NCBI GenBank assembly: GCA_900537185.1
Contig: LS999830.1
Location: 47,440-111,439 of the forward strand
Origin: Cytophagales bacterium Alg240-R148
GTDB taxonomy: Bacteria; Bacteroidota; Bacteroidia; Cytophagales; Cyclobacteriaceae
Length of the DNA: 64,000 nucleotides
Reading direction: 5' to 3'
Part shown: positions 1-64,000 of the stretch, one piece after another
How the letters are laid out: each line of letters opens with the position of its first letter
How positions within the stretch are numbered: position 1 is the first letter of the stretch
The notes under the pieces: generated by a model
What the model was told of the DNA's origin: nothing
The model's input: the letters and a program-made list of their open reading frames with translations, nothing else
Databases searched by the model: none
Translations under genes and position numbers: made by a program

Positions 1-8
1 ACACTGAT

Positions 9-821
9 TTGTTTGATTTTAAAGTACCCACACAGTTAAAGTTAGACATTATAAGAACTGCTTATAAATCAGGTTTTCAGCAAGAAGCAAGAGCATATGA
101 AAAAAGATGGGGGCTGAAATACAACAAAAACAAAGATACGGGGAATTACTTGATGTTTATCTGGAACGATGGTTTGGGGCCAGTTAAATCGGAGTGGGGC
201 ATAACATTTGCACTTAGCCAAGGTTCTGGAGGCATGGTTAATTTCCACAGCGATGAGGTCAATGCTAGTTTTGCTTATAATATTTACGATTATGGTTACA
301 ACGACAGCGACAAACGCGGATTAGAAAAAGTTGAGTTTATACGAGTGGTTTTCCCAAAGTACATTGAGCGAGAATTGTATTTTTCAGGAGGTACATTGGA
401 AATGGGAGCGAACCAATACCCTTTGGATAAAGCAGAAGATGTTAATTCCATTGCCTTTAAATCTTTGGAGCAAAGAATGTTAAAAGAATTTGGAGAGGCA
501 TTGTTGCGTGTAGCCATTAAGAAGGCTGCGGAACATGCCGTTAGAGAAGAAGACCAAGGCTGGGGCACTGCTTTGGGCGTTTTTAATGCCCTTACTGAAA
601 AAGCGGATACTAGAAATTGGCAAACCATTCCACATACGATTCTATACAAAAGAGTTCCACTGGAAGAAGGGGATAACTCCTTGGTTTTTAAAACCTATGT
701 AGGGCCCAATAGACTAGAAGGCAGCGCATATGAGTTGAACTATTCCATAAAAAAGAACCAAACTATCTTTCATAGTTTTACCTCTCTGGAACACCAACCC
801 ATCGGCAGAATAAATCGATAA
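9..821 (+). CDS. hypothetical protein, probably 5'-truncated by the window edge. The first codon is TTG and the frame is open to position 1.
   Basis: Long ORF, 270 aa, with no recognisable motifs. The frame is open upstream to the window start. Confidence 0.35.
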   Translation: MFDFKVPTQLKLDIIRTAYKSGFQQEARAYEKRWGLKYNKNKDTGNYLMFIWNDGLGPVKSEWGITFALSQGSGGMVNFHSDEVNASFAYNIYDYGYNDSDKRGLEKVEFIRVVFPKYIERELYFSGGTLEMGANQYPLDKAEDVNSIAFKSLEQRMLKEFGEALLRVAIKKAAEHAVREEDQGWGTALGVFNALTEKADTRNWQTIPHTILYKRVPLEEGDNSLVFKTYVGPNRLEGSAYELNYSIKKNQTIFHSFTSLEHQPIGRINR

Positions 822-921
822 AAATGGAGCCCCATTGTTGTTTATTCAACAAAAAACTCGTTTTTTAGTGAAAGTTGAAATAAGTTGTAGTTATTCAATA
901 TAATATTACCCTGTCCCTGCT

Positions 922-1536
922 ATGTTTTCAGAAAAAGAAATAGACACTTTGCTTCAAATCGAACCAATTGCCAATGGCGTAGCTGAAAAAAGGAAGCGCT
1001 TTTTATTGGCTGAAGCACCATATATGGAAATCAGCGAACATGATTTTCTTTCATTAATTATCATGACCCCAGCGGTTGGCATATGTCTGTCCAATGGGAG
1101 TGTTAGTCTTTTTGAGGAGTTGGCTTTAAATAAAATGGCTCGAAAAATGTCAAAAGGTGGTTTTTTTATGAAAAAAGATCCTGTGGCCCATGCAATGAAA
1201 TACTTAATCAAATCGTTTGAAAATTGGGAAGACGAATTTTATGAGGTTATTTCTTCGTGTATAGAGAATACATGTAATTTGGAGTTGTGTGAGAAGGTAT
1301 CGGTAGAGTTACCAGCCTACGATTTGGACTATTTTGCTAGAGAATTAATGAAAATGCCATATGGCTTTGTGAGCATGCTTTCGACTATGATAATCAATGA
1401 GGAGGCCGATATAGTAGAAATCAGGCCCATATCCTCCCACGAGTTTGAAAAGATAAAGGACATAGGCAAAAGAATGAAATTTTATGATCTTCCAATTTTT
1501 AAGGCATTTTTAAGTACCTTTGAGGTCAGAAATTAA
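922..1536 (+). CDS. hypothetical cytoplasmic protein
   Basis: 204-aa ORF in a co-directional array. It has no signal peptide and no recognisable catalytic motif. Confidence 0.4.
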   Translation: MFSEKEIDTLLQIEPIANGVAEKRKRFLLAEAPYMEISEHDFLSLIIMTPAVGICLSNGSVSLFEELALNKMARKMSKGGFFMKKDPVAHAMKYLIKSFENWEDEFYEVISSCIENTCNLELCEKVSVELPAYDLDYFARELMKMPYGFVSMLSTMIINEEADIVEIRPISSHEFEKIKDIGKRMKFYDLPIFKAFLSTFEVRN

Positions 1537-1596
1537 TTTTATAACAACCATTGAATGGCATTGATGCTCAAGAACTGGAATAGGAGTGAACTGTGG

Positions 1597-2646
1597 ATGA
1601 ATCGGCTAACAAGGTGTTTCTTTCTTATTGTGTTTTCTGTATTTTTCACATCCAATGTTTTCGGACAAGATGAGGGTGGCGGGGATGTTTTTGTAATTGA
1701 TCGTTTTTACAACCAACCCGAGCCTAACAACTTTAGAACATTTCTCAACAAGTTTTCATTTGGATTTGCAACCGGATATGGCCGTACTTTTTACAAGCAT
1801 TCCTTAGAAGGTTTTGGTATAGCCAATACGCAAAATGGGCAATTTATTTTCCCAAATTCAGAATACAACGGAGGTGGTACGGTAGCCAACGGCTATGACC
1901 AATGGTTCAGCGACATCAAGGGCAGTAGCAACCGCACCATTGCAGGCAATGATTTTGTTGCTAAAAGCGATACAACCCAATTGATATTTAAAGGAGGCGG
2001 TACCTCGATTCCTTTATTTTTTATGTTGCATTTTGAGTTTAATAGGTACCGCATAGGAGGAGGGTTCGGTTTGGAACCTCATTTTATTGGCAAATTTAAG
2101 CCTGTGAACCACAAAAACGAGTTGGCCAATTACGATCCAGACCTTAAGTTTGCTATGTTCAAAAGGTACTTTCTTTCGCTCAGTGCTAATGTTGTGCAGT
2201 ACTACGAATATAAGTTGAATTTAGATGTACAAATTGGCAAACTCAAACTAGGCAATAAATTTAATAAAGCTTTAATCTCCCAAGGCGTATATTATAATTT
2301 TGGCGTTTCTGCCGAAAAGCAATTGTCGGAGTTTTTGCATGTTTATGTTAAACCGGCCTTTGAGCTTAAAAAATATACCATCTCCATCCCGGAATCCAGC
2401 AATAGCATCGTACACAAGCAGAATACTTTTTTTATTCAAATAGGGTTCCACTACAAAATCCCGAATCCGCCAAAATGTAAAAGGAGGCAGTGCATGACCC
2501 AGGTAAACCATACCCATGGAGATTACAAAGAGGTCCGGAGCAGGGCCCACCCAGTTTACAAATGGCAGAACCCGCACTATGGTCAAAATTATCCTAGAAT
2601 GATCAAATACAAAAGGAAAAACCGACGCAAAAGAAACCCATATTAG
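1597..2646 (+). CDS. secreted/outer-membrane hypothetical protein; start chosen at internal Met MNRLTRCFFLIVF...
   Basis: N-terminal signal peptide (hydrophobic core FFLIVFSVFFTSNVFGQ). The body is Gly/Asn/Tyr-rich with alternating hydrophobic residues typical of beta-barrel or OM proteins. Confidence 0.45.
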   Translation: MNRLTRCFFLIVFSVFFTSNVFGQDEGGGDVFVIDRFYNQPEPNNFRTFLNKFSFGFATGYGRTFYKHSLEGFGIANTQNGQFIFPNSEYNGGGTVANGYDQWFSDIKGSSNRTIAGNDFVAKSDTTQLIFKGGGTSIPLFFMLHFEFNRYRIGGGFGLEPHFIGKFKPVNHKNELANYDPDLKFAMFKRYFLSLSANVVQYYEYKLNLDVQIGKLKLGNKFNKALISQGVYYNFGVSAEKQLSEFLHVYVKPAFELKKYTISIPESSNSIVHKQNTFFIQIGFHYKIPNPPKCKRRQCMTQVNHTHGDYKEVRSRAHPVYKWQNPHYGQNYPRMIKYKRKNRRKRNPY

Positions 2647-2664
2647 ACTGTAGAAGTAGACCAA

Positions 2665-3048
2665 ATGAAAACGGACATAACGAGCAGAGCGGATATTGAA
2701 CAATTGGTTGTAACGTTCTACAGCATTATTAGAAAAGATGCAGTATTGGGTGATATTTTTAATAATGCCATATCCGATTGGGACCACCACATTCCAAAAA
2801 TTGTTGACTTTTGGGAAACAAATTTGTTTTTTAAACCAGTTTACAAAGGAAAGCCAATTAAAAAGCACATAGAACTAGATGCAGACAACCATCATAGTTT
2901 AGAAGAAGCACATTTCAAACATTGGGTGGCCATATGGCAAGATACTGTAAACGAGCTTTTTAAGGGTGAAAAAGCAGAATTAGCAAAATACCGGGCAGGG
3001 AATATTGCCAACATGATGTATATAAAAGTAGTAGGAAGTAGGAAATAG
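2665..3048 (+). CDS. group III truncated hemoglobin-like (globin fold) protein
   Basis: 127 aa, a size and composition typical of bacterial 2/2 (truncated) globins. The spacing FW...NLFF...HF.HW resembles this family. No search was run. Confidence 0.5.
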   Translation: MKTDITSRADIEQLVVTFYSIIRKDAVLGDIFNNAISDWDHHIPKIVDFWETNLFFKPVYKGKPIKKHIELDADNHHSLEEAHFKHWVAIWQDTVNELFKGEKAELAKYRAGNIANMMYIKVVGSRK

Positions 3049-3109
3049 AACCATTTAGCAAGGTATTGCATGGTTTTTTTTATTATTCTTGCAAATTGAA
3101 TTGGTACAT

Positions 3110-4393
3110 ATGAGGGTAATAGTGTTCATTTTTTTGGTATCTGGGATGATTTTTGGGTGTTATAATCCTGTGGAGGAAGACGTCCATCCCTATGTTTTTG
3201 TAAAAGGAAGCATTGTAGATTCCTTCGGAACACCGTTAGAAGATGTCAGGGTAATGGTTTTTGATGCCTCTAACGACGAGCCTTATGCTGTTGCTTACCA
3301 TACAGATAGGATGGGAGAGTTTAACATAGAACTACCCTCTGGTAATTATTACTTTAGACTTTCTAAGCAAGGGTTTTACGACGTACCCGCCAAGTTACAA
3401 AAGCCCAAAGTGCAATATATAGGGATGGAAGCGGCTTTGGGTTTTTCGATGTATGCTTCTAATCAGAACATTCAAGAATTGGGTATTATTACTGGTCGGG
3501 TTTTAGATGAAGCTGGCGGACCTTTAACAGGTGCTTTGGTGGTAGCCAAGGAAACCAATTCGAATGACTCTTTTTCTGGATATACCGATGCGGATGGTAT
3601 TTTTGTTATTAACAACGTCGTCAATGGCAATTTTGAAGTGCAGTCTTGGAAGGCCAATTATGTATCGTCTACAGTGGGGCTTTATTATGATTATAGAGAG
3701 CTGGAATCCGTTATAGATATTACAACGAGTAGCGCCAATTTACAGTCGAGCAGTATGGCTGTACAAGACAAGTCGGGCTTTGGATGGAATACAGATTTTT
3801 GCTTATTACATCCTGAAACAGGCGAATACATTCCAGGGACTTGGCAACAAAGTTCCGATGGTATAATGGATGTCGTTTATTCGGAAGCAAATGAATATAA
3901 GTTTGACTATGGCCTAAGCGATTTAACACGTACCACACAAATCGATTCTTTGCTGTCTTATCGCGGAATGAATTTTGATGACTTCGCAGCATTGGGTACC
4001 CCCTTGATACTTTCAGAAGCTATTGCCATAATTGCACCTAGTTATGACCCATCCTTCGATTTTCCGGCTACTGCAACCACTGTTTTGCCAACGTTTTCTT
4101 GGTTTCCGGTAACCGAAGCCACCAGTTATTCCATAGAAGTTAAAGACCTAACAACTGGAGCTCTGGTTTGGGGCAATATTCAAAACGAAATGGGTGAACT
4201 TATAATGGCAGTAGAACTACCGTCTACCACTTCAAGTATTCAGTACAATTACGATGGGTCTGCAAGTTTCCCAACTTTAATTAGAGGCAGGACCTACAGC
4301 TGGCGTGTTTATGCAATTGGTTTGAATGCCGACAGCCAACCATACCTATTGGCTGCTAGTAACCCTGTGGCTGGTACTTTTAATGTTAACTAA
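3110..4393 (+). CDS. lipoprotein with two carboxypeptidase-regulatory-like (CarbopepD_reg) beta-sandwich domains
   Basis: Lipobox-like LVSGMIFGCY. Repeated blocks 'GSIVDSFGTPLEDVRVMVFD' and 'GRVLDEAGGPLTGALVVAKE' are typical of Cna-B/CarboxypepD_reg domains. Confidence 0.5.
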   Translation: MRVIVFIFLVSGMIFGCYNPVEEDVHPYVFVKGSIVDSFGTPLEDVRVMVFDASNDEPYAVAYHTDRMGEFNIELPSGNYYFRLSKQGFYDVPAKLQKPKVQYIGMEAALGFSMYASNQNIQELGIITGRVLDEAGGPLTGALVVAKETNSNDSFSGYTDADGIFVINNVVNGNFEVQSWKANYVSSTVGLYYDYRELESVIDITTSSANLQSSSMAVQDKSGFGWNTDFCLLHPETGEYIPGTWQQSSDGIMDVVYSEANEYKFDYGLSDLTRTTQIDSLLSYRGMNFDDFAALGTPLILSEAIAIIAPSYDPSFDFPATATTVLPTFSWFPVTEATSYSIEVKDLTTGALVWGNIQNEMGELIMAVELPSTTSSIQYNYDGSASFPTLIRGRTYSWRVYAIGLNADSQPYLLAASNPVAGTFNVN

Positions 4394-4726
4394 CATTGTC
4401 CCAAAAATTAGAAGGTGCTAAGAGTAGTGGTGGAAGTTGCCATTTGGTTGAAGTAAACTAGGTTGGCAAAATCTCATTGGTTACTTATTAAAAACAAAGA
4501 AAACTATCAAGTGGTTAAAAAGTGGTGGTTACACCATTTACTCTGCATGCCTAATAGTATAACTATCTTATTATCAGTTAGTTTCATTCCGTTGTAAATA
4601 AAAATAAGAATGCGTTTTTTGTTTATCAATTCCCTTTATAAATTTGCTGTCATATTTTAACCCTGAGCGGAAACTTTTATTATAGGCCAGTGTTATTATG
4701 TTGACATCAGTTATTAAAATTTAAGT

Positions 4727-5623
4727 ATGACCAATTTCAAAGAAAATAGGATCAGGGAGGGTAGGACCCACTATATGGCCAAAAATATAACAATCTATGG
4801 GTTGATCCATGTTGTTCCATTTTTAGCCTTTTTTACTGGGACCAATAGAATTGACTGGATTATTTGTGCGGTATTGTATTTTGTAAGAATGTTTTTTATT
4901 ACAGGAGGATACCACAGGTATTTTGCGCATAGGGCTTTCAAAACATCCAGGGCTTTTCAGTTTTTCTTAGCTTTTATGGCACAAACTTCTGTTCAAAAAG
5001 GAGTTTTGTGGTGGGCTGCCAACCATAGGGTACACCATCGGTACAGCGACGAAAATGAGGATCCCCACTCTATGAAGTTATTCGGCTTTTTACATTCTCA
5101 TATGGGTTGGTTGTTTATTGACAAATACAAACCAACGCGATTGAAATTAATAGGAGACTATGCTAAGTTTAAAGAATTAGTATGGCTCAATAACAACCAT
5201 TTGGTGCCACCATTTTTTATGGCCCTTACTGTATTTTTAATCGGAGGTTTCACTTCTTATGATGGCGTGGCCATGAGCACTTTTTGGACAGGAGCTGCCT
5301 CTTGTTTGTTTATTGGTTTTTTCTTGTCTACCATCATATTGTACCAAGGAACTTACTCTATTAATTCGTTGATGCATTTAATAGGTAGAAAGCGATACAA
5401 GACAACAGACAATTCTAGAAATAGTTTTGTACTGGCCTTAATAACCTTAGGAGAAGGTTGGCACAACAACCACCACCACTACATGGCATCGTTGCGCCAG
5501 GGATGGTTTTGGTGGGAAATTGATATCACCTTTTACATTCTAAAAATATTTTCTTGGATGGGATTAATTTGGGACATAGTTCCAGTTCCAGATAAGATAA
5601 AATTTTCGCATAAGGACAAATAA
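4727..5623 (+). CDS. acyl-CoA/acyl-lipid delta-9 fatty acid desaturase
   Basis: Three histidine boxes (HRYFAHRAF, HRVHHRYSD, HNNHHHY) in a four-TM protein of about 300 aa. This is the stearoyl-CoA desaturase family signature. Confidence 0.8.
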   Translation: MTNFKENRIREGRTHYMAKNITIYGLIHVVPFLAFFTGTNRIDWIICAVLYFVRMFFITGGYHRYFAHRAFKTSRAFQFFLAFMAQTSVQKGVLWWAANHRVHHRYSDENEDPHSMKLFGFLHSHMGWLFIDKYKPTRLKLIGDYAKFKELVWLNNNHLVPPFFMALTVFLIGGFTSYDGVAMSTFWTGAASCLFIGFFLSTIILYQGTYSINSLMHLIGRKRYKTTDNSRNSFVLALITLGEGWHNNHHHYMASLRQGWFWWEIDITFYILKIFSWMGLIWDIVPVPDKIKFSHKDK

Positions 5624-5626
5624 AAA

Positions 5627-5650
5627 AAGGGCCATGTGCCCTTTTTTTAT
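5627..5650. terminator. bidirectional rho-independent terminator between the convergent desaturase and thioredoxin-like genes
   Basis: Hairpin AGGGC-catgt-GCCCT flanked by an A-run 5' and a T-run 3' (aaaaaaagggccatgtgccctttttttat). Confidence 0.5.
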
Positions 5651-5792
5651 GCATGATTATTCTTAATAAAAGATTGCCTGTGATTTAGAGGAGTAAAATA
5701 AGTTAACCCAAGTAAAATAAATTTCATTTGCTTGATTAAAGACCTTTTTTATAGTGAATAGAGGGGATGCGAACACCCTAATTAGAAAAAGA

Positions 5793-6998
5793 TTACTCGC
5801 TTGATAACTCTTTTATTATGTCGTCGAACTTGTTTTCAAAAGATTGGTAATAACTTCCGGTGGCAGGTCCATTGAAATAACTTTGAACGTAGCGTACAAA
5901 ACCGGATTTATCAATGAACACTAGAGTAGGGAAAGCCTGAATTTTCTTCATAAATGGAAAAGCCAAAGCAGCATGCCCTTTGTTGAGTGGTCCGCCTACA
6001 ATCATGGTATGGGACAAACCGAGTTCCTTTTTATAATCTTCAATTCTTTGGAGGCCATAGGCCAACGAATAATTGGCTTCGTAGTTAACAGAAATTAAGT
6101 TGATATTGGAATTTGGGTGTGCTTCCAACCAATTTTTCAAGAAGTTGGTTTGGTCCAGGCTATTAGGGCACCAAGTACCAAAGAGCTGGATAACCACGAC
6201 TTGATCAAAATAGTCATCTCCATCCAATTTATTTGCTTTGTCCGCTGATAATATGTCGTAATACGGGCGGTATTTGTGCTTTTCTATTTTTTGGAACTCG
6301 AAGGGGTCTACCAATGCAGCAGCAGCATTTTTTTTCGCAGTCCATTTTTCCGAATAAGCATTGTCATAGTATACCTTACCTGTTAATTCCCCTTGTAACA
6401 ACCGACCTTTGAATAAAAAGGCATGCGTACCGTCAAATGCAGAAAGCAGCATGGAGTCGTTTCGTACGATCCCCTCAAGGTACCTATAGTCACTTGTTTC
6501 GGTTAATACAGTGCCTTCTAAAAACTGTGCTTTTTGGTTGAGAATTAGCACGCCGTCGTAGGGCACGGATCCACTTGGTTCAAAAGTTATGCTGTATTTA
6601 CCATTGAAGTCTGATGGAGTAGATGGTAGTTTGGATTCGAACCTTGGTTGGTTGTAATGGGCAGTAAATTGGATAGGTTTTGATTTGTAGTTTTTAATCC
6701 AGACGCCTTCTATGTTAGTTGGTGTATAAATTCCTTTAATCTCGGTGTCAAATACTGGTAACTCTACCACTATACTGTCCCCAAAAAGCTTCAAATTTTG
6801 TATGTCTATCAATTCGGTGCTATTGGTTATGGTCATCTGAACGGTACCGTTTGGGCCCTTGTAAAATTTAAAGTCAAAAGGAACTTTTGCATCTTCATAA
6901 TAGACAATTCCTTTCCAATTACCCATTTTTAATTTTTGGGCAACAATAGGAAAAGATGTAATGGTGCAGGTGAGTAGAACTAAAATGAATCGGATCAT
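5793..6998 (-). CDS. secreted thioredoxin-fold (TlpA/AhpC-TSA-like) protein with an N-terminal domain of unknown function. The active site is the monothiol variant WCPNS.
   Basis: Signal peptide. C-terminal block 'VVIQLFGTWCPNSLDQ' matches the TlpA-like WCxxC region but reads CxxS. Confidence 0.55.
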   Translation of the reverse strand: MIRFILVLLTCTITSFPIVAQKLKMGNWKGIVYYEDAKVPFDFKFYKGPNGTVQMTITNSTELIDIQNLKLFGDSIVVELPVFDTEIKGIYTPTNIEGVWIKNYKSKPIQFTAHYNQPRFESKLPSTPSDFNGKYSITFEPSGSVPYDGVLILNQKAQFLEGTVLTETSDYRYLEGIVRNDSMLLSAFDGTHAFLFKGRLLQGELTGKVYYDNAYSEKWTAKKNAAAALVDPFEFQKIEKHKYRPYYDILSADKANKLDGDDYFDQVVVIQLFGTWCPNSLDQTNFLKNWLEAHPNSNINLISVNYEANYSLAYGLQRIEDYKKELGLSHTMIVGGPLNKGHAALAFPFMKKIQAFPTLVFIDKSGFVRYVQSYFNGPATGSYYQSFENKFDDIIKELSSE

Positions 6999-7087
6999 AC
7001 AGTAAAAATATAATTTTTATTGTCAAATCCAGATGGTTTTCAGACAACATTGTTTTCTATAAATAAAAAAAATGTTATTTTAAATTA

Positions 7088-7960
7088 ATGGGCGAAAAAA
7101 TGGATCAGGGTAGAATAAATGAAATTTTGGATAAAATAGCTGGTTTGGCTGCTCTTGACTACGACAGCGAGATTGATATCAAGGACAATAATGATGAATT
7201 GGCAGCAATAGCAGTAGGGCTTAATATGTTGGGAGAAGAATTGAAAGCACAGGTGGTCAGCAAAAACCAATTGACCAATATCAATTCTAAGTTAGAAAAA
7301 TTTGCTTATTCCACGGCACATGATTTAAAATCACCATTGAATGCCATTGCTGGTTTGGTTTCCTTGATAGAACTTTATAGCCAACCGGAAAACGACGACC
7401 TTAAAGCATGTATAGGCCAGTTAAAAACTGTCGTTTCCAATATGAAAAACATGGTTATTGGCATATTAAATTATTCGAGAAGCGATTCCAACGAATTGGA
7501 TTTTGAAAGGCTCAACCTGCATGAATTGATTCAATCTGTAATCCGCCAAGATGGGTTTGGGGATCTCGCTCAGATTTCGATTAAGGATCAGTTACCGGTG
7601 GTTTGGTTCAATAAAATTTCTGCTATACAAGTGGTGCGCAATATTTTTGACAATGCAATTAAATACTGTGACAAACCCTTGTGTGAAATAGCAGTAAATG
7701 TTTACAACAAGGAAGCGCATTATGAAATTGAAATTAAGGACAATGGTCCCGGTATTGACCCCAAAGACCAGAGTCAAATTTTCGATTTATTTAACAGCTT
7801 AAATCAACCCCATAATTCAGAAAGCTTTGGCATAGGGCTGGCCAACGTAAAACAAATTCTACAATCCAGTGGAGAGAAAATTTGGGTTGAATCTGAATTA
7901 GGAGCAGGTGCTACCTTTATATTTACCTTAAAAAAGGAAAACCATGTACAGAGAAACTGA
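7088..7960 (+). CDS. cytoplasmic sensor histidine kinase (HisKA + HATPase_c) with no TM segments
   Basis: H-box 'FAYSTAHDLKSPLNAIAGL'. N, G1 and G2 boxes ('DNGPGI', 'GIGLANVKQI', 'GAGATF') are present. Confidence 0.75.
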   Translation: MGEKMDQGRINEILDKIAGLAALDYDSEIDIKDNNDELAAIAVGLNMLGEELKAQVVSKNQLTNINSKLEKFAYSTAHDLKSPLNAIAGLVSLIELYSQPENDDLKACIGQLKTVVSNMKNMVIGILNYSRSDSNELDFERLNLHELIQSVIRQDGFGDLAQISIKDQLPVVWFNKISAIQVVRNIFDNAIKYCDKPLCEIAVNVYNKEAHYEIEIKDNGPGIDPKDQSQIFDLFNSLNQPHNSESFGIGLANVKQILQSSGEKIWVESELGAGATFIFTLKKENHVQRN

Positions 7961-8315
7961 AAAGATTAAGTTTACAATGTTGGAAGGAGGGATTCTCAAT
8001 ACTGAATGCTTTCCAAAAACCACCATGACTTTGGAAGATGGGATAGAAAGTACTCGAATATCAGCAGAAATGAACGAAGGACAAGAATTGCCACTGTTGT
8101 GCGACATCACCAATGTTGTGAAAATGTCACAAGAATGCAGAAAACATTTTGCCGGGGAAGAACATGCCAAAACATTCAGCAAATGTGCCTTGATAATTTC
8201 CAACCCCATAAGCAAAATAATTGGTAACTTTTTTATGGGATTGAACAAGCCATTAAAGCCGACCAAGCTGTTTACAAACAAATCGGATGGGTTGCAATGG
8301 CTTCAAAAGAGCTAA
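7944..8315 (+). CDS. small hypothetical protein, possibly STAS/SpoIIAA-like. It overlaps the HK stop by 17 nt.
   Basis: 123-aa ORF translationally coupled to the histidine kinase. The fold assignment is speculative. Confidence 0.35.
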   Translation: MYRETEKIKFTMLEGGILNTECFPKTTMTLEDGIESTRISAEMNEGQELPLLCDITNVVKMSQECRKHFAGEEHAKTFSKCALIISNPISKIIGNFFMGLNKPLKPTKLFTNKSDGLQWLQKS

Positions 8316-11300
8316 TTCTTTTTCAAGTTGGGCAAAATCAATACAAAAGAAGTACCTTCATTTAAATTGCTTTTCACAGAAATTTCACCTTGCAAAGCTT
8401 CGGCGTATTTTTTAACAATGGACAAACCGAGCCCTGTTGATGATTCATTGCCAGTTGGTTTGGCAGATAGTTTTTGAAACTTATTGAACAACTTTCCTTG
8501 GTCTTCTGGGCTAATTCCCGGTCCGTAATCCTTAATTTCAATTTGTACATCGGTATTTTCCTTTTCTATGAAAATGTCAATTTTACTATTTTCGTATGAA
8601 AATTTGATTGCATTGGATAAGAGGTTGTCAATTATTTGAATGAAATAGTGTTTGTCCATTTGAAAATTAAGCCCGTTGTGCATGGAGTGTAAATTTACTT
8701 GGATGCCTTTTGGTGCAGTTACGTTGCTGTAATTTGAAATGATGGTGTGCAGTACTTCAATTATATCCAACTGCTCAATTTTAAGTTCTATTTTTTGGGT
8801 ATCAATAGTACTAATGTCCAAGATCCTAGTGATCATTCCATTTAAGTAATTGGTAGCTTCAATCATTTTATCGGTATACTCCGTTACCGATTTGTCTTGA
8901 GAAGTCATTGCGGTTAATTCAGCAAGGCCCTTTACTTGATTTAATGGACTGCGAAGATCATGAGAAACTACATTGATTAGATCGTCTTTTTCTTGGTTGA
9001 TCACTTTGAGTGCTTCATTTCGTTTTCTCAATTCTTCTTTTTGAATTTCTATCTCTTGTGTTCTTTCTTTTATTTTCAGTTCCATGTTATCGTAAAGAAT
9101 GGCATTGTTTAGGGTTATGGCCATCTGACCGGATAACAATTTGATCAACTCTAGCCTTTCAACTGTAAAGGCACCTTTTACTAAATTGTTTTCCAAATAG
9201 ATAACTCCTAACAACTTGTTGTGCAATACAATTGGAATACACAAAATGGACTCTGTTTTATTTTGTTTGATATAAGGGTCGCGGGCATATTTACTGTCGG
9301 CATGCGCACTTTCAATTACAATATTTTCTTTAGATCGTTTGGTATATTGTATAATGGATAGGGGTACTATGTTCTGCTTAAGAACTTCGCCAGAATTGAT
9401 GATGCGCACTTTGTTGTTAATGGTGTTGCTGGCTGCAAGTTTTAGCTCATCGTTGTTGTTGAGTAAAAATAAACCGTTTTCAGCACCGGCGTTTTCAACC
9501 ACTATTTTTAAGAGGTTGTCAATTACTTTTTCAAGTTTTATTTCACTTGATATGGTCGAAGAAGACTTAAGTATGGTGGTCAGATCGAGCAAAGAACTGC
9601 CCGCTGATAAAGTGCTAAATGTTTTCGCATTTGAAAACTCAAATTGTTCTAAAAGAATATCTGCATATTCTTTTTCAAAAGCAGCTACTTTGGCGCCAGC
9701 CCCCCACATTTTATAAGCTTCATAGGCCTTTTTTAAATAATAGGTGTGTTGTTCTTCGTCTGCTTCTTTTTCATGGTGTCTAGCAAATAACTCCAGAGCA
9801 ATGGCATGTTCATTGGTGTATCCATTTTCCGATGCAAGCAATATGGCTTTCTTATAGAAATTACAAGCTGCTTCGTTGTTCTCTAAAACAATAGAATTGT
9901 AAATTCCGAGCAAGGTTAATCTTTTGTGTTCAAAGTTTTCTGGAGAATGAGCAGACCAATTCTTGAGTTTTTTGAGATCCGTTTTGTACCATTGTTTTAT
10001 TTTTGACTTTTGCTGTTTCGAAGCAGAAGGCCAATAAGAAATACCAATAAGAGATCTCAAATAATGGAAAGACGGAATAAACGCGGTGGAAAGCGCAATG
10101 TCCAAATGGTTTTGAAGATTGGCAATATTGTCAAAAGCCAATTTATGGCTTCCAAATAAAAAGCCGAGAAACACTTTGCCGTAATAAATATGGAATAAGG
10201 CAGTCTTGTCTTTTTTATAAGTTCCGTTTTCCAGCCCTTCAAAGTACTCCTTTTCACTAAAATAAGGTCCTTCAAGTTGGGCAGAGCTACCATTGTCTTG
10301 GAAGACATTAATAGTACGCTGTAAAGATATTTTGCTGTATAGCGCATAGGTGACCTGACCCATTTGATCAATTTTTTCATGGAACTCCTTAATTTTTGGT
10401 ATGGAGTGGTTCAGGTCTTCTCCTAATAAAAAAGAATGGTAGGCATGAATAAAAAGAGAGGATGCTGCATATTGTGGATCTCCTGTTTCCATTGCTGTGA
10501 AATAAGATTCTTTCAGCATGGGGATGGACTCTTTTAAATGCCTTTTCCAGTGGTTGATAAATCCACTAAATATTACCTGCGTCTTGGATTTTATTTGCTT
10601 GGCATCTGGAGTGCTTTTTAAAAGATCTAACGATAATTCTCCAAATTCGAATCCCTTTTCAATTTCACCGGTTACGGCGCACAATATGGTTCCGTAGCCA
10701 CCATAAAAAGAAATTAATTGTATCGAGTTGCCGTGTTTAACCGCTAGTTGTATGGACTTGAATATGGTAATGGGAAATAGCTCTGGAGCATTGTGGTATC
10801 CTGCCGTACTCAAGCTAGACAACGTGTTGATGGCCAAGTTTAGTTTTTCCTCTTCCGTAAAATTCAAATCTTTGAAAAAGGAAATCTGCTTTTTCCCAAC
10901 GATGAATTTGGTTTTTAGCAGTTCTGTGATCACATTAAACTTGTTAGGGTTGGCAGGTATTTTAATCCCTAAATTCTGTAAAATGTCGATTCCAATTGTA
11001 ATTACTTCATCGTGTTTGTGGGCCGCCAGGTAGGCGTAAATATAAACATTTTCCACCTTAACTTTATCCGTTATGGATTCGCAATGTTCGATCATTTGGT
11101 CTCCTGTAGACTTCATTAAATCCAATTGACCAATCAAATGTGCGGCTTCTATGTACCTTAAATGCACATCGTACATGAGGTAGTAATCCTCTTCCCAGTA
11201 TTTTTCACCTAGGCAATCCTTGGACCTTTGAAAGAAATTAAAGGCAGCGTTGTAGGCAGAGGATATTCTTGCTCTTAAACCAGCTTTGTAGTTGAGCATG

Positions 11301-13543
11301 GAAAGTTGCTTGATTTCCACATCGGATTTAATATGTTCAGCGCCTAAATTAAGGTGGTGAACAATGTCAAAAAGCTCTTCACGGTAGGACTCCGTTTTTG
11401 AATTAAGTAAAATGTTTTTACCGATGTGTTTGTGGGTAGTACTTTTTTGCTCCGCGTCCAAACTTTCGTAAGCAGCCTCCCTAACCCGGTCATGTGCAAA
11501 TTTATATTCTTTGGTTGGGCCCTGATCCAGGTCTCTTTCATCAGAATCTATTCCAATTTCAATAATGAATTGCTCTTCAATAACTGCTTGAAGCAATTGT
11601 TCCAGTTCTTCGGTTTCTTTGTTACAGAGAATACCCAAGTCATAGGAATTAAATTTGATTCCAAAACAACTTGCTACTGTAATAATTTCTATGGTTTGAG
11701 CTGGTAAGTTTTTAAGTTTTAGAATAATAAATTCCACCACATTGTCCGTGAAATCCATTTTTTCCATTTCGGCCACTTTCCAGTCCCATTTTCCGATGGA
11801 ATTGACTTCATCGGTTTTAAAGAAATTGAAAAATATGAAGCGCTGTTCGTACATCGAACGCAGAAACTGGTTTAAGAAAAACGGGTTGCCCCCAGTTTTA
11901 TCAAAAACGATTTTGGTCAATTGGTTGCTTTCAGATTCAGTTGTTTTGAAAGTGTCATTGATTAAGGACTGCGTATTCTGAATGGATATGTCCTTAAGTT
12001 TTATTCTTTCAAAATCAACGGCAGCATCGGCTATGGCTTTAATAGCATCTGTTAATGGGTGAAGAGGGGGTAAGTCGTTGCCTCTGTACGCGCAAAGCAG
12101 TGTAATGTTTTTTATGTCTGGATCTAATATGAGTTTTTCCAACAACTGTGTAGAGGCATAATCAGACCATTGCAAATCGTCAATAAACAATATTATGGAC
12201 CTTTCTGTACTGGTTATTCCTTTAAAAAACTTAAGAAATACATAAATTAATCTGTTTTGGGCTTCGTTGATACCCAATGGGCTGAGTTCGGGTTGTTGTC
12301 CTATAATTAGTTCTAAAGAAGGAAACAAGTCGGTCATTATTTTACCTTCATTGCCAATGGTATTCAGAATGATGGATTTCCAGTTGTTTAATACCGATTC
12401 TTTTTCTGAAAGTATGAAATCAACAAAGGAGTGAATTGCTTGGCCTATGCCGAAAAATGGGGTGTCACTGAAGTATTCTTCGTGTTTGCCATACAATAAA
12501 AAGCTTTTTTTGAGTAGAAAGGGTCGGGTCGCCTCCTCTATTAAAGTAGATTTGCCTGTACCAGCGCTACCTTCTGTAAAAACTACTTTTTTCTTAAGAC
12601 TACAATTTTTTATAGCGCTTTTGATAATATCCATACTGGCATCTCTTCCATAAAGCTTGTTGGAAAGGATGAGTTTTACAGGAACATCGTTTTTACCTGT
12701 TTCAAATAGAGGGATGTCAATGTTTTCTATTAAGGATTTCCTACATTTTTTAAGGTCTGCTAACAACCCACGTGCAGATTGGTAGCGTTGGTCGACATTT
12801 TTTGCCAATAATTTCAAAACAATATCTGAAACAACGCTAGGCAGGCTTTGGTTTTTTTCGTTGAGGGGCGTTGGTACAATGGCCAAATGAGCGTGGAATA
12901 TTTCAAGTGGTTCTTCATGTTCAAATGGCAATGCATTGGTGAACATTTCATACAACATGATTCCGAATGAGTAGAGGTCGGTTCTATGGTCTATTGGGTG
13001 GTTGGTCCTGCCAGTTTGTTCTGGAGATATGTAGGGCAAGGTGCCTTCGTTGAATTCACTAACTTTTTTAGTCGGGTCCCCAACATGAAATTTTGAAGCA
13101 GAACCAAAATCTACAACTGCTATGTTCCTGTCGTCGTTTATTAGGATGTTATAAGGGTTGAAATCGCAGTGGACGATCTCATTGGAATGTATGTCTGCCA
13201 GTGTTTTGCATATTTCTATGGCAATATCCAATTTCAAAGAGAACGAATAAAATCCAGATTTGAGGGCTTGTTTTAATGTAATTCCATCAAAATATTCTAG
13301 CTCTAAAATCGGTGCACTGTCAATATTTTTAATGCTTTTTACTTTTCTAACATTTTCAATATCGATGCCATTCAGAACCTCGTATTCATTCTTTATTTGT
13401 TCAGAATACGGGAAATGGTTTTGTTTGTCTTTTAATTTTTTTACAATAGAAAAGTCAGCTGTTTTTTCATTCTCAACCAACAGAATAACCGAGTTACTAC
13501 CTTCTGCTATTTTCTTGCCTTCAAAATTCTTACCCATGTTCAA
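8312..13543 (-). CDS. multi-domain signalling protein. Domain order is Ser/Thr-kinase-like, P-loop NTPase (AAA/NACHT-like), TPR repeats, GAF, HisKA and HATPase_c.
   Basis: - N-terminal kinase motifs: VKKL (beta3 Lys), HCDFNPYN catalytic loop, DFG, SPE.
- Walker A 'GSAGTGKST' and Walker B 'ILFIDDLQWSD'.
- A long helical repeat region.
- C-terminal H-box 'VVSHDLRSPLN' plus N/G boxes 'NAIKFS', 'DYGPGI', 'GLGLSIVKK'. Confidence 0.8.
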   Translation of the reverse strand: MNMGKNFEGKKIAEGSNSVILLVENEKTADFSIVKKLKDKQNHFPYSEQIKNEYEVLNGIDIENVRKVKSIKNIDSAPILELEYFDGITLKQALKSGFYSFSLKLDIAIEICKTLADIHSNEIVHCDFNPYNILINDDRNIAVVDFGSASKFHVGDPTKKVSEFNEGTLPYISPEQTGRTNHPIDHRTDLYSFGIMLYEMFTNALPFEHEEPLEIFHAHLAIVPTPLNEKNQSLPSVVSDIVLKLLAKNVDQRYQSARGLLADLKKCRKSLIENIDIPLFETGKNDVPVKLILSNKLYGRDASMDIIKSAIKNCSLKKKVVFTEGSAGTGKSTLIEEATRPFLLKKSFLLYGKHEEYFSDTPFFGIGQAIHSFVDFILSEKESVLNNWKSIILNTIGNEGKIMTDLFPSLELIIGQQPELSPLGINEAQNRLIYVFLKFFKGITSTERSIILFIDDLQWSDYASTQLLEKLILDPDIKNITLLCAYRGNDLPPLHPLTDAIKAIADAAVDFERIKLKDISIQNTQSLINDTFKTTESESNQLTKIVFDKTGGNPFFLNQFLRSMYEQRFIFFNFFKTDEVNSIGKWDWKVAEMEKMDFTDNVVEFIILKLKNLPAQTIEIITVASCFGIKFNSYDLGILCNKETEELEQLLQAVIEEQFIIEIGIDSDERDLDQGPTKEYKFAHDRVREAAYESLDAEQKSTTHKHIGKNILLNSKTESYREELFDIVHHLNLGAEHIKSDVEIKQLSMLNYKAGLRARISSAYNAAFNFFQRSKDCLGEKYWEEDYYLMYDVHLRYIEAAHLIGQLDLMKSTGDQMIEHCESITDKVKVENVYIYAYLAAHKHDEVITIGIDILQNLGIKIPANPNKFNVITELLKTKFIVGKKQISFFKDLNFTEEEKLNLAINTLSSLSTAGYHNAPELFPITIFKSIQLAVKHGNSIQLISFYGGYGTILCAVTGEIEKGFEFGELSLDLLKSTPDAKQIKSKTQVIFSGFINHWKRHLKESIPMLKESYFTAMETGDPQYAASSLFIHAYHSFLLGEDLNHSIPKIKEFHEKIDQMGQVTYALYSKISLQRTINVFQDNGSSAQLEGPYFSEKEYFEGLENGTYKKDKTALFHIYYGKVFLGFLFGSHKLAFDNIANLQNHLDIALSTAFIPSFHYLRSLIGISYWPSASKQQKSKIKQWYKTDLKKLKNWSAHSPENFEHKRLTLLGIYNSIVLENNEAACNFYKKAILLASENGYTNEHAIALELFARHHEKEADEEQHTYYLKKAYEAYKMWGAGAKVAAFEKEYADILLEQFEFSNAKTFSTLSAGSSLLDLTTILKSSSTISSEIKLEKVIDNLLKIVVENAGAENGLFLLNNNDELKLAASNTINNKVRIINSGEVLKQNIVPLSIIQYTKRSKENIVIESAHADSKYARDPYIKQNKTESILCIPIVLHNKLLGVIYLENNLVKGAFTVERLELIKLLSGQMAITLNNAILYDNMELKIKERTQEIEIQKEELRKRNEALKVINQEKDDLINVVSHDLRSPLNQVKGLAELTAMTSQDKSVTEYTDKMIEATNYLNGMITRILDISTIDTQKIELKIEQLDIIEVLHTIISNYSNVTAPKGIQVNLHSMHNGLNFQMDKHYFIQIIDNLLSNAIKFSYENSKIDIFIEKENTDVQIEIKDYGPGISPEDQGKLFNKFQKLSAKPTGNESSTGLGLSIVKKYAEALQGEISVKSNLNEGTSFVLILPNLKKN

Positions 13544-13615
13544 AATTCTTAATATTCAAAATTAATCATTTTGACATGGAAAGCAATTGTCTGATAAACG
13601 AAAAATACACTAGTA

Positions 13616-14296
13616 CTAAGCGGCAATGATGTAAGAAATTACGGCAGCAGCGAATATCCAAAAGCCACCAACCAACCCAATTCCTATTGAAGTATTGGTG
13701 CTTTTTTTAGTGGCATAAACAAGCAAATAAGGCAAAGAAAATGATATGAGGGCCTCACAGAGTATCACGTAAATAGGTGCATTCATGAACATTTTTGTGT
13801 TCAATTTGTAAAACCACCAGCCTGCATCTTTCGCTAAATGCTCGTAAATTGGGATGTACATTCCTCCAGCAATTGCAATCATAATGGAAGCAGGAACTGT
13901 TCCTTTCCAACGTGAAAGCAATAGACTGTAGTACCCTAATTGGATTAAAACGTTGCACCAAGCAAAAGGCATATACAATGGACTGCTCCAAATCATTAAT
14001 TCACTCTTCGGATAGACTAATGAATCTACCGTACTCACTAGGTAGTGGTCTGCCGCAAGTTCCACAATACCCGCGACCAATCCAAAATAGATCAATTTGG
14101 TGAGCAGGACGTTTTTTGTGAACCAAGCGTAGCCTACAAACATGGCAAATAATGCAAAGGTTAATACAAAAATTGAAAACGGGCCAGTAGCCAAAAAAGA
14201 GCTGGCGATGGACCAGATCATCATCACTATTTGGGAGAAAACGACTAAATAGGTAAGCCGTTTGGTTACTTGAGGTAATGCAAGTGTAGAACTCAT
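13616..14296 (-). CDS. polytopic membrane protein (about 6 TM) of unknown function
   Basis: 226 aa with multiple hydrophobic spans. It is co-directional with, and 4 nt downstream of, the oxygenase-like gene. Confidence 0.5.
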   Translation of the reverse strand: MSSTLALPQVTKRLTYLVVFSQIVMMIWSIASSFLATGPFSIFVLTFALFAMFVGYAWFTKNVLLTKLIYFGLVAGIVELAADHYLVSTVDSLVYPKSELMIWSSPLYMPFAWCNVLIQLGYYSLLLSRWKGTVPASIMIAIAGGMYIPIYEHLAKDAGWWFYKLNTKMFMNAPIYVILCEALISFSLPYLLVYATKKSTNTSIGIGLVGGFWIFAAAVISYIIAA

Positions 14297-14300
14297 GTGT

Positions 14301-15569
14301 TTATTTTTTTTGTTGCCAAGCCAGGCGATTTCCTAATATATTCGGTGTAATTACTTTTCTATCGACCCATTCTTCGTCTAATTTCCAGTTTTTCTGTAAA
14401 GATGGAGGAATGTAGAAATGCACATTTTTTCCTTTGTTAAAGTGTGCTATAATGCCTTGAAGGAGGATTTTGTTGAACCTTCCCGATAAGTGTCGCATCA
14501 GTTTGGAATGGTCCTGAATGTTGTCGACTTCCCCAACCAACAATCGAATAATGAAAGTGACCGTTTTTGAAGTCATGTCTTTGTGGTCATGGACGCCAAT
14601 CATACTAGACAAATCCAACCCTGCATCTTCCGATAAATCCTGCATAAAATACCAAATCATATATTCGGGAATCGAGTCAAATTTATTTCCTGGTATCAAA
14701 TACTTTAAAAAGTTGATGCAAGAGGTAGTTAATTGTACCCCATCTTCAGAAAAGGCAGACTGGTGTTGCAAGATTTTAATGGCCAAATTCCTGCCATCTT
14801 GGAAGGTGTCGGGAAGAAGGTCTTCGTCCAATCCCATTAAATAGCCAATTACTTTCCAAATATGGCTGTATCCAGCTTCTTGCTCCTCCGTAAAGTCAAT
14901 GTTTAATTTTTTGAGACCAGAAAGAATTACAGGAGCAAAAGACATGAGGGTTCCAGCTAAGTCTTCTTGGTTAATTGGTTCACCCAACTCCTGAATGTCC
15001 CATTCTATTTTGCTTTTTAAATAGTACCGAATGGAGGCATGGATGAGTCTAATTTTTTGAATGGTTACAACGCCATTACCATCTTCAGAAAAACTGCCAG
15101 GACTTAATACATTGGTAACCATTTGTGCTGTTTCCATAAGCCTTCTAGCCAATGGGTCAATATCGGAACCACTTTCATGCAACCTACCTGTTGTAAACAA
15201 AACCTTAGCACCCTTTGCACAAGTGTAACACAAGGGCAGTGATTTTACGTTGAGTAACATGAATATTTCTGGGCCATACAAACTGAAAACTTCTTGGCCC
15301 TTGTCTATTAAGGTCCTGTCTGCCCAAGTGGGTAGGGAGTGGCTTTCTGCGAAGTAACCTACCACCGCATTTTTAATGTGGCTATCCAACCCTTCAAAAT
15401 GGGATTCCGAATAATCGTGGTTGCGCATTAAAGTACCAAGTACTTTATTCACCTCTTCCTGAGAACCGTTTTCAATTATGTTTTGGATAACCTGATCTGC
15501 TAATGGATCTGCTTTTAACCTCTTATCTGCTAAAAACTGAGTAGTAATTTGCTCTATATCAAAATGCAT
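14301..15569 (-). CDS. MpaB/DUF2236-family oxygenase-like protein (tentative)
   Basis: 422 aa, mostly helical and soluble. The central block with conserved Arg/His ('IRLIHASIRYYL') is reminiscent of DUF2236/latex-clearing-protein-like oxygenases. The assignment is by recall only. Confidence 0.35.
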   Translation of the reverse strand: MHFDIEQITTQFLADKRLKADPLADQVIQNIIENGSQEEVNKVLGTLMRNHDYSESHFEGLDSHIKNAVVGYFAESHSLPTWADRTLIDKGQEVFSLYGPEIFMLLNVKSLPLCYTCAKGAKVLFTTGRLHESGSDIDPLARRLMETAQMVTNVLSPGSFSEDGNGVVTIQKIRLIHASIRYYLKSKIEWDIQELGEPINQEDLAGTLMSFAPVILSGLKKLNIDFTEEQEAGYSHIWKVIGYLMGLDEDLLPDTFQDGRNLAIKILQHQSAFSEDGVQLTTSCINFLKYLIPGNKFDSIPEYMIWYFMQDLSEDAGLDLSSMIGVHDHKDMTSKTVTFIIRLLVGEVDNIQDHSKLMRHLSGRFNKILLQGIIAHFNKGKNVHFYIPPSLQKNWKLDEEWVDRKVITPNILGNRLAWQQKK

Positions 15570-15661
15570 TGATGCTGCTTTAAAAATTCAATTGGCTCTA
15601 AAAATAGGAGATAAATTGTAAATATTTAAATTTCAAGCCAATATTGTTTCAAAATTGCAAA

Positions 15662-15883
15662 TTAGTAGATTTTATGTACATCATTTTCAATGTCATGCGT
15701 TAAAGACTTGACCTTGTCTAACAACATCGTGATTTTATGTGGGTCTGGGTTGTTTACAATAAATGCACTTAGAAGTTCTTCTGTTGCACCGTTTAAATCG
15801 TGCACCTTATGCGATAGATGAGGGAAAATTTTTCTTTTATAAGCTCCTTTATCAAGGATGTTACCGTAGCCTTCTGAGTCCAT
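15662..15883 (-). CDS. small hypothetical protein (73 aa)
   Basis: The only ORF in a 500-bp AT-rich intergenic block. It may not be real. Confidence 0.2.
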   Translation of the reverse strand: MDSEGYGNILDKGAYKRKIFPHLSHKVHDLNGATEELLSAFIVNNPDPHKITMLLDKVKSLTHDIENDVHKIY

Positions 15884-16172
15884 GTCACTTGATTTTATGC
15901 GTCTTATTAAGATAATAAATTTTGTTGAATTTAGGAGGGCTAGAACAACAATTCTTACAAATGATTTTTGGTTGAAAATAGCATTTGTAATTATAAATAT
16001 ATGTGTGTTAGTTGTTTGTGATATTTGTGTTTAAGTTGGGCTTTATAACTTTTGTATTTTAAGCTTTTTATTTTCAGTTTTGTTTGACGCATGTGATTTT
16101 CAGAAGAATAATTACAGTATTATTCAGGAAATTTTATGTTATATTCAATTTTTTAAATGCGAATTCAATTGT

Positions 16173-16577
16173 ATGCGGTCTATTGTACTGTTAGTATTTG
16201 TTTTTTTTATTTGGTCTTGTGAGGGCAACCCCATTGTTTCAGAAAAGCCGAACTCTATTAACCTTTTGGTAAGTGGTATTGAATTTACGGAGGTAGAAAC
16301 CGAATTAGTTTCGTTGGTGCACCCAGAACTTTTGGATGGTATACAGTTATCTGAAGGCCAAATGGAAGTACTGGTACAAGCAGGTGATGGATATTATACG
16401 CCTAGTTTAGTTGGGGTAGATAATGGGCAATTTGCAGTACAACCTAGTAGCAGAAAAGTTAATTTTTCTAAAGGACCGGTGGTCTTTACAATAACGAACC
16501 TTAATGCGCCTTACCAAGAGGTGACCTATGAAGTTAAGGTTATTTTTAAATCTGATAATATTGACAACGATGGGTAG
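16173..16577 (+). CDS. small lipoprotein; start moved to internal Met MRSIVLLVFVFFIWSC
   Basis: SpII-type signal with lipobox Cys (FIWSC). Confidence 0.4.
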   Translation: MRSIVLLVFVFFIWSCEGNPIVSEKPNSINLLVSGIEFTEVETELVSLVHPELLDGIQLSEGQMEVLVQAGDGYYTPSLVGVDNGQFAVQPSSRKVNFSKGPVVFTITNLNAPYQEVTYEVKVIFKSDNIDNDG

Positions 16578-17232
16578 AATTGTTCAGGCTCTATTTGGGC
16601 TTATGTTTTTTAGTTTGGTTCTTTTTTCTTGTGTTTTTAATAATAAAAAAGCCATTTTCTCGCGAATTAAGGATAAATATGGCTGCTCGGTTAAATATGT
16701 AGTGGATAATTTTAATGAATCTGAAAAGCGCAATTTAAAATACTACAAACTAATTTTAAGCTCTAGTAGTGAGTTGAATGCCTTAAATGACCACAACGTA
16801 GCCTCCAATGTGGCTCTAATGTTTTATCCTTATTTAGAAGATAAGCGAGACAAATATGCTTCGCTTATAATCATAGTACCGCAATTGATAGATGGGCTTC
16901 AATTGGCTTCTGAAATAGAATTTGACATGGAAGACGTAGCAGCGGCTTATAGTAAAATTGAATCAATTCAGTTGTTGAAAGCTAGTGTGATCGATAATGA
17001 CCATGCCGAAAACGAATTGTTCGCCGAAGGCGTAAGCGAACTTATGCGTTCTAAGTTTGGAAAATCGTCTGAAAACCTGACAGATATTCGAATAGAAGGC
17101 TTTAACATAAGCGCCGGAGACCAACTTACAATCAAAACCGTTTTGGAAGGGGAGGCTACCACCATAGACATGGATGTGCTTTTCTCCAGAAAACTAGACG
17201 ACAAACAGATTCATGGGCTTTTTATACCATAA
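16570..17232 (+). CDS. lipoprotein; start moved to MGRIVQALFGLMFFSLVLFSC. The start overlaps the upstream stop (ATGGGTAG).
   Basis: Signal peptide plus lipobox (LFSC). Translationally coupled to the previous gene. Confidence 0.4.
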   Translation: MGRIVQALFGLMFFSLVLFSCVFNNKKAIFSRIKDKYGCSVKYVVDNFNESEKRNLKYYKLILSSSSELNALNDHNVASNVALMFYPYLEDKRDKYASLIIIVPQLIDGLQLASEIEFDMEDVAAAYSKIESIQLLKASVIDNDHAENELFAEGVSELMRSKFGKSSENLTDIRIEGFNISAGDQLTIKTVLEGEATTIDMDVLFSRKLDDKQIHGLFIP

Positions 17233-18142
17233 ACTAAAAACGATACTACTTGTACTGCTATTATGTAGCAGCTTAAATACTTTGGCCCAGCAGAAAAAAG
17301 TGGCTTTTACCATAGACGATGTTCCCAATTTCAGGGAATATAAAAAGGCTGGTAATAATTCGGTGCTTTTAGAAAAGATAAAACAAGCCAATATTCCCGT
17401 TACAATATTTATCAATGAGATAAATTTGACAAGGTTTAAGGACGGCGAAGGGGTTCAGCTTCTAGAACAATGGCTTAAAGACAAAAACATCGACCCAGGG
17501 AACCATGGTTATGCGCACCAACGGTATGTTGGCCAAGGTTTTGAAGCATATAAAAACGAGGTAGTTCAAGGCGAAGTACAAACTAATATCCTTTTGAAGG
17601 AAGGCGGAAAAACACTGGACTACTTTAGATTCCCGTACAACTGTTTAGGGGAGGACTCTACGGCCCAACACAAGATTCGAAATTATTTAAAGAGCCAAGG
17701 GTATGCCATTGCTCCATTTACAATAGAAAGTTCCGATTATATTTACAACAAATTATATTTGCAGGCGGTTGCTGCGGGAAATACTGCTGAAGCTGAATTA
17801 AGAATAACCCAATATTTGGAGCTCACAAAAAACTTGCTCTTGTTTTACGAAGGTTTGTATACCAACCAACCTCCGTTGGACCATATTTATTTATTCCATG
17901 ACAATGCGCTCAACGCTGCTTGTTTCGATCAATTGTTGTTGGTTTTTAAGGAGATGGGGTATGCATTTGTAACAATGGAAGAAGCAATGCAAAATCCGTA
18001 TTATGATCAGGATAATTACTACCATGGCCCACATGGCTTTTCTTGGATATACCGGTGGATACCGGAAGACGAGAAAAGAAATGCAATAATGAAAAGAGAA
18101 CCATGGGTGGGGAAAAAACTCTACTCCCTCTATCTTAAATAA
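17213..18142 (+). CDS. polysaccharide deacetylase (NodB homology domain, CE4)
   Basis: Signal peptide. 'VAFTIDDVPN' (TFDDG-like motif 1) and 'NHGYAHQ' (His motif). Confidence 0.7.
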   Translation: MGFLYHKLKTILLVLLLCSSLNTLAQQKKVAFTIDDVPNFREYKKAGNNSVLLEKIKQANIPVTIFINEINLTRFKDGEGVQLLEQWLKDKNIDPGNHGYAHQRYVGQGFEAYKNEVVQGEVQTNILLKEGGKTLDYFRFPYNCLGEDSTAQHKIRNYLKSQGYAIAPFTIESSDYIYNKLYLQAVAAGNTAEAELRITQYLELTKNLLLFYEGLYTNQPPLDHIYLFHDNALNAACFDQLLLVFKEMGYAFVTMEEAMQNPYYDQDNYYHGPHGFSWIYRWIPEDEKRNAIMKREPWVGKKLYSLYLK

Positions 18143-18151
18143 TAGTACAAT

Positions 18152-18763
18152 ATGATTCCCTATAACATGCTTTTCAGCCAACTCCATGTTTTTGAAAGAG
18201 AACTGGAGACCCCAACTTTTCCTATCAATATAATATCCAATGTTTCTGAAATTATTCAGAATAAAATTAACACTTGCCCATCCGAATTTCAAATAAAGAA
18301 TGGCGTGGCCATTCATAAATCGGCAGTGGTAGAAGAGGGAGTAGTACTAAAGGGGCCGGTCTTAATTGAAGCGGACAGCTTTGTTGGTGCCAATGCGTAT
18401 TTAAGGAGTGGCGTGTATGTTGGTCCGAATGCATCTGTAGGTCCGGGGTGCGAGGTGGTTCGATCTTTGTTGTTAGATTCTTGCCATTTGGCACATTTTA
18501 ATTATGTTGGGGATAGCATACTAGGGGCTCGGGTCAATTTGGAAGCAGGGGCCATAGTAGCCAACCATTGGAACGAAAAAGGGAACAAAGAGATTGTTAT
18601 TCTATGGGAAGGGAAACAACACCGTTTGGGTGTCAATAAAATGGGGGCTTTGGTAGGGGATGGCTGTAAAATTGGCGCCAATGCAGTTTTATCACCAGGT
18701 ACCATATTAAAACCGAATACAATAATTAAAAGGTTAGAATTAGTGGAGCAATTATCAGAATAA
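18152..18763 (+). CDS. hexapeptide-repeat (left-handed beta-helix) acyl/nucleotidyl-transferase-family protein
   Basis: Repeated [LIV]-G-x4 hexads (VGANAYLRSGVYVGPNASVGPGCEV ... IGANAVLSPGT). Confidence 0.6.
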   Translation: MIPYNMLFSQLHVFERELETPTFPINIISNVSEIIQNKINTCPSEFQIKNGVAIHKSAVVEEGVVLKGPVLIEADSFVGANAYLRSGVYVGPNASVGPGCEVVRSLLLDSCHLAHFNYVGDSILGARVNLEAGAIVANHWNEKGNKEIVILWEGKQHRLGVNKMGALVGDGCKIGANAVLSPGTILKPNTIIKRLELVEQLSE

Positions 18764-18862
18764 AAAAAAGAGCTTTAACTGTAATTTTTTATTGCCATAT
18801 GCTGTTATTCTAATGTTTTATTTTAATACCTTTGCAAAATTTTATTTCAAAAGGACAACATT

Positions 18863-20359
18863 ATGGCTCAGATTCTTAACGACATTTCCAGGACTTTTAG
18901 CGAGTATTTATTGATACCAGGTTTAACTACTGAAAAGTGTGTTCCAACTGGTGTAAACCTTACCACTCCGCTGGTTAAATTTAAAAAAGGAGAGCAACCT
19001 GCAATAGAAGTTAATGTTCCTTTTGTTTCGGCCATTATGCAATCTGTTTCAGATCATGAAATGGCAATTGAACTAGCTAGAAATGGAGGGTTGTCTTTTG
19101 TTTTTGGTTCACAATCAATAGAAGGCCAGGCAGAAATGGTTAGGAAAGTGAAGAAATTCAAGGCCGGGTTTGTAACGAGCGATGCCAATTTAACTCCAGA
19201 GCATACCCTTCAAGATGTAATCAACCTAAAAGCCAAAACTGGTCATTCTACCATTGGTATTACCCATGATGGTAGTTCTAATGGTAAATTGATGGGTATT
19301 GTAACCGGCCGGGACTACCGTCCTAGTAGAGATTCGTTATCCCGCAAGGTGAAAGAATTTATGAAACCATTTGATCAATTGATCATAGGCAAATTTGGAA
19401 TTTCTTTGAATGAAGCCAACGATGTCATTTGGGAGCATAAGTTGAATTCTTTGCCAATCATAGATGAAGATAACAACCTAAAATATTTTGTGTTTAGAAA
19501 AGATTATGACAGCCATAAGGAGTACCCAAATGAGTTGTTGGACGATCATAAAAAACTAAAAGTAGGAGCAGGAATCAATACAAGGGATTATGAAGAGCGT
19601 GTACCGGCACTAGTAGAAGCAGGAGTGGACGTATTGTGTATTGATTCTTCAGATGGCTTTTCTGTATGGCAGAAAAAGACCATCGAATACGTGAGAGAGC
19701 AGTATGGCGATGCGGTTAAAATTGGAGCAGGTAATGTCGTAGATAAAGATGGTTTCTTATATTTAGTGGAAGCCGGTGCGGACTTTGTTAAAGTTGGAGT
19801 AGGTGGTGGTTCCATTTGTATAACAAGAGAACAAAAAGGAATAGGAAGAGGCCAGGCAACGGCATTAATTGAAGTAGCGGAAGCTAGGGATGCTTATTTT
19901 GAAAAGACAGGGGTATATGTACCCATATGTTCGGACGGCGGCATCGTACAGGACTACCACATGGTACTTGCACTGGCAATGGGTGCAGATTTTATGATGA
20001 TGGGCAGGTATTTTGCCAGATTTGATGAAAGCCCTACTAAAAAGATGATGGTCAATGGTAATTATGTTAAAGAGTATTGGGGAGAAGGATCCAATAGGGC
20101 TAGAAATTGGCAGCGTTACGACCAAGGAGAGAACGAAAGTTTGAAATTTGAAGAAGGTGTTGACAGTTACGTGCCCTACGCTGGTAAATTAAAGGACAAC
20201 TTGGATGTGACAATTGGCAAGATTAAATCGACTATGTGCAGTTGTGGTACCATTTCTATTGAGGAGCTACAAAAGGATGCCAAAATTACTTTGGTGTCTT
20301 CTACCAGTATTATTGAAGGTGGAGCCCACGATGTGATTCTGAAAGAGACAAAAATGTAA
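18863..20359 (+). CDS. IMP dehydrogenase / GMP reductase family protein (IMPDH-like, with an inserted CBS-like region)
   Basis: Catalytic Cys loop '[23 protein letters not shown]'. N-terminal block '[12 protein letters not shown]' resembles IMPDH 'LTFDDVLLVP'. Length 498 aa. Confidence 0.65.
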
Positions 20360-20383
20360 TTGGATATATTACGTTGAATTGGA

Positions 20384-20417
20384 AAGGCTTTGCTAGTAGC
20401 AAAGCCTTTTTTTTGTG
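20384..20417 (+). terminator. rho-independent terminator downstream of the IMPDH-family gene
   Basis: Perfect hairpin AAAGGCTTTGCTA-g-TAGCAAAGCCTTT followed by TTTTTTTG. Confidence 0.6.
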
Positions 20418-20553
20418 CTTTTTGAAATAGGAAATGGCTTTTGGTAAAACAAATTACCGCTTAGCTGGTTGTACCCACAGGAGCTTGGCATAAGGGGTTG
20501 GGTTTGCGTGGGAGTCTCTTTTTATTTATATTAAATCAAAATATTAGCCGACT

Positions 20554-21300
20554 ATGAAAAAAATATTTATTGTTCTGATGACTAGTTTTATAACGCATGG
20601 TGCCATCGCGCAAACCCAACAAATTAAAACTAACGATGGGAAACTAAAAATCACCCCCGTTTTACATGCATCTATGGTGCTGAAGTGGAACGATAAGACA
20701 ATATTTATTGATCCATATGGAGGGGCTGAGAAATACAGTGCATTTGGCAACCCTGATTTGGTAATAATAACAGACATTCATGGCGATCATTTGAACATGG
20801 AAACGCTTCAAGCATTGGACGTATCCTCTGCTAGTTTTATTGTGCCTCAGGCAGTGGAAGATAAAATGACATTACAGAACCATGGAGGTATCACAGTGCT
20901 TTCAAATGGTGATAAAAGTAATTGGAATGGGGTAGAAGTGGAAGCATTACCAATGTACAATTTGCCAGACGATGCCACCTCTAGGCACAAAAAAGGCCGT
21001 GGCAATGGATATGTACTAACGATAGGGGGTAAAAAGCTCTATATCTCAGGAGATACAGAAGATATTCCTGAAATGAGGCAGCTATCCGGTATTGATTATG
21101 CGTTTGTTTGCATGAATTTGCCGTATACCATGACAGTGGATGCTGCCGCAGATGCTGTTTTGGAGTTCCAACCTGCAACCGTTTATCCTTTTCATTATAG
21201 AGGCAAAGAAGGTAAAAGTGATGTTAAAAAATTCAAGTCTCTCGTGGATGCTGGAAACAAGAACATCAAAGTTGTTTTGTTGGATTGGTACCCAGAATAA
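20554..21300 (+). CDS. secreted MBL-fold metallo-hydrolase
   Basis: Signal peptide. 'ITDIHGDHL' (HxHxDH) metal-binding motif. Confidence 0.7.
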   Translation: MKKIFIVLMTSFITHGAIAQTQQIKTNDGKLKITPVLHASMVLKWNDKTIFIDPYGGAEKYSAFGNPDLVIITDIHGDHLNMETLQALDVSSASFIVPQAVEDKMTLQNHGGITVLSNGDKSNWNGVEVEALPMYNLPDDATSRHKKGRGNGYVLTIGGKKLYISGDTEDIPEMRQLSGIDYAFVCMNLPYTMTVDAAADAVLEFQPATVYPFHYRGKEGKSDVKKFKSLVDAGNKNIKVVLLDWYPE

Positions 21301-21306
21301 GTTTTG

Positions 21307-21822
21307 TTATTTGTCTAAAATCCGCTTAAGCTCAGAAAAATTGGATTTGACCAGCTCTAAGTCGCTTGGGTTGACTTGTTTTAAGTAACCTTCCTTTACT
21401 TGCGCAGCATATTGCGCTTGTTCGGGTGGTAATTTTTTGAATTCTTCTTCCATGGCACAAATGCTGTAAGACATCGCAATGGTGCCTACTTTTAAGAAGT
21501 ATTCTTCATCCCAACCGTATTTCTTTAATATCGCCATGGCCTTTTCATTGCCTGCAATGGCGTTGGCAGCAGCGTTGGGGTCCTTTTCGAAATCCATTTC
21601 CAGCTGCTTGAATTCTTGGGTCATTGGATCAAAGGTTTTTATGAATTTGGTTACATCACCGGAGCCCAGAACTTTTTGAGGCGTGTTTTGAGCCTGCAGA
21701 GTATTAAAAGAAAGCAATAGGATAAAAAACGTGGTAATAAAAGGTAACTGTTTGTTGGTCATAGCTTTAAATTCTAAATATGTAGTCAAATTTACAAACA
21801 TTAGTAGGGATTGAGACACCAA
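21307..21822 (-). CDS. secreted hypothetical protein
   Basis: Signal peptide (FFILLLSFNTLQAQ). The body is helical and has no catalytic motifs. Confidence 0.4.
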   Translation of the reverse strand: MVSQSLLMFVNLTTYLEFKAMTNKQLPFITTFFILLLSFNTLQAQNTPQKVLGSGDVTKFIKTFDPMTQEFKQLEMDFEKDPNAAANAIAGNEKAMAILKKYGWDEEYFLKVGTIAMSYSICAMEEEFKKLPPEQAQYAAQVKEGYLKQVNPSDLELVKSNFSELKRILDK

Positions 21823-21885
21823 AATTGAAAAATATTTACATTTTCATGCAGTTGGGGGAATTTATGGTTAAGTTATCTATCTAAA

Positions 21886-23403
21886 TTGCCTGATATGAAA
21901 AAAGTTTTGCTTTCATTTTTAATAGTTAGTAGCGTACTAACTCTAGGAATTGCCCAATCCGATTTGGATTCTAAAGCCTTGTTTTATGCGAAAAAATCCT
22001 CTCCTGAACTGTATAAAATGTTGGCCTTGCCAAATGATGCACATTATTTTGAACAGGGAATGTTAAATGTGCGTTGGGCGCAAAGTGCCTTTGAAAAACG
22101 TGGATTTCAAGTGAAGCATTTAAAAACCACTGTTTTGCCCATGCTTTTGGCAGAAAAAAGAGTGAAAAATGCTGCTAAAACAGTTTTGGTCTATTTGCAA
22201 ATGGATGGGCAACCCGTAGACACATCAAAATGGGACCAATCCAACCCATGGGTACCTACCCTGAAGAGAAAAAATGCGAACGAAAAGTGGGCCGAAATTG
22301 CATGGGACAAATTGCAAAAAGATTTTAATAAGGAAGATAGGATATTTGTTCGGTCGGCCTCTGATGCAAAAGGGCCGGTGATGATGTTGCTAAAAGCAAT
22401 GGATTGGATGTCCGATGAAGGGCAAGAACCCAATTTTAATTTAAAAGTTATATTGGATTTTGAAGAAGAGCTGGGATCGCCTAGAATTAAAAAAGTGGTG
22501 GAGACGTATAAAAAGGAATTGGCCTCCGATATGTTTGTTATTTTCGATGGTCCTAGACACACCAGCAACCGCCCTACGCTTACCTATGGGGCTCGGGGCA
22601 TTGTTACCTTGACATTGAAAGTGTTTGGACCAAGGGTGCCCCAACACAGTGGGCATTATGGGAATTACGCACCGAACCCGGCATATAATCTTTCTAGATT
22701 GTTACACGATATGAAAAACTCCAATGGCAAGGTAATCATCCCAGGGTGGTACGATGGAGTAGTGCTCGATGCAGCAACTAAAGAAATACTTAGACAAGTA
22801 CCGGATGATGAAGAGGAAATTAGACGCAAGATAGGGATCGCTGGAATTGATGCGGTTGCGGATAACTACCAAGAGGCGATGCAATATCCTTCCCTGAATA
22901 TTTTGGGATTACAATCTGGTTGGGTAGGCAACGAAACAAGAACCGTTGTGCCTGCTACGGCTACAGCCGAAATGGACATTAGGTTGGTAAAAGAAAGTGA
23001 CCCAGAAAGGTTGGTAGGCTTGGTGCAACACCTCATCAAAACAAGAGGGTTCCATTTTGTAAACGGAATGCCAACAGAAGCAGAACGATTAGAATATAAG
23101 AAACTTATTTCTTTTGAATACGATATTAATTATGGTGCTTTTAGAACGTCTTTTGATTCTGAAGTTGGTGCCTGGTTAAGGAAGGGGATGTTCAAGGCAT
23201 TTGGTTCCGTTCCAATACAGATTAGAACAGCAGGAGGCTCTATCCCAATAGCACCATTTGTAAATACACTGGATGTTCCAGCGGTTAGTGTTCCTACCGT
23301 AAACCCAGACAACAACCAGCACAGCCCTAATGAAAATTTGAGGTTGGGCAACTATGTAGAAGGCATCAAAACCATCTATGCTATTTTTACTACCGAAATT
23401 TAA
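21886..23403 (+). CDS. secreted M20-family metallopeptidase (dipeptidase-like)
   Basis: Signal peptide. M20 motifs include the C-terminal 'HSPNENLRL' and Asp/Glu metal ligands (SDAKGP). Confidence 0.7.
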   Translation: MPDMKKVLLSFLIVSSVLTLGIAQSDLDSKALFYAKKSSPELYKMLALPNDAHYFEQGMLNVRWAQSAFEKRGFQVKHLKTTVLPMLLAEKRVKNAAKTVLVYLQMDGQPVDTSKWDQSNPWVPTLKRKNANEKWAEIAWDKLQKDFNKEDRIFVRSASDAKGPVMMLLKAMDWMSDEGQEPNFNLKVILDFEEELGSPRIKKVVETYKKELASDMFVIFDGPRHTSNRPTLTYGARGIVTLTLKVFGPRVPQHSGHYGNYAPNPAYNLSRLLHDMKNSNGKVIIPGWYDGVVLDAATKEILRQVPDDEEEIRRKIGIAGIDAVADNYQEAMQYPSLNILGLQSGWVGNETRTVVPATATAEMDIRLVKESDPERLVGLVQHLIKTRGFHFVNGMPTEAERLEYKKLISFEYDINYGAFRTSFDSEVGAWLRKGMFKAFGSVPIQIRTAGGSIPIAPFVNTLDVPAVSVPTVNPDNNQHSPNENLRLGNYVEGIKTIYAIFTTEI

Positions 23404-23471
23404 CGGTTTGGTGCGGTTTAAAAGGTAAAGGTGGATCGGAATTGACCTTTGTAGTGGTGAATTGAGTTTAC

Positions 23472-24389
23472 TTGTCCTTAAAAAAAGTAATTATGAAAAC
23501 GATTTATACAATATTTATCTTGATGTTAGGAAGCGGCTGTTTGGTGGCACAATCATGTCCGGAGGGAATGGATGCTTTTCAGGCCAATGATTTTGATCGT
23601 GCGGTTCGCGCATTTAAGGCATGCCATGAAAAAGACAACAAAGAGCCTACCGTGTTGTTTATGCTTGGTTATAGTTTAACTTCCAATCAAGCCTATGACG
23701 AGGCCATTCCTTACTTAAAAGCAGCAATTCAAGCCAAATACAAGTCGGTTGGAAATGCTTATTTCCAGTTGGCTCGGTGTTATGCCGCCAAAGGTGCCTT
23801 GCAAAACGCTTTTACTCAATTGTCGCAGGCAGCTGATGCGGGCTTTCCTGCAGTGGGTCGGTTGGATAGTTCAGAATTTGATGTGGTTAGAAATTCTACA
23901 GAGTTTATTTCCATTCAAGAAAAGATAAAAGCCAATGCTTTTCCATGTCTTAAGAATAAAGAAAATGCTCGTTTTGATTTTTGGGTTGGAGAATGGGAAG
24001 TGTATTTAAAAGGAAAGTTAATTGCAAAAAGTACCATTCGCAAGGCCGAAGGAGGGTGTGCAATTTTAGAGGATTACCAAGTGTTAAATGGTTCTTACTC
24101 CGGGCATAGCATAAGCTATTACAATGATAGGGAAAAACGATGGAATCAATATTGGGTTGGTAGTGCAGGGGATAAGTCGGAATATTATGAAACTGAAAAT
24201 TACGAGGATGCCCTACAATTTCTTACCAAGGGTGTGGATGCTAAGGGAGATGTTGCATGGACCAAGATGTCTTACAACCAAGTGGATGAAAATACAGTGG
24301 TTCAAAAACTAATGGTATCCAAAGACGAAGGGGTTACTTGGAATGCAGGGTTCTCGGGTACTTACAAACGGAAAAAATATGTAAAATGA
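23472..24389 (+). CDS. TPR-repeat lipoprotein with a C-terminal domain of unknown function
   Basis: Lipobox LGSGC. TPR-like helices in the N-terminal half. Confidence 0.45.
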   Translation: MSLKKVIMKTIYTIFILMLGSGCLVAQSCPEGMDAFQANDFDRAVRAFKACHEKDNKEPTVLFMLGYSLTSNQAYDEAIPYLKAAIQAKYKSVGNAYFQLARCYAAKGALQNAFTQLSQAADAGFPAVGRLDSSEFDVVRNSTEFISIQEKIKANAFPCLKNKENARFDFWVGEWEVYLKGKLIAKSTIRKAEGGCAILEDYQVLNGSYSGHSISYYNDREKRWNQYWVGSAGDKSEYYETENYEDALQFLTKGVDAKGDVAWTKMSYNQVDENTVVQKLMVSKDEGVTWNAGFSGTYKRKKYVK

Positions 24390-25918
24390 AGGGTGGGAGT
24401 TTGTTCATAGGCTTGTTGGTTTTAATCTTTAGCGCAAAAGGACAAACCATCGAAACGCTCCATACGGCGTTTGTGGACGGAACTTGTTCTAAATTGATTT
24501 TGAACGAACAGCCCAGCTTAGCTGAGGATGCTGAATACTGGTACCTGTTAGGGCTTTGCGCCCACCAGAATCAAAATTACTCCCAGTCGGTTGCATGTCT
24601 TAGAAAAGCAGATTCTTTGGGGTTTGCCAAACAAAAAGGAAGGTTGTGGTGGTATATGGCGCGGAGCCTGTCCCAATTGCACCAAGTAGAACCAGCCTTG
24701 GCGGGTTTGGAAAATGCCAGGCGCTTTGGTTTTCTTAACTATACAAACCTGCAAATCGAGGAATTTCATATTTTAAGGGCGGATCCGAAGTTTTTGGTAT
24801 TGGAAAGTGTTCTTAAGCCCTCCTTTGATAGTTGGACGGCACTGTTTTTATTTGTGGTGATGCAGGCAATTTTTTTGTTGCTGGTATTGCTGGCCGTAAA
24901 AGGCAATAATAGATATGGGAATGTTATTTTGGCTGTGTTGGTTTTGACTTTTGCCATTACGTTGTTCAGTTATGTTTTGTATTGGACACAATACAACGCC
25001 TATTTTCCTTATTTGAATTATTGGTATGAAGTATTGATGTTGCTTGGTGGACCTCTATTTTACTGTTATTTATGCAGCAGACTCTTGGAGGCACCAACGG
25101 CAATCAATCTTAAATACCATTTGCTTTTTCCTTTGTTTGTTGCGCTTGTTCTGTCACCATATTTGTTTTTCCAGTATTGGAGAGTGCAGGATTCTGGCCT
25201 TTGGCCTTGGATGTACAATTGGATGTTGTTGGTCAGGTTGCCAATTACCAAAGTGCTGTATTTGGGATTTTACCTCGGCTTAAGTATCAGGGCTTACATG
25301 CGATCGGATTGGGAGCATTCTTATATGAAAGTTTGGTTTAACTACTTATTGATTGCGTTTTCTGGTTATTATCTGAGTATTGTTTCTTATTATGTCTTAA
25401 TAAATTTTAAGTTTTTTGATGTTTCTTGGGATTACGGTATTTCTTTTGCCATGTCATTTTTTATTTTTTCAATTAGTTTTTTGGGTTATGCCTACCCACA
25501 GGTATTGTTGGGCCAACCCTTGAAGGCAGCACTGACACCTTTCAAGTATAAAAATGCTGGACTTACCGAACAAGCAGAAGTTTTAATAAAAAACAAGCTG
25601 GTGGTGTTGATGCGGGAAGAGTTGCTATTCACTAAAAACGACTTGTCATTGGACGATTTGGCCAATGCAGTTGGAAGCAGTAGACACCACGTTTCTTTGG
25701 TGGTTAATAAATACTTTGAGCAAAACTTTTTTGACTTCCTCAATACGCATAGGGTGGAGTATTTTAAGCAGCTTTTGTTACAACCTGAAAATGACAACAT
25801 CCCAGTCATACAATTGGCCTACGATGCTGGGTTTAATAATAAGGTTTCTTTTAACAAGGCCTTCAAGAAAAACACGGGAACTACACCAGCGGTTTTTAGA
25901 AAGGAACAAGTCTGTTAA
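24386..25918 (+). CDS. membrane-embedded AraC-family transcriptional regulator (periplasmic TPR + about 7 TM + C-terminal HTH_AraC)
   Basis: Signal peptide, TPR and multiple TM segments. C-terminal AraC HTH block 'LSLDDLANAVGSSRHHVSLVVNKYF ... YDAGFNNKVSFNKAFKKNTGTTPAVFR'. Start set at the ATGA overlap with the upstream stop. Confidence 0.65.
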   Translation: MKGGSLFIGLLVLIFSAKGQTIETLHTAFVDGTCSKLILNEQPSLAEDAEYWYLLGLCAHQNQNYSQSVACLRKADSLGFAKQKGRLWWYMARSLSQLHQVEPALAGLENARRFGFLNYTNLQIEEFHILRADPKFLVLESVLKPSFDSWTALFLFVVMQAIFLLLVLLAVKGNNRYGNVILAVLVLTFAITLFSYVLYWTQYNAYFPYLNYWYEVLMLLGGPLFYCYLCSRLLEAPTAINLKYHLLFPLFVALVLSPYLFFQYWRVQDSGLWPWMYNWMLLVRLPITKVLYLGFYLGLSIRAYMRSDWEHSYMKVWFNYLLIAFSGYYLSIVSYYVLINFKFFDVSWDYGISFAMSFFIFSISFLGYAYPQVLLGQPLKAALTPFKYKNAGLTEQAEVLIKNKLVVLMREELLFTKNDLSLDDLANAVGSSRHHVSLVVNKYFEQNFFDFLNTHRVEYFKQLLLQPENDNIPVIQLAYDAGFNNKVSFNKAFKKNTGTTPAVFRKEQVC

Positions 25919-26038
25919 TAACCCTTGGATAAATGCCAGGAGCTGCCATGGATTAGTTTATAGGTTTTTAATCAGATAATGTAATTTATCGTTCTAATAG
26001 CCGATATTACTAATTATCGGATTAATGAACGATATTTC

Positions 26039-26680
26039 TTGCGTCCAAAGAAGCAATCGAGTATATTGCTGTTCATGCAAAAGAATAAGAAAGCAGTGAT
26101 AACAGGAGATGTGATCAACTCCAGAGCAGGTAATATGCAAGACTGGAACCAACCATTAAAAATGGTGTTGCAACAGTATGGTCAAAACCCAGGGGATTGG
26201 GAAATGTATAGAGGGGATAGTTTTCAACTGGCCATGCCACCGGAACAGGCTCTTTTTGCAGCCATACACATCAAGGCTGCTATCAAGCAAATTAAAAATT
26301 ATGATGTGAGAATGGCCATAGGGGTAGGAGAAGAACGAGAAGTGTCCAAGACAATTACAGAATCAAACGGAACAGCTTATGTCTATTCAGGGACCAGTTT
26401 TGACCAACTTAAAAATAAAACGTTGGCTTTTAAATCCGGCCACAAAGAATTAACAATAGTATTAAATTTAATGATTAATTTGGCTATGTTGGTGGCTAAT
26501 CAATGGAGTAATACGGTGGCTGGCGTAATAAAGAAGTCCATGGAGCACCCTGAACTTACACAAAAGCAACTTGCGCAATTGCTCGGGAAGTCCCAAAGCA
26601 GCATCAGCGAAGCCTTAAAAAGGGGAGGGTTTGATGAAATAATGAAGTTAAACGATTTTTACCAGTCCCAAATTTTTTAA
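26039..26680 (+). CDS. SatD-family-like protein (tentative)
   Basis: About 200-aa soluble protein immediately upstream (2-nt gap) of a DUF3307-like membrane protein. This pairing is characteristic of SatD/DUF3307 loci. The family call is by recall. Confidence 0.35.
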   Translation: MRPKKQSSILLFMQKNKKAVITGDVINSRAGNMQDWNQPLKMVLQQYGQNPGDWEMYRGDSFQLAMPPEQALFAAIHIKAAIKQIKNYDVRMAIGVGEEREVSKTITESNGTAYVYSGTSFDQLKNKTLAFKSGHKELTIVLNLMINLAMLVANQWSNTVAGVIKKSMEHPELTQKQLAQLLGKSQSSISEALKRGGFDEIMKLNDFYQSQIF

Positions 26681-26682
26681 CC

Positions 26683-27405
26683 ATGAGTGTATTTTTATTA
26701 AAACTTTTAATCGCCCATTTTTTAGGCGATTTTGTGTTGCAACCAGATCGGTGGGTACAGGAGAAATTGAAATACAAACACAAATCTGTTTATATGTATG
26801 CCCATTTACTGGTGCATGGAGGGGTGTTGCTGTTGTTGTTGCAATTTGAAATGAAGTATTGGGGTGCAATTGGTGCAGTAATTTTGAGCCATTTTGTTAT
26901 AGATTGGATAAAGCTGAGCTTAAATGAACGGGCCAACAAACAATTGCTTTTTGTGCTAGACCAAGTTGCCCACCTACTGGTTATTGTTGTTTTGGCTTCG
27001 ATTTACGAGCCATTTAAATTTAGTGTTGATTTTTTACTTACCAAACAATCTCTATTGCTGATCATGGCCTTGATCTGTGTTACGTTTGTGGCATCAGTTG
27101 TGATGAAAGTAATTATGGGGAAGTGGGATTTGGATGAAGATGATGCCAACGACTCACTAAACAATGCTGGCAAGTATATTGGAATGCTGGAGCGACTTTT
27201 TGTATTTGGGTTTATTTCAATAGGCCAATGGCAAGCCATCGGGTTGCTCATAGCTGCTAAGTCGGTGTTTCGTTTTGGCGATCTTTCAAGGGCAAGGGAT
27301 CGAAAACTAACAGAGTATATCTTGATCGGGACCTTGCTTAGTTTCGGGATTGCCATGTTGCTAGGAATAGGGTATCAATATGCGGTAAAGCAATGGATTA
27401 ATTAA
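26683..27405 (+). CDS. DUF3307-like polytopic membrane protein
   Basis: N-terminus 'LLIAHFLGDFVLQ' with His-rich TM helices. 240 aa. Confidence 0.4.
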   Translation: MSVFLLKLLIAHFLGDFVLQPDRWVQEKLKYKHKSVYMYAHLLVHGGVLLLLLQFEMKYWGAIGAVILSHFVIDWIKLSLNERANKQLLFVLDQVAHLLVIVVLASIYEPFKFSVDFLLTKQSLLLIMALICVTFVASVVMKVIMGKWDLDEDDANDSLNNAGKYIGMLERLFVFGFISIGQWQAIGLLIAAKSVFRFGDLSRARDRKLTEYILIGTLLSFGIAMLLGIGYQYAVKQWIN

Positions 27406-28079
27406 TAGGCAGCCATTTCCTTCCACAACTTGTCAAATTCTCTTTGGTATTGTTTGATAGGGCCCTTTTCTCGACTTAATAAAATGTTTTCATGGTTGTA
27501 TTTTTCGGCACTTCTAGTCCAATTGTAACTTCCTGTGATTAAAATAGAACTGTCCATAATAGCAAATTTGTGGTGCATGTGGTTGCTGGTGTTGTCTATT
27601 TTTACTGGAAGTCCTTTATCGGCTAAATAATCGATATCCGATCCACGGTCTTCCGTTTTGTCGTTGTCGGTTATGATTTTTACAGAAATACCTTTTTTGT
27701 GCGCCGATACAATGCCGTCTCTGATGTCATTGTCGCTTATGGTGAAAACACAGATGTCTATGGTTTTGATGGCCGAATGGATGTTGTAAAGAATGGCATT
27801 TTTACAAGCGGATCCAGGGCTAAACAAAACATCAGACTCTTCTGTTTTGTTGTTTACTATAAGCGCTTTATTGGCTTCTTCCAGCCAACGGATTACCAAG
27901 CCATAATTGTCCGAATTTACATGTTCGTTGGCGATATCAAACACTTGCCCTCGAATAAAATTGATTTGGTGTTGGTCCAAGCCTTCATTTTTGATCATGG
28001 ACTTGAGGTTTCTTTTTTCAGCCCTGCTAAACAACTGGTCTTCTATGCTCTCTTTAATGTGGTTGATAATGTCGTCCAT
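27402..28079 (-). CDS. phospholipase D-family (single HKD; Nuc/endonuclease-like) protein with an N-terminal domain of about 90 aa of unknown function
   Basis: HKD motif 'HMHHKFAIMD' followed by 'GSYNWTRSAEKYNHENI' (the HxK(x4)D(x6)GSxN pattern). Confidence 0.7.
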   Translation of the reverse strand: MDDIINHIKESIEDQLFSRAEKRNLKSMIKNEGLDQHQINFIRGQVFDIANEHVNSDNYGLVIRWLEEANKALIVNNKTEESDVLFSPGSACKNAILYNIHSAIKTIDICVFTISDNDIRDGIVSAHKKGISVKIITDNDKTEDRGSDIDYLADKGLPVKIDNTSNHMHHKFAIMDSSILITGSYNWTRSAEKYNHENILLSREKGPIKQYQREFDKLWKEMAAY

Positions 28080-28083
28080 GGCG

Positions 28084-28902
28084 TTATAGTAGTTGTGCTA
28101 GTTTTGTTTGAATGTCTTGTATTTGGTTTTCTAAAATCATAACCTTTTCTTCTAACATTTTAGGAGGGTTTAAATAGGTGCTAAAGGCACCCTTAACAAC
28201 CCAAAGTTCGGTAATTTCCTTTACAACAAATGTTTTGTCCTGGTAATTGGGGTCGTCACAAGCAAATATTAATTCTTTTTTGCCCACCTGTTTGAGCCTT
28301 TTGGTGGTAATGTCCTCTTTGTCGACTATTACATAAACTGCTCCTTCTTGTAGTTGCTCGGCTAGGACGTCCACATGTTGGCACAATAGAATGTCGCCAT
28401 GGTGCAATCCATTTTGGTGGTATTCCATTTCACTGCCATTCAACTCAAAAGCCCTGCTGTTGCCTTTGAAATTTACAGGTAATTGAATGCTAGGCAAGTT
28501 GTTTATGAAATCTTTACTCTTGTAATTAACAATGTATTCTATGTAGTAATCTTCCTTCACCAAGTGGATGCCGCCCACCTTGTCTGCCTTTTTTATCTCT
28601 GTCTTGAAATGGTGGGCTTGGTCCATTTTCTGATTGAGAATATTGAAATGATAAAGTTCGTTTGTAGATAATTCCTTACTTAACAAAATGTCAATTGACA
28701 AGCCAAAATAATTAGCCATTTGAATAATAGTCTCAATTTTAGGTTCAGCTCTTCCTTCTTCATAAGCCCCAACACTACCTCTGTTTAGATCGAAAATTTC
28801 CGCTAATTTAGCCTGACTGAGCTTTTTAGCTGTTCTTATCTTCTTTATATTTTTACCTATGTGTGACATAATTTTAAAATTAATTGCTAATTTTTTTTGC
28901 AA
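28084..28902 (-). CDS. XRE-family HTH transcriptional repressor fused to an S24 (LexA/CI-like) autopeptidase domain
   Basis: - N-terminal HTH_XRE ('KKIRTAKKLSQAKLAEIFDLNRGSVGAYEEG').
- The C-terminus aligns with the LexA catalytic region: 'NGSEME...GDILLCQH' matches 'KGDSMI...GDLLAVH' (Ser) and 'TTKRLKQVGKKELIF' matches 'VTVKRLKKQGNKVELL' (Lys). Confidence 0.7.
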   Translation of the reverse strand: MQKKLAINFKIMSHIGKNIKKIRTAKKLSQAKLAEIFDLNRGSVGAYEEGRAEPKIETIIQMANYFGLSIDILLSKELSTNELYHFNILNQKMDQAHHFKTEIKKADKVGGIHLVKEDYYIEYIVNYKSKDFINNLPSIQLPVNFKGNSRAFELNGSEMEYHQNGLHHGDILLCQHVDVLAEQLQEGAVYVIVDKEDITTKRLKQVGKKELIFACDDPNYQDKTFVVKEITELWVVKGAFSTYLNPPKMLEEKVMILENQIQDIQTKLAQLL

Positions 28903-28922
28903 TTCTAAAACTTTTAGTAACT

Positions 28923-28936
28923 TGTTTACGTAAACA
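28923..28936. promoter_or_regulatory. perfect 14-bp palindrome TGTTTACGTAAACA; candidate operator about 20 bp upstream of the repressor start codon
   Basis: Perfect inverted repeat read directly in the divergent promoter region between the XRE-S24 repressor gene (-) and the YbjN-like/PspA locus (+). Confidence 0.4.
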
Positions 28937-29055
28937 TAATTAAAATCTTACATAAATTACGAACATAAACAGAAAATGAAACAAAATTTTAGAGCACCGC
29001 CGAACTTTTTTATATGAATTAAATCAAATATATAAATATGCTGAAATTAAATATT

Positions 29056-29063
29056 TAAATTTG
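29056..29063 (+). promoter_or_regulatory. candidate Bacteroidota -7 promoter element (TAAATTTG) for the YbjN-like/PspA operon
   Basis: Matches the TAnnTTTG consensus about 43 nt upstream of the ATG at 29106. Confidence 0.25.
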
Positions 29064-29105
29064 ATAACAACAATGAAAACTTTTGTAATCAAAACATAAA
29101 CAACC

Positions 29106-29501
29106 ATGAACAATTACTTTGCTAAGGTTAAGGACTATCTAATGGACCTGGAATATGACATTTCCTATGAAAACGAAGAAGACGGTGTGATTGTGGTGGA
29201 AAGTGAATCAAATGGAATAAAAAACTTGGTCTTAGGCGTGGCAGACCCTTTGTTGATCATAGAACAATTTATATTTGAAATTCACAACCCATCTCAAGAC
29301 ATTTACAAACAACTCATGATCAAGAGCCGGGACATCATCCACGGAGCGTTTGTATTAGATGAGACAGGCTCTAAGGTTATCTTTAGAAATACACATGAAT
29401 TAGAGAATCTTGATTTGAATGAAATAGAGGCCACATTTAACTCGCTGGCTTTGTTGTTAGGGGAATACTCAAATGAATTAATCGAATTATCTGAAAATTA
29501 A
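29106..29501 (+). CDS. YbjN/DUF2170-like (T3SS-chaperone-like fold) protein
   Basis: 131-aa acidic protein. Its size and pattern ('YLMDLEYDISYENEEDGVIVVE') resemble YbjN-family proteins. It sits immediately upstream of PspA, as with E. coli yjfI-yjfJ. Confidence 0.45.
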   Translation: MNNYFAKVKDYLMDLEYDISYENEEDGVIVVESESNGIKNLVLGVADPLLIIEQFIFEIHNPSQDIYKQLMIKSRDIIHGAFVLDETGSKVIFRNTHELENLDLNEIEATFNSLALLLGEYSNELIELSEN

Positions 29502-29514
29502 ACTACATAAAAAG

Positions 29515-30237
29515 ATGAACATATTTAAAAGAATATTCAAAATAGGAGAGGCGGAAGCACATTCGGCAATTGACAAATTGGAAGATCCAATTAAATTGAC
29601 AGAACAGGGGATTAGAGACTTGAAAGCAGATTTGGATAAAAGTTTGCAGGCATTGGCCGAAGTTAAAGCCATGGGCATCCGTTCTAAGAATGAAGTGAAA
29701 ACGAACCAAAGCAAGGCTAAGGATTACGAAAATAAGGCCATGTTGTTGCTTAAAAAAGCCGAATCTGGCGATATTTCTGCATCCGAGGCCGATCGTTTGG
29801 CCAGTGAGGCATTAGTAAAAAAGGCCGAGCATGAAGGCCACACGGCAAGAGCCAAAGAAGAACAAGATCGCTTTGAAAAAAATGTTTCGCAGTTAGATAC
29901 CAACGTTAAGAGAATTCGTTCTACCATATCCCAATATGAAAACGAATTAAAAACGTTGAAGGCCAGGGTAAAAGTGAGTTCTGCAACTAAAAAGTTGAAC
30001 AAACAAATGGCCCAAATCGATGGGTCGAGCACTGTGTCGATGTTGGAAAGAATGAAGGAAAAGGTAGCTGAAGAAGAAGCATTGGCTGAATCTTATGGCG
30101 AAATCGCGAACGAAAGCAAGTCTGTAGACGACGAAATTGACAAGGCGTTAGAAGGTGGTGTGGCAGAAGCCAGTGCCGCAGATAGTTTGGCCGCTTTAAA
30201 AGCCAAATTGAATAAAGATAAAAACAAAGAGGAGTAG
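29515..30237 (+). CDS. PspA/IM30 (Vipp1/LiaH) family membrane-stress protein
   Basis: N-terminus 'MNIFKRIFKIGEAEAHSAIDKLEDPIKL...' followed by a long coiled-coil. 240 aa. This is the canonical PspA/IM30 architecture. Confidence 0.85.
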   Translation: MNIFKRIFKIGEAEAHSAIDKLEDPIKLTEQGIRDLKADLDKSLQALAEVKAMGIRSKNEVKTNQSKAKDYENKAMLLLKKAESGDISASEADRLASEALVKKAEHEGHTARAKEEQDRFEKNVSQLDTNVKRIRSTISQYENELKTLKARVKVSSATKKLNKQMAQIDGSSTVSMLERMKEKVAEEEALAESYGEIANESKSVDDEIDKALEGGVAEASAADSLAALKAKLNKDKNKEE

Positions 30238-30278
30238 TCCTCTTTGTTTACCCAAAACTTAAACTTTAAATAACTACT

Positions 30279-30908
30279 ATGAAAGAATTGTTTGAAGCGG
30301 CTATGGCTTCCTATAACATTGCACCAACTTTTTTAATGCTATTTGTGTCTTTTTATTGGATCATAGTCATGTTTGGAGCAATAGATATGGATGCCTTGGA
30401 TATAGACATTGATTTGGATGCAGATTTGGACGCAGACGCAGATGTCGAAATCGGAGGAGTGGCTTCAACGCTTTCATTTTTTAACATAGGGCACATGCCC
30501 TTTATGGTGTTTTTAAGTTTTTGGGCATTGCCAGTATGGGTCATTGCCATATTGTCCAACCATTACCTAGGGAATACCAGTTTGCTGATAGGCCTGGCTT
30601 TGTTAATTCCCAATTTTATTGTGTCATTATTTGTTGCAAAAATACTGACCACCCCCATTGCCAAATTTTTTATGAAACTCAAAAGGGAAGATGAAGCAGT
30701 CCGCCCAGTTGGTAAAATGTGCACCGTGATATTACCAATTGTGGAAGACAAAATAGGTCAAGCCGAAATCAAAGTTAACGGAACTTCGGTTTTAATCAGT
30801 GCCAAAACCAAAGATGGCTCCAGCATGCTAAAAGGAGATACTGCCTTGGTTATTGAGCATCAGAAGGAAAAAAATATATTCATAATTGAATCATACTCAA
30901 CAAAATAA
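30279..30908 (+). CDS. NfeD-like (YqiJ-like) membrane protein with a C-terminal OB-fold domain
   Basis: TM helices, an acidic 'DIDIDLDADLDADADVEIGG' stretch, and a C-terminal beta-rich block 'GQAEIKVNGTSVLISAKTKDGSSMLKGDTALVI'. It is immediately upstream of a flotillin gene. Confidence 0.6.
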   Translation: MKELFEAAMASYNIAPTFLMLFVSFYWIIVMFGAIDMDALDIDIDLDADLDADADVEIGGVASTLSFFNIGHMPFMVFLSFWALPVWVIAILSNHYLGNTSLLIGLALLIPNFIVSLFVAKILTTPIAKFFMKLKREDEAVRPVGKMCTVILPIVEDKIGQAEIKVNGTSVLISAKTKDGSSMLKGDTALVIEHQKEKNIFIIESYSTK

Positions 30909-30917
30909 CTAATTCAA

Positions 30918-33083
30918 ATGATAGAGAATCTTGGAATAATAGGTCTTATTTTTATAGTCGGAGTAACATTTGCGTTGCTGGTAATGCTTGCTAGGATGTA
31001 TAGGAAAGCGCTACAAGGAGAAGCCTTGGTCAAAACGGGTTTTGGAGGCACAAAAGTGAATTTTAACGGCATGATAGTACTTCCGGTTATTCATAAATTA
31101 GAAGTAATGGACATTACGGTTAAAACCATTGTAATTTCCAGAACAGCCAGTGATGGCCTGGTTTGTAAAGACAACATGCGAGCCGATATAAAAGTAACTT
31201 TCTTTGTAAGGGTTAACCAAACCCATGAAGATGTCAAACAGGTAGCACAGTCCATTGGGTGCCACCGTGCATCGGATCAGGTGGCATTAGAAGGGTTCTT
31301 TGATGCTAAATTTTCAGAAGCCCTTAAAACGGTAGGTAAGCAGTTTGATTTTGTAGAATTGTACAACTCAAGAGATGACTTCAAAACGCAAATTTTGAAC
31401 ATTATTGGTACCGATTTGAACGGATATGTATTGGACGATTGTGCCATTGATTATTTGGAACAAACGCCTATGAGTTCTATGAATGAAGACAACATCTTGG
31501 ATTCAGAAGGTATTAAAAAAATCATTCAATTAACATCGGAGCAAAAAATTCAATCCAACTTAATCCAAAGGGAAAAAGAGAAAACCATTACCAAGCAAGA
31601 TGTGGAAGCACGAGAAACGGTATTGGAATTGGAAAGGCAGTTGGCAGAGACAGAAGCCAAACAAAGAAGAGAAGTGCACTCGGTACAAGCACGTGAAGAA
31701 GCAGAAACCGATAAGGTAAGGGAAGAAGAACGTTTGAAGGCCGAAAGGGCCAGAATAACAACAGAAGAGGAACTACAGGTGGCCGAAGAGAACAAACTAA
31801 GAGAAGTTGTCATTGCTCAGAAAAATAAAGAACGGGCCGATGCGGTGGAAACAGAAAGGGTGCAACAAGCCCAAATGTTGGAAGCAACTGAAAAGGAGAA
31901 ACTCGTAGCTTTGGCTCAAATATCAAAGGAGAAGGCTTTAGAAGAGGAGCGCAAAAACATACAAGATGTAATAAGAGAGCGGGTTTCAATAGAAAAAACT
32001 GTGGTGGAAGAAGAGGAAAGTATGAAGAACATCAAGGCCTTTTCTGAAGCAGACAGAACTAAGAAAGTAGCGATTACTTTGGCGGAAAAAGATGCAGAAG
32101 AGGCATTAGTGAAAGAGATTAAGAGTGCTGAAGCAGCAAAGAATGCTTCGGAACACTTGGCTAAAAAAATACTTATCGATGCCCAAGCAGAAGAAACTGC
32201 TGCCGTGCATTTAGCAGAATCTAAGAAAACTATGGCAGATGCACAAGCCTCAGAAGCAGCAGCTATTGGGATGTCGGAGGCGCAAGTAATGGAAGCCAAA
32301 GCAGCGGCCTTAGAAAAAGAAGGGGATGCGCAAGCGTCTGTTATTGAAGCCAAAGCAGAGGCTGAAGCAAAAGGCATTGCCATGAAAGGCGAAGCAGAAG
32401 CACAAGCCAACGAGAAAAAAGGATTTGCGGATGCTAAAGTGAACAAAGAAAAAGGAGAAACTGAAGCGCATATCATCGACATTACGGCAGACGCCGAAGA
32501 AAAAAGAGGATTGGCAGAAGCCAAAGTGATGGCAGAGAAATTCTCAGCCGATGCAGAAGGCATCAAGGAGAAAGCCAACGCAATGAAGCAGTTGGATGGA
32601 GTAGGCCAGGCCCACGAAGAGTTTAAGCTGAAGTTGGCCATGGAGAAAGAAGTTGAATTGGCACGCATCGAAATTCAAAAAGAAATTGCAGAAGCACAAG
32701 CCCATGTTATCTCAGAAGCACTTAAAGCAGCCAATATTGATATCGTAGGAGGAGAGACCATGTTCTTTGACCAAATTGTTGGTTCCATCACAAAAGGTAA
32801 ATCAGCAGATCGTCTGGTGCAAAGCAGCGAAGTACTCACCGATGTCAAGGACACTTTCTTTTCAACCGAAACTGGGGGCAACTTTAAAGACAAACTAAGG
32901 CAATTTGTGGATCAATTTGGAGTATCAACGGAAGATGTTAGAAACTTGAGCATCTCTGCTTTGTTACTGAAACTAACCAGCCAAGCAAACGATGAAGGTT
33001 CTCGGGGTGTGTTGAAACAATTGGGTGTATTGGCCGAGTCGTTGGGCATCTCAGGAAACCCTGCAAGTAGTTTAGGCTTATAA
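30918..33083 (+). CDS. flotillin-family (SPFH/band-7, YqiK-like) protein with a long E/A/K-rich coiled-coil
   Basis: N-terminal TM, SPFH core ('VKTIVISRTASDGLVCKDNMRADIKVTFFVRV'), then about 350 aa of EA-repeat coiled coil. Confidence 0.8.
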   Translation: MIENLGIIGLIFIVGVTFALLVMLARMYRKALQGEALVKTGFGGTKVNFNGMIVLPVIHKLEVMDITVKTIVISRTASDGLVCKDNMRADIKVTFFVRVNQTHEDVKQVAQSIGCHRASDQVALEGFFDAKFSEALKTVGKQFDFVELYNSRDDFKTQILNIIGTDLNGYVLDDCAIDYLEQTPMSSMNEDNILDSEGIKKIIQLTSEQKIQSNLIQREKEKTITKQDVEARETVLELERQLAETEAKQRREVHSVQAREEAETDKVREEERLKAERARITTEEELQVAEENKLREVVIAQKNKERADAVETERVQQAQMLEATEKEKLVALAQISKEKALEEERKNIQDVIRERVSIEKTVVEEEESMKNIKAFSEADRTKKVAITLAEKDAEEALVKEIKSAEAAKNASEHLAKKILIDAQAEETAAVHLAESKKTMADAQASEAAAIGMSEAQVMEAKAAALEKEGDAQASVIEAKAEAEAKGIAMKGEAEAQANEKKGFADAKVNKEKGETEAHIIDITADAEEKRGLAEAKVMAEKFSADAEGIKEKANAMKQLDGVGQAHEEFKLKLAMEKEVELARIEIQKEIAEAQAHVISEALKAANIDIVGGETMFFDQIVGSITKGKSADRLVQSSEVLTDVKDTFFSTETGGNFKDKLRQFVDQFGVSTEDVRNLSISALLLKLTSQANDEGSRGVLKQLGVLAESLGISGNPASSLGL

Positions 33084-33280
33084 ACTTGATTTACAGCAGA
33101 AATAATTGAACTGTAAAACTGCGCATGCGCAAACATGAAACAACTCCCGGTGATGGCCGGCACCACTGGGAGTTTGTATAGTCCTCAAGGTTTTGAGGTA
33201 TCAGGAGGCAGCCATTCAAATAAGTTGAATTGAGCTGGCTTTACACAGGAAGTATTTTTAACCGTCTAAAACTCATTGTT

Positions 33281-33502
33281 ATGAAATCTGACGTTCAAAT
33301 ACACCACCAAGCCAAGATTATGATGGCCGTGTTGGTATTGTGTTTTCCTTTGTTGCTCGGGTCGGCTTTTGTACTCAAAAATGACAGTTTGGTGTCATCC
33401 AAACGCAAAAAGGAACACGTTGATAAATACAGTGGTTATGCCGCAATAATTTGCAGCAGCCCACTCGCTTTTTTAATCACAAAGAAAAAACTCGCAAAGT
33501 AA
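33281..33502 (+). CDS. small two-TM membrane protein (73 aa) directly upstream of the giant ATPase. Its stop is 1 nt before the ATPase start codon.
   Basis: Internal-Met start MKSDVQIHHQAKIMMAVLVLCFPLLLGSAFVL, with hydrophobic spans. The longer ORF from 33230 is less likely. Confidence 0.35.
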   Translation: MKSDVQIHHQAKIMMAVLVLCFPLLLGSAFVLKNDSLVSSKRKKEHVDKYSGYAAIICSSPLAFLITKKKLAK

Positions 33503-33503
33503 T

Positions 33504-36500
33504 ATGTCCGAAGACCAATCAACACATAAAGATCAACATTTAGAAGGTGGTACGTATGAAGTACTACAAACCAGGTTGCAAGCGAGCAGCCAAAAGCTTC
33601 GAGATCAGTTGAACTTGCTAAATGATGATCGGAAGAAAGTTTTTGGATCGATTGAAACGGCTCTTTCAGGAACAGAAAGGGTAACTACGGAACACAATTG
33701 TATACCATGGGACATGGTGCCCATTGGCAAACAATTTATTTTCGGATACAATGTTCATATTGGTTTAAAAACTGAAACTACCGTAGAGGATGTCTTTTCT
33801 GTATACCGGTATGAAGACCATGTATTCCATAAAGAATCGATGGATCTGGTTAATAATGCGACGTTCTACGAGGATTTTCAGAAACTTTATAAATATTATA
33901 AAAACACCCATTTTGTTCGCTTCGCTGAAAGGGGCAATAACCTTTTTATGGTTTTTAGAATTGGAAAAGATGTAGCCGATATAAAAACCTTTAAATGGGA
34001 AGTGCAGGGTAGTAAATTGGTATACAAGGGCAATCGAAGCGACCATGAATTTGAGTACCCAGCGCAATTTGATTTCGAATGGAAAAAATGTACCAGAGAG
34101 AATTACAGAGAAGGCCGGTTTTCTCATATCTCGATCGAAAATAAAGTGTTTGTAGAAACTCTGGGTGGCGATTTAACCATTAAAATTGAGGACAATACCG
34201 ATTCTGGGAAGGGTATTTATAGTGAGCCTGTAGACCACAAAGACCAAACATTGGACGATGCCGAAGTGTATTACTCTGTTTTGGGCAATGTGATTTTACT
34301 TAAAATAAGGCCATATCAAGAACTACCACGTTTTTTTGTGTTTAATTCTAAATTAGGAGAAGCCAAAAGAATAGATGAATTAAAAGACTCTTGTATTTTA
34401 TTGCCAGACGACCACGGCATTATTTTTACAAACGGCTACTATTTGCAAACTGGTGAATTCAAAAAGTTTGAAAACGATTTGGAAAGCATGATGTTCGAAA
34501 AGCGCATTGCAGCACCAAATGGTGAGGATTACTTGTATATTTTTTACAATAGATTGTCTGGAACTTATTTGCTTTTGCATTATAATTTAATTGCACAAAA
34601 AGCAGAAAATCCTACCATTTGCCACGGGTATTCTATTTTCGAAAATGGAGAAATGTGTTTGTTCAGAGCAGATGAAGAACAAAAGAAACACCACGCCATT
34701 CAAATATGGCAAACGCCTTATACTGGAGCAGATTATCAGGCAGATACGAGCCATGATTCATATTTGTTTAAAATTGGCAACAAAGACATTGTTAGGGCCA
34801 TGGCAGAATGCCATGAAATACTGACCCTTATTGGCAAGGAAGATTCTTATGCCAATTTGTACCTTGATTTAATCAAACAAGCACAAGACATTCTAGACAG
34901 CTACCATTGGTTGGCCAAAAAAGAAGTGCACCAGGTCAACATTCCTTTGGTGGAGATCAAAGATACTGCCGAATTGGCCGTAGAGGAGTTTGAAAAGGTA
35001 ATCAAAATAAAACAAAATACTTCTCAGAAAATTGCAACTGTTTCTGAAATGGCAGAAACGTTGATTAAAAACATTAAAAAAACTCGAGCCAAATCGATCA
35101 ACGATTATGTATTGAATTTGGCTGAATTGAGAAAGGTAAGAGGCGAAGTAATCTCGTTAAAAGAACTGCGGTATACGGACTTTGAACTAATCGAACAGTA
35201 TGAAAGACAACTAAAAGAATTCAACGACACTACGTCGCAAAAGTGCGTGTCCTTTTTACTGAAAGAAGAAGCTTTGCAGCCTTATGCAGAAAAAGTAGAA
35301 GAGCTCAATCAAAACATAGAAGCAGTTGCGAAGGTAATTGATGCTGATAAAACGGAAGAAAACATCAACCAAGTAGCAGGAGAATTGGAAATGTTGATTG
35401 ACATTGTAGGCAACCTGGATATTGAGGATGCTACGCAGACTACTAAAATAATAGACAACATATCAGAAATTTATGCCCACTTTAACCAACTGCGCGCTGC
35501 GCTTAAAAAGAAACGCAAAGAACTGCTCGGTGTAGAAGGCAAGGCTGCTTTTAATGCACAAATGAAGTTAGTAGACCAGGGCATTATCAATTATTTGGAT
35601 GTTTGTGATACACCTGAGAAATGCGATGAGTTTCTAACAAAACTGATGGTGCAATTAGAGGAATTGGAAGCAAAGTTTTCTGAATTCGACGAATACATAG
35701 AAAAAATATCGGTTAAAAGAGAAGATATTTACAATGCGTTTGAAAATAAAAAGCTGAACCTAGTAGAAGCAAAAAACAAACGCGCTAATAATTTATTAGA
35801 GGCTGCCAACAGAATTATTAAGGCCATTCAAAGCCGTCTATCTCGTTTTACTACTGTAAAAGAGATTAATGGTTATTTTGCAGCAGATGTAATGATTGAA
35901 AAAGCACGTTCCATTATTTCAGAATTGGAAGAGATGGGCGATACAGTCAAATCAGAAGATATTCGCAGCCGATTAAAAACTGCAAAAGAAGATGCAGTAA
36001 GACAATTAAAGGACAAATCTGAGCTCTATGTAGAAGGGGCCAATATTATCAAGTTTGGTAAACATCAATTTACCGTCAATACCCAGTCCCTGGATCTGAC
36101 CATCGTTAACAAGGGCGAAAACATGTATTTTCATTTAACAGGTACCAATTTCTTTGAACCCATTCAAGACGAAGAATTTACTTCTTTGCGCCATGTGTGG
36201 GACCAGCAATCGGTGTCTGAAAACGATGAGATTTACAAGGCAGAATACTTGGTGTACCAATTGTACAAAGCCATGGAAGCCAAAGAATTGGAACACACGT
36301 TGGATTCCCTCTTTAATGCAACAGAAGAAGAAATTCAAGACCTTGTGTCGCAGTTTATGTCGGTACGTTTTAATGAGGGGTATGTAAAAGGAGTACACGA
36401 CTACGATGCTGCGCTGTTGTTTAGGGCGCTGATCAACATTGTTCATTCGGCCGATTTGTTGCGTTTCTCAAGTAGATCAAGGGCTTTAGCGGCAATGTGG

Positions 36501-38420
36501 TGGAAAACCATTGCTGGAACAGAAGAGAAACAAGTGTTGAACCAACAACTAAAAGGAGCAGGGCTGATTTTAAAAGTATTTCCGGAAAGCGATGAGTTTG
36601 ACGAAATTATAGAAAGCATCCAAAAAAGCATTGAAAATTTTGTTCAAGACGCAGGCATTTTTAGCAAAGAGCTTAGCGAAGAGGCAGCAGAATATTTATT
36701 CTTAGAAATTTCTAGAGGAGATAAGTTTGTTATAGATAAAGTGGCAGACGACTTTCTTGGTGGGTTCAACCAGTACCTTAAAGAAGCTAAAGCAAAGAAG
36801 ATGTATGAAGAATCCTTAAAAGGATTAGAAGGGCCTGTTCTGCGGTTCCACCAAATAAAAAACTGGGTCAGTGCGTATTTTAAATTGCATGGTACCACAC
36901 AATGGCAGTCGTATATTGAAGAAACATCTGTTTTGCTTTTAACCAGTGATTACATCAGTTCGCAAGTAGTACACGTTTCTCTGTTTAATGAATTGGAAGG
37001 GTTAAAAGGAGACCATACCATACTTGAGGATTCTAAATACAAGCTTGATTTTAATGGCTTTGTACAAAAGCTTACACACTACGATAAGGTAGTGAAGCCA
37101 CAGTTCGAAGCGTTTCAAGAATTGAAAAAAGAATTGACCCATGGGTATACCGAATCTTTGAGGCTAAACGAATTCAAACCTAGGGTGATGGCTTCTTTTG
37201 TTAGAAACAAACTCATAGACGAAGTGTATTTACCTATGATCGGAGCCAATTTAGCCAAACAAATAGGTGCGGCAGGAGACCAAAAGAGAACAGACTTAAT
37301 GGGACTTTTGTTATTGATATCTCCTCCTGGTTATGGTAAAACAACATTAATGGAATATTTAGCCAATCGATTGGGTATAATATTCATGAAAATAAATGGT
37401 CCAGCATTGGGCCACGACGTGGTGGCAATCGATCCGGCTCAAGCACCCAATGCAGGAGCCAAAGAAGAGCTGAATAAACTGAATCTTGCTTTTGAAATGG
37501 GAGACAATGTGATGATTTATTTGGATGACATCCAGCACTGTAACCCAGAGTTTTTACAAAAGTTCATATCGCTTTGCGATGCCCAGCGGAAAATTGAAGG
37601 AGTCTATAAGGGCAAGAGCAAAACCTATGATTTTAGAGGTAAAAAGGTGTGTGTGGTGATGGCAGGTAACCCTTATACTGAAAGTGGGGATAAATTTAGA
37701 ATTCCGGATATGTTGACCAACAGGGCCGATATATACAATTTAGGAGATATAGTAGGAGGCTCAGACCTTGCATTTAATCAAAGTTATGTTGAGAATTGTC
37801 TGACCTCCAATACTGTTTTGGCAAAATTGGCAGGCAAAAGTCAGAAAGATGTGCACGCAATGATCAAAATAGCAGAAACAGGCAGTAGGGAAGGTGTTGA
37901 TTTTGAGGTTAACCACAGTGCGGAAGAAGTTAAAGAATACATCAATGTATTAGAAAAACTGTTAAAAGTAAGAGATGTTATTTTAAAAGTGAACCAAGCC
38001 TATATATTGTCAGCTGGCCAATCCGATGCATACAGAACCGAACCTGCATTTAAATTGCAAGGCTCATACCGCGACATGAATAAAATAGCAGAAAAGATCG
38101 TTCCAGTAATGAACGAAGAAGAGTTGCAACATTTGATAGACAACCATTATAAGAGCGAATCACAGACTTTAACAAGCAATGCGGAGGCCAATTTGCTCAA
38201 ATTTAAGGAGATGATTGGTACGATGACTGCAACTGAAAAGGACCGTTGGGACGAAATTGTAACTGCCTTTATGAAGCAACAAAAAATGGCAGGATATGGC
38301 GAAAACAACCAGGTAGGTTTGGTGGTAGATCAAATGGCTGGTATTTCTAAGAACCTCAATGGCATCCGGGAAGAAATGTTGCTTTTAAATTTAACGCAAA
38401 AGAACAAACACGATGAGTGA
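33504..38420 (+). CDS. giant (1638 aa) protein. It has an N-terminal beta-rich region, a central helical/coiled-coil region and one C-terminal AAA+ ATPase domain.
   Basis: Walker A 'LLLISPPGYGKTTLMEYLANRLGI' (nt 37324-37346). Walker B 'NVMIYLDDIQHCNPEF' (nt 37512-37530). The spacing after the P-loop ('G.DVVAIDP...AGAKEEL') is reminiscent of Lon/HCLR-clade AAA+. No protease domain was seen. Confidence 0.7.
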   Translation: MSEDQSTHKDQHLEGGTYEVLQTRLQASSQKLRDQLNLLNDDRKKVFGSIETALSGTERVTTEHNCIPWDMVPIGKQFIFGYNVHIGLKTETTVEDVFSVYRYEDHVFHKESMDLVNNATFYEDFQKLYKYYKNTHFVRFAERGNNLFMVFRIGKDVADIKTFKWEVQGSKLVYKGNRSDHEFEYPAQFDFEWKKCTRENYREGRFSHISIENKVFVETLGGDLTIKIEDNTDSGKGIYSEPVDHKDQTLDDAEVYYSVLGNVILLKIRPYQELPRFFVFNSKLGEAKRIDELKDSCILLPDDHGIIFTNGYYLQTGEFKKFENDLESMMFEKRIAAPNGEDYLYIFYNRLSGTYLLLHYNLIAQKAENPTICHGYSIFENGEMCLFRADEEQKKHHAIQIWQTPYTGADYQADTSHDSYLFKIGNKDIVRAMAECHEILTLIGKEDSYANLYLDLIKQAQDILDSYHWLAKKEVHQVNIPLVEIKDTAELAVEEFEKVIKIKQNTSQKIATVSEMAETLIKNIKKTRAKSINDYVLNLAELRKVRGEVISLKELRYTDFELIEQYERQLKEFNDTTSQKCVSFLLKEEALQPYAEKVEELNQNIEAVAKVIDADKTEENINQVAGELEMLIDIVGNLDIEDATQTTKIIDNISEIYAHFNQLRAALKKKRKELLGVEGKAAFNAQMKLVDQGIINYLDVCDTPEKCDEFLTKLMVQLEELEAKFSEFDEYIEKISVKREDIYNAFENKKLNLVEAKNKRANNLLEAANRIIKAIQSRLSRFTTVKEINGYFAADVMIEKARSIISELEEMGDTVKSEDIRSRLKTAKEDAVRQLKDKSELYVEGANIIKFGKHQFTVNTQSLDLTIVNKGENMYFHLTGTNFFEPIQDEEFTSLRHVWDQQSVSENDEIYKAEYLVYQLYKAMEAKELEHTLDSLFNATEEEIQDLVSQFMSVRFNEGYVKGVHDYDAALLFRALINIVHSADLLRFSSRSRALAAMWWKTIAGTEEKQVLNQQLKGAGLILKVFPESDEFDEIIESIQKSIENFVQDAGIFSKELSEEAAEYLFLEISRGDKFVIDKVADDFLGGFNQYLKEAKAKKMYEESLKGLEGPVLRFHQIKNWVSAYFKLHGTTQWQSYIEETSVLLLTSDYISSQVVHVSLFNELEGLKGDHTILEDSKYKLDFNGFVQKLTHYDKVVKPQFEAFQELKKELTHGYTESLRLNEFKPRVMASFVRNKLIDEVYLPMIGANLAKQIGAAGDQKRTDLMGLLLLISPPGYGKTTLMEYLANRLGIIFMKINGPALGHDVVAIDPAQAPNAGAKEELNKLNLAFEMGDNVMIYLDDIQHCNPEFLQKFISLCDAQRKIEGVYKGKSKTYDFRGKKVCVVMAGNPYTESGDKFRIPDMLTNRADIYNLGDIVGGSDLAFNQSYVENCLTSNTVLAKLAGKSQKDVHAMIKIAETGSREGVDFEVNHSAEEVKEYINVLEKLLKVRDVILKVNQAYILSAGQSDAYRTEPAFKLQGSYRDMNKIAEKIVPVMNEEELQHLIDNHYKSESQTLTSNAEANLLKFKEMIGTMTATEKDRWDEIVTAFMKQQKMAGYGENNQVGLVVDQMAGISKNLNGIREEMLLLNLTQKNKHDE

Positions 38421-38556
38421 TGTTGTAAAAATTGGGTTGTTGCTGGTGCTCTTAATTCTGGTGTTCAACTTTGTGTTCAAACTGGTGTTTAAAATTGGTC
38501 TGATCGTACTAATTGTATTAGGAATACTATATTTATTGAAGAAGGTAGCTAATTAA
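38413..38556 (+). CDS. unannotated 47-aa hydrophobic (two-TM) peptide. It overlaps the ATPase stop by 8 nt and ends 3 nt before the next gene.
   Basis: Translates to MSDVVKIGLLLVLLILVFNFVFKLVFKIGLIVLIVLGILYLLKKVAN. It is tightly packed between two genes with no room for a promoter or terminator. It falls below the ORF-track length cutoff. Confidence 0.35.
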   Translation: MSDVVKIGLLLVLLILVFNFVFKLVFKIGLIVLIVLGILYLLKKVAN

Positions 38557-38559
38557 TAA

Positions 38560-40131
38560 ATGAGGTACGTAGTTGGTTTTGTAATAGTGGTTTTCTGTTT
38601 AATAAATGCTGTATTTGCACAAGATATAGATAAAGATCCAATGTCATTTTGGAATTCAAAGCAAATTTTATTGGATAAGGGGCAATACGTGCAAAACCAA
38701 GATCTAATTGAAATTAGAAAGTTGCAGGACGAATTGAACAACAAATATAAAATTGACTTTCGTTTTATTGTTTCCTCTAAATGGAGTAGTGAAGTTAAAA
38801 AGGAACACAAAAAGTATATGGCCAAAAAAACGCTGGATAGAAGCAAAGTATATATGTTGGCCGTTGTTAGTATGGAGGAGGGACTTGTAGAATTGTACTG
38901 TTCCAATATTAATAAAGTGAACTTATTAGGTCCAGTAAATAGAATGTCACGCAGTTTTATAGAGGAGAATCTTAAAAAAGAACATAGTGCTTCTCTTGGA
39001 AAAGGCATTATATGGTTCCTATCTGCATTGGTTAAAAGCGGTAATTTGGATGCGGAATTTAATAAAAAAGAAGAAGCACTGTATGAGGAATACCTTAAAG
39101 GATATGATTTGTATAGATATTTCTATTTCTTTTGTTTGTTTTTTATCATTTGGCATAATAGGGGCTTAATTCTGCATTTTAAACACTATGGTTACAAGAT
39201 CGATGCCTACCCTTTAACTAGGTTGCCTGTTTTTTTTAGGAATTTTTTATGGTTAATCAATACTATTATAATTTATTGGGTTGCGTATAATAATGGCTAT
39301 TTTTACAACAATTTCGAACTTGCAATTGTAATTTTTTTGTTTGTCTCGGTTCCAGTTTATTATTTTAATATTACTTTTCTTTGTTTTATAACAGATCTGA
39401 TAGTTGTTTCAAGACAACCATTAAAACGGGATATTTCTAAAAACCTGTATCCTGCGGAGGTAAAACTGCTAATTAACCACAAAACCCCTGCCATAGAGAT
39501 GTTGGAGGCTCAGTTTTTTGAGTTGGTTTTAAACAACATATTGGTAATTGAGCCGCATGAAAAGTTGTACAAGAACGGAACTTGCAAACGCTATTTCTTG
39601 GTATGTCGGGGAGAAGAATTTGAAAACCACCCGAGTACTAAAATAGAAGAACCTTTTGTGTCGATTTTAAGAAATTTGGAACCAGGTGAGGGGATTTATT
39701 TCACCCACTACATCAACGCCGTTTTTAAAAATATACGAAGTTTAAAAACTTTTAAATACAACTTTGTGGCTAAGTCATTGGTTGAAAAGGGGTATATCAA
39801 CCCTTATCTATGGGCTTTTGGTATAATAAAAGTGAAAAATAAAGCACTTGCCTTTAAAAAAGACTACAAGCAGGTCAAAACTGAAGTAGGACTGAAAATT
39901 GAGAAGTCTTTGGAATCGGTTGTTAAGAATGCTTCAATACTAATAATTCTAGATAGTTTTACGAGTAGAATAAACCAAGCAAAAATAACAAATGCTGTAA
40001 CAATAGAAGGGGATCGGAGTAGCTTAAAATATCTAATCAATACAAATTTTGATTTTGAATCCATTGCTGCATTGTTTAAAAATACAGGGCCTGGGGAGTT
40101 CAAAGCTAATAAATGGCCAGGTACCTATTAA
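38560..40131 (+). CDS. membrane protein with an N-terminal secreted TPM-like domain, a multi-TM core and a C-terminal cytoplasmic domain
   Basis: Signal peptide. The N-terminal about 170 aa are TPM-like ('DFRFIVSSKW...'), followed by Phe/Tyr-rich TM helices. 523 aa. Confidence 0.4.
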   Translation: MRYVVGFVIVVFCLINAVFAQDIDKDPMSFWNSKQILLDKGQYVQNQDLIEIRKLQDELNNKYKIDFRFIVSSKWSSEVKKEHKKYMAKKTLDRSKVYMLAVVSMEEGLVELYCSNINKVNLLGPVNRMSRSFIEENLKKEHSASLGKGIIWFLSALVKSGNLDAEFNKKEEALYEEYLKGYDLYRYFYFFCLFFIIWHNRGLILHFKHYGYKIDAYPLTRLPVFFRNFLWLINTIIIYWVAYNNGYFYNNFELAIVIFLFVSVPVYYFNITFLCFITDLIVVSRQPLKRDISKNLYPAEVKLLINHKTPAIEMLEAQFFELVLNNILVIEPHEKLYKNGTCKRYFLVCRGEEFENHPSTKIEEPFVSILRNLEPGEGIYFTHYINAVFKNIRSLKTFKYNFVAKSLVEKGYINPYLWAFGIIKVKNKALAFKKDYKQVKTEVGLKIEKSLESVVKNASILIILDSFTSRINQAKITNAVTIEGDRSSLKYLINTNFDFESIAALFKNTGPGEFKANKWPGTY

Positions 40132-40149
40132 AATTAATATAGGAAGAAA

Positions 40150-40854
40150 ATGAAAATACGGTTTAGTTTGTTTTTAATTTTAGCTTGTACATCTCTGCAT
40201 TTGCTGGGGCAAAAATTGGTGGTCGATCCACCGGCTTTAATACATGAAACAGATAAAAAGGAAATTAATGGAGCAATAAATCAAATTAGAGAGACCCATG
40301 GTATGGATGTGGCAATATGGGTTCGCGATTCTTTTGAAGTAGACATTAGTAATGAAAACAGGGAATTAATCAAAACCATATTGGATGTAAACCTGTATCT
40401 TAATGAAATGTTGGTGTTGGTAGACATGAGCAACAAACGTGCACAAGTATTAATCGGAAGACTCGACAGATTTGGATCCAAAGTTGATGTTTACCAATTA
40501 AATAGGAATTACCTATTATCCAACTTCCAAGAAACCAATTCTGTTTCAATGGGTAAAGCATTGTTCTGGATGTTAGAAGGGTTAGACAAAGAACTGAAGT
40601 TGGCCCAGTCTGTTGAAGCACAAATCATTGAGGAAGATTCTTCCTATGGCAGAGATTTTTGGAACTTTTTGTATCTTCTTCTCCCTTTTTTGCTGTTAAT
40701 TCTAGCTAGCAACTTTTACAGGTTGGCAACAAAAAATAAAGATGGTAATCGTTTAAACCTAAATTCGACTTATGGCATGAATACTTCCGTCAAAATAGCA
40801 TTGTGCATAACATTGTTATTTATTACTGGCTTTTTTGTTTTTATTTTGTTTTGA
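40150..40854 (+). CDS. TPM-domain (TLP18.3/Psb32/MOLO-1 family) protein with a C-terminal TM anchor
   Basis: Signal peptide. 'VVDPPALIHETDKKEINGAINQIRETHGMDVAIWV' resembles the TPM-domain N-terminus. C-terminal TM helices. Confidence 0.5.
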   Translation: MKIRFSLFLILACTSLHLLGQKLVVDPPALIHETDKKEINGAINQIRETHGMDVAIWVRDSFEVDISNENRELIKTILDVNLYLNEMLVLVDMSNKRAQVLIGRLDRFGSKVDVYQLNRNYLLSNFQETNSVSMGKALFWMLEGLDKELKLAQSVEAQIIEEDSSYGRDFWNFLYLLLPFLLLILASNFYRLATKNKDGNRLNLNSTYGMNTSVKIALCITLLFITGFFVFILF

Positions 40855-41088
40855 ACCTTGTGTATAGTACCCCAATTAGTTGTTTTTGGCTATTATGCCC
40901 TATTGGGTTGACTGTATATATTAAAAACAAACGATACAAAGGAAGTGCCGTTGGTGGTGCAAAAATTGTTGCAAATCCAAGGATTTCGGGATATGAATTG
41001 TGTGAAGTTCAATTTATGCAAATGCTAAAGGAAAATAAAGTTGGTTTATCATTGGTTTGAAAATAGATTAGGAGTGCACAAATACGAA

Positions 41089-41643
41089 ATGCGATTAACC
41101 AAAGGGGATAATTTTAGATTGGATGAAGAAGATTACCTGGAATATGTAATGCTGTCCTTTTTTAAGGATATTGAGGAAGAAGGAGTGGGCTATTATCCAG
41201 AACGATATTTTGAGCATTTACTTGAACATTTTGGAAGCTTTAAAACCTTTAAAAAACACTATGTTGGAGAATATGCAGTTACCCACGGTTGGATAAATAA
41301 AATATCTTGGTTGGCCAATTGGTATGTGGTAACGGACAAAGGAAAAGAACAACTCGGCGCTATAAAACTAAGGAAGAACAAAATGCAAAATTTGATGCAC
41401 AGGTTGAAAAATGAATCAAAATTTGAGGCTTTGAGAGAATTATCAGCGGATGTTGTGTTATTGGATGGATTTCATGGAAACGGTTGGTTCAATGATTTCG
41501 TTAAACTAATTAAAACGCATTCCTTGGATTGGATCAATGAAATAAACCTAGCAATGTTGTTCCAATATGAATTTCAATTTGCTTTTTTTGACGATTACTT
41601 TTATGACACTAGATTGGTTCTAGAATTAGAACCGGAGGAATAA
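41089..41643 (+). CDS. hypothetical cytoplasmic protein. An ATG start was chosen; the ORF track used an upstream TTG at 41041.
   Basis: Co-directional ORF of about 184 aa with no recognisable motif. Confidence 0.35.
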   Translation: MRLTKGDNFRLDEEDYLEYVMLSFFKDIEEEGVGYYPERYFEHLLEHFGSFKTFKKHYVGEYAVTHGWINKISWLANWYVVTDKGKEQLGAIKLRKNKMQNLMHRLKNESKFEALRELSADVVLLDGFHGNGWFNDFVKLIKTHSLDWINEINLAMLFQYEFQFAFFDDYFYDTRLVLELEPEE

Positions 41644-41659
41644 ATAAAAAAATAAGAAT

Positions 41660-42208
41660 ATGGGACTATTTGATTTTCTAAAGAAAAAAGAAACACCAAA
41701 GTACGATGTGACCAACTTGTCTATTAAAGACTTGGATCAAGGTTTTATCTTTGATTATGACATGAAATCATGGGTGGTCAAAGAAGTGTACCAATACGAT
41801 TGGGGAAACAACAATATTTCTAAGGAATTCTTAATTGATTCTGGAGAAGAGGTTGGTTTTTTGGGTATTGAAGATAAGGGAGAGCCATGGATAACTTTCA
41901 CAAAAACCATCAAAATTAGAGATTTAGGAACGGACATCATCGATAGAACGGTGGAAGCCAAAAGCCCTCCAAAAATTTTAGTCTACCAAGCAAAGGAATA
42001 CCATTTGCACAACGACAGTGCTGGTTATTTTAATGACATAACCAAAGGAACAGACGATTGGGAAGAGCTGATTGCATGGGAGTTGTACGACGATAATGAA
42101 GAAAATTTAATAGGTATAACCCAATGGGGAGAACGAGAATTTGATGCAGTGGCAGGAGTTGTAGTTAAGGAGTTTCAAATCTCCAATATAATTCCTGGTA
42201 CTGATTAA
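41660..42208 (+). CDS. DUF4178-like protein
   Basis: 182-aa soluble protein ('MGLFDFLKKK...DYDMKSWVVKEVYQYDWG...'). It sits in the DUF4178/DUF350/aminopropyltransferase neighbourhood that is recurrent across bacteria. The family call is by recall. Confidence 0.4.
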   Translation: MGLFDFLKKKETPKYDVTNLSIKDLDQGFIFDYDMKSWVVKEVYQYDWGNNNISKEFLIDSGEEVGFLGIEDKGEPWITFTKTIKIRDLGTDIIDRTVEAKSPPKILVYQAKEYHLHNDSAGYFNDITKGTDDWEELIAWELYDDNEENLIGITQWGEREFDAVAGVVVKEFQISNIIPGTD

Positions 42209-42260
42209 TATGATAACTTTAAATTAATGGTATATTTAGGTCAAATTTTACTCTAATAGG

Positions 42261-42983
42261 ATGAAACTTAATAAATTATTCGGTTTGCTGCTGCTTCTTT
42301 TGGTAGTATCAAGCTGTGGAGAAAAAAAATACGTTAAAAATAGAATGGATGTGTTGGTACGGGACATGCCCTCCGATAGGGTGTTTTCGATACTATTAAA
42401 TGACATGGACGTATCCGGAACATTTTTTCACGAATACCACCACCAATACAAAATCATTGAAGAAAAAACGCCAGGCAAACCAGAAGAGTATACAACTGCT
42501 TGGTTCGAAGTGGATAAAAATACTTTTAACCAACATGTCAACGACATGGGCATGGAATTGATGTCCAGGGGAGAAGATGGTAAATTGGTGAAGTCAGTAG
42601 GCCCTCCAGGATACAACAACTATGTTGGCAATGAAAAATATGGCCATTGGGAAAACAGAGGTGGACATTCATTTTGGGCTTTTTACGGTCAGTACGCTTT
42701 CATGAGCAGCATGTTCCATATGATGGCCTATCCAGTCAGAAGATCGTATTACAACGACTACAGAAGGTCTTATTACGGAACAGGACGTTCCTATTACGGT
42801 CCTTCTACCAATGGTAGAACTTACTACGGTACCAATAGCAATTATACTTCTTCTACTAGGCCGAACTCCAACTGGAGTAGGAATAGGTCTTCCTTTAAAA
42901 ATCGGGTTTCTGGAAGGACCTCTAGGTCCAGTTCTAGGTATGGAAGTTCTTCTAGGTCAAGAGGGGGCGGTTTTGGCAAATAA
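42261..42983 (+). CDS. lipoprotein with an R/S/Y/G-rich low-complexity C-terminal tail
   Basis: Lipobox VVSSCG. C-terminal 'RRSYYNDYRRSYYGTGRSYYGPSTNGRTYYG...SRSRGGGFGK'. Confidence 0.5.
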   Translation: MKLNKLFGLLLLLLVVSSCGEKKYVKNRMDVLVRDMPSDRVFSILLNDMDVSGTFFHEYHHQYKIIEEKTPGKPEEYTTAWFEVDKNTFNQHVNDMGMELMSRGEDGKLVKSVGPPGYNNYVGNEKYGHWENRGGHSFWAFYGQYAFMSSMFHMMAYPVRRSYYNDYRRSYYGTGRSYYGPSTNGRTYYGTNSNYTSSTRPNSNWSRNRSSFKNRVSGRTSRSSSRYGSSSRSRGGGFGK

Positions 42984-43004
42984 TAACCTTTAAAGATTAC
43001 ATTT

Positions 43005-43871
43005 ATGTTAGAAATTTTAGATGGTATCTTGGCCACGCTAAGTTATTTAGCGGCGTCATTTGTTCTTTTTTATATCGGAAAAATCGTTTATCAGTTGTTT
43101 CATCCAAGGGTTAAAGTGGCCTACGAGTTGGTTGAAAATGATAATTTTGCATTTTCTTATGCCTATGTTGGGTATTACGTTGGGTTGTTATTGGCCATTG
43201 GCAGTGCTACCATGGGAGAAAGCAGTGGCGATTTATTGCTGGATTTAATGGACATTGGTATTTATGGTGCCTTGGCCATATTGCTTTTAAATTTGTCTAT
43301 TAAAATTAATGACAAAGTAATTTTGAATAAATTCTCCTTAAAAACAGAGATTCTAGAACAAAGGAATATTGGCTCTGGTATTGCGGAAGGAGCAGTTTGT
43401 ATTGCAACGGGTTTAATAATATTGGGTGCCATCCATGGAGAAGGACATGGTGATGGAGGGCCAATTTTAAATGCTATAGCCTATTGGTTGTTGGGCCAGG
43501 TTATAATGTTTGTTACAGCTTGGGTGTATAATTTGATCACGCCATACGATATCCACGAACACATTGCCAAACAAAACATAGCGGTAGGAGTTGGATTTGC
43601 TGGCGCAATAATATCCATAGCAATTTTAATTTCCTATGCCTTGATGCACGATTTTGAAAGTTGGGTTGTTACCTTGGAAGACGTTGGGATTGATGTATCC
43701 ATAGGCTTGGTTTTTCTGCCGTTGGTGCGGTTCATGACCGATAAAATACTTTTGCCGGGCCAAAACTTAACAGATGAAATTGTCAACCAAGAAGTTCCCA
43801 ACGTGGGAGCCGCTTTGGTGGAAGCATTTGCCTATATTGGCGGAGCCATTTTAATTACTTGGGCGCTGTAA
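43005..43871 (+). CDS. membrane protein with four tandem DUF350 (YjfL-like) repeats
   Basis: Four repeats, each carrying the hallmark N-[IV/F]-A-x-[AG] motif in a TM hairpin: NDNFAFSYAYVG, RNIGSGIAEGAV, QNIAVGVGFAGA, PNVGAALVEAFA. Confidence 0.55.
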   Translation: MLEILDGILATLSYLAASFVLFYIGKIVYQLFHPRVKVAYELVENDNFAFSYAYVGYYVGLLLAIGSATMGESSGDLLLDLMDIGIYGALAILLLNLSIKINDKVILNKFSLKTEILEQRNIGSGIAEGAVCIATGLIILGAIHGEGHGDGGPILNAIAYWLLGQVIMFVTAWVYNLITPYDIHEHIAKQNIAVGVGFAGAIISIAILISYALMHDFESWVVTLEDVGIDVSIGLVFLPLVRFMTDKILLPGQNLTDEIVNQEVPNVGAALVEAFAYIGGAILITWAL

Positions 43872-43883
43872 CCAATAAGAATT

Positions 43884-45419
43884 TTGAAATCTAATGTGTT
43901 AAAATTAGCCCTGTTTGCAACAGGGCTTTCGGGCATTGTAGGAGAATACATACTTTCTACGCTTGCCACTTACTTTTTAGGAGACTCCGTATTCCAATGG
44001 ACTATGATTGTGTCCATTATGCTTTTTGCAATGGGCTTGGGCAGTAGGTTGTCTCAATACATTAAAACAGAATTGTTGGTGAAATTCATATACATTGAGT
44101 TTACACTTTCTATTTTAACTGCATTTGTTTCCGTTCTCACTTACCTTACTTCGGCTTATTACGGATACACTGGATTTGTTATTTATGGGTTGAGCATTAT
44201 AATTGGGTTGCTCATTGGTATGGAAATTCCATTGGTAGTGCGCTTGAACGATGAATTTGAAGACCTCAGAATCAATGTGTCTTCTGTAATGGAAAAAGAT
44301 TACTTTGGAAGTTTGTTGGGTGGGATATTCTTTGCGTTCGTAGGTTTGCCTTATCTCGGTCTTACTTATACTCCATTTATCTTAGGAAGTGTCAACTTTT
44401 TGGTAGCTACTGGTTTGTTTATAATGTTAAGGGGCAATTTACCAGCATCTTCAGGCAAACAATTGAATTTGGCACTGGTCGGTACTTTTCTATTGCTTTT
44501 GGGGGGTACAGTATTTGCGGAGCGCATCATCAGCTATGGAGAGACGGCTCGATACAAAGACAAAGTGGTATACGAAGAACAAAGCAAATACCAGAAAATA
44601 GTTATAACCAAATCGAAAGAAGATTTTTGGCTTTTTATAAATGGGAACCAACAACTTTCCTCAATAGATGAGATCATGTACCACGAACCCCTGGTGCATC
44701 CGGTGATGCAACTCTCTGACCATCCACAACATGTGTTGGTGATGGGGGGAGGCGATGGTGGTGCCGTAAGGGAGATATTAAAATATCAGTCCGTTGAGTC
44801 CATCACATTGGTCGATTTGGACCCTGCCATGACCGAGTTGGGTCAAAAACATGATTTGTTGGTAGCTATGAATCAAAATGCAATGAACCACCCAAAACTG
44901 ACCATCCACAACGTAGATGGGTTCAATTTTTTGGATGACAACCAACAATATTACGATGTAATTATAGTGGATTTACCGGATCCAAAATCAGTGGAACTAG
45001 GCCGGTTGTATTCGTACGAGTTTTACAAGCTGTGTTACCGACAGCTTCGCCCTAATGGCTTGCTAATAACCCAGGCCGGTAGTCCGTATTATGCAGCGAG
45101 GGCTTTCAATTGCATTGATGCAACCATGGAGGCCGCAGGCTTTTCTACAGCACCCATACACAACCAGGTAGTCACGTTAGGCGAATGGGGGTGGGTGATT
45201 GGAGCCAAAAGTAGCAGCAAAGAGAATTTAAAAAAACAATTGCAGCAATTGGAATTTAAGGAGATCGCTACCAAATGGATCAACCAAGAAGCCATGACTT
45301 TAATTACTAGTTTTGGAAAAAAAGTGTTTATAGAAGATGGTATGGAGGTGGAAATCAATAAAATTCACAACCCAGTGTTGTATCGTTATTATTTGAACGG
45401 AAAATGGGATTTGTATTGA
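43884..45419 (+). CDS. speE: membrane-fused polyamine aminopropyltransferase (spermidine/spermine synthase-like) with an N-terminal domain of about 7 TM
   Basis: C-terminal half 'HVLVMGGGDGGAVREILKY...ITLVDLDPAMTELG...YDVIIVDLPDP' matches the SpeE SAM-binding GGGDGG and proton-acceptor D motifs. The N-terminal 200 aa are polytopic membrane. Confidence 0.75.
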   Translation: MKSNVLKLALFATGLSGIVGEYILSTLATYFLGDSVFQWTMIVSIMLFAMGLGSRLSQYIKTELLVKFIYIEFTLSILTAFVSVLTYLTSAYYGYTGFVIYGLSIIIGLLIGMEIPLVVRLNDEFEDLRINVSSVMEKDYFGSLLGGIFFAFVGLPYLGLTYTPFILGSVNFLVATGLFIMLRGNLPASSGKQLNLALVGTFLLLLGGTVFAERIISYGETARYKDKVVYEEQSKYQKIVITKSKEDFWLFINGNQQLSSIDEIMYHEPLVHPVMQLSDHPQHVLVMGGGDGGAVREILKYQSVESITLVDLDPAMTELGQKHDLLVAMNQNAMNHPKLTIHNVDGFNFLDDNQQYYDVIIVDLPDPKSVELGRLYSYEFYKLCYRQLRPNGLLITQAGSPYYAARAFNCIDATMEAAGFSTAPIHNQVVTLGEWGWVIGAKSSSKENLKKQLQQLEFKEIATKWINQEAMTLITSFGKKVFIEDGMEVEINKIHNPVLYRYYLNGKWDLY

Positions 45420-45474
45420 AGCCACGGCAATTGTAACTTTTATAGAATACTTCAATAAAATAAAAATACGCTAC

Positions 45475-45939
45475 ATGGGACTTGAAATAGAAAGAAAATT
45501 TTTATTAAAAAATGACAACTGGAAAATAGAAGGTTTGGAGTCCGTTTTTATGCAACAGGGGTATTTGAACTCTTACAAAGAAAGAACGGTAAGGGTTAGA
45601 ATAGCAGGAGATTTGGGTTTTTTAACCATCAAAGGTAAAACTATAGGGCTAACACGAAAGGAGTTCGAATACAGTATTCCTTTAATAGATGCCCAGAGTT
45701 TGATGCAGATGTGTGAACAACCTACAATTGAGAAAACTCGTTTCATAAAAAAGGATCGGGGTAATGTTTGGGAAATAGATGTGTTTTATGGTGAAAATGA
45801 GGGATTGGTTCTAGCCGAAATTGAACTAGAAAATGAAAACCAAACCATCGATTTGCCCACATGGGTAGGAAAAGAAGTATCCTCTGACCCCAAATACTTT
45901 AATGCTTCCTTAATTGCAAATCCTTATAAAAACTGGTAA
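45475..45939 (+). CDS. CYTH-domain protein (CyaB/ThTPase-like triphosphate tunnel metalloenzyme)
   Basis: N-terminal 'LEIERKFLL' (ExExK signature). 154 aa with a beta-rich pattern. Confidence 0.7.
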   Translation: MGLEIERKFLLKNDNWKIEGLESVFMQQGYLNSYKERTVRVRIAGDLGFLTIKGKTIGLTRKEFEYSIPLIDAQSLMQMCEQPTIEKTRFIKKDRGNVWEIDVFYGENEGLVLAEIELENENQTIDLPTWVGKEVSSDPKYFNASLIANPYKNW

Positions 45940-45979
45940 GGTAAGTTGTTTGGATTGTTTTAAAATTAAATACAAGCCT

Positions 45980-47164
45980 ATGTTCTATAAATTATTTGCA
46001 TTGGTGGCGGTGATGCTGTTTAATAAAACTGCTTTTGCTCAAAAACAATCTTCGATAAACGCAGTTGGCACGCAAGTGAAATTCACTTCAGAAGTGCTTG
46101 AAGACGAAAGAATGTTTACCGTTTATTTGCCTTCAGAATATGAAGCAACAGATAAAAGATACCCAGTTTTGGTTGTATTGGACGGTCAACGGTACTTTTT
46201 ACACGGCGTTAGTTTACAAAAGTCATTTGTCGAATTGAAACAAACACCTCCCTTTATAGTGGTAGGGATTCCAAAAAAGGATGGCGACCGCAACCGTTAT
46301 TACAGCAGCCATCGGGCCCAATACCAAGAATATTTGGAAAAAGAAGTGCTTCAATGGGTGGATGCGCATTACAGGACCTCAGAAAAACGATTGCTTTTTG
46401 GTTGGGCGTATGCTGGCGGATTTGCGCTAGAAACCATGATGGAAAAGCCAAGTTTATTTAATGCTTTCATAACCTCAAGTCCTTTTCCTGTATACAGTAA
46501 ACTTTATAAGTTGGATAGTTTTTTTATGGAAAAAAAGGCCTTCAATAAAATGTTGTTTTTTACTTGCGGTACAGAAGAAGGAATGGTTAAAGAAGGTGCC
46601 ATTCAACTGGACTCTTTGTTAACGAATAGTGCACCAGAATTATTCGATTGGAAATATAAATTACTGGAAGGAGAGCAGCACAGGTCTACGCCATTTACCA
46701 GCATGTACCATGGTTTAACCCACTATTTTAAATACTACCCAGAATTACAATTCAGTAGTTTAGAAGCTTATAAGATGGCAGGAGAAATGCCAAATGTTCT
46801 AGCGTATTATAAAAAGCGGTCGGAGCAATTTGGTTTTTCCCCAGAACCAACAGTCTGGACAAAATTTACCTTAGTCAGAAATGCTATGAGGGCCAATGAT
46901 TTTGAGCAATTTGAATCTTTTATGAATGACTTTGAACAGTCCAATTGGTTGGTTGAGTTGAGAGTAAATAGAGGGTGTTCAGTTGCTCAGTTTTATTCCG
47001 AAAATGGGGCTGATGAACAGGCTATCCTGTGTTATGAGCAAATTGCAAAAATCCATAAAGAATCCAGCTTGCCATTTGAAGGCCTTTCTAGGGTTTACAA
47101 GAAACTTAATAAAACACAAAAAGCGAATGAATTTGCAAGAAAAGCGCAAGAACTACAAAACTAA
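45980..47164 (+). CDS. secreted alpha/beta-hydrolase ('putative esterase'/enterochelin-esterase-like) with a C-terminal TPR-like region
   Basis: Signal peptide from the internal Met MFYKLFALVAVMLF. Nucleophile elbow 'GWAYAGG'. Confidence 0.5.
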   Translation: MFYKLFALVAVMLFNKTAFAQKQSSINAVGTQVKFTSEVLEDERMFTVYLPSEYEATDKRYPVLVVLDGQRYFLHGVSLQKSFVELKQTPPFIVVGIPKKDGDRNRYYSSHRAQYQEYLEKEVLQWVDAHYRTSEKRLLFGWAYAGGFALETMMEKPSLFNAFITSSPFPVYSKLYKLDSFFMEKKAFNKMLFFTCGTEEGMVKEGAIQLDSLLTNSAPELFDWKYKLLEGEQHRSTPFTSMYHGLTHYFKYYPELQFSSLEAYKMAGEMPNVLAYYKKRSEQFGFSPEPTVWTKFTLVRNAMRANDFEQFESFMNDFEQSNWLVELRVNRGCSVAQFYSENGADEQAILCYEQIAKIHKESSLPFEGLSRVYKKLNKTQKANEFARKAQELQN

Positions 47165-47170
47165 AATGGT

Positions 47171-48150
47171 ATGAAGGTATTTCTTGATAAGCTTTTTTTG
47201 GCCGCACAATATACCTGTCTTGTGTTTCTTTTGTGTTTTATTTGGGTACTCCCAAAAGCAATGGGGCAAAGTAAGGTAACACTCCATACCGCAGTAGAAA
47301 TAGGAGGCATTCAACAATGGGTAGGAGCCGTTGGAAAGGACCAAGGCTGGCCTTTGTTGCTGTTTTTGCATGGTGGTCCGGGATTTTCATCCAGGAATTA
47401 CTCCAAGAAGTTTATTAAATACCTACAGGACGATTTTATAGTTGCCCAATGGGACCAAAGAGAAACTGGTATTACAGCACATTGGGGCCCCTACCAAGAC
47501 AGCTTAACATTGGACTTATTTTATCAAGACACTGAAGAAGTAATTGCCTATTTATTAAATAAGTATTCTAAAAACAAACTCTATTTGGTGGGCTTTTCAT
47601 GGGGTGGCCTTCTAGGTTTTAACTATGCGCAGAAACATCCAGAAAATATCCATGCCTATGTGGCAGTAAGTAGTATGGTACACAACAAGGCAAGTGAATT
47701 GTTAACCAGAGACTGGTTAATAGAAAGGGCCCAAAGTGAAAACAACAGGGAGGCGCTAGAGGCATTGGAGACGACCATATTTCCATACCAATCTTGGGAG
47801 GGGTTGTACCAGCAGCGAAAATGGATGCATCAATTGCTGCTTCAAGGTACTTCGAAAAAAGAGTATCCAAAAAATTGTTTCAATCTTGGTCAGAAAAATG
47901 GATGGCTCTGTATTTAGAAGCCTCGATAGTGGACCTAAATATAGAAGTCCCAGAGTTGAATTGCCCCGTATATTTCTTTTTGAGTACCAGCGATTATGTG
48001 GCCAATTATCAAGTTGCTGAGCAATATTTCAACCACTTACAAGCAGAACATAAAAAGCTGGTATGGTTTGAGGAGTCCACACATGAAATCCCCTCTCAAG
48101 AACCTAGAAAGTTTGCGAAGGAACTGTTGCAATTATTATTAACCGATTAA
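47171..48150 (+). pseudogene. alpha/beta-hydrolase (proline iminopeptidase-like) split into two overlapping frames, 47171-47917 and 47794-48150. It is either a frameshifted pseudogene or a sequencing error.
   Basis: 'LLFLHGGPGFSSRNY' and nucleophile 'GFSWGG' are in the first ORF. The C-terminal catalytic-His region ('WFEESTHEIP') is in a second ORF in another frame. Several A5-6 homopolymers lie in the overlap. Confidence 0.5.
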
Positions 48151-48284
48151 GTATGGCCTTTTTTTTGTAGTCTGAGATACAAAAAAGTCGTCAAAAATAG
48201 GTACAAAGTGATTTGTCTTATAATTGTCGGCCTAATTACGCTAGCCAGAACTTATAATAATGCTTAATTGGAAATAAAAAGAAT

Positions 48285-48854
48285 ATGAAACTTATTGGAG
48301 AGATTATAGTTGCAGAACGAAAGTCCAGGGGATGGACACAAGAACATTTAGCAGAATTGAGCCAACTAAATTTAAGAACCATACAACGAATAGAAAACAA
48401 TAAAAATACGCCAAGAGGAAGTACATTAAAAATGTTATGTGCTGTCCTAAGTTTGGAATATTCAAGTTTTAAAGAAACAGATAAATATCCTTCAATTATT
48501 GCAACAGCAAACAAAGTGGTTGTCGGGGTGTTTTTATTGTTGGGTAATCTAGCAATCATGGGTGTTTTTGGGTACTTGACATTGGATTCTGCAGCTAATA
48601 CGCACAGTAGATTTGCCGCAGTATTATTGAGTTTTTTTATCCCTTTGTTTATCACACAACTTACCTTTCAACTAACCAGACTGGAGCGGATGCTGAAATT
48701 TGGGATGGGTATGTTCTGTTATGTAATAATGGTAATTGTTTTTAACAGCTTTGTAAACGGCTTTGTAAGTGGGCTTTTTGTATGTGCACTAATTCATTTG
48801 ACTATTTTATACTTTGGACCGATTGTTTTTTGCAAAAGAGATAGCGTGCCATAA
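48285..48854 (+). CDS. membrane-anchored XRE-family HTH regulator (N-terminal HTH plus 4 C-terminal TM helices)
   Basis: 'RKSRGWTQEHLAELSQLNLRTIQRIENNKNTP' is an HTH_XRE. Hydrophobic helices follow. Confidence 0.6.
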   Translation: MKLIGEIIVAERKSRGWTQEHLAELSQLNLRTIQRIENNKNTPRGSTLKMLCAVLSLEYSSFKETDKYPSIIATANKVVVGVFLLLGNLAIMGVFGYLTLDSAANTHSRFAAVLLSFFIPLFITQLTFQLTRLERMLKFGMGMFCYVIMVIVFNSFVNGFVSGLFVCALIHLTILYFGPIVFCKRDSVP

Positions 48855-48913
48855 TTTATATTGCGACATTGCCAATTAGTTTGGAGTGATAATCAATTAT
48901 TTAAGCAAAACAT

Positions 48914-49363
48914 ATGCAGTTCAGGGCAATTGACAAAAAGGATTTGGAACTAGTAGCGAATTTATTGGATGGCTACAGAGTGTATTACAAAAAAGACTCA
49001 GATTATGAAGGTGCTAAGGCTTTTTTAAGCCAGCGCATACAACAGCAAGATTCCAAAATCTACGTTGCGGAAACTAAACCGGGCACCCTTGCAGGTTTTG
49101 TCCAATTGTACCCTTTGTTTTCTTCTACTAGAATGAAGAAACTGTGGTTGTTAAACGATTTGTTTGTAGCGCCAGCATTCAGAGGGCAAAGAGTTTCTGT
49201 TGGCCTAATAAATAAGGCCAAAGAGTTGGTACAAACTTCGGGGGCATGTGGGATGTTTTTAGAAACCGAAAAAACCAATAAAATTGGGAACTCTCTGTAT
49301 CCAAGTGTAGGGTTTGAATTGAACGAAGGTTCAAATTTTTACGAATGGAACAACCCGTCATGA
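48914..49363 (+). CDS. GNAT-family N-acetyltransferase
   Basis: 'VAPAFRGQRVSVGLINKA' matches the motif A (Q/RxxGxG/A) region. 149 aa. Confidence 0.6.
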   Translation: MQFRAIDKKDLELVANLLDGYRVYYKKDSDYEGAKAFLSQRIQQQDSKIYVAETKPGTLAGFVQLYPLFSSTRMKKLWLLNDLFVAPAFRGQRVSVGLINKAKELVQTSGACGMFLETEKTNKIGNSLYPSVGFELNEGSNFYEWNNPS

Positions 49364-49728
49364 CAGCCAACAACGACGATTTTTATTTATCCAAATCAGA
49401 ACCCAACAAAAGTTGTTTGTTGGCGCTGAAAACCATAATTTTAAACCAAGGAGAAGAGGTGTCGGAAACAAAGAAGTATGGAATGCCTTGTTTTTGTTAC
49501 CGGAATAAAATGTTTTGTTACCTATGGGTAGATAAGAAAACCGATGAACCTTATATATTATTTGTGGAAGGCAACCACCTGGAACACCCATTGTTAGAAG
49601 GTGGTAGTAGGTCCAGAATGAAGATTCTGAGAATAGAGGCAGCCGATGACTTGCCATTAGAATTAATAAATGAATTATTGGCCTTGGCTTTGGGCTTGTA
49701 CAGGTCGGGTAAGATCAAAACAAAGTAA
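49345..49728 (+). CDS. DUF1801 (YdhG-like) domain protein
   Basis: 127 aa. The pattern 'KKYGMPCFCYRNKMFCYLW' is typical of the YdhG/DUF1801 family. By recall. Confidence 0.4.
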   Translation: MEQPVMTANNDDFYLSKSEPNKSCLLALKTIILNQGEEVSETKKYGMPCFCYRNKMFCYLWVDKKTDEPYILFVEGNHLEHPLLEGGSRSRMKILRIEAADDLPLELINELLALALGLYRSGKIKTK

Positions 49729-49783
49729 ACAATATGTTTCTTTGGAATAAAAGTAGTTCACTCCGTTTTAATTTTTTGCGCAT

Positions 49784-50353
49784 ATGTCTAGGAATCCAAG
49801 CTTTAGAATAATTGTTATGGCAGGAATGGTTGGTGTTGTGTGGGCTTTTAATACCATGTCTGGGTGGGTGCCATACAAAGACGAAGAAGCAGGGTACGCA
49901 CTACAATTTCCAGGAGAACCAACCGAATCTTATTATAGTGATTCTTCAACGGTGGACGCTTCAAAAATGAAATTTGTATACTATGATGCATCCAATAATG
50001 CTGCGGATAGCAATTTGTATTATATGGGCGTATATAAAAAATTACCAGCTGGTATTAGAGGCACCAGCCACCCAGATCGGCTTAAAGGTTATTTCAATGC
50101 AGCGGTTGAAGGAGCAGCAAATAATGTGAATGGTGTGTTGGTTACCCAGAAGAAAATAGGCTACCTGGGCCATCCAGGGCGAGATTTTAAAATTCTTCTA
50201 CCTGGGGGTGCCCAAACCATTAGCATGCGGTTTATCTTAGTAAAAGATAGGTCTTATTTGTTGCAAGTAATAGCAAAAACAGAATACCAAAACAACCAAC
50301 ACATCCGTCGTTTTATGGGTTCATTGGTTTTATTAGACCAACTAGATCCTTAA
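49784..50353 (+). CDS. secreted hypothetical protein
   Basis: N-terminal hydrophobic segment. No recognisable motifs. Confidence 0.35.
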   Translation: MSRNPSFRIIVMAGMVGVVWAFNTMSGWVPYKDEEAGYALQFPGEPTESYYSDSSTVDASKMKFVYYDASNNAADSNLYYMGVYKKLPAGIRGTSHPDRLKGYFNAAVEGAANNVNGVLVTQKKIGYLGHPGRDFKILLPGGAQTISMRFILVKDRSYLLQVIAKTEYQNNQHIRRFMGSLVLLDQLDP

Positions 50354-50385
50354 TTTAAAGGAGCGTAAATTAGAGTAGTATAAGA

Positions 50386-51093
50386 ATGAAGGATAAAATA
50401 TTGGCAGCATACGAAACCATGGCCGCAAGTTACCATGCCAAAATTGATCATAAACCGCACAATGCTTATTATGATAGACCCAATACGCTCGCTTTGTTGG
50501 GAAACCCCGAAGGGCTTACTATTTTAGATGCAGCCTGTGGGCCGGGTAAGTATGCCGAGATTTTAATAAAACAAGGTGCCCAAGTAAGAGGTTTTGATTT
50601 AAGCCCAAAAATGGTTGGGTATGCCCAAGAAAGAAACCAGAACAACGCGACCTTTTACGTGCAGGATTTTTCTAAACCATTAGTGAAAGAAAAAGACAGT
50701 GCATACGATGTGGTGCTTTGTGCCTTGGCTTTGCACTACCTAGAGGATTGGCAATTAACTGTTCAAGAGTTTAATAGGGTTTTAAAAAAAGGAGGAATTT
50801 TGGTGGTTTCTATTGAACATCCTTTTTTCGAATACAACTATTTTCAATCAGAGCATTACTTTAGAACAGAAGCAGTTCAATGTACTTGGAAGGGATTTGA
50901 TAAACCGGTGGAAGTACATAGTTATAGACGTTCTTTAGGCAGTTGCATAGAGCCATTTACCAACAATGGATTTTATGTGGACCAGTTGGTTGAGCCCAAA
51001 CCTGTAAAGGAGTTTGAATCGTTGGATCCCAAGCATTTTAAAGAACTAAATGAGTTCCCGGCTTTTTTGTGTATAAAAGCAGTTAAAAAATAG
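50386..51093 (+). CDS. class I SAM-dependent methyltransferase
   Basis: Motif I 'ILDAACGPGKY'. Acidic loop 'RGFDLS'. Confidence 0.7.
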   Translation: MKDKILAAYETMAASYHAKIDHKPHNAYYDRPNTLALLGNPEGLTILDAACGPGKYAEILIKQGAQVRGFDLSPKMVGYAQERNQNNATFYVQDFSKPLVKEKDSAYDVVLCALALHYLEDWQLTVQEFNRVLKKGGILVVSIEHPFFEYNYFQSEHYFRTEAVQCTWKGFDKPVEVHSYRRSLGSCIEPFTNNGFYVDQLVEPKPVKEFESLDPKHFKELNEFPAFLCIKAVKK

Positions 51094-51123
51094 ATGTTTA
51101 TTATTAAGAAACCTTAATTTAAG

Positions 51124-51543
51124 TTGTTTATGAGTGTTTTTCATTATGCATTTAAAGTAAAAGATATACCATCCACCCGTAAGTTTTATATAGACATGTT
51201 AGGGTGCAAGGAAGGCCGGTCTACTGAACACTGGTTGGACTTTAATTTTTTTGGCAATCAATTGTCGGCCCATCTAAGCGAAAGTTTGCCTACCTTGGAT
51301 TATTGTGGCGATGTAGATGGGATTCAAGTGCCCATACCACATTTTGGTTGTTTGGTGTCCGTTGCTGAATTTGAACAATTGAACCGAACAATGGAAGCCA
51401 ATTCTATCGAGTTTATTGTAAAACCACAGCAGCGGTACGAGGGCAAAATTGGTGAACAACGCACCATGTTTGTTTTGGATTACAGTGGAAACCCCATCGA
51501 ATTCAAAGCCTTTTCAAGAGAAAATGAGGTGTTTGATTCTTAA
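51124..51543 (+). CDS. VOC (glyoxalase/bleomycin-resistance/dioxygenase) family protein
   Basis: 139 aa. Beta-alpha-beta(3) pattern with 'HYAFKVKDIPSTRKFY'. Confidence 0.5.
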   Translation: MFMSVFHYAFKVKDIPSTRKFYIDMLGCKEGRSTEHWLDFNFFGNQLSAHLSESLPTLDYCGDVDGIQVPIPHFGCLVSVAEFEQLNRTMEANSIEFIVKPQQRYEGKIGEQRTMFVLDYSGNPIEFKAFSRENEVFDS

Positions 51544-51571
51544 TCCACCCAATTAAAAAAAATAAAAACAA

Positions 51572-52336
51572 ATGAATTCAAATATTGCAGTTCTAATTGA
51601 CGGAGATAACATCCCATCTGCTCCAGTAAAAGAAATGATGGAAGAAATTGCCAAGTATGGAAATCCTACCATAAAGCGAATTTATGGGGACTGGACCAAT
51701 CCTCATTTGTCGAAATGGAAAAACCTGTTGCTTCAAAATGCCATTACCCCAATTCAACAATATGCCTATACGACGGGAAAAAACGCAACGGATTCGGCCA
51801 TGATTATTGATGCCATGGACATCTTGTACTCAGAAAAGGTCAATGGTTTTTGTTTGGTATCGAGTGACAGCGATTTCACAAAATTGGCTACCAGACTTAG
51901 AGAAGCAGGGATGCAGGTAATCGGAATAGGAGAGAAAAAGACGCCAACGCCTTTTATTGTGGCATGTGATAAGTTCATCTACATCGAAATTTTGAGCAAA
52001 CAAAACAGTAAAAAGGAGGATGTCAGCATCGAAGATACGGCAGAGGAGAGCATAGAAAAGATTACCCCAAAAGTTATCAAGCTATTGTCTACCACTATTT
52101 CGGATTCTTCTGATGAAGATGGTTGGGCTTTTCTTGGAGATGTAGGCAGTTTACTTCAGAAAAAACAACCTAATTTTGATTCAAGAAATTATGGTTTTGA
52201 AAAACTGACCCCATTAATAAAATCAATTGGCAGATTTGAAGTGGAGCAGCGAGAAAACGCCAAGAGTAAAAACAAACTGATTTTCGTGAAAAATAAAGAG
52301 AAACTTTTGAGCAAAGCAAAGAAATCGAAATTATAA
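51572..52336 (+). CDS. NYN-domain (LabA-like, PIN-related) protein with a C-terminal OST-HTH/LOTUS domain
   Basis: N-terminus 'IAVLIDGDNI...KRIYGDW...FCLVSSDSDFTKLA' (the conserved Asp residues of NYN). C-terminus 'DEDGWAFLGDVGSLLQKKQPNFDSRNYGFEKLTPLIKSIGRFEV' is an OST-HTH-like motif. Confidence 0.65.
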   Translation: MNSNIAVLIDGDNIPSAPVKEMMEEIAKYGNPTIKRIYGDWTNPHLSKWKNLLLQNAITPIQQYAYTTGKNATDSAMIIDAMDILYSEKVNGFCLVSSDSDFTKLATRLREAGMQVIGIGEKKTPTPFIVACDKFIYIEILSKQNSKKEDVSIEDTAEESIEKITPKVIKLLSTTISDSSDEDGWAFLGDVGSLLQKKQPNFDSRNYGFEKLTPLIKSIGRFEVEQRENAKSKNKLIFVKNKEKLLSKAKKSKL

Positions 52337-52516
52337 AACAAGCACAAAAAAGGCCATACCCAACCATGAACCGTCTGATTTATATCCTATTTTTCTTTTA
52401 ATTGGTTTGGCTATGCCCAAGAACCACTAGATATAAGCTAGTCAATATTTTATTTATTTAATCCTTTGGTATAAATTGCTGGTCTTTTAAAATCTGTGCT
52501 TAATTTTTAAAAACGA

Positions 52517-53362
52517 ATGAAATTAACTTACACAATATTATTGGCCCATCTCTCTTGGATCACAGGGGTTATACAAGCGCAAAATAAAACAATTGTGGTG
52601 CCTGGCAATACCATCCAATTGGAGGTCAAAACCAGTTGGACAGTGGAGTCAGAAGAGGAGAGTGTTCTAATTAATATGCACCCAATAAAAGGAAATATAA
52701 ATGTGTTAGAACTCATTTCTTATGGACCAACATTGGAAGATAACTATTTGGTATATGCTGAAAAAGTTATTCCAAATGCATTGGAAAATGTAAAGGAAAT
52801 TGAAAAAGGTTCTTCAATAATTAATGGTAGAAAATATTTATGGCTTATTTTCGACAGTACCAATCAAGGTATAAACTTAAGGCAATGGTTTATAATTTCC
52901 AGTTTCGATAACCAATTTTATTCTTTTTTGTTCACTACTTCCAGAAAGAAATTTGAAGGTGCTCAGGACGAAGTTTTAAAATTACTTCAATCGGTTCAAT
53001 TGGTCGACGCAAAAAAAGGAATAACAGGAGCAGACCCGTTGTTATCTAAATTATTTAACAAAAAATGGACATTGTCCTCCGCTACTGAAGAAGGGTTGCC
53101 ATTGACAGACAGGGCTCTATACAAACATTATTTTTACATAGGGGATGATGGAAAAATTAAATTTTATTATAAGACAGGAGAGTTGATGTTGTCGGGCAAC
53201 TATACTTATGACTCCGTTTCAAAAACATTGAGATACAGAAGAGAAACAAGGGAGGAAATAATGAAAATAGTTTCGGTTTCTGAGTCTCTTTTAAAACTAG
53301 AAGGGTTGGATTATTTGAAAACTTCATGCAACAGGACCTACAAAGGAACCCCGGAAAAATAG
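52517..53362 (+). CDS. secreted hypothetical protein
   Basis: Signal peptide (LLAHLSWITGVIQAQ). No motifs. Confidence 0.35.
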   Translation: MKLTYTILLAHLSWITGVIQAQNKTIVVPGNTIQLEVKTSWTVESEEESVLINMHPIKGNINVLELISYGPTLEDNYLVYAEKVIPNALENVKEIEKGSSIINGRKYLWLIFDSTNQGINLRQWFIISSFDNQFYSFLFTTSRKKFEGAQDEVLKLLQSVQLVDAKKGITGADPLLSKLFNKKWTLSSATEEGLPLTDRALYKHYFYIGDDGKIKFYYKTGELMLSGNYTYDSVSKTLRYRRETREEIMKIVSVSESLLKLEGLDYLKTSCNRTYKGTPEK

Positions 53363-54063
53363 ACCATTTAACACCCTATAGAGCGATTAATTTCTGCGAA
53401 GCTTGTAAACACCAGAAAAAGACAGCGCAAGGGCCATTGTGTCAAAGAGATGGGCTTCCACCTAACTTCGATGATTCTTGTGATCATTTTCAACTTAAGG
53501 AAGGCATTAATTTGCATGCCATAAAAACGACATTAGAAAAAAAATTAATGCATAAGGCCAATTATGGAGGGGATTCTGGGCGCTACTTTCCACTTTTAGA
53601 CCTTGCTTATTCGGGTAATGAGGACATTTCAGACCCCAATGGGCAGGTTAGTTTGGACCATAAAGGTGTTTTTAAAATCACAAGAATAGTGCTTGTGGGA
53701 TTTCCCATTGCAGTACTATCTGGCCTAATATTTAGGAACGAAGAAGGCTTTCAAGTGGAGTGGTTATTTTTGTTATTGGCTTCCCTGTCATTGTTTTTTT
53801 TAACTAGAAAAGAATTAAAGAGTAAGGACCGGAACAGTGTGAACCGACAAGGGCTAATTTTGGATCAAACTGTTTATTCTTGGAAGGCCATAGAGGGGGT
53901 GTATTTTCTAGGTTCAGATGAATACAACAGTGAAATTATCATATTGTTACAATCAGGAATTAAATACCACCACGACGTTCATGATGTTACTTATATAAGT
54001 ACGAATAGATTAAAACGCCTTATTAATTCCTATAGAAGAATTGGTATAAATGATCTGTATTAA
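53326..54063 (+). CDS. hypothetical protein with an N-terminal Cys4 zinc-ribbon-like motif and two TM helices
   Basis: 'CEACKH...CQRDG...CDH' near the N-terminus, with hydrophobic spans mid-protein. The start is uncertain; an internal Met at 53548 is also possible. Confidence 0.3.
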   Translation: MQQDLQRNPGKIDHLTPYRAINFCEACKHQKKTAQGPLCQRDGLPPNFDDSCDHFQLKEGINLHAIKTTLEKKLMHKANYGGDSGRYFPLLDLAYSGNEDISDPNGQVSLDHKGVFKITRIVLVGFPIAVLSGLIFRNEEGFQVEWLFLLLASLSLFFLTRKELKSKDRNSVNRQGLILDQTVYSWKAIEGVYFLGSDEYNSEIIILLQSGIKYHHDVHDVTYISTNRLKRLINSYRRIGINDLY

Positions 54064-54165
54064 AGCGATTTGGTGGTAGGTAGTGGTCTTTGTTATGCCT
54101 TAGATTGTTATATTTGTTGCTTATTAATATTGGCCGTTTATAATTTTTAACACCCGTCGTTTTTT

Positions 54166-55011
54166 ATGTTCCAAAACCAAGACGTTGCAGATTATTACAA
54201 TACCACACAAAACCACTATGAAAAATGGTGGAACCTTAAAAGGAACCTCTCTTTGCATTATGGTATTTGGGATGAAAACACTCGTACTTTTGCAGAAGCC
54301 CTTGCCAATACCAACAAAATCATGATGGAACAGGCAAAAATTTCTGCAAAAGACCATGTCTTAGATGCAGGTTGTGGGGTAGGTGGCGCTGCATTTTATG
54401 TGCACCAATACTCCAAAGCGCAAGTAACAGGTATATCGCTGAGTACCAAACAAGTGGACTTGGCTACCCAATTGGCACAATCAAAAAAGATAGCCAACCA
54501 AGTGGTATTTGAAATAATGGATTACACCAAAACTTCTTTTGAGGCCGGCTCTTTTGACGTTATTTGGGCCTGCGAAAGTGTATGCCATGCCAATAATAAA
54601 ACGGATTTTATAAAAGAAAGCTACCGGCTGTTAAAAAAAGGCGGGCGTTTGGTTCTGTGTGATTTTTTTAAAACAGAGGGCGATCAAAAAGATGGTAACA
54701 ATTGGATGAGAAAATGGAAGGATACATGGGCCATTGATGATTTTGCATCTATCCAATATTTTAAGGAATCCTTAATTAATGGTGGGTATGGAGCTATTGA
54801 GTCTGTTGATTTTACTTCCAATGTATCCAAAAGTGCCCGTCGGATGTTCGTTTCAGGATGGTTGGGTGCCTTGCCATCAGAATTGTACAATTTGTTTCAC
54901 CCGAAGGTTTCCACTTTTGCAAAAAACCACTATAAATGTGGTATATACCAGTACAAAGCCCTCCAAGAAGGGTTGTGGACATACCAGATGGTGTCCGCTG
55001 TGAAAGAGTAA
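54166..55011 (+). CDS. class I SAM-dependent methyltransferase (CFA-synthase/ubiE-like)
   Basis: Motif I 'VLDAGCGVGGAAFYV', post-I 'GISLS', and motif II/III regions. Confidence 0.7.
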   Translation: MFQNQDVADYYNTTQNHYEKWWNLKRNLSLHYGIWDENTRTFAEALANTNKIMMEQAKISAKDHVLDAGCGVGGAAFYVHQYSKAQVTGISLSTKQVDLATQLAQSKKIANQVVFEIMDYTKTSFEAGSFDVIWACESVCHANNKTDFIKESYRLLKKGGRLVLCDFFKTEGDQKDGNNWMRKWKDTWAIDDFASIQYFKESLINGGYGAIESVDFTSNVSKSARRMFVSGWLGALPSELYNLFHPKVSTFAKNHYKCGIYQYKALQEGLWTYQMVSAVKE

Positions 55012-55200
55012 AGCATTTGGATCTTTAATACAACCAAAAAGCAGGATAAGGATGAATTTAACTACACTATGAAAAACCTTTGACGCTTTGGAATATTTCA
55101 TAGGAACTTTCAATGAATAGTTGTTATTTAAGCCCTACCAAAACTATATAAGTACGGCGAAAAACGCAATGGCCGTAAATAAGTATTAATTTTTACAAAC

Positions 55201-56427
55201 ATGAAAAATTTCTGCACCCTCTATGCACATGAATTGTGTTATGATTCAATTTTGGAGCAAATACAAACTACTTTTCCGAAGGCAAAAATTACTCAAAGTC
55301 AAGAAGAGGACAATAAGCTCATTTTGGTAGAACACAAACAAGGTGTATTAAAAGGAAAAAAGACGTTTCAAGTGCGCTATCGAGAAAAAGCCCAACCGGG
55401 GTATCAGATTAAAACGATCGATTCTGTGCTCACTCAAAATTTGGCTGCTATGGCTAATTTTGTTTCGACTTTGCCCACTAGTAATAAAATGATACAAGAA
55501 CTGCTCATCCAAAAAATACAGACTATTAATAGTGAAATAGCAATTCTTACAGAAGATGACCTAAAAGAGGAACTCCAACGCTTGGTTAAAAAAATTACGG
55601 CGGCTATCGATGGGTTTATCTTTTGTACGGGCCCAACTTTGAGCGATAATGTTGCATCCGCTCAATTTCTAGACCAAGACCTTAATGTAATTCAAGACAG
55701 CCAAGGGTTTTGTGAAGTGGATTCAGTTGAAGTTAGTATTAATTCAAAGTATTTCGATGCCGACCAAAACAATCCTGAGGAAGACCAAGAGAGTCGAAAA
55801 CAAACAAATGAAGAAGTTTTAAAACAAAATGGTGTGAAGGTAAATGCCAACCTGCCACTTACCAATTCTGAAGCAGATGTTGCATTGAGAAGCCCTAAAG
55901 AAATAGCAGAAAGAGTGGTTGTTTTGGCCGTTACTAATATGGTTGCATTTAATACTATGGAAGGAGCGCAAGCTTTAGAGTATTTGGAGCATTTTGAGTT
56001 GCTAGACAAAGCCACACCCAAAGAAATGGATTTCCTAAAGGATCCAACAGAAGAAAAGAAAAGTTATGAAACTTGGAAATGCGAAGGTATATGGGTGTTG
56101 ATGTGGGCTTTGCATAAAGTGTCAGAATTAGGTTTTCCTAATAAATTGGCTGATTTGAATCAAATTGCAGCAGATGATTATCCAATTGCGGAAGGGGCTG
56201 ACCCCAATGAATTTATTGCTTCAATAGAAAATGTTAGAAAGAACCGCGAAATAATGGACGCCAATGATTTGTATTATCGTTTGGATTGGGCGTGTGTAGA
56301 TGCTAGAATCAATGGACAAGAAATGGAAGCTGTACATCCAGGGGTGGTTTATGAAAGACATTATGCGCTCAATTGGCTTATTCATTACCAGGACCAGGAA
56401 TGGGATGATGTTACCTGTGACACGTAA
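55201..56427 (+). CDS. hypothetical protein (408 aa)
   Basis: Long ORF with an acidic linker. No recognisable catalytic motif. Confidence 0.35.
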   Translation: MKNFCTLYAHELCYDSILEQIQTTFPKAKITQSQEEDNKLILVEHKQGVLKGKKTFQVRYREKAQPGYQIKTIDSVLTQNLAAMANFVSTLPTSNKMIQELLIQKIQTINSEIAILTEDDLKEELQRLVKKITAAIDGFIFCTGPTLSDNVASAQFLDQDLNVIQDSQGFCEVDSVEVSINSKYFDADQNNPEEDQESRKQTNEEVLKQNGVKVNANLPLTNSEADVALRSPKEIAERVVVLAVTNMVAFNTMEGAQALEYLEHFELLDKATPKEMDFLKDPTEEKKSYETWKCEGIWVLMWALHKVSELGFPNKLADLNQIAADDYPIAEGADPNEFIASIENVRKNREIMDANDLYYRLDWACVDARINGQEMEAVHPGVVYERHYALNWLIHYQDQEWDDVTCDT

Positions 56428-56504
56428 GTTGCTGGTGGAAGAATTGAGATAAATTTGAAACCCTTAATTACCTACTGTTTTTAAGGATAAAAAAAACAAC
56501 TTTT

Positions 56505-58712
56505 ATGACTTTAAATGAACTTTTAGAACGGGCACTTTTTTATTCGCGGTCCCAACAATGGGACAAGGCCATGGGGTATGCCAAGGAGGCTGTTGAAAAG
56601 GCGCCCAACAACTTTTTAGCACAAAAAAGGCTGTCCCTAACTTTGTGGTATTCTGGGCACAAACAGGAAGCCTATGATGCCATGCATCAGTCTGTTGATC
56701 TACAGCCTGATTTCGCAAGTGCCCACTACAACTTGGCGTGTTTTTACGCCAGCGACCAACAAAAGGAAGAAATGCTCTTGCATCTTCAAAAAGCCATTGA
56801 GTTAGAAGAATACTCCGATTATAGAGCCATGGCACTGGAGGATAGTGATTTTGATGTCTATGCCAATGACAATGATTTTCTAGAAATTGTGGAAGCTCTT
56901 AAAAAGGAAGGGAAAAAACTTTCCAATGTTTTTAATTCAGATGATTTTGAGCTTATTTCTGGTGTCCTACTCAAGATTGATAATGAAATCCCAGTAGAAG
57001 CCGTTGAATGGGACTACGAAGAGGATGGGAAATGTGTTACAGATGTTTTGGAAGCCGATGCGGATAAAATTAGTACAGAGGCTTTGCAACACCTTTTTAA
57101 GGTGACCACCAGCAACCCTTCTGTTGGTTATTACGATGGTTTTACGGCTGTATTGGACCAACTTAGGGAAAGATTGAAGAAAGACTTTGAAACATTGATA
57201 ATTAAAGCTTGGAACGATCGCTATGCTTGTACGGATGCTGGACATTTGGATACAGTAGATAGAAGGTTGTTAGAATATATGGAAGAAATGCCTGTAGAGC
57301 CTATTGCCCAATTGGTTTTAACTGGACTGAAATCCCATGGTGCTGATGCTTTGCAAGATTTTGAAAATTTGAATGCCAGTATTTTTGAATCCTTGCCCAA
57401 AGACCACCAGCTCAGAACGGAATTGGTAGAAGTTTTGGATCGGTATTACCACAAAGATCGATTTATTAAAGAGTCACTAGAGGCTAGAGAAAATAGAATT
57501 AGGTTGAGAATGCCAGCTCCTCCTCTGGACTATGATGAAACTTCAGATGATATTTGGGCTTATCAAAAAGCAGCCATTAGGCATTTTCACCCCATCCATG
57601 TATTGAATGCAGCTTCTCATTTGTCGATTCAAAGAAAGCCTGAAATTGTGGATATAGCAAGAACGGCCTTGCCCCGCATTTATGAATTTGTGTTGGACAC
57701 TTCTTTACCACTTGACCTTAGAATTGATGCCATAAAAAGTGTGTTGATGCGAATAGGAGAGGAACAAGGGGTGAAAAAATTAGGTCCAGCTCTATTGGAT
57801 ACCTCTTGTGGTTTGTTGGAAGCGCTGGGTGAATTGTTTAAAAAATTCAAGGTTTCCGCAAAAGAAAGCCGTCAAGCCGTAGATTTTCTTTTGAATGCAA
57901 GTGAAAAACAGGACAAAGGAACTTACGACCTATACGATGTTGTCACGGCCATTTCTTGGTTTCAAGACGATAGAATTCCTGGATTTTTAATGTCTTTGTT
58001 GGACAAACACCCAGAACCAGTCAGACGAGAGGCCATCAAGGGACTAGGACAACAAGGCGCTGCAACAGCCATACCACAATTGGTAGTGCAACTTCGGCGC
58101 GGTTCAGGACAATGTGTATCTGCCGCTGCTAAAGCATTGAAACAAATAGGAGGGCGTGCGCTACAAGAGTTGAAAAATGAAGACAATTACCGTTTGGTTC
58201 TAGAAAGAGCGAAAAAAGAACCTAGGTGGGCCATAAGAGGGCTGGTTTTGTTGGATATACCTGCTTTACATGATGATTTAATAGAATTATTAAAGACTAC
58301 CAAAGAGTATGAAGCCTACGACCATTTGTCTGGAGGTTTGGCAAGACTGGCCCATGAAAAGGGCATACTAGACTTGGTGCAGTTAGGAATGGACCGTTAT
58401 AGTGCGAGCAATATTGGAGGCAGGCATTTTGTGGAGGTATTTCGAGCCATTGCAAGGAATCGAAAGGAGCCGGATCCAATGGTAGTAGAACAAGTTAGAA
58501 GCTTGTTGTCTAAAGCAGAACCTTTGGATGTAGATGGGTTTGTACAAGATATGGTTAGGGACGGTACTTATATGGCCTTAGGAAAACCTACAAAAGAAGA
58601 ACGGCAAAGGGAAATGTTGTTTACTAAAGTATACAAAGAGGGTTTGGAGGGAGTTGTGGAGTACCCAGAAAAATTGGCCCAAGCCATGTTCTTAGGACAG
58701 GATAGGGGCTAA
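56505..58712 (+). CDS. TPR- and HEAT/ARM-repeat-containing protein
   Basis: N-terminal TPR helices. Later repeats such as 'PVRREAIKGLGQQG...AAKALKQIGG' are typical of HEAT (PBS lyase-like) repeats. Confidence 0.5.
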   Translation: MTLNELLERALFYSRSQQWDKAMGYAKEAVEKAPNNFLAQKRLSLTLWYSGHKQEAYDAMHQSVDLQPDFASAHYNLACFYASDQQKEEMLLHLQKAIELEEYSDYRAMALEDSDFDVYANDNDFLEIVEALKKEGKKLSNVFNSDDFELISGVLLKIDNEIPVEAVEWDYEEDGKCVTDVLEADADKISTEALQHLFKVTTSNPSVGYYDGFTAVLDQLRERLKKDFETLIIKAWNDRYACTDAGHLDTVDRRLLEYMEEMPVEPIAQLVLTGLKSHGADALQDFENLNASIFESLPKDHQLRTELVEVLDRYYHKDRFIKESLEARENRIRLRMPAPPLDYDETSDDIWAYQKAAIRHFHPIHVLNAASHLSIQRKPEIVDIARTALPRIYEFVLDTSLPLDLRIDAIKSVLMRIGEEQGVKKLGPALLDTSCGLLEALGELFKKFKVSAKESRQAVDFLLNASEKQDKGTYDLYDVVTAISWFQDDRIPGFLMSLLDKHPEPVRREAIKGLGQQGAATAIPQLVVQLRRGSGQCVSAAAKALKQIGGRALQELKNEDNYRLVLERAKKEPRWAIRGLVLLDIPALHDDLIELLKTTKEYEAYDHLSGGLARLAHEKGILDLVQLGMDRYSASNIGGRHFVEVFRAIARNRKEPDPMVVEQVRSLLSKAEPLDVDGFVQDMVRDGTYMALGKPTKEERQREMLFTKVYKEGLEGVVEYPEKLAQAMFLGQDRG

Positions 58713-58880
58713 TATAGGTGCGTGGAAAATACTTGCTCAACCTCGCACTGCAATGGTATGTGGTGGTATTTTAACTGCCAATGGGATCTTATTCCACATT
58801 TCCAGGCAATATTATTGGCTCGTGTACCCAGCTTTCAGCAGAAGGTGTTACTTTGCACCTATAATTATTAAAAAGAATCT

Positions 58881-60017
58881 ATGACTAACAAACGTTTAAA
58901 AATTGGAGAAGGGATTATCAGTGGGTATGTTTCTATATTTCTAGCCACACTTTCTCTTTTAGGGATTTTGTGTTTCAAATTTCCAGAATGGCTCACGACA
59001 CCAGAGTTTAGAGAAGTTTACACTGCGGAGATGGTAGAAAACTTGATGTTGGTGGCCATTATTTTGTCTTTTGGTTTTGCATTATTAAGCTTTTTTCTAA
59101 GTAAAAATAAACGGTATTCGGTAATTGCTCTGGTATTGTCTGCAGCCACCATTGCATTGGGAGGTTTTACAGTAGATGGTAGGTCTGTAGAAAAAGTGAA
59201 TTGGAGCATAGGATTGGACTGGTTGATATTGGATTTGTTTCTAATGGCTTTGATTTTTATTCCCATAGAACTGGCTTTTCCTAAAAGGAAGAATCAGTCG
59301 CGTTTCCACCCAGAGTGGCGCACAGATTTAATATATTTTACAGTGAGCCATTTGCTTATTCAGCTTTTTGGGGTGATTACCAGACAACCTGCAACCGTGT
59401 TTTTTGGCTGGATGAACTTGGATGGGGTGCAGGCTTGGGTACAAAGCCTTCCTTTTGTGGTTGAATTGTTCATGGCCTTGTTGATTACGGATATTTTTCA
59501 GTATTGGGCACACAGAATCTTTCATTCACACAATTATCTGTGGCGGTTCCATTCTGTCCACCATTCTACACAAAATATGGATTGGTTGGCAGGTTCTAGA
59601 ACCCATTTTGTAGACATATTCTTTACCCGTTCCATGACGTTTATTCCGCTGTATGTGCTCGGGTTTTCTTCTCTTACTTTTAATATATACATTGTTTTTA
59701 TAGCCATTCATGCAGTTTTAATCCATGCCAATACCAATATTAATTTTGGGTTTTTGAAATACATCATCACAACGCCTCAATACCACCATTGGCACCATTG
59801 TGAAGACCCCAAGTACTATGGGAAAAACTTCTCAGTCGTTTTTCCTTTTATAGATATGATTTTCGGTACTTTCTACTTACCTGGCAAGGAGTGGCCAAAA
59901 GGCACCGGTTTGCACGAGACTTCTTTTCCAAAAGGTTTTGTGAAACAATCCATTTATCCGTTTAAAGCCAACCCGTTTAAAAGTACTTTGCCCGAAGAGG
60001 AGAAAAGCGAACGGTAG
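58881..60017 (+). CDS. sterol desaturase / fatty acid hydroxylase superfamily membrane protein
   Basis: His boxes 'HRIFHSH', 'WRFHSVHHS' and 'HHWHHCE' in a polytopic membrane protein. Confidence 0.7.
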   Translation: MTNKRLKIGEGIISGYVSIFLATLSLLGILCFKFPEWLTTPEFREVYTAEMVENLMLVAIILSFGFALLSFFLSKNKRYSVIALVLSAATIALGGFTVDGRSVEKVNWSIGLDWLILDLFLMALIFIPIELAFPKRKNQSRFHPEWRTDLIYFTVSHLLIQLFGVITRQPATVFFGWMNLDGVQAWVQSLPFVVELFMALLITDIFQYWAHRIFHSHNYLWRFHSVHHSTQNMDWLAGSRTHFVDIFFTRSMTFIPLYVLGFSSLTFNIYIVFIAIHAVLIHANTNINFGFLKYIITTPQYHHWHHCEDPKYYGKNFSVVFPFIDMIFGTFYLPGKEWPKGTGLHETSFPKGFVKQSIYPFKANPFKSTLPEEEKSER

Positions 60018-60106
60018 GGTATGGGTAGATAGGGCCAGTTTTATGATTTAGAAGTAGTTACATGTTATTCATTCACAAATGCGCCAACACCTATAACAAA
60101 ACAATC

Positions 60107-61075
60107 ATGAAAAATTTAGTCTTGGTATTTTTTCTGTTAGCTGTTTTCGCTTGTAACAAGCCAGCAAAGGAAAATTCGAAAGTTGCTTCCGACTCCATCG
60201 ATACAACTAGTAAAGTAAAAAGGAAAATAGAAGCGATTACAGTATTATCCGACACCATTTACAGTACGCCATACAGCAAAGGTGATTTTGCTGATAAGTT
60301 GGAGCAAGCAAAAGTTACCTTGGACCAAGATCCTACAAATGCCAATGCCATAATTTGGTATGGGCGGTATACGGCTTATACAGGCCAATATAAAGATGCC
60401 ATTCGGATTTATACCGAAGGAATAAAACAACATCCCAACGATGCTCGATTGTACCGGCACAGGGGACACCGCTACATCAGTATTAGGCAATTGGATAAAG
60501 CAATAGCCGATTTCGAAATGGCAGCAACTTTAATCGAAGGAACTGAAGATCTGGTAGAGCCAGATGGCATGCCCAATGCCATGGGCATACCGGTTAGTAC
60601 TTTACACGGTAACATTTATTACCATTTGGGCTTGGCTTACTATTTGAAAAATGATCTGGATAATGCGCTTCGCGTGTATCGTTTGTGTGAAAAATCTTCT
60701 AAAAATGATGACATGGTGGTGTCAACAGGGCATTGGTTGTATATGACTTTGAGAAAATTGAATCAAAAAGAAGCTGCGGATAGTGTGGTGGCAAACATCA
60801 ACCTAGATATGAATGTTATAGAGAATGGGATTTATCAGAATATGTGTTTGTTTTACAAGGGTACTTGGGCTGAAGGTACTCTTAAAAAGGCAGTAGAACA
60901 GGCCCCCATAAACGATGTAGTTTTGTATGGGTTGGGCAATTGGGCTTGGTACCAAAACAAAGACAAAACCACAGCCAAAGCATACTTTGAAAAAGTACTC
61001 CAAGAAGGCAATAAGTTGTCCTTTGCCTATATCGCAGCGGAAGCAGATTATTATAGGTTGGTTCATTCGGAATGA
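60107..61075 (+). CDS. TPR-repeat lipoprotein
   Basis: Internal-Met start MKNLVLVFFLLAVFACNKP (lipobox). TPR-like helices. Confidence 0.5.
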   Translation: MKNLVLVFFLLAVFACNKPAKENSKVASDSIDTTSKVKRKIEAITVLSDTIYSTPYSKGDFADKLEQAKVTLDQDPTNANAIIWYGRYTAYTGQYKDAIRIYTEGIKQHPNDARLYRHRGHRYISIRQLDKAIADFEMAATLIEGTEDLVEPDGMPNAMGIPVSTLHGNIYYHLGLAYYLKNDLDNALRVYRLCEKSSKNDDMVVSTGHWLYMTLRKLNQKEAADSVVANINLDMNVIENGIYQNMCLFYKGTWAEGTLKKAVEQAPINDVVLYGLGNWAWYQNKDKTTAKAYFEKVLQEGNKLSFAYIAAEADYYRLVHSE

Positions 61076-61249
61076 GAGGAACTTGTTTAAGAAATACCAA
61101 CTTTAAACAGCTCTAGAGGAACAATTCGTTTTAAACCTACTTGTTGTAAAACTTTTTTGTAGTTGTAACCATCCGTAAAAAGTGCGTGCAAAAAAAGCAA
61201 GTACCAGGATAGTTTAATACAATACAACAACAAAAGGAACAACAAAAAC

Positions 61250-62683
61250 ATGAAACGAATAACTGTGCTCATGCTCTTACTCGCAATAGGTTTGCAAGGA
61301 AAAGCACAAGAAAATAAGTTAAATTATAGCGAAGCTTTTAAGCTAATAGAAGTCTGGTTGGACGCCCAAAAAGATTTTGAAAACATCCCCAGCATAACCG
61401 CTATGGTGGTGAAAGATCAAAATGTACTTTGGACAGGTTCCTTTGGTTACGCCAATATTGAAAATAGAACACCAATGGACACTGCTATTGCGTGTAGTAT
61501 TTGCTCCATTACCAAGTCATTTACAGCCGTGGCCATTATGAAATTGGTTGATTCAGGGCAGCTGAGTTTGGAAACCCCAATAAAAACAATACTTCCTTTT
61601 TACAAGGTGGAAGCAACTTTCCCTGGTGGTGCTCCGGTAACCGTTCGAACATTGTTGTCGCATACATCTGGTTTACCTGGTAATACCAACCACAGTTATT
61701 TTACAGGGCCAGATTTTATTTTTCCAACGCAGCAAGAATTCCGAACCGCTCTTGTTGGTATGGCACACCAAGCAGAAGTGGGAGCCGACATAAACTACAG
61801 CAATGTTGGATATGCCCTACTTGGGGAAATAATAGAAAAAGTATCCGGAATGCCCTACGACACTTTTGTAATGCAAGAAATAATCAGCCCTCTTAAAATG
61901 AACAAAACTTTTATGGGTTCCAACCACAATTATAAGACAAAACCTCGGGCCACAGGATATACGGCTATTAATAGAGACCGAACCAGAGAGGTGGTTAATT
62001 TATTTGATACCCAGTCCATGCAACCAGCTATGGGCCTTTGGAGCTCTATAAATGATATGGCAAAATTTGTTACCTGGCAATTTAGGTTGCACGATTCGAA
62101 TTCTGCTGAAATCCTCGAACCAGCCACTTTAAAACAAATGCACCGCATTCAATCCACCAATAAAAATTCCAAAATGCACTGGGGGTTGGGCTTTGAAATA
62201 ATAGAAAATAGAAATGGCGATGTATGGGTTTCTCATGGAGGTACTTGCCCTGGTTTTGTATCTTTGATGCAATTGAACCTCAATACAAAAATTGGTTTGG
62301 CAGTTCTGATCAATGCCAATAGGGCTTACTCTTTTAAATACCTCAATGGTATCAAACAAATATTAAGTAAGGTAAAGGTGGAGGAAGAACAAAGCAATGG
62401 CAACCACCTTAACTTGGAAGACTATGTTGGTTACTACAACATGAACCCCTGGAACAGCATGGTTTACATTGCTACTTGGGGCAATGGTTTGGTAGTGTTG
62501 CAGTTGCCTGAAAATTCACCCAAATATGGCATGCGGTTTTTTAAACCTATCAAAGGGGATAGTTTCCAAGAAGTAAAAGAAGACGGTGGGTTGGGAGATG
62601 TCTATGTATTTGAGCGCGATAATGCAGGAGAAGTTTATAGGTACAAAGACGGAGGTAATTATAAAGTTAAGTTGAAGGAGTAG
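61250..62683 (+). CDS. secreted serine hydrolase of the beta-lactamase (class C / PBP-like) family
   Basis: Signal peptide. 'CSITKSF' (SxxK) and 'YSNVGY' (YxN) motifs. Confidence 0.7.
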   Translation: MKRITVLMLLLAIGLQGKAQENKLNYSEAFKLIEVWLDAQKDFENIPSITAMVVKDQNVLWTGSFGYANIENRTPMDTAIACSICSITKSFTAVAIMKLVDSGQLSLETPIKTILPFYKVEATFPGGAPVTVRTLLSHTSGLPGNTNHSYFTGPDFIFPTQQEFRTALVGMAHQAEVGADINYSNVGYALLGEIIEKVSGMPYDTFVMQEIISPLKMNKTFMGSNHNYKTKPRATGYTAINRDRTREVVNLFDTQSMQPAMGLWSSINDMAKFVTWQFRLHDSNSAEILEPATLKQMHRIQSTNKNSKMHWGLGFEIIENRNGDVWVSHGGTCPGFVSLMQLNLNTKIGLAVLINANRAYSFKYLNGIKQILSKVKVEEEQSNGNHLNLEDYVGYYNMNPWNSMVYIATWGNGLVVLQLPENSPKYGMRFFKPIKGDSFQEVKEDGGLGDVYVFERDNAGEVYRYKDGGNYKVKLKE

Positions 62684-62927
62684 TTGTTGTGATACAAAGC
62701 ATGTTATGGATAAAAAATTTCAATGGTACCTATGTAGCTCATTCGAAAACCGTTGTAAAAGGAGAGCATGAAATTTGTAGAGGGAAATAAATGTTATTAT
62801 ATTTAGATCTAGTGTAAGTGGTTTATTATCTGATGTTTATGGTGTTTTTAAAAACTAATGTAAGGTATGACTGCAACATTATTTCGACCCTGTTTGTAAC
62901 CGAAATTAATCTTAACTTTAATTGAAA

Positions 62928-64000
62928 ATGAGATTCAAATGGCTGCTGATTCTGTTGGTTTTTCTTACTAGTTGTGAAAAATCTAACGACGACAATGAAA
63001 ACTTGAACGTGGCATTGGGGCCAGAAGGTCAAAAGCTCGATAGTCTGTTAACCCCTTATATAAACGATTTAAGATGGTTGACGGACAATCAAGCCGGACT
63101 GGCTATTGGAGTGAGCAAGGGAGATGGTATTATTTATGCACATTCGTTCGGCTATGCGGATTTAGAAAAGAAAGAAAAAGTAAACGCCAATACCTTATTT
63201 CATGTTGCTTCGGTTTCTAAGCCATTTGTGGCTTTTGCCATTGCCAAATTAATAGAACAGAAAAAAGTAAGTCTAGAAGATAAAATTGTAGAATTGATTC
63301 CAGCCTTCGAAATGAAAGGAACTGGGTACAAAGATATAACTGTACAACACATTTTAAACCATACTTCAGGGATACCAGCTAATCTTAGCCCGGACGACTG
63401 GACCAACCCTTCTTTTGGAGACAGTGCCTTAGCAGAAAACATATTGGCTGCAAAAGAACACGAACTTTTGTTTGAACCAGGTTCGCAATTTAGCTATAGC
63501 AACTCAGCCTATGATATTTTAGGACTTGTAATAAAACGAGTGAGTGGCATGCCATTTTCTGAATACATTAATTCCTATGTTTTAGAACCGGCTGGCATGC
63601 TCCAAAGCACTTATGAAAAACCCTCAGTTTCGAGTACTTCCAACTGGGCCAAAGCCTATTCCTACGGAGTTGAAACACAAGAATGGCAGCCCTATCCTTA
63701 TAATGAAAAGCTATTTCCTAGTTCTGGTTTGGTTACCAATTTGAACGATATGATGGAGTGGGCACAACTACATTTAGGAAAGGGCATTATAAATGGAGAT
63801 ACCATACTCCAAGAAAATTATTTTAAACTTTTATTGGAACACCATTTCGAAACACCCTGGGGAGACTCCATTGGTTTAAGTTGGTTTTTACAATCCTATA
63901 TGGACAGACCAATCATCATGCACCAAGGGCAGGATACAGGGTTTGAGTCTATTGTTTACCTATATCCAGAAGAAAACGTTTCCATTGTGGTGTTGGCCAA
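62928..64000 (+). CDS. second beta-lactamase-family serine hydrolase (lipoprotein), 3'-truncated by the window end
   Basis: Lipobox LTSC. 'ASVSKPF' (SxxK) and 'YSNSAY' (YxN). The frame is open to the last base. This ORF is absent from the supplied track because it has no stop codon. Confidence 0.65.
   Translation, partial: MRFKWLLILLVFLTSCEKSNDDNENLNVALGPEGQKLDSLLTPYINDLRWLTDNQAGLAIGVSKGDGIIYAHSFGYADLEKKEKVNANTLFHVASVSKPFVAFAIAKLIEQKKVSLEDKIVELIPAFEMKGTGYKDITVQHILNHTSGIPANLSPDDWTNPSFGDSALAENILAAKEHELLFEPGSQFSYSNSAYDILGLVIKRVSGMPFSEYINSYVLEPAGMLQSTYEKPSVSSTSNWAKAYSYGVETQEWQPYPYNEKLFPSSGLVTNLNDMMEWAQLHLGKGIINGDTILQENYFKLLLEHHFETPWGDSIGLSWFLQSYMDRPIIMHQGQDTGFESIVYLYPEENVSIVVLA

Follow-up and report, generated by a model that had tools for sequence, protein, structure and literature searches.

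A Cytophagales multi-kinase with an atypical catalytic loop that appears to be inherited from its dual-kinase family

A stretch of 64,000 nucleotides from Cytophagales bacterium Alg240-R148 (GCA_900537185.1 LS999830.1:47440-111439, hereafter the window) carries a large multi-kinase gene on its minus strand (8312..13537), which encodes a protein of 1741 aa from an ATG at 13537. The mechanically defined ORF (8312..13543, minus strand) starts with a TTG at 13543 and contains 1743 aa, and this ORF, as described in the initial annotation, is real. The database copy of the protein (P0001) is 100% identical and starts with MGKNFEG at the ATG two codons inside the TTG, which gives the length of 1741 aa. 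The next gene upstream, also on the minus strand and 72 nt away, encodes a multi-pass membrane protein of 226 aa with a DUF6989 domain (13616..14296, Pfam E 1e-44), and 4 nt ahead of it lies the gene for an MpaB/Lcp-family oxygenase-like protein of 422 aa (14301..15569, minus strand, Pfam MPAB_Lcp_cat E 2e-12), the first gene of a conserved operon. Two genes on the plus strand converge with the multi-kinase: a HisKA/HATPase_c protein of 290 aa (7088-7960) and a 123-aa ORF with a DUF7793 domain (7944-8315). This pair is present as first described, but a link to the multi-kinase did not hold up since none of the three orthologous loci with examined flanks carries these two genes.

The Pfam domains of the multi-kinase follow the order Pkinase, AAA_16, GAF, HisKA and HATPase_c. 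The Hanks-type protein kinase domain (residues 9-255, 12779..13519, minus strand as for all features below) matches Pfam Pkinase with E 1e-34 and 120.7 bits (cut-off 31.7), and its AF2 model (pLDDT 91.5) has PknB as the top PDB match (TM 0.78/0.86, rmsd 2.1 Å; TM 0.78-0.87 and 26% identity for PknB-type kinases). Directly C-terminal to it comes the AAA_16 core of a STAND NTPase (residues 296-479, 12107..12658, E 7e-21, 75.9 bits, cut-off 32.6) with a Walker A motif GSAGTGKST (12545-12571) and a Walker B motif ILFIDDLQW (12167-12193); in 72 homologues, GxxGxGK and the first Asp of Walker B show no variation and the second Asp varies hardly at all. Residues 480-1336 (9536..12106) form a helical/winged-helix arm and a TPR-like α-solenoid according to the AF2 model and its fold matches. 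Pfam gives no significant TPR match in this middle region (only TPR_CHK1 at E 0.013), and the repeats are TPR-like based on the model. The AlphaFold model of residues 291-1335 (pLDDT 88.9) contains a nucleotide-binding NOD followed by approximately 30 paired helices, and the top PDB matches are 6mfv (STAND-TPR, E 9e-10), Apaf-1, SAMD9, MalT and CED-4; the model thus has the parts that define a STAND protein, a NOD (P-loop NTPase plus helical/winged-helix arm) and a repeat sensor after it. A GAF domain (residues 1337-1478, 9110..9535, E 4e-11, 44 bits, cut-off 22.4) is positioned between the Ser/Thr kinase and the histidine kinase, which consists of HisKA (DHp, residues 1519-1582, 8798..8989, E 4e-12, 46.5 bits) with the H-box SHDLRSPL and its phospho-acceptor His1528 (8942-8965), and of HATPase_c (residues 1632-1738, 8330..8650, E 1e-25, 90.6 bits) with N, G1, F and G2 boxes. 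No Pfam Response_reg match was found in the multi-kinase and the C-terminus lies five residues past HATPase_c. Overall, the Pfam matches agree with the earlier description of kinase, NTPase, TPR, GAF, HisKA and HATPase parts in one chain that lacks a receiver domain. Furthermore, a profile HMM built from five textbook receivers, which recovered the control regulators, detected no receiver domain anywhere in the 64-kb window when ORFs of 80 aa or longer were searched.

The catalytic loop of the kinase domain reads H125-C-D127-F-N129-P-Y-N132 (13148..13171, codons cac tgc gat ttc aac cct tat aac), and phmmer pairs ivHCDFNPYNili with iiHRDVKPANili of PknB. The D+2 Lys of the canonical HRDxKxxN is missing as N129 (AAC, 13157-13159) aligns with PknB K140, and the alignment contains no shifted Lys near the loop; the reading of HCDFNPYN with the Asp kept and the Lys replaced by Asn is therefore correct and not a misread. 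In addition, the HRD Arg is replaced by a Cys, a residue found at this site in 3 out of 210 family members. The Gly-rich loop AEGSNSV (residues 13-19, 13487..13507) departs from the GxGxxG pattern in that AEGSNS keeps only the middle Gly, the equivalent of PKA G52, while the DFG motif (residues 145-147 with D145, 13103..13111) and the SPE motif (residues 173-175) are intact; the sequence of the Gly-rich loop and both motifs are as initially noted. The β3 (VAIK) Lys is K35 (13439..13441); K35, E53, D127, N132 and D145 align with K40, E59, D138, N143 and D156 of PknB, and the αF Asp and the subdomain XI Arg are also present. The loop Lys normally contacts the γ-phosphate, and Rio, Bud32 and Haspin are active although they lack the D+2 Lys. 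Of the ten residues that are key in the kinase superfamily, nine were located in the multi-kinase and none of these is missing; the loop Lys does not belong to the ten (PMC1821047).

The initial annotation had called the loop atypical and had proposed an alignment to see whether the Lys to Asn change is family-wide. Among 210 kinase-NTPase fusions of the family, the Lys position is occupied by Asn in 138, by Ser or Thr in 36 and by Lys in 35 (N/S/T in 174/210), whereas Lys is absent from all 21 operon-linked orthologue ORFs (17 Ser, 4 Asn, 0 Lys). The family consensus of the catalytic loop is HKDINPSN, and [YA]E[SG]xNS is the family-wide consensus of the Gly-loop. The term atypical thus applies against textbook Ser/Thr kinases but not within the multi-kinase's own family, where Asn is the majority state; the protein is therefore an ordinary representative of a family already known. 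The replacing residues are conserved in their own right, and the remaining catalytic residues that were checked show 95-100% conservation in 120 homologues that span several phyla (β3 Lys 119, αC Glu 118, HxD Asp 114, catalytic Asn 118, DFG Asp 116 and APE Glu 119). Mutual information across the 210 aligned kinase domains pointed to no convincing compensatory basic residue that follows the split between Lys and Asn/Ser, the top columns being scattered and phylogenetic-looking (MI ≤ 0.26). Judged by these alignments, the Asn in place of the loop Lys and the polar Gly-loop represent signatures inherited in the family and not a lesion of this one gene.

Homology to named members runs from end to end. 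The multi-kinase matches P0036 ("trifunctional...") as well as P0005, P0022 and P0025 ("ATP-binding sensor histidine kinase") with E = 0 and at least 97% query coverage, and more than 100 proteins with the identical domain order show full-length homology (E = 0); the nearest relative has an identity of just 42%. At E ≤ 1e-30, the kinase domain finds 5,959 clusters (50% identity), the best of which are mostly proteins of similar length that match from the N-terminus. The core of kinase, NTPase, repeats and GAF is constant in the family and the C-terminal output is a histidine kinase, a hybrid kinase, a class III cyclase or a PP2C phosphatase, with approximately 105 histidine kinases, 7 cyclases and 7 PP2C phosphatases among the 120 homologues as counted from their precomputed Pfam lists. 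The family has been described before (PMC2176072, PMC1262709), and its cbSTKIII members, also called "KD kinases", carry one or more GAF domains, flanked by the Ser/Thr kinase on one side and the histidine kinase on the other (PMC2176072).

All seven orthologue contexts inspected have the order MpaB-DUF6989-kinase, as do 41 out of 43 Bacteroidota DUF6989 loci; one further locus of the 43 has MpaB-DUF6989 with no kinase downstream, and the MpaB-DUF6989 arrangement was not seen at non-Bacteroidota DUF6989 loci. The best DUF6989 match among the species representatives scanned reached 59%. Gene order and spacing suggest co-transcription, with the multi-kinase as the third cistron of a Cytophagales operon. 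In sister genera, the slot of the big kinase is taken by a multi-TM kinase of approximately 445 aa with a related transmitter: the transmitter of the multi-kinase scores 116-164 bits against these same-slot kinases and mostly ~95-110 bits against the transmitters of cyanobacterial family members, of which the best three reach 118-142 and most fall below the multi-TM kinases. A relationship between DUF6989 and the Pyr4-like terpene cyclase was also considered and none was detected (hhalign probability 0.3%).

We consider it likely that a single joint explanation covers these observations: the gene encodes an ordinary bacterial "dual protein kinase" (HstK/cbSTKIII) with an inherited catalytic loop and Gly-loop, which works as a proposed STAND switch with an input tied to the operon. 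The multi-kinase would act as a cytoplasmic switch in which the TPR-like solenoid, the GAF domain or both read a signal that alters the nucleotide state or the oligomerisation of the AAA_16 NOD. The state of the NOD would then determine His1528 autophosphorylation within the C-terminal transmitter, from where the phosphoryl group may pass to a response regulator encoded elsewhere. Because it keeps a complete ATP/Mg site, the Hanks-type domain is predicted to still bind and probably turn over ATP; its role might be Ser/Thr phosphorylation (of itself or a partner) or that of a nucleotide-dependent regulatory module of the switch. As the gene is the third cistron after the MpaB-like oxygenase and DUF6989, the input signal is probably tied to the lipid or isoprenoid chemistry of these two proteins.

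The N-terminal domain could instead be a true pseudokinase that binds nucleotide or nothing and, with no phosphotransfer, only provides the STAND switch and the histidine kinase with a scaffold for allostery or dimerisation. This is considered unlikely, although it deserves serious weight: the Lys of the catalytic loop is missing, as are two of the three glycines of the Gly-loop, the HRD Arg/Lys site holds a Cys, the N-lobe before residue 75 is too divergent for a phmmer alignment with PknB, and an invariant core with exchangeable outputs fits a regulatory role. Moreover, no report of Ser/Thr kinase activity for any family member was found in the searchable literature, which does not extend to the primary HstK/Pkn41 papers, and searches for the catalytic-loop motif, for AAA_16 with Pkinase and histidine kinase, or for pseudokinase with GAF and AAA returned nothing relevant. 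However, pseudokinases are operationally defined by the loss of the VAIK Lys, the HRD Asp or the DFG Asp (cf. PMC4718504), and all three are kept here and in 114-119 of the 120 homologues. The conservation of these three residues together with the αC Glu and the Mg-binding Asn across several phyla is hard to explain without catalysis or precise ATP/Mg binding, and the stretch from the HxD Asp to the Asn varies between kinase-like families (PMC1821047). Taken together, the data lean away from a decayed pseudokinase, and a working nucleotide site is predicted because the β3 Lys, αC Glu, HxD Asp, Asn, DFG Asp and APE Glu are so highly conserved.

If the kinase-like domain is active, its substrate might be a small molecule, for example the product of the adjoining MpaB/DUF6989 enzymes, and not a protein. 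The missing D+2 Lys and the polar Ser/Asn Gly-loop recall choline/aminoglycoside-type kinases (ChoK Gly-loops are of the Ser/Thr-Asn type; PMC1821047) and secondary Pfam matches to ABC1, APH and RIO1 cover residues 73-152, but the protein-kinase-specific C-lobe is kept (extended activation segment GT...SPE, αF Asp and subdomain XI Arg, each at least 98% conserved), the closest structures are PknB and eukaryotic protein kinases and not the choline/aminoglycoside kinase (CAK) family, and the Asn variant is found across the family whatever the genomic context, all of which makes a small-molecule substrate very unlikely. An anti-phage STAND/kinase defence protein (PD-T4-6-like, MADS MAD6-like or Avs-like) is suggested by the STAND NTPase architecture, by PADLOC matches to PD-T4-6 (E 6e-45) and mad6 (5e-42) and by an NCBIfam MAD6 match at 1e-28. 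This identity was rejected as highly improbable: the matches are restricted to the generic kinase domain (residues ~7-275), the MAD6 score is 100 bits against a cut-off of 460, the neighbouring genes have no PADLOC match, the output is a two-component transmitter, and the gene is vertically conserved across genera in a metabolic-looking operon. Finally, the Asn and Lys codons are one third-position base apart, and an error in the sequence (AAC instead of AAR) or an ORF joined incorrectly might in principle lie behind the odd loop or the whole fusion; the probability of such an artefact is close to nil as the same protein is held in a separate, independent NCBI entry and orthologues from dozens of genomes carry Asn or Ser at this position within an unbroken architecture of ~1750 aa.

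The dual-kinase family and its loop are known already, and the more useful observation is the conserved operon with the MpaB-like oxygenase. A tentative and rather doubtful extension of the dual-kinase reading is that the Cytophagales operon (MpaB-like oxygenase, DUF6989, an optional Pyr4-like transmembrane terpene cyclase and a histidine kinase) might represent an undescribed module that senses a product of isoprenoid or lipid oxidation in the membrane, with the signal read in the membrane by the multi-TM kinase in some genera and in the cytoplasm by the STK-STAND-GAF kinase in others, including Alg240-R148. If true, this would provide the first concrete input signal for the dual-kinase family and a natural sensor-swap test of what the Asn-type kinase domain contributes. 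The MpaB-DUF6989 context with its interchangeable sensor kinases offers a practical way to approach the input signal in one subclade. As the "atypical" loop is the family norm, gene-by-gene flagging is not warranted; the family is very large, reaching from Bacteroidota and Cyanobacteria to fungi, and an answer to the question of kinase versus pseudokinase would annotate thousands of proteins.

Among known systems, the cyanobacterial dual kinases (HstK/Alr2258, Pkn41, cbSTKIII) share with the multi-kinase the Hanks-type kinase, AAA_16, helical repeats, GAF, HisKA and HATPase_c. Together with the NCBI "trifunctional" group they show 31-36% identity over 85-100% of the query (E 1e-270 to 0), and they share the non-RD loop with Asn at the Lys position and the polar Gly-loop. 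The multi-kinase differs by HCD where the dual-kinase family has HKD, by its place in an MpaB-DUF6989 operon and, like its Cytophagales clade, by the absence of the C-terminal receiver that ~45 of the 120 homologues possess.

The fungal group X kinases (Chk1 of Candida albicans and the peroxide sensors Mak2/Mak3 of S. pombe), compared by domain plan only, have the plan S_TKc, AAA_16, GAF, HisKA and HATPase_c in common with the multi-kinase (PMC9069115, PMC5383687), and Pfam TPR_CHK1, weak in the middle of the multi-kinase, is recorded for several bacterial homologues. The fungal proteins are longer (Chk1 has 2471 aa), contain a receiver domain and feed a Ypd1/Mpr1 phosphorelay, whereas the multi-kinase has no receiver. 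Deletion of the kinase and AAA domains of Candida Chk1 mimics the null mutant (PMC9069115), indicating that this part is needed for histidine-kinase function. The early suggestion that the N-terminal part drives the C-terminal histidine kinase thus survives in a weaker form, based on the constant core with varying outputs and on the Chk1 deletions.

PknB-type kinases share the fold, β3 Lys, αC Glu, HxD Asp, Asn, DFG, SPE, αF Asp and subdomain XI Arg; unlike them, the multi-kinase lacks the D+2 Lys, the HRD Arg, PASTA domains and a transmembrane part, and it has a single Gly in the Gly-loop. STAND NTPases (MalT, PH0952/6mfv, Apaf-1) have, as in the multi-kinase, a NOD with Walker A/B motifs, a helical/winged-helix arm, a TPR-like solenoid and an effector N-terminal to the NOD; PknK of M. 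tuberculosis is an example of a STAND protein that bears a kinase. The solved STAND proteins show merely 10-14% sequence identity to the multi-kinase, which differs from other STANDs by an extra C-terminal module (GAF plus histidine-kinase transmitter) after the repeat sensor.

The multi-kinase, a single polypeptide that joins a Hanks-type kinase to an NTPase, a GAF sensor and a histidine-kinase transmitter, is encoded by an uninterrupted open reading frame on the minus strand (8312–13543, 1743 codons if started at TTG). The ATG at 13537, two codons further in, is the likelier start, being that of the identical database copy P0001 (1741 aa); the open reading frame of the initial annotation stands but its 1743 amino acids should probably be 1741. 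Pfam places a Pkinase domain at residues 9–255 (E = 1e-34), AAA_16 at 296–479 (E = 7e-21), GAF at 1337–1478 (E = 4e-11), HisKA at 1519–1582 (E = 4e-12) and HATPase_c at 1632–1738 (E = 1e-25) and finds no receiver domain, which bears out the domain combination first read from the sequence. The NTPase carries Walker A (GSAGTGKST) and Walker B (ILFIDDLQW) motifs, and the H, N, G1, F and G2 boxes are all present in the transmitter. The TPR repeats in the initial annotation stayed below Pfam significance (TPR_CHK1, E = 0.013). An AlphaFold model of residues 291–1335 (pLDDT 88.9, pTM 0.82) consists of a P-loop NTPase, a helical/winged-helix arm and approximately 30 paired helices, and its best PDB matches are 6mfv (STAND-TPR, E = 9e-10), Apaf-1, SAMD9, MalT and CED-4, followed by TPR proteins. 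The model and its matches indicate that the reading as an NTPase plus a TPR-like sensor is right at the level of the predicted fold.

The catalytic loop is encoded by the codons at 13148–13171 (cac tgc gat ttc aac cct tat aac, HCDFNPYN). A phmmer search against solved structures pairs ivHCDFNPYNili with iiHRDVKPANili of PknB; therefore, the Lys two residues past the catalytic Asp (D+2, K140 in PknB) is truly replaced by Asn (N129), as initially claimed, and the Arg of the HRD motif by Cys. The degenerate Gly-loop (AEGSNSV) and the intact DFG and SPE motifs were likewise found. Of the candidates scored in a full-length search, 3,588 reached E ≤ 1e-10, and the kinase-AAA_16-GAF plan is common to all of the top 120 homologues. 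The kinase domains of these 120 were aligned with PknB in MAFFT (the C-lobe of the PknB sequence used matches the phmmer alignment to the solved structure), and the K140 column contains 83 N, 29 S and 5 K. Used by itself as query in an exhaustive search, the kinase domain matched 5,959 clusters (50% identity) at E ≤ 1e-30, and a wider set of 210 proteins was assembled from the top 120 homologues and the 150 best representatives of this search, retaining proteins in which a Walker A motif follows the kinase domain. The D+2 residue in this set is N in 138, K in 35, S in 32, T in four and V in one, and the consensus loop of the family is HKDINPSN. Among 21 orthologous open reading frames that share the operon described below (three are duplicate fetches of the same loci), S occurs in 17, N in four and K in none. 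The substitution called atypical is thus real but Asn is the family norm (138/210) and Lys the minority state (35/210), and the family-wide alignment makes the loop of the multi-kinase an ordinary one. The Gly-loop follows a family form, [YA]-E-[SG]-x-N-S (E in 102, N in 87 and S in 104 of 120), and this polar loop reads as a conserved alternative and not as decay. The position of the HRD Arg is occupied by K in 89, R in 23 and C in one of the 120 homologues, and HCD is present in 3/210 of the wider set; the Cys is the single protein-specific feature of the multi-kinase. Overall, the protein is a fairly divergent newcomer to a known family, with a nearest relative that is 42% identical.

The initial annotation left the choice between an unusual active kinase and a pseudokinase scaffold. 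Decay of the N-terminal domain would predict loss of catalytic residues, but across 120 homologues from Bacteroidota, Cyanobacteria, Desulfobacterota and others the β3 Lys (119), αC Glu (118), HxD Asp (114), Mg-binding Asn (118) and DFG Asp (116) are kept, and so are the HxD His (118), APE Glu (119), αF Asp (120) and subdomain XI Arg (118). With a pLDDT of 91.5, the model of the kinase domain is confident, and it superposes well on PknB (TM 0.78/0.86, rmsd 2.1 Å). Rio (S), Bud32 (T) and Haspin (H) are active enzymes that lack the D+2 Lys, and the secondary Pfam matches to RIO1, ABC1 and APH over residues 73–152 as well as the "Bud32" labels given by JGI to homologues are explained by the resemblance of the domain to Lys-less kinases such as Rio and Bud32. 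No basic residue compensating for the lost Lys was found. The ten key residues of the kinase-like superfamily (G52, K72, E91, P104, H158, H164, D166, N171, D184, and D220; Kannan et al., PMC1821047) do not include K168, and the four residues between the HxD Asp and the Asn are described as a family-specific signature (PMC1821047). Nine of the ten can be located in the multi-kinase and all nine are present. The residue conservation, the PknB-like model, the superfamily residues and the active Lys-less kinases together make a working ATP/Mg site, in our view, more likely than a decayed pseudokinase. The literature searched contained no assay of phosphate transfer to protein for any member of the family.

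Two conserved partner genes lie upstream of the multi-kinase on the same strand, a MPAB_Lcp_cat oxygenase-like gene (14301–15569, −) and a gene for a DUF6989 multi-pass membrane protein (13616–14296, −), separated by gaps of 4 nt (oxygenase/DUF6989) and 72 nt (DUF6989/multi-kinase). The order MpaB, DUF6989, kinase was found in 7/7 orthologue contexts inspected. A scan with a DUF6989 alignment over one genome per species returned 48 loci, 43 of them from Bacteroidota (Cytophagales-type), and the MpaB gene is upstream in all 43. Downstream on the same strand, 18 of the 43 encode a multi-kinase of approximately 1750 aa (Marinoscillum, Marinigracilibium, Cyclobacteriaceae), 23 a kinase of approximately 445 aa with a multi-TM sensor at its N-terminus (Ekhidna, Fulvivirga, Reichenbachiella, Chryseolinea) and two neither type, so that the three-gene operon is complete in 41/43 (in the window, 13616–15569 plus the kinase gene; loci L001–L045 and L051–L054). 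DUF6989 loci that are more distant (Acidobacteriota and others) still have MpaB next to them but no kinase. DUF6989 is not mentioned in the literature searched. The Bacteroidota −7 promoter consensus is TAnnTTTG, and TAATTTTG at 13557–13564 (−), in the 72-nt gap approximately 20 nt upstream of the multi-kinase ATG, fits it; the element could be an internal promoter, which would weaken strict cotranscription.

The transmitter of the multi-kinase scores 116–164 bits against the short multi-TM kinases of the same operon slot (e.g., L011:10701-12023 and L042:10789-12171, with approximately 21 similar loci) and mostly approximately 95–110 bits against cyanobacterial family transmitters (118–142 for the best three). 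These scores suggest that the transmitter lineage is tied to the operon and that the sensor part was exchanged; the locus stayed fixed, it seems, and the sensor module of its third gene was swapped. Two loci, one in a Fulvivirga genome and one on a metagenome contig (L052:4280-4972, L053:4238-4924), have an additional gene between DUF6989 and the multi-kinase, which encodes a Pyr4-like transmembrane terpene cyclase (PF25129); the window and the remaining loci lack it. Since the MpaB/Lcp family is known to cleave prenyl chains oxidatively, the oxygenase and the cyclase hint at a link of the operon to isoprenoid chemistry.

The window contains two histidine kinases, and a home-made receiver HMM, which picks up control regulators in the fetched loci L002 and L003, detected no receiver domain among its open reading frames of ≥80 aa (64 kb); therefore, the partner regulator of the multi-kinase is unlinked. 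In the Ekhidna loci (L011:5833-8606 and others), the MpaB gene is directly preceded by genes for a histidine kinase with a DUF4154 (YfiR-like) domain and for two response regulators of a single domain each; these are candidate partners of the operon kinase in that genus, and the window has no equivalent. The second histidine kinase in the window, a soluble HisKA/HATPase_c protein of 290 aa (7088–7960, +), shares 17 nt with the gene of a 123-aa DUF7793 protein (7944–8315, +), which suggests translational coupling, and the latter overlaps the multi-kinase stop region convergently by 4 nt. The convergent pair of the initial annotation exists but its linkage is not conserved, as it is absent at 3/3 orthologous loci with flanking genes examined, and its members are treated as unrelated neighbors. 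A FA_desaturase-family gene (4727–5623, +) and a gene for a 401-aa protein with a weakly AhpC/TSA-like C-terminus (5793–6998, −) are also not conserved beside multi-kinase orthologues. Assignment as an anti-phage defense kinase was rejected, the PADLOC and NCBIfam matches being sub-threshold and spanning the generic kinase domain only.

Two points of value remain: how the Asn/Ser-type loop works biochemically in so large a family, and the operon, which is conserved although its sensor kinases are interchangeable. HstK was the name under which cyanobacterial members were described in 2001, and later surveys named them "dual protein kinases" or cbSTKIII and classified them as "KD", not "RD", kinases (PMC2176072, PMC1262709); NCBI names some members, P0036 among them, "trifunctional" kinases. 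Among the 120 homologues, the N-terminal core is constant and, according to Pfam, approximately 105 have histidine-kinase transmitters as output (approximately 45 of these with receivers), seven class III cyclases and seven PP2C/SpoIIE phosphatases (the cyclase and phosphatase fusions include P0062, P0067, P0069, P0078, P0080, P0090, P0092, and P0098). Since this core also occurs with cyclase and phosphatase outputs, it acts as a portable regulatory chassis, and a regulatory role of the N-terminal part of the multi-kinase, as initially proposed, is plausible. The fungal group X kinases Chk1 of Candida and Mak2/Mak3 of S. pombe share this plan (S_TKc-AAA_16-GAF-HisKA-HATPase) but possess the receiver that the multi-kinase lacks (PMC9069115, PMC5383687). 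Removal of the kinase and AAA domains from Chk1 results in a null-like mutant, and further removal of the GAF domain partially restores function (PMC9069115). Together, the constant core with varied outputs, the shared fungal plan and the Chk1 genetics support the model of a kinase-NOD-repeat-GAF core that controls any attached output.

Follow-up and report, generated by a model that had tools for sequence, protein, structure and literature searches.

The regulator encoded next to the CesT-PspA operon of the window, i.e. the whole stretch of 64,000 nucleotides that was analysed, is probably an autoregulated LexA paralog that does not undergo cleavage and serves the Psp module specifically; a phospholipase D-family (PLD) protein would be its co-transcribed accessory effector. 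The cleavage machinery is lost, PspA is a near-constant neighbour and the PLD gene is occasional, which together point to a membrane-stress module and not to a toxin inducible by DNA damage or phage. To our knowledge, little has been established about how PspA-type membrane-stress systems are regulated beyond the Proteobacteria, Firmicutes and Actinobacteria. The Bacteroidota gain a specific candidate Psp regulator with defined putative operator boxes. In evolutionary terms, a duplicate of an SOS repressor has apparently lost its self-cleavage chemistry and been moved to another stress pathway, with its DNA motif kept.

The regulator and its kinship with non-canonical LexA

The locus comprises two minus-strand ORFs in the same direction, spaced by 4 nt. 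The first of them, the regulator gene (28084-28869, minus strand), encodes 261 aa with HTH_3 and Peptidase_S24 domains. The earlier note had started this ORF at a TTG, giving 272 aa; this start was not confirmed, as the orthologues all begin with MS.IGKNIKK, which corresponds to the ATG at 28869, and the TTG-extended ORF would engulf a conserved operator box. The proposed combination of an XRE-type HTH with an S24 fold, on the other hand, held. The five-helix XRE-type HTH occupies residues 1-66 (28672-28869, minus strand; HTH_3 at residues 8-62, E 1.3e-12) and is followed by an S24-like beta domain at residues ~98-232 (28174-28578, minus strand), predicted to be catalytically dead, for which the Peptidase_S24 match scored 24.4-25.7 bits (cut-off 23.3). 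In Foldseek comparisons, the AF2 model of the regulator resembled lambda CI, 186 CI and LexA, and its S24-like domain gave a TM of 0.6-0.7 with LexA C-terminal domains. The AF2 model and the alignment also define a C-terminal heptad-repeat helix at residues 237-260 (28090-28161, minus strand), to which the CLZ leucine-zipper family matches weakly. Since this helix is found in the canonical relatives of the regulator too, it is, to judge from the alignment, ancestral to the family.

In a neighbour-joining tree, the PspA-linked sequences formed a single clade, sister to the clade of the canonical relatives, and the recognition segment VGAYEEGRA.P is common to both clades. A divergent Y-family polymerase gene was present at three of the six canonical loci examined, and an exact CTAA-N5-TTAG lies upstream in 19 of 38 loci that are not PspA-linked, most of them canonical. 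These polymerase neighbours and boxes match the canonical clade to the non-canonical LexA of Bacteroidetes, for which CTAA-N5-TTAG has been published as the LexA box, with GGA-N5-TCC as the alternative promoter box, and which controls SOS genes such as dinB/umuDC and recA; paralogs and shared motifs are reported to be widespread in its group (Sanchez-Osuna et al., 2021, NAR, PMC8565304). The tree and the shared features suggest that the regulator is a paralog of this non-canonical LexA which has lost the autocleavage machinery and is predicted to be non-cleavable. It has in common with the published protein the XRE-type HTH (five-helix, PF01381), the S24 fold and the C-terminal helix, the sequence of the recognition helix, the putative CTAA-N5-TTAG operator, placed twice in its own promoter, and, within the searches made, an occurrence limited to Bacteroidota. 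It differs from it in having neither the Ala-Gly bond nor the Ser nucleophile, with the Lys lost in most orthologues, in adjoining a CesT-PspA operon instead of dinB/umuDC-type genes, and in being predicted unresponsive to RecA*. Several orthologues carry the name 'LexA family' at NCBI, and caution is advisable here: not every XRE-S24 protein is a cleavable repressor of the 'LexA family'.

At the cleavage site, 29 canonical relatives were compared with 31 PspA-linked sequences, and E. coli LexA was also aligned. The segment RAFELNGSEMEY of the regulator pairs without gaps with RAFEI.GDSMLP of the canonical relatives; in this alignment, Ser146 falls at the Asp position, and Glu147 (28429-28431, minus strand) takes the position of the Ser nucleophile. 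The residue-for-residue match with the LexA Ser/Lys region claimed in the earlier note was thus out of register by one, and the Ala-Gly scissile bond is absent as well, being replaced by Ile110-Glu111 (28537-28542, minus strand). All 29 canonical sequences have Ala at P1, Gly at P1′, the Ser nucleophile and the Lys base (LexA K156). Among the 31 PspA-linked sequences, Ala at P1 was found in two, Gly at P1′ in none (Glu in 20), the Ser in four (Glu in 17, Asp in six, Ala in four) and the Lys in five (Arg in 25), and none combines Ser with Lys. The window protein retains the base as Lys190 (28300-28302, minus strand), which is Arg in most orthologues. As the Ser nucleophile and the Ala-Gly bond are replaced and the Lys is mostly Arg, self-cleavage of the regulator is unlikely, and the RecA*-type inactivation proposed earlier finds no support. 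In the fold, Glu147 is predicted from the sequence alignment to sit at the position of the nucleophile. With Lys190 kept and Ser146 only one residue off register, some unconventional cleavage chemistry may be formally possible.

Putative operators in the intergenic region

The promoter of the regulator carries two boxes. Box 1, CTAAAACTTTTAG (28905-28917), matches CTAA-N5-TTAG exactly, forms a perfect palindrome of 13 bp and lies 48 nt ahead of the start codon of the regulator; its position is constant in orthologous promoters, and symmetric changes (CCAAAAGTTTTGG) occur in the loci L019/L020 and L053. Box 2, CTAATTTTTTTTG (28887-28899), reads CTAA-N5-TTTG, with one mismatch, and lies 30 nt upstream of the ATG within the imperfect inverted repeat AATTGCTAA-N5-TTTGCAATT (28882-28904). 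It is the best-conserved element of the promoter (23.5 bits; family consensus TTGCTAAAAATTTTAGCAA). CTAA-N5-TTAG with at most one mismatch was found in 37 of the 43 PspA-linked promoters, typically at -48 and -30, and the two boxes are regarded as conserved putative operators of the regulator.

The operator role had previously been assigned to a perfect 14-bp palindrome about 20 bp upstream of the regulator start. The palindrome itself, TGTTTACGTAAACA, is real and lies at 28923-28936; its distance from the ATG, however, is 54-67 nt. It scores 7.9 bits, and no further copy was found within the 64-kb window. Taken alone it is statistically unremarkable: 0.54 matches with up to two mismatches are expected, and at least one occurred in 42 of 100 shuffles. 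Its conservation is confined to the TTTAC(G) core, as TTTAC recurs at 22 of the 41 loci, the dyad symmetry is kept at only three of them and the full sequence is identical only in L055. This does not fit an operator, the conserved candidates for which are the two CTAA-N5-TTAG boxes, and TGTTTACGTAAACA could belong to the promoter or serve as an additional half-site.

All the conserved operator-like elements are located within ~85 nt of the regulator start. Position weight matrices of the three promoter elements, run over the cesT-proximal half of 37 intergenic regions, detected additional copies no more often than in shuffled sequences, and the distance between the boxes and the cesT promoter varies widely, the two overlapping in L032 and lying more than 200 bp apart at the other extreme. 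Both observations count against the module proposed here, in which the regulator is at most a candidate for direct transcriptional control of cesT-pspA. In the alignment of the cesT upstream regions, the sole conserved element is TAAATTTG (29058-29065, plus strand), a candidate cesT-pspA promoter ~40 nt upstream of cesT, which is kept in close relatives and matches perfectly what we take to be the Bacteroidetes -7 consensus, TAnnTTTG. An Rfam search of the intergenic region returned no match, and a scan for terminators and for sigma-70 promoters, a promoter type that does not suit this phylum, performed no better than on shuffled sequences. In total, the window holds five exact CTAA-N5-TTAG matches, against 1.4 expected; the four other than box 1 were set aside as chance occurrences, being located inside coding sequence, including that of a small hydrophobic ORF at ~38415-38555.

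The divergent Psp operon and the PLD-family enzyme

Divergently from the regulator, the plus strand encodes a CesT/Tir-like chaperone (29106-29501; CesT_Tir_1, E 1.7e-52) and PspA/IM30 (29515-30237; PspA_IM30, E 2.1e-45), followed by the rest of a group-1 Psp operon (30279-38420), which consists of genes for a YqiJ-like membrane protein (30279-30908; weak YqiJ_N match, E 0.012), an SPFH/Band-7 coiled-coil protein (30918-33083; Band_7 in the N-terminal 260 aa, E 6.7e-12) and a DUF3686-DUF7902-AAA+ ATPase (33504-38420; DUF3686, E 2e-183). In composition and order, the operon at 29106-38420 is the same as the CesT/Tir-PspA operons with band-7/flotillin, AAA+ ATPase and YqiJ/YuaF genes already described, which in some Proteobacteria include a PLD (HKD) hydrolase (Ravi et al., 2024, mSystems, PMC11237479). 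Unlike in those operons, the PLD gene of the window is on the opposite strand, after a regulator; this regulator is of the S24/LexA type, absent from that paper's account; and the window joins two operon types, the SPFH-ATPase type and the DUF4178-DUF350-spermine-synthase type, as one cluster.

The group-1 gene order is identical in L008, L011, L015, L019, L022, L049 and L050. The regulator is divergent from CesT-PspA in 38 of 43 orthologous loci, and the CesT/PspA pairing was seen in none of the 27 relatives with less than 33% identity. The adjacency holds in both Cytophagales and Flavobacteriales and over identities of 32-100%, and the pairing spans both operon types, while the genes on the other flank of the regulator vary and the regulator is monocistronic at most loci. 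The suggested link of the regulator with the divergent Psp locus therefore receives strong support from synteny, direct gating of the cesT promoter being no more than a possibility.

The PLD-family gene (27402-28079, minus strand; 225 aa) begins 4 nt past the stop codon of the regulator, and the two genes are likely co-transcribed. As proposed earlier, its product has a single-HKD domain and an N-terminal part without a known family. The catalytic domain (27417-27833, minus strand; PLDc_2, E 9.5e-30) contains a single HKD motif per chain, from H169 to N186 (27522-27575, minus strand), whose residues H169-x-K171-x4-D176...G183-S184-x-N186 are invariant across 24 sequences. The first ~80 residues (27855-28079, minus strand) form a four-helix bundle, for which the family search found no match. 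The fold is of the Nuc-type alpha/beta class, with Zucchini/MitoPLD, Nuc and NucT as the closest structures and a profile match to mouse MitoPLD at E 4e-36. These features suggest a Zucchini/MitoPLD/Nuc-type single-HKD enzyme, cytoplasmic and endowed with a new N-terminal four-helix bundle. With Zucchini/MitoPLD (PLD6), Nuc (pKM101) and NucT it shares the one HxK(x4)D...GSxN per chain and the invariant catalytic residues, and by analogy with the Nuc and Zucchini structures it would form a homodimer with a single active site and act as a phosphodiesterase. It differs from these enzymes in the position of its gene beside a membrane-stress operon, and its N-terminus is a soluble bundle where MitoPLD has a transmembrane anchor and Nuc a signal peptide.

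Of the 28 orthologous loci retrieved with the regulator, four have the PLD gene behind it and 24 lack it; the same order was seen in the window and in L008, L011 and L061. The nearest homologues of the PLD gene stand alone on the chromosome, with neither a repressor nor an immunity partner, and in Hydrogenophaga (L004) the PLD gene comes after the Psp-associated ATPase gene. This distribution is consistent with an accessory that the Psp/SPFH/AAA+ system may have or lack. A bacterial Zucchini/MitoPLD-type enzyme accompanies membrane-remodelling operons of two phyla, in two gene orders. The link is relevant to the long-standing question whether PLD6-type enzymes use lipids or nucleic acids as substrates. 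For the window protein we tentatively favour a phospholipid, for example cardiolipin or PG converted to phosphatidic acid at a stressed membrane, at a confidence just short of even. A nuclease is somewhat less likely in this context, although the activity-characterised relatives are mostly nucleases and the prediction of no membrane anchor disfavours the lipid reading.

Proposed regulation and competing explanations

In the module that we propose, a dimer of the regulator most likely binds both CTAA-N5-TTAG boxes of its promoter (-48 and -30), as indicated by the conservation of the motif and the published specificity of the family, and the bound regulator would repress its own promoter and thereby the PLD gene. 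Devoid of self-cleavage, it would not respond to RecA*. The near-constant divergent pairing with two types of CesT-PspA operon suggests either a dedicated regulator or a transcriptional output of the module. The signal would probably reach the regulator through a bound protein, and PspA or the CesT-like chaperone would be the anti-repressor, on the model of PspA-PspF, PspA-ClgR and Tum-186 CI; alternatively, a ligand could be bound in the dead active-site cleft. Phage 186 CI, which is non-cleavable and inactivated by Tum, is among the best structural matches of the regulator. In Mycobacterium, the XRE-type HTH regulator ClgR, whose gene lies with pspA, has no S24 domain, and PspF of E. coli, unlike the window regulator, is an AAA+ activator. 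Together, 186 CI/Tum and the PspA-controlled regulators offer, as a functional analogy only, a precedent for release by protein binding and not by cleavage. A more far-reaching version can be formulated, possible but on balance doubtful, in which a catalytically dead descendant of the Bacteroidetes SOS repressor regulates PspA (bacterial ESCRT-III-type) membrane-repair operons throughout Cytophagales and Flavobacteriales, the binding of PspA or the CesT-like protein under membrane stress, and not RecA*, releases it from the CTAA-N5-TTAG boxes, and the Zucchini/MitoPLD-like enzyme that it controls remodels phospholipids at the site of damage.

The boxes could also be SOS boxes of a canonical, cleavable LexA encoded elsewhere in the genome, with the regulator-PLD pair inducible by damage and the paralog serving as a non-inducible brake or as a tie between SOS and membrane stress. 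The motif has been published as that of LexA in this phylum, and the two clades share their recognition helix; canonical LexA could bind the same boxes, and the group is known for its paralogy and motif sharing. We nevertheless judge this unlikely: canonical LexA is absent from the 64-kb window, SOS genes adjoin the regulator in none of the 38 PspA-linked loci, and the fixed place of the boxes in the paralog's own promoter across the clade is a hallmark of autoregulation.

A purely local, autoregulated repressor of itself and, where present, of PLD, whose adjacency to the Psp genes is inherited gene order with no functional tie, would account for the clustering of the operator-like elements near the regulator start and for their lack of enrichment near cesT. 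It is improbable given that the adjacency persists over the whole range of identities and both orders, and outlasts the exchange of the downstream operon type while the other flank varies and PLD is usually missing; moreover, a regulator that is monocistronic at most loci would control only itself.

The arrangement had first been read as a damage- or phage-inducible module, in which a LexA/CI/HdiR-type repressor, self-cleaved through RecA* or another inducer, frees a PLD nuclease with a toxin or defence function. The S24 fold with the XRE HTH, the retained Lys190, the Ser of the GSEME motif and the SOS-type boxes are compatible with it, as are weak PADLOC matches of the PLD domain to the defence nucleases DrmC, MkoC and DpdK. 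It is nonetheless very unlikely: Ser146 is out of register, Glu147 and Ile-Glu replace the nucleophile and the Ala-Gly bond, no orthologue has both Ser and Lys, PLD is missing from most loci and its nearest homologues stand alone, and PADLOC detected no complete defence system, only domain-level matches (HTH, the PLD of DrmC/MkoC/DpdK, and mad2).

Finally, a remnant prophage immunity region, made of a CI-like repressor and a phage-derived nuclease, was suggested by domain-level or distant PHROG matches, of the regulator to phage repressors (phrog_4, E 7e-18) and of PLD to a family of phage PLD domains (phrog_12711, E 2e-28), and by phage contigs that carry the catalytic PLD domain by itself, but can be practically dismissed, since two scans of viral contigs found no orthologue of the regulator (relatives at most 29% identical) and only PLD relatives consisting of the catalytic domain without the N-terminal one, no integrase, structural gene or tRNA was found near the pair, the related loci are Psp loci, and the same arrangement is chromosomal in many genomes.

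The regulator and its lost self-cleavage determinants

The ORF of the XRE-HTH + S24-like regulator (minus strand) spans 28084-28902 when read from a TTG or 28084-28869 when read from an ATG, and 4 nt from it, downstream on the minus strand, lies the ORF of the phospholipase-D-like protein (PLD, 27402-28079). In the regulator we found an XRE-type HTH (HTH_3, E 1.3e-12), a borderline Peptidase_S24 match (24.4 bits; cut-off 23.3) and, at the C terminus, a heptad-repeat helix, and its AF2 model (pLDDT 79) resembles lambda CI, 186 CI and LexA. The PLD protein matched PLDc_2 (E 9.5e-30) with an invariant motif, H169-x-K171-x4-D176...G183-S-x-N186, and begins with a four-helix bundle that gave no match in family searches. 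An earlier note on this DNA, which had described a repressor-like gene followed by a single-HKD PLD gene, was partly confirmed, namely in this arrangement, and most of its interpretation has been replaced. As to the start codon of the regulator, all orthologues begin with MS.IGKNIKK, so the true start is the ATG at 28869, giving 261 aa, rather than the TTG at 28902. On the other side, a pair of SatD-family and DUF3307 membrane-protein genes (26039-27405, plus strand) converges on the PLD gene, the 3′ ends overlapping by 4 nt; this pair adjoins PLD in none of the related loci.

The relatives of the regulator obtained from the metagenome scan were of two kinds, split at 33% identity. All those below 33% (29/29) carry the canonical signature K-A-[AS]-A-G-Y + G-D-S-M-L-P + K-R and correspond to what Sanchez-Osuna et al. 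2021 (PMC8565304) reported as the Bacteroidetes "non-canonical LexA"; a Y-family polymerase gene is divergent from the canonical relative in three of the six loci examined, and exact CTAA-N5-TTAG boxes lie upstream in 19/38 loci without linkage to PspA, most of them of the canonical kind. In a neighbor-joining tree the orthologues of the window regulator, here called PspA-linked, form a single clade, sister to the canonical one. The alignment with canonical relatives is gap-free from RAFE to M (RAFELNGSEMEY in the window versus RAFEI.GDSMLP), and it thus places Ser146 at the Asp position and Glu147 at that of the nucleophile Ser. The placement of E. coli LexA S119 differs by tool, with Glu149 for HMMER and the Glu147 column for MAFFT, and neither of them pairs it with Ser146. 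The counterpart of the Ala-Gly bond is Ile110-Glu111.

Each determinant is present in 29/29 canonical sequences; in the PspA-linked clade, Ala at P1 is found in 2/31, Gly at P1′ in 0/31, the Ser nucleophile in 4/31 and the Lys base in 5/31 (Arg in 25), and no sequence of the 31 has Ser and Lys together. Because of this loss, the RecA*-type self-cleavage proposed for the regulator is not supported. Lys190 is retained in the window regulator and, judging from its relatives, is evidently dispensable for the PspA-linked family.

Synteny with CesT-PspA and the optional PLD gene

Loci were counted here if their regulator shared 33% identity or more and if their upstream sequence reached 700 nt or more. 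A divergent CesT-like/PspA gene pair is present in 38 of these 43 loci, the five exceptions being three HTH-only partial matches and L016 and L017, two loci with the same unlinked paralog, and it is found in none of the 27 loci with a regulator below 33%. The pairing is maintained across both operon types that Ravi et al. 2024 (PMC11237479) distinguish, namely CesT-PspA-YqiJ-like-SPFH/Band-7-DUF3686 AAA+ ATPase (window, L015, L019, L022) and CesT-PspA-DUF4178-x-DUF350-spermine-synthase-like (Fulvivirga ulvae L014, L018); that paper makes no mention of an S24/LexA-type regulator. Of the 28 PspA-linked loci with sufficient downstream sequence, just 4 have PLD behind the regulator, and PLD stands after the regulator also in the window, L008, L011 and L061. 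Given 38/43 versus 4/28, the conserved unit is the regulator with CesT-PspA, and PLD is optional. The suggested link to the divergent Psp locus is thus strongly supported by synteny, and a damage- or phage-inducible repressor-PLD module is not supported, PLD being missing from 24/28 loci. Two known kinds of system, LexA regulators of the Bacteroidetes family and CesT-PspA operons, come together here in a variant form, and our literature searches turned up no paper connecting them.

The L016/L017 regulator (9001-9813, Flammeovirgaceae) is a member of the non-cleavable clade with 47% identity that keeps GSEMEY and lies away from PspA. Behind it come an unknown 205-aa gene, a small gene of the HTH_34 family and genes for CreD, VanZ and an M23 peptidase, a context suggesting that this clade can attach to other envelope-related genes.

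More than 2,000 proteins make up the full-length PLD family, and the closest relatives, from Cyclobacteriaceae (51-56% identity), are encoded by stand-alone genes with ordinary chromosomal surroundings. In Hydrogenophaga (L004) PLD lies directly after the DUF3686 ATPase, in agreement with a remark in PMC11237479 on a PLD hydrolase in some proteobacterial operons. That PLD is linked to the Psp system in two phyla, and in two distinct gene orders, speaks for a functional connection between them. As for its substrate, the membrane context and the similarity to MitoPLD would favour phospholipid, and the fact that its relatives Nuc, NucT and Zucchini act as nucleases would favour nucleic acid, as would the absence of a membrane anchor.

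Operator candidates and proposed regulation

The alignment of 41 orthologous promoters revealed three conserved elements, all lying no more than about 85 nt from the regulator ATG. The two strongest are copies of CTAA-N5-TTAG, the published Bacteroidetes LexA motif (PMC8565304), at -48 and -30; in the window the former is exact (28905-28917, CTAAAACTTTTAG) and the latter has a single mismatch (28887-28899, CTAATTTTTTTTG). At least one such box with no more than one mismatch is present in 37/43 promoters, and in L019, L020 and L053 the changes are symmetric (CCAAAAGTTTTGG). The recognition-helix segment VGAYEEGRA.P is common to the PspA-linked and canonical clades. The third element is the perfect 14-bp palindrome previously proposed as operator, TGTTTACGTAAACA, which does occur at 28923-28936, once in the window, and is by itself statistically unremarkable. 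Only its TTTAC(G) core is conserved (22/41 loci), L055 is the sole other locus with the full 14-mer unchanged, and the dyad symmetry is kept in 3/41. The centres of the two boxes and the palindrome (28893, 28911, 28929.5) are evenly spaced by about 18 bp, that is 1.7 helical turns, so that adjacent sites lie on different DNA faces.

The boxes overlap candidate Bacteroidetes -33/-7 elements, an overlap consistent with autorepression. We propose that the regulator is a LexA-derived pseudo-peptidase that would bind the two boxes, likely dimerising via its S24-like domain, and would repress its own promoter, plus the PLD gene where present. The main rival explanation is that the canonical LexA of the genome acts at the boxes, either alongside the regulator or in its place, which would make the regulator-PLD operon SOS-inducible. 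In our proposal the Psp signal would probably reach the regulator through a protein partner, PspA or the CesT-like chaperone serving as anti-repressor, or alternatively through a ligand in the dead cleft; either route would couple membrane stress to transcription.

On the cesT side of the intergenic region none of the three elements is enriched in extra copies, and loci differ widely in how far the boxes lie from the cesT -7 box (29058-29065, TAAATTTG), so that direct control of cesT-pspA by the regulator is plausible from gene order and is not evident from the sequence. Midway in this otherwise AT-rich region, at about 28995-29003, there is a short G-rich stretch (on the strand of the regulator, GGCGG or GGAGG), which recurs at the same relative position in L008, L011, L044, L047, L049, L050, L055, L062 and L071, with short hairpins adjoining it in L044, L047 and L049; another factor might bind there, or the stretch might belong to a structured cesT leader.

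Phage context and the neighbouring Psp cluster

A prophage immunity remnant, as alternatively suggested before, or a known defence system was rejected, since the regulator relatives on viral contigs are all at most 29% identical, PHROG and PADLOC matches are at domain level only and no integrase or phage structural gene was found among the genes scanned from about 6 kb upstream to 20 kb downstream of the pair. The PLD catalytic domains on viral contigs are without the N-terminal bundle, and the window has no tRNA gene.

At 29106-45939 (plus strand) a single co-directional cluster of some 16 kb unites both of the operon types from Ravi et al. 2024. Three unknown genes (38560-40131; 40150-40854, with a weak TPM match; 41041-41643) come after the SPFH-ATPase type, and behind them lie DUF4178, an unknown gene, DUF350, a 7TM/spermine-synthase-like gene and a CYTH gene; the cluster has no second CesT-PspA pair. 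The spermine-synthase-like protein (43884-45419, plus strand) matched the PADLOC model mad2 (E 1.5e-18), a match that seems to reflect nothing more than a common methyltransferase fold. A small ORF of very hydrophobic composition (MSDVVKIGLLLVLLILVF...), located at about 38415-38555 (plus strand) between the ATPase gene and the gene after it, contains an exact CTAA-N5-TTAG (38509-38521), probably by chance. The 721-aa "flotillin" (30918-33083, plus strand), scanned whole, gave no Pfam, NCBIfam or PDB sequence match, and its first 260 residues alone matched Band_7/SPFH (E 6.7e-12). It is apparently the long coiled-coil tail that hides the match in the whole protein, and SPFH proteins with such tails may therefore be under-annotated.

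Follow-up and report, generated by a model that had tools for sequence, protein, structure and literature searches.

A conserved PspA-centred membrane-maintenance locus of Cytophagales-type Bacteroidota is a composite of two described gene neighbourhoods

The window analysed comprises 64,000 nucleotides of contig LS999830.1 from Cytophagales bacterium Alg240-R148. Pfam matches were counted against curated cut-offs, and gene neighbourhoods were sampled as 80 loci plus extra loci (L083-L090). A run of plus-strand ORFs was observed at positions 29106-45939 (Table 1). Their junctions range from -52 to +55 nt, apart from a single gap of 197-420 nt 5' of the AAA+ ATPase gene, in which hairpins are present. 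The original prediction of sixteen plus-strand genes was right about the short junctions and too high in number: three of the ORFs make up one split gene, and a 90-aa ORF (33230-33502) is doubtful as a gene, its sequence conservation being nil. Between 29.1 and 62.7 kb, all ORFs that encode 120 aa or more lie on the plus strand, and co-directionality therefore sets no locus boundary. The conserved extent of the locus is about 27402-45419. The CYTH gene lies outside it; its predicted domain was found (Pfam 6e-16, above the curated cut-off), whereas its membership and its co-inheritance with the core were rejected, as this gene and those beyond it are missing from all related loci.

Table 1. Features of the locus, with positions in the window.
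Feature	Position	Strand	Evidence or detail
Soluble single-HKD PLD-family protein, 225 aa	27402..28079	-	Pfam PLDc_2 9.5e-30
LexA-paralog repressor: HTH_3, catalytically degenerate S24, C-terminal coiled coil	28084..28869	-	Pfam, alignment
Two tandem LexA-type operator boxes, regulator promoter	28887..28917	.	CTAATTTTTTTTG one mismatch, CTAAAACTTTTAG exact CTAA-N5-TTAG
Perfect 14-nt palindrome TGTTTACGTAAACA	28923..28936	.	read from sequence
Candidate Bacteroidetes-type -7 promoter box TAAATTTG	29056..29063	+	43 nt upstream of the CesT/Tir-like gene
CesT/Tir-like (YbjN-related) chaperone, 131 aa	29106..29501	+	Pfam CesT_Tir_1 1.7e-52
PspA/IM30 (bacterial ESCRT-III), 240 aa	29515..30237	+	Pfam PspA_IM30 2.1e-45
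12-bp stem-loop across the pspA stop codon, without U-tract	30222..30249	+	folding energy
YqiJ/YuaF-type membrane protein, 209 aa	30279..30908	+	ortholog profile
YqiK-type flotillin (TM, SPFH/band-7, long coiled coil, C-terminal domain), 721 aa	30918..33083	+	
DUF3686 + DUF7902 + single AAA+ ATPase, 1638 aa	33504..38420	+	Pfam
Conserved 47-aa membrane peptide, two predicted TM segments	38413..38556	+	
TPM/TM protein: signal peptide, divergent TPM domain, TM segments, conserved cytoplasmic domain, 523 aa	38560..40131	+	
Second, tandem TPM/TM copy, three ORFs, two frameshifts	40150..41643	+	
DUF4178 cytoplasmic beta-rich protein, 182 aa	41660..42208	+	Pfam 8e-14
Lipoprotein, 240 aa, signal peptide ending VSSC, Ser/Arg/Tyr/Gly-rich tail	42261..42983	+	translation
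Double-DUF350 (YjfL-type) polytopic membrane protein, 288 aa	43005..43871	+	Pfam 1.5e-56
7TM + spermidine/spermine-synthase-like aminopropyltransferase, 511 aa	43884..45419	+	Pfam Spermine_synth 1.8e-42

Divergent from the array lies, as predicted, a LexA-like repressor gene encoding HTH_3 (Pfam 1.4e-12) and Peptidase_S24 (24.2 bits) domains. Its start is probably the ATG at 28869, and the ORF reaches back to a TTG at 28902. The whole product could be aligned with validated Bacteroidetes LexA proteins, from which it differs in having GSEM in place of GDSM, the catalytic serine being gone, and in lacking the Ala-Gly cleavage site. The catalytic lysine is retained in the window and replaced by arginine in most orthologs; the serine is missing from at least 21 of the 23 orthologs examined, and L014 alone retains one. 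Judged from these alignments, the regulator is a Bacteroidota LexA paralog without the residues needed for self-cleavage. It is divergent from the CesT-PspA pair in 18 of the 80 loci and in L083, L085, L086 and L090, and is kept in every Bacteroidota locus bearing this pair. The PLD-family gene, in whose translation the HxK...D...GSxN motif was seen, begins 4 bp beyond the end of the regulator gene and probably shares a transcript with it. It adjoins the regulator in L002, L007, L008, L038 and L083, and lies within the YqiJ-flotillin-AAA+ operon in two loci of Planctomycetes (L027 and L033).

CTAA-N5-TTAG is the Bacteroidetes LexA box motif of Sanchez-Osuna et al. 2021. In most orthologous loci the boxes lie some 18 and 36 nt away from the start of the regulator gene, and nine loci have an exact match there. 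They adjoin the start of the regulator itself and lie about 140 nt from the candidate promoter of the CesT/Tir-like gene; control of the array, which the repressor may exert through these boxes, therefore stays a candidate role. The CGTAAA core of the palindrome is kept beside the boxes in orthologous loci, as compared by eye in the intergenic regions, and the palindrome may be a promoter element or a second operator. The candidate -7 box TAAATTTG fits the TAnnTTTG consensus. It is identical in L002 and L083, and a degenerate box-like sequence, TGAAAACTTTTGTAA, is located downstream of it at 29074-29088.

Orthologs of the CesT/Tir-like gene lie immediately 5' of pspA in 17 loci and in L083, L085, L086 and L090. 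PspA itself matched E. coli YjfJ (BLASTP 4e-8). The stem-loop across its stop codon has a folding energy of -16.2 kcal/mol compared with a control mean of -8.1, and an exceptional hairpin is found at the same position in 9 of 21 loci. It is a candidate attenuator or processing signal uncoupling the levels of CesT-PspA from those of the downstream genes.

The pair is followed by Module A, consisting of YqiJ, the YqiK-type flotillin and the giant DUF3686 AAA+ ATPase. A profile of 59 orthologs of the YqiJ-type protein matched full-length E. coli YqiJ at 1.1e-13 (BLASTP 4e-6); the protein itself scored 0.012 against YqiJ_N, under the cut-off. A full-length Pfam scan of the flotillin gave no match, its N-terminal 233 aa matched Band_7 at 1.6e-12, and BLASTP revealed 30% identity to E. 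coli YqiK over 438 aa (E 1.5e-48). The expected partners from yqiJK were thus recovered as a flotillin and a YqiJ-type protein, while the expected NfeD domain (PF01957) was not detected with Pfam. The predicted 1638-aa single-AAA+ protein was confirmed by Pfam matches to DUF3686 (2e-183), DUF7902 and AAA. It carries the Walker A motif GYGKTT and the Walker B motif YLDDIQ, with DD rather than DE, and has 4656 homologs at E <= 1e-10. A model of its C-terminal 449 aa (pLDDT 72) resembles generic AAA+ folds (Lon, Cdc48, NorQ, RuvB and Vps4) with Foldseek TM-scores of about 0.25; given these scores and the DD in Walker B, likeness to Vps4 is therefore a matter of context only. DUF3686 proteins are named 'DNA repair ATPase' by NCBI and Pfam, which, together with the Bacteroidetes LexA box in the regulator's promoter, would suit an SOS or DNA-repair operon in which DNA damage cleaves the repressor and induces a repair ATPase. 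Such an operon is scarcely credible, since the regulator has neither the catalytic serine nor the Ala-Gly site and nearly all orthologs examined share the loss of the serine. Moreover, no DNA-binding or nuclease domain was detected in the ATPase with Pfam, the conserved partners are all membrane proteins, and the SOS-regulon paper of Sanchez-Osuna et al. 2021 and its supplements omit PspA, flotillin and the giant ATPase.

Module B comprises the 47-aa membrane peptide, TPM/TM protein(s), DUF4178, the lipoprotein, the double DUF350 and the 7TM-fused aminopropyltransferase. Of two tiny TM peptides that had been proposed, the one at 38413-38556 is conserved and the second is not. The ORF of the conserved peptide shares its first 8 nt with the end of the AAA+ gene. 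Homologous peptides are found 3' of the AAA+ gene in L001, L002, L003 and L083; in L085, L086 and L089 they lie 5' of the TPM/TM gene. The intact TPM/TM protein alone matched no Pfam model and belongs to a very rare family, with only nine, distant relatives among 1.84 billion representatives. Pfam TPM was matched by 5 of 10 family members, and the family profile matched the BA41 TPM structure at 2.6e-9. The ORFs 40150-40854, 40803-41060 and 41041-41643 cover consecutive profile positions (33-249, 247-336 and 333-522 of about 536) and therefore represent one gene split by two frameshifts. The N-terminus of this copy is paralogous to that of the intact one (3e-6), and its first ORF scored 16.8 bits with Pfam TPM, under the cut-off. 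The closest MAG likewise carries two tandem copies; the split copy is either a pseudogene or an assembly error. The claim of two TPM membrane proteins thus holds at the level of the family, with one member lacking a Pfam match of its own and the other sub-threshold and split. The family lies within CesT-PspA...SpeE operons in 5 of 6 sampled contexts, in agreement with its expected co-inheritance with the PspA...SpeE core.

The DUF4178-like protein and the 7TM-fused spermidine/spermine-synthase-like enzyme were both identified as anticipated. The former is syntenic in L002, L003, L010, L083, L086, L087, L089 and L090. The latter, the last conserved gene of the array, has an intact GGGDGG motif in its translation and shows 59-73% identity in all group-2 loci. 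The lipoprotein shares 58-67% identity with syntenic genes, matched none of the Pfam models searched, and corresponds in position to the 'Ctha_1186' lipoprotein described by Ravi et al. DUF350 is present in two stretches in its protein, which matched E. coli YjfL at 2e-6. The array shares only PspA (YjfJ) and DUF350 (YjfL) with E. coli yjfIJKLMC; these two of the suggested partners stood, whereas the CesT/Tir family of the first gene differs from the DUF2170 family of YjfI, and counterparts of YjfK, YjfM and YjfC were not detectable in the array.

Among the 80 loci, the flotillin accompanies the AAA+ gene in 69 and YqiJ does so in 60; 8 of the 11 loci without a detectable flotillin homolog merely lack upstream DNA. 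The triad occurs in five phyla (Bacteroidota, Planctomycetota, Verrucomicrobiota, Desulfobacterales and Calditrichia), and the giant ATPase is accordingly co-inherited with the core, as had been proposed. Regulator, CesT and PspA stand ahead of Module A in 17-18 loci, all Bacteroidota. Module B alone follows the same head in L085, L086 and L090, whose PspA proteins are 68-82% identical to that of the window. The merged form was found in the window, in Roseivirga (L002/L083), in L003, in L010 and in one MAG (L001+L087), and in it the triad directly follows pspA and directly precedes the conserved 47-aa peptide. The locus is composed of one CesT/Tir-like chaperone-PspA pair ahead of both modules, each found separately elsewhere. 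Chance concatenation of independent leading-strand units (CesT-PspA, YqiJ-YqiK, the AAA+ ATPase and the TPM...SpeE block) could give the same order; if the units act separately, the apparent composite would be no more than an accident of gene order within a single small clade. The long co-directional stretch, the hairpin 3' of pspA and the separation of the modules in most genomes agree with this. So does the gap before the AAA+ gene, which in relatives has a median of 240 nt and reaches 3 kb; its size, variability and hairpins make separate transcription units possible. Chance concatenation is nevertheless unlikely in view of the occurrence of each module singly behind the same head in other Bacteroidota, the precise insertion of the triad, and the tight junctions (-8 to +52 nt) within Module B and around the AAA+ stop.

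A defence module had also been considered possible. In an anti-phage island, a CI/LexA-like repressor would keep in check the giant ATPase together with a PLD/HKD nuclease-like effector, and PspA and flotillin would guard or sacrifice the membrane during infection. The large AAA+ protein and the single-HKD PLD protein beside a phage-repressor-like gene fit this idea, as do weak PADLOC matches to P-loop parts of mad8 and TRIP13 (E 4.5e-4 and 4.5e-3). These matches, however, represent the generic ATPase core, and the system-specific models were unmatched. The place and order of the locus are kept across families and phyla and are not patchy, GC shows no anomaly except in the AT-rich TPM genes, no tRNA or mobile-element gene was found near the locus, and the partners are membrane and polyamine proteins. 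A defence island is thus very improbable. The Pfam domain assignments and the conserved neighbourhood instead bear out the predicted PspA-centred membrane-stress locus.

The combination with the giant ATPase had been regarded as uncharacterised; both halves, giant AAA+ included, are already described by Ravi et al. 2024 (mSystems, PMC11237479). One neighbourhood consists of CesT/Tir-PspA with YqiJ, band-7/flotillin and giant AAA+, and the second of CesT/Tir-PspA with DUF4178, lipoprotein, DUF350 and 7TM-spermine synthase; the Dokdonia entry reads '<-cHTH+Protease CesT_Tir -> ... AAA-ATPase'. New here are the merger of both on one CesT-PspA pair and the LexA-like regulator without self-cleavage residues.

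The best overall explanation, with a probability of roughly 70%, is a composite membrane-maintenance system, for which we infer the following mechanism. The non-cleavable repressor would govern the divergent promoter region and respond to a releasing signal distinct from RecA-stimulated self-cleavage. The CesT/Tir-like chaperone would hold PspA soluble or restrain operon expression, and the stem-loop 3' of pspA would allow CesT-PspA to be produced in excess of the remaining genes. Flotillin and YqiJ may form a membrane platform bringing PspA to sites of membrane damage or curvature, the AAA+ ATPase may recycle or remodel PspA/flotillin assemblies in the manner of Vps4, and Module B may tune polyamines, or aminopropylate another substrate, at the membrane. 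The P. aeruginosa operon bacABCDEF is a putative counterpart of Module A. Deletion of its CesT-like BacA increased the other Bac proteins 6-13-fold (PMC10948618), and a paper cited therein is reported to show that a B. subtilis SPFH protein is needed for the link between PspA and the membrane.

The genes following the divergent regulator form a conserved PspA-centred locus in which two known modules stand under one chaperone-PspA head, accompanied by a predicted LexA-paralog regulator and a PLD partner. The merged architecture, the recurrent pair of micro-peptide and TPM/TM protein, and the nature of the regulator are new. An uninterrupted series of + strand ORFs was found at 29106-45939, with junctions of -52 to +55 nt. 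The one exception was upstream of the gene for the 1638-aa AAA+ ATPase, where the gap measures 197 nt if a doubtful 90-aa ORF is taken as the next gene and 420 nt if the ATPase is. The CesT/Tir-like gene lies directly 5' of pspA with a 13-nt junction, and the PspA_IM30 match extended over the full length of g2 (residues 2-232; 155.5 bits against a cut-off of 33.9). The PspA, DUF350, DUF4178, SpeE-like and CYTH assignments of the original prediction were confirmed by Pfam, and the flotillin by a Band_7 fragment match and comparison with YqiK; the NfeD assignment was not.

Features of the locus and its flanks, with Pfam E-values for matches above the curated cut-offs
Feature	Position	Strand	Description
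PLD-family gene	27402-28079	-	soluble, single-HKD protein; 4 bp downstream of regulator
Regulator	28084-28902	-	HTH_3 and Peptidase_S24, both above cut-offs
LexA-type box 1	28887-28899		CTAATTTTTTTTG, directly upstream of regulator
LexA-type box 2	28905-28917		CTAAAACTTTTAG, exact CTAA-N5-TTAG
g1	29106-29501	+	CesT_Tir_1 (PF22550), 1.7e-52, 177 bits
g2	29515-30237	+	PspA_IM30 (PF04012), 2.1e-45
g6	33504-38420	+	DUF3686, 2.4e-183, with DUF7902 and AAA
g7	38413-38556	+	47-aa membrane peptide, two predicted TM segments; overlaps ATPase stop by 8 nt
g8	38560-40131	+	523 aa; predicted signal peptide, TPM, TM and cytoplasmic domain
g12	41660-42208	+	DUF4178, 8e-14
g14	43005-43871	+	DUF350 in two stretches, 1.5e-56
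g15	43884-45419	+	polytopic N-terminus, then Spermine_synth, 1.8e-42
g16	45475-45939	+	CYTH, 6.3e-16, 59 bits, EIERK motif

The 721-aa g4 protein (30918-33083) gave zero matches in full-length Pfam, NCBIfam and PDB-sequence searches, and the missing SPFH match, taken alone, would have wrongly refuted the flotillin assignment. The assignment was upheld by a Pfam fragment scan, in which the first 233 residues alone matched Band_7 (1.6e-12, 48.3 bits), and by BLASTP against YqiK of E. coli MG1655 (30% identity across 438 residues, E 1.5e-48). The g4 product is thus a YqiK-type flotillin, in which the Pfam Flot C-terminal model found no match. The failure of the full-length scan was probably a false negative caused by the long Ala/Glu/Lys-rich coiled coil, and is a caution for automated annotation. 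The partner of the SPFH protein, g3, gave no Pfam match to NfeD (PF01957) even at E <= 5. Similarity of g3 alone to YqiJ was weak (BLASTP, 4e-6), and a profile built from 59 g3 orthologs matched full-length YqiJ at 1.1e-13; by sequence, g3 belongs to the YqiJ family and not to NfeD. Between the genes for flotillin and ATPase, a 420-nt spacer (33084-33503) contains two hairpins (about 33144-33172 and about 33183-33198) and a 73-90-aa ORF that is not conserved and includes a hydrophobic segment. No sequence conservation of the 90-aa ORF at 33230 was seen in relatives, and the ORF found at this position in Roseivirga, of 82 aa, is unrelated. The length of this gap varies among loci, with a median of 240 nt and a maximum of 3 kb.

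Synteny was analyzed in 80 loci around ATPase homologs (51-67% identity) from GTDB species representatives, screened with all proteins of the window; comparison loci are numbered L001-L090. The YqiJ-flotillin-AAA+ ATPase triad was present in 60-69 of the 80, from Bacteroidota, Planctomycetota, Verrucomicrobiota, Desulfobacterales and Calditrichia. Eleven loci had no flotillin match, and eight of these have less than 3 kb of upstream DNA. Regulator, CesT and PspA genes were located 5' of the triad in 17-18 of the 80 loci, all from Bacteroidota (Roseivirga, Agaribacillus, Rufibacter, Nibribacter, Hymenobacter and Tunicatimonas, with further such loci in Cyclobacteriaceae, Owenweeksia, Parvicellaceae and Sphingobacteriales). 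DUF4178, lipoprotein, DUF350 and SpeE genes followed the ATPase gene only in L002, L083 and L084 (Roseivirga), L003 and L010; in the closest MAG the merged arrangement is spread across two contigs (L001 and L087). Five of six sampled genomic contexts of g8 relatives had the order CesT-PspA-(~50-aa ORF)-TPM/TM-DUF4178-lipoprotein-DUF350-SpeE without the triad, headed by a divergent HTH_3(-S24) gene. Identity to the window in these arrays was 69-77% for CesT, 68-82% for PspA and 47-56% for the regulator. Since such arrays occur in relatives, the window looks like a TPM/TM-SpeE operon with the triad inserted between pspA and the micro-peptide gene. DUF4178, DUF350 and TM-fused Spermine_synth genes were syntenic in eight related loci. 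The possibility that the modules are simply independent operons is less well supported, as the synteny is conserved across phyla. A defence island is likewise less well supported: the original prediction had allowed for a defence module, and PADLOC 2.0 models matched no component specifically, giving only weak matches (E 4e-4 to 8e-3), which fell in generic P-loop or coiled-coil regions.

The right-hand boundary is placed by synteny at 45419. All ORFs of at least 120 aa between 29.1 and 62.7 kb are on the + strand, so strand is uninformative on this boundary. The CYTH gene, originally regarded as the terminal member of the array, is an unrelated neighbour of the locus; none of 88 related loci yielded a CYTH gene. 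The esterase and alpha/beta-hydrolase genes downstream of it were likewise missing in every related locus. Behind SpeE, Roseivirga has a gene for a DUF3592 protein and then a convergent polyamine cluster, and in L090 an amine oxidase comes immediately after SpeE. The convergent cluster after the SpeE-like gene (L083, 19975-24980; L090, 13348-17503) encodes an amine oxidase, a 362-aa protein, a second Spermine_synth protein and an ion channel; the window has the CYTH, esterase and alpha/beta-hydrolase genes in its place. In E. coli MG1655 (L081, 3190000-3200000) the CYTH-family triphosphatase gene ygiF is located about 5 kb from yqiJK, an echo of the CYTH adjacency in the window that is probably a coincidence. 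As an observation, the sixteen-gene array predicted from a YbjN-like gene and PspA to CYTH was largely right, with its genes over-counted and its right-hand end wrong.

The over-count was traced to the TPM/TM genes. No Pfam match was obtained for g8, and a word-indexed search of 5.8 billion proteins returned only the self-match. Exhaustive HMMER against 1.84 billion representatives recovered nine distant relatives, 461-586 aa long. Pfam TPM was matched by five of the ten members of the family (best 4.6e-36) and the solved TPM protein BA41 by the family profile (2.6e-9), and g8 is therefore a putative divergent protein with signal peptide, TPM, TM and cytoplasmic domain. The g9 ORF scored 16.8 bits against the TPM_phosphatase profile, under the cut-off of 22.1. 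The three ORFs at 40150-41643 (g9-g11) fit consecutive stretches of the family HMM, with positions 33-249 matched by 40150-40854, 247-336 by 40803-41060 and 333-522 by 41041-41643; their reading frames are 0/+2/0. They are a single tandem paralog of g8 broken by two frameshifts and not three genes. In the frameshift region (40750-41060) the second shift is near short A-runs (ggaaaataaag), and the first is not at a homopolymer. The broken copy is either a pseudogene or an assembly error; two tandem TPM/TM copies are also present in the closest related MAG. An orphan insertion of g8-g11 had been considered because of their absence from the 80 ATPase-anchored loci and the lone self-match in the word-indexed search, and was overruled by the exhaustive HMMER search and context look-ups.

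Peptides resembling g7 were found 3' of the ATPase gene in four loci (L001, L002, L003, L083) and 5' of the TPM/TM gene in three (L085, L086, L089). The g7 peptide is likely a real micro-protein overlooked by automated annotation, and may be translationally coupled to the ATPase through the overlap of the two genes. The GC content across the micro-peptide and TPM/TM genes (38001-42000) is 0.32-0.35, compared to 0.38-0.42 in the neighbours. This fits fast-evolving membrane genes; nothing else pointed to recent transfer of this region.

Much of the locus corresponds to two 'novel overlapping genomic associations' of PspA described by Ravi, Anantharaman, Aravind, Gennaro et al. (mSystems 2024, PMC11237479), and the interpretation originally offered was partly right, with its core already in that literature. 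The first class combines CesT/Tir-PspA with YqiJ/YuaF, band-7/flotillin and a beta-propeller/coiled-coil AAA+ protein, and sometimes a PLD/HKD hydrolase; its archetype in Table S3, from the Bacteroidota Dokdonia donghaensis (ANH61663.1), is listed with a divergent 'cHTH+Protease' gene. Gene content and order at 29106-38420 are the same, as are the divergent cHTH+Protease gene and the optional PLD/HKD partner, but the window operon runs on into the second class of neighbourhood. For the AAA+ protein the comparison covers the DUF3686, DUF7902 and AAA matches and the modelled AAA+ fold, with DUF3686 as a candidate propeller. S24, LexA or DNA damage are not mentioned in the text of Ravi et al., and the regulator is not discussed there, whereas here it appears as a LexA paralog without self-cleavage residues that keeps LexA-type boxes. 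The second class, with Shewanella oneidensis SO_3765 as archetype, comprises six to seven genes: CesT/Tir-PspA, 7TM-spermine-synthase, YjfL/DUF350, a Ctha_1186 lipoprotein and DUF4178 (PMC11237479). The window likewise has adjacent DUF4178, lipoprotein, DUF350 and TM-fused Spermine_synth genes. The g13 lipoprotein was compared to the Ctha_1186-domain lipoprotein by its lipobox, low-complexity tail and position only, all of which are consistent. Unlike in Shewanella, the gene order differs, the CesT protein is PF22550 and not DUF2170, there is no RHH regulator, and the Bacteroidota version has the extra micro-peptide and TPM/TM pair. Unlike in the second class generally, the CesT-PspA pair is shared with the flotillin-AAA+ module.

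The parallel drawn originally with E. coli yjfIJKLMC held for YjfJ (g2, 4e-8) and YjfL (g14, 2e-6), in addition to the YqiK and YqiJ homologs of yqiJK. Similarity of g1 to YjfI (DUF2170) was marginal (10.5 bits), and no counterpart of YjfK (DUF2491), YjfM (DUF1190) or the ATP-grasp ligase YjfC was found; the window has an aminopropyltransferase as its polyamine enzyme. The yqi and yjf loci of E. coli are not linked to each other, and a giant ATPase is missing. Among relatives, experimental work was found only for bacABCDEF of Pseudomonas aeruginosa, a six-gene operon named the 'biofilm-associated cluster' whose first genes, as in the window operon, encode a CesT-like protein (BacA, with DUF2170) and a homolog of PspA (BacB). 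BacA has a negative effect on this operon: its loss raised the other Bac proteins 6-13-fold, and biofilm formation, rhamnolipid secretion and virulence were impaired in bacA or bacB mutants (PMC10948618). From the gene number and the description of Ravi et al., BacC-F could be YqiJ, flotillin, AAA+ and PLD. Unlike the window, bacABCDEF has a sigma-54 promoter and not a LexA-paralog repressor.

Fifteen homologs of the ATPase were invariant in Walker A (GYGKTT), in Walker B (YLDDIQ) and at the candidate sensor-1 Asn and Arg residues. Assignment to an AAA+ clade by Foldseek failed: the AlphaFold model of residues 1190-1638 (pLDDT 72) gave generic matches to Lon, Cdc48, NorQ, RuvB, MCM and Vps4, all with low TM-scores of about 0.25. 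The database label 'DNA repair ATPase' for the DUF3686 ATPase is a mislabel for which no support was found, and no paper naming DUF3686 was present in the literature searched.

Homologs of the regulator align from residue 7-13 of the ORF, and the start is therefore probably the ATG at 28869. The sequence CTAA-N5-TTAG is the operator of non-canonical Bacteroidetes LexA, as determined by EMSA (Sanchez-Osuna et al., NAR 2021). In most orthologous loci a pair of boxes with a spacing of about 18 bp lies at roughly 18 and 36 nt from the regulator start, and an exact match was found at the same place in nine loci. The boxes have drifted to CTCA...TGAG in Hymenobacter and to CTAC...GTAG in Rufibacter and Nibribacter. 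A conserved CGTAAA element is also present in the regulator promoter. The other CTAA-N5-TTAG sites in the window (1724, 13059, 38509 and 43038) are all within ORFs, and the total of five matches against 1.4 expected is not decisive.

The regulator was aligned with the validated LexA set of Sanchez-Osuna et al. Homology was full length, including the C-terminal coiled coil. Like the non-canonical LexA of Bacteroidetes, the regulator has HTH_XRE, S24 and coiled coil, and an often tandem palindromic CTAA-N5-TTAG box in its own promoter. Unlike in that LexA, the KASAGY cleavage region is replaced by …VKEDYYIEY…, without an Ala-Gly site, and Glu takes the place of the nucleophile Ser (GSEM for GDSM), which leaves the Ser-Lys dyad incomplete. 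Of 23 orthologs examined, at least 21 have E, D or A at this position and only L014 has Ser; the general-base Lys is retained in the window and is Arg in most orthologs. Since the Ala-Gly site is lost and the Ser replaced, the regulator is a LexA paralog without self-cleavage residues, and its reading as the SOS LexA was rejected on this alignment. The regulator is probably autoregulated through the predicted boxes. It adjoins CesT-PspA and not repair genes, in both operon classes, and the two appear strictly linked, always as a divergent pair (orthologous loci L002-L048, L083, L085, L086 and L090). PspA, flotillin, YbjN, phospholipase and this ATPase are not among the regulated genes in the SOS paper and its supplements (Sanchez-Osuna et al. 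2021). For several genera that paper gives two 'L2' paralogs, one of which may be the regulator described here. An SOS repair operon, for which the LexA-type box of the regulator and the database name of the ATPase might be taken to speak, is less well supported; the non-cleavable repressor, the synteny across phyla and the lack of a specific PADLOC match count jointly against this reading and those of independent operons and defence.

The PLD gene is kept beside the regulator in Roseivirga, Agaribacillus, Rufibacter and Nibribacter, and in L027 and L033, both from Planctomycetes, a gene of this family lies within the triad operon. In L042 it adjoins a PspA homolog. The PLD protein could be of either the nuclease or the cardiolipin-hydrolase type.

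A candidate Bacteroidetes -7 element, TAAATTTG, common to Roseivirga, was found at 29056-29063, 43 nt upstream of g1, followed by a degenerate box-like sequence at 29074-29088. A sigma-70 promoter and terminator scan, of the wrong promoter type for this phylum, gave counts at or below shuffled expectation. Because the LexA-type boxes are regulator-proximal and about 140 nt from the candidate g1 element, it is the conserved divergent pairing that points to repression of the operon by the regulator. The pspA stop codon falls within a 12-bp stem-loop at 30222-30249, with an energy of -16.2 kcal/mol where local controls average -8.1. A comparably exceptional hairpin was present at the same position in 9 of 21 loci, where about two were expected, and its sequence is not conserved. 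This suggests differential expression of CesT-PspA and the downstream genes.

In the probable mechanism, flotillin and YqiJ would scaffold membrane domains and recruit PspA, and polymers of PspA or flotillin would be remodelled by the ATPase. Polyamines at the envelope would be tuned by the TM-aminopropyltransferase together with the DUF350, lipoprotein, DUF4178 and TPM/TM proteins. The CesT-like chaperone would restrain PspA or operon expression, and the regulator would answer to a non-proteolytic signal. Membrane repair by PspA/ESCRT-III has been studied well in Proteobacteria and Firmicutes; to our knowledge it is experimentally untouched in Bacteroidota. A wider proposal, which we consider unlikely, is that the paralog dead for self-cleavage is a dedicated CesT-PspA repressor of Bacteroidota. 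Since it would still read CTAA-N5-TTAG, it could compete with or co-occupy the boxes with true LexA in some lineages, including that of the window. A membrane-repair programme of ESCRT-III, flotillin and AAA+ would then take its input both from membrane stress and from DNA damage or prophage induction. The dead paralog would be released without proteolysis, for example when its degenerate S24 domain binds the CesT-like chaperone, PspA or a lipid-derived signal, much as PspA and PspF switch partners.

The locus is a compact natural construct that connects a single chaperone-PspA pair with both a flotillin/AAA+ module and a membrane-embedded polyamine module. It is suited for asking whether bacteria have a Vps4-like PspA-recycling ATPase and how polyamines enter envelope repair. 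The regulator would be a clean example of a LexA-family protein turned into a non-cleavable repressor with the SOS operator code kept, and is a concrete entry point to how CesT-PspA systems are switched on. The annotation is corrected by the frameshifted gene, the conserved micro-peptide and the exclusion of CYTH from the array.

Rfam and tRNA scans of the window gave no matches. Just past the PLD gene, a pair encoding a SatD-family HTH protein and a DUF3307 membrane protein is located at 26039-27405(+); neither is conserved near the locus in relatives. The genes at 48285-60017(+) appear unrelated to the locus and encode an HTH_3 protein, a GNAT acetyltransferase, two SAM methyltransferases, an NYN and OST-HTH/LOTUS protein (51572-52336), DUF4272, a TPR/HEAT protein and a fatty-acid hydroxylase.
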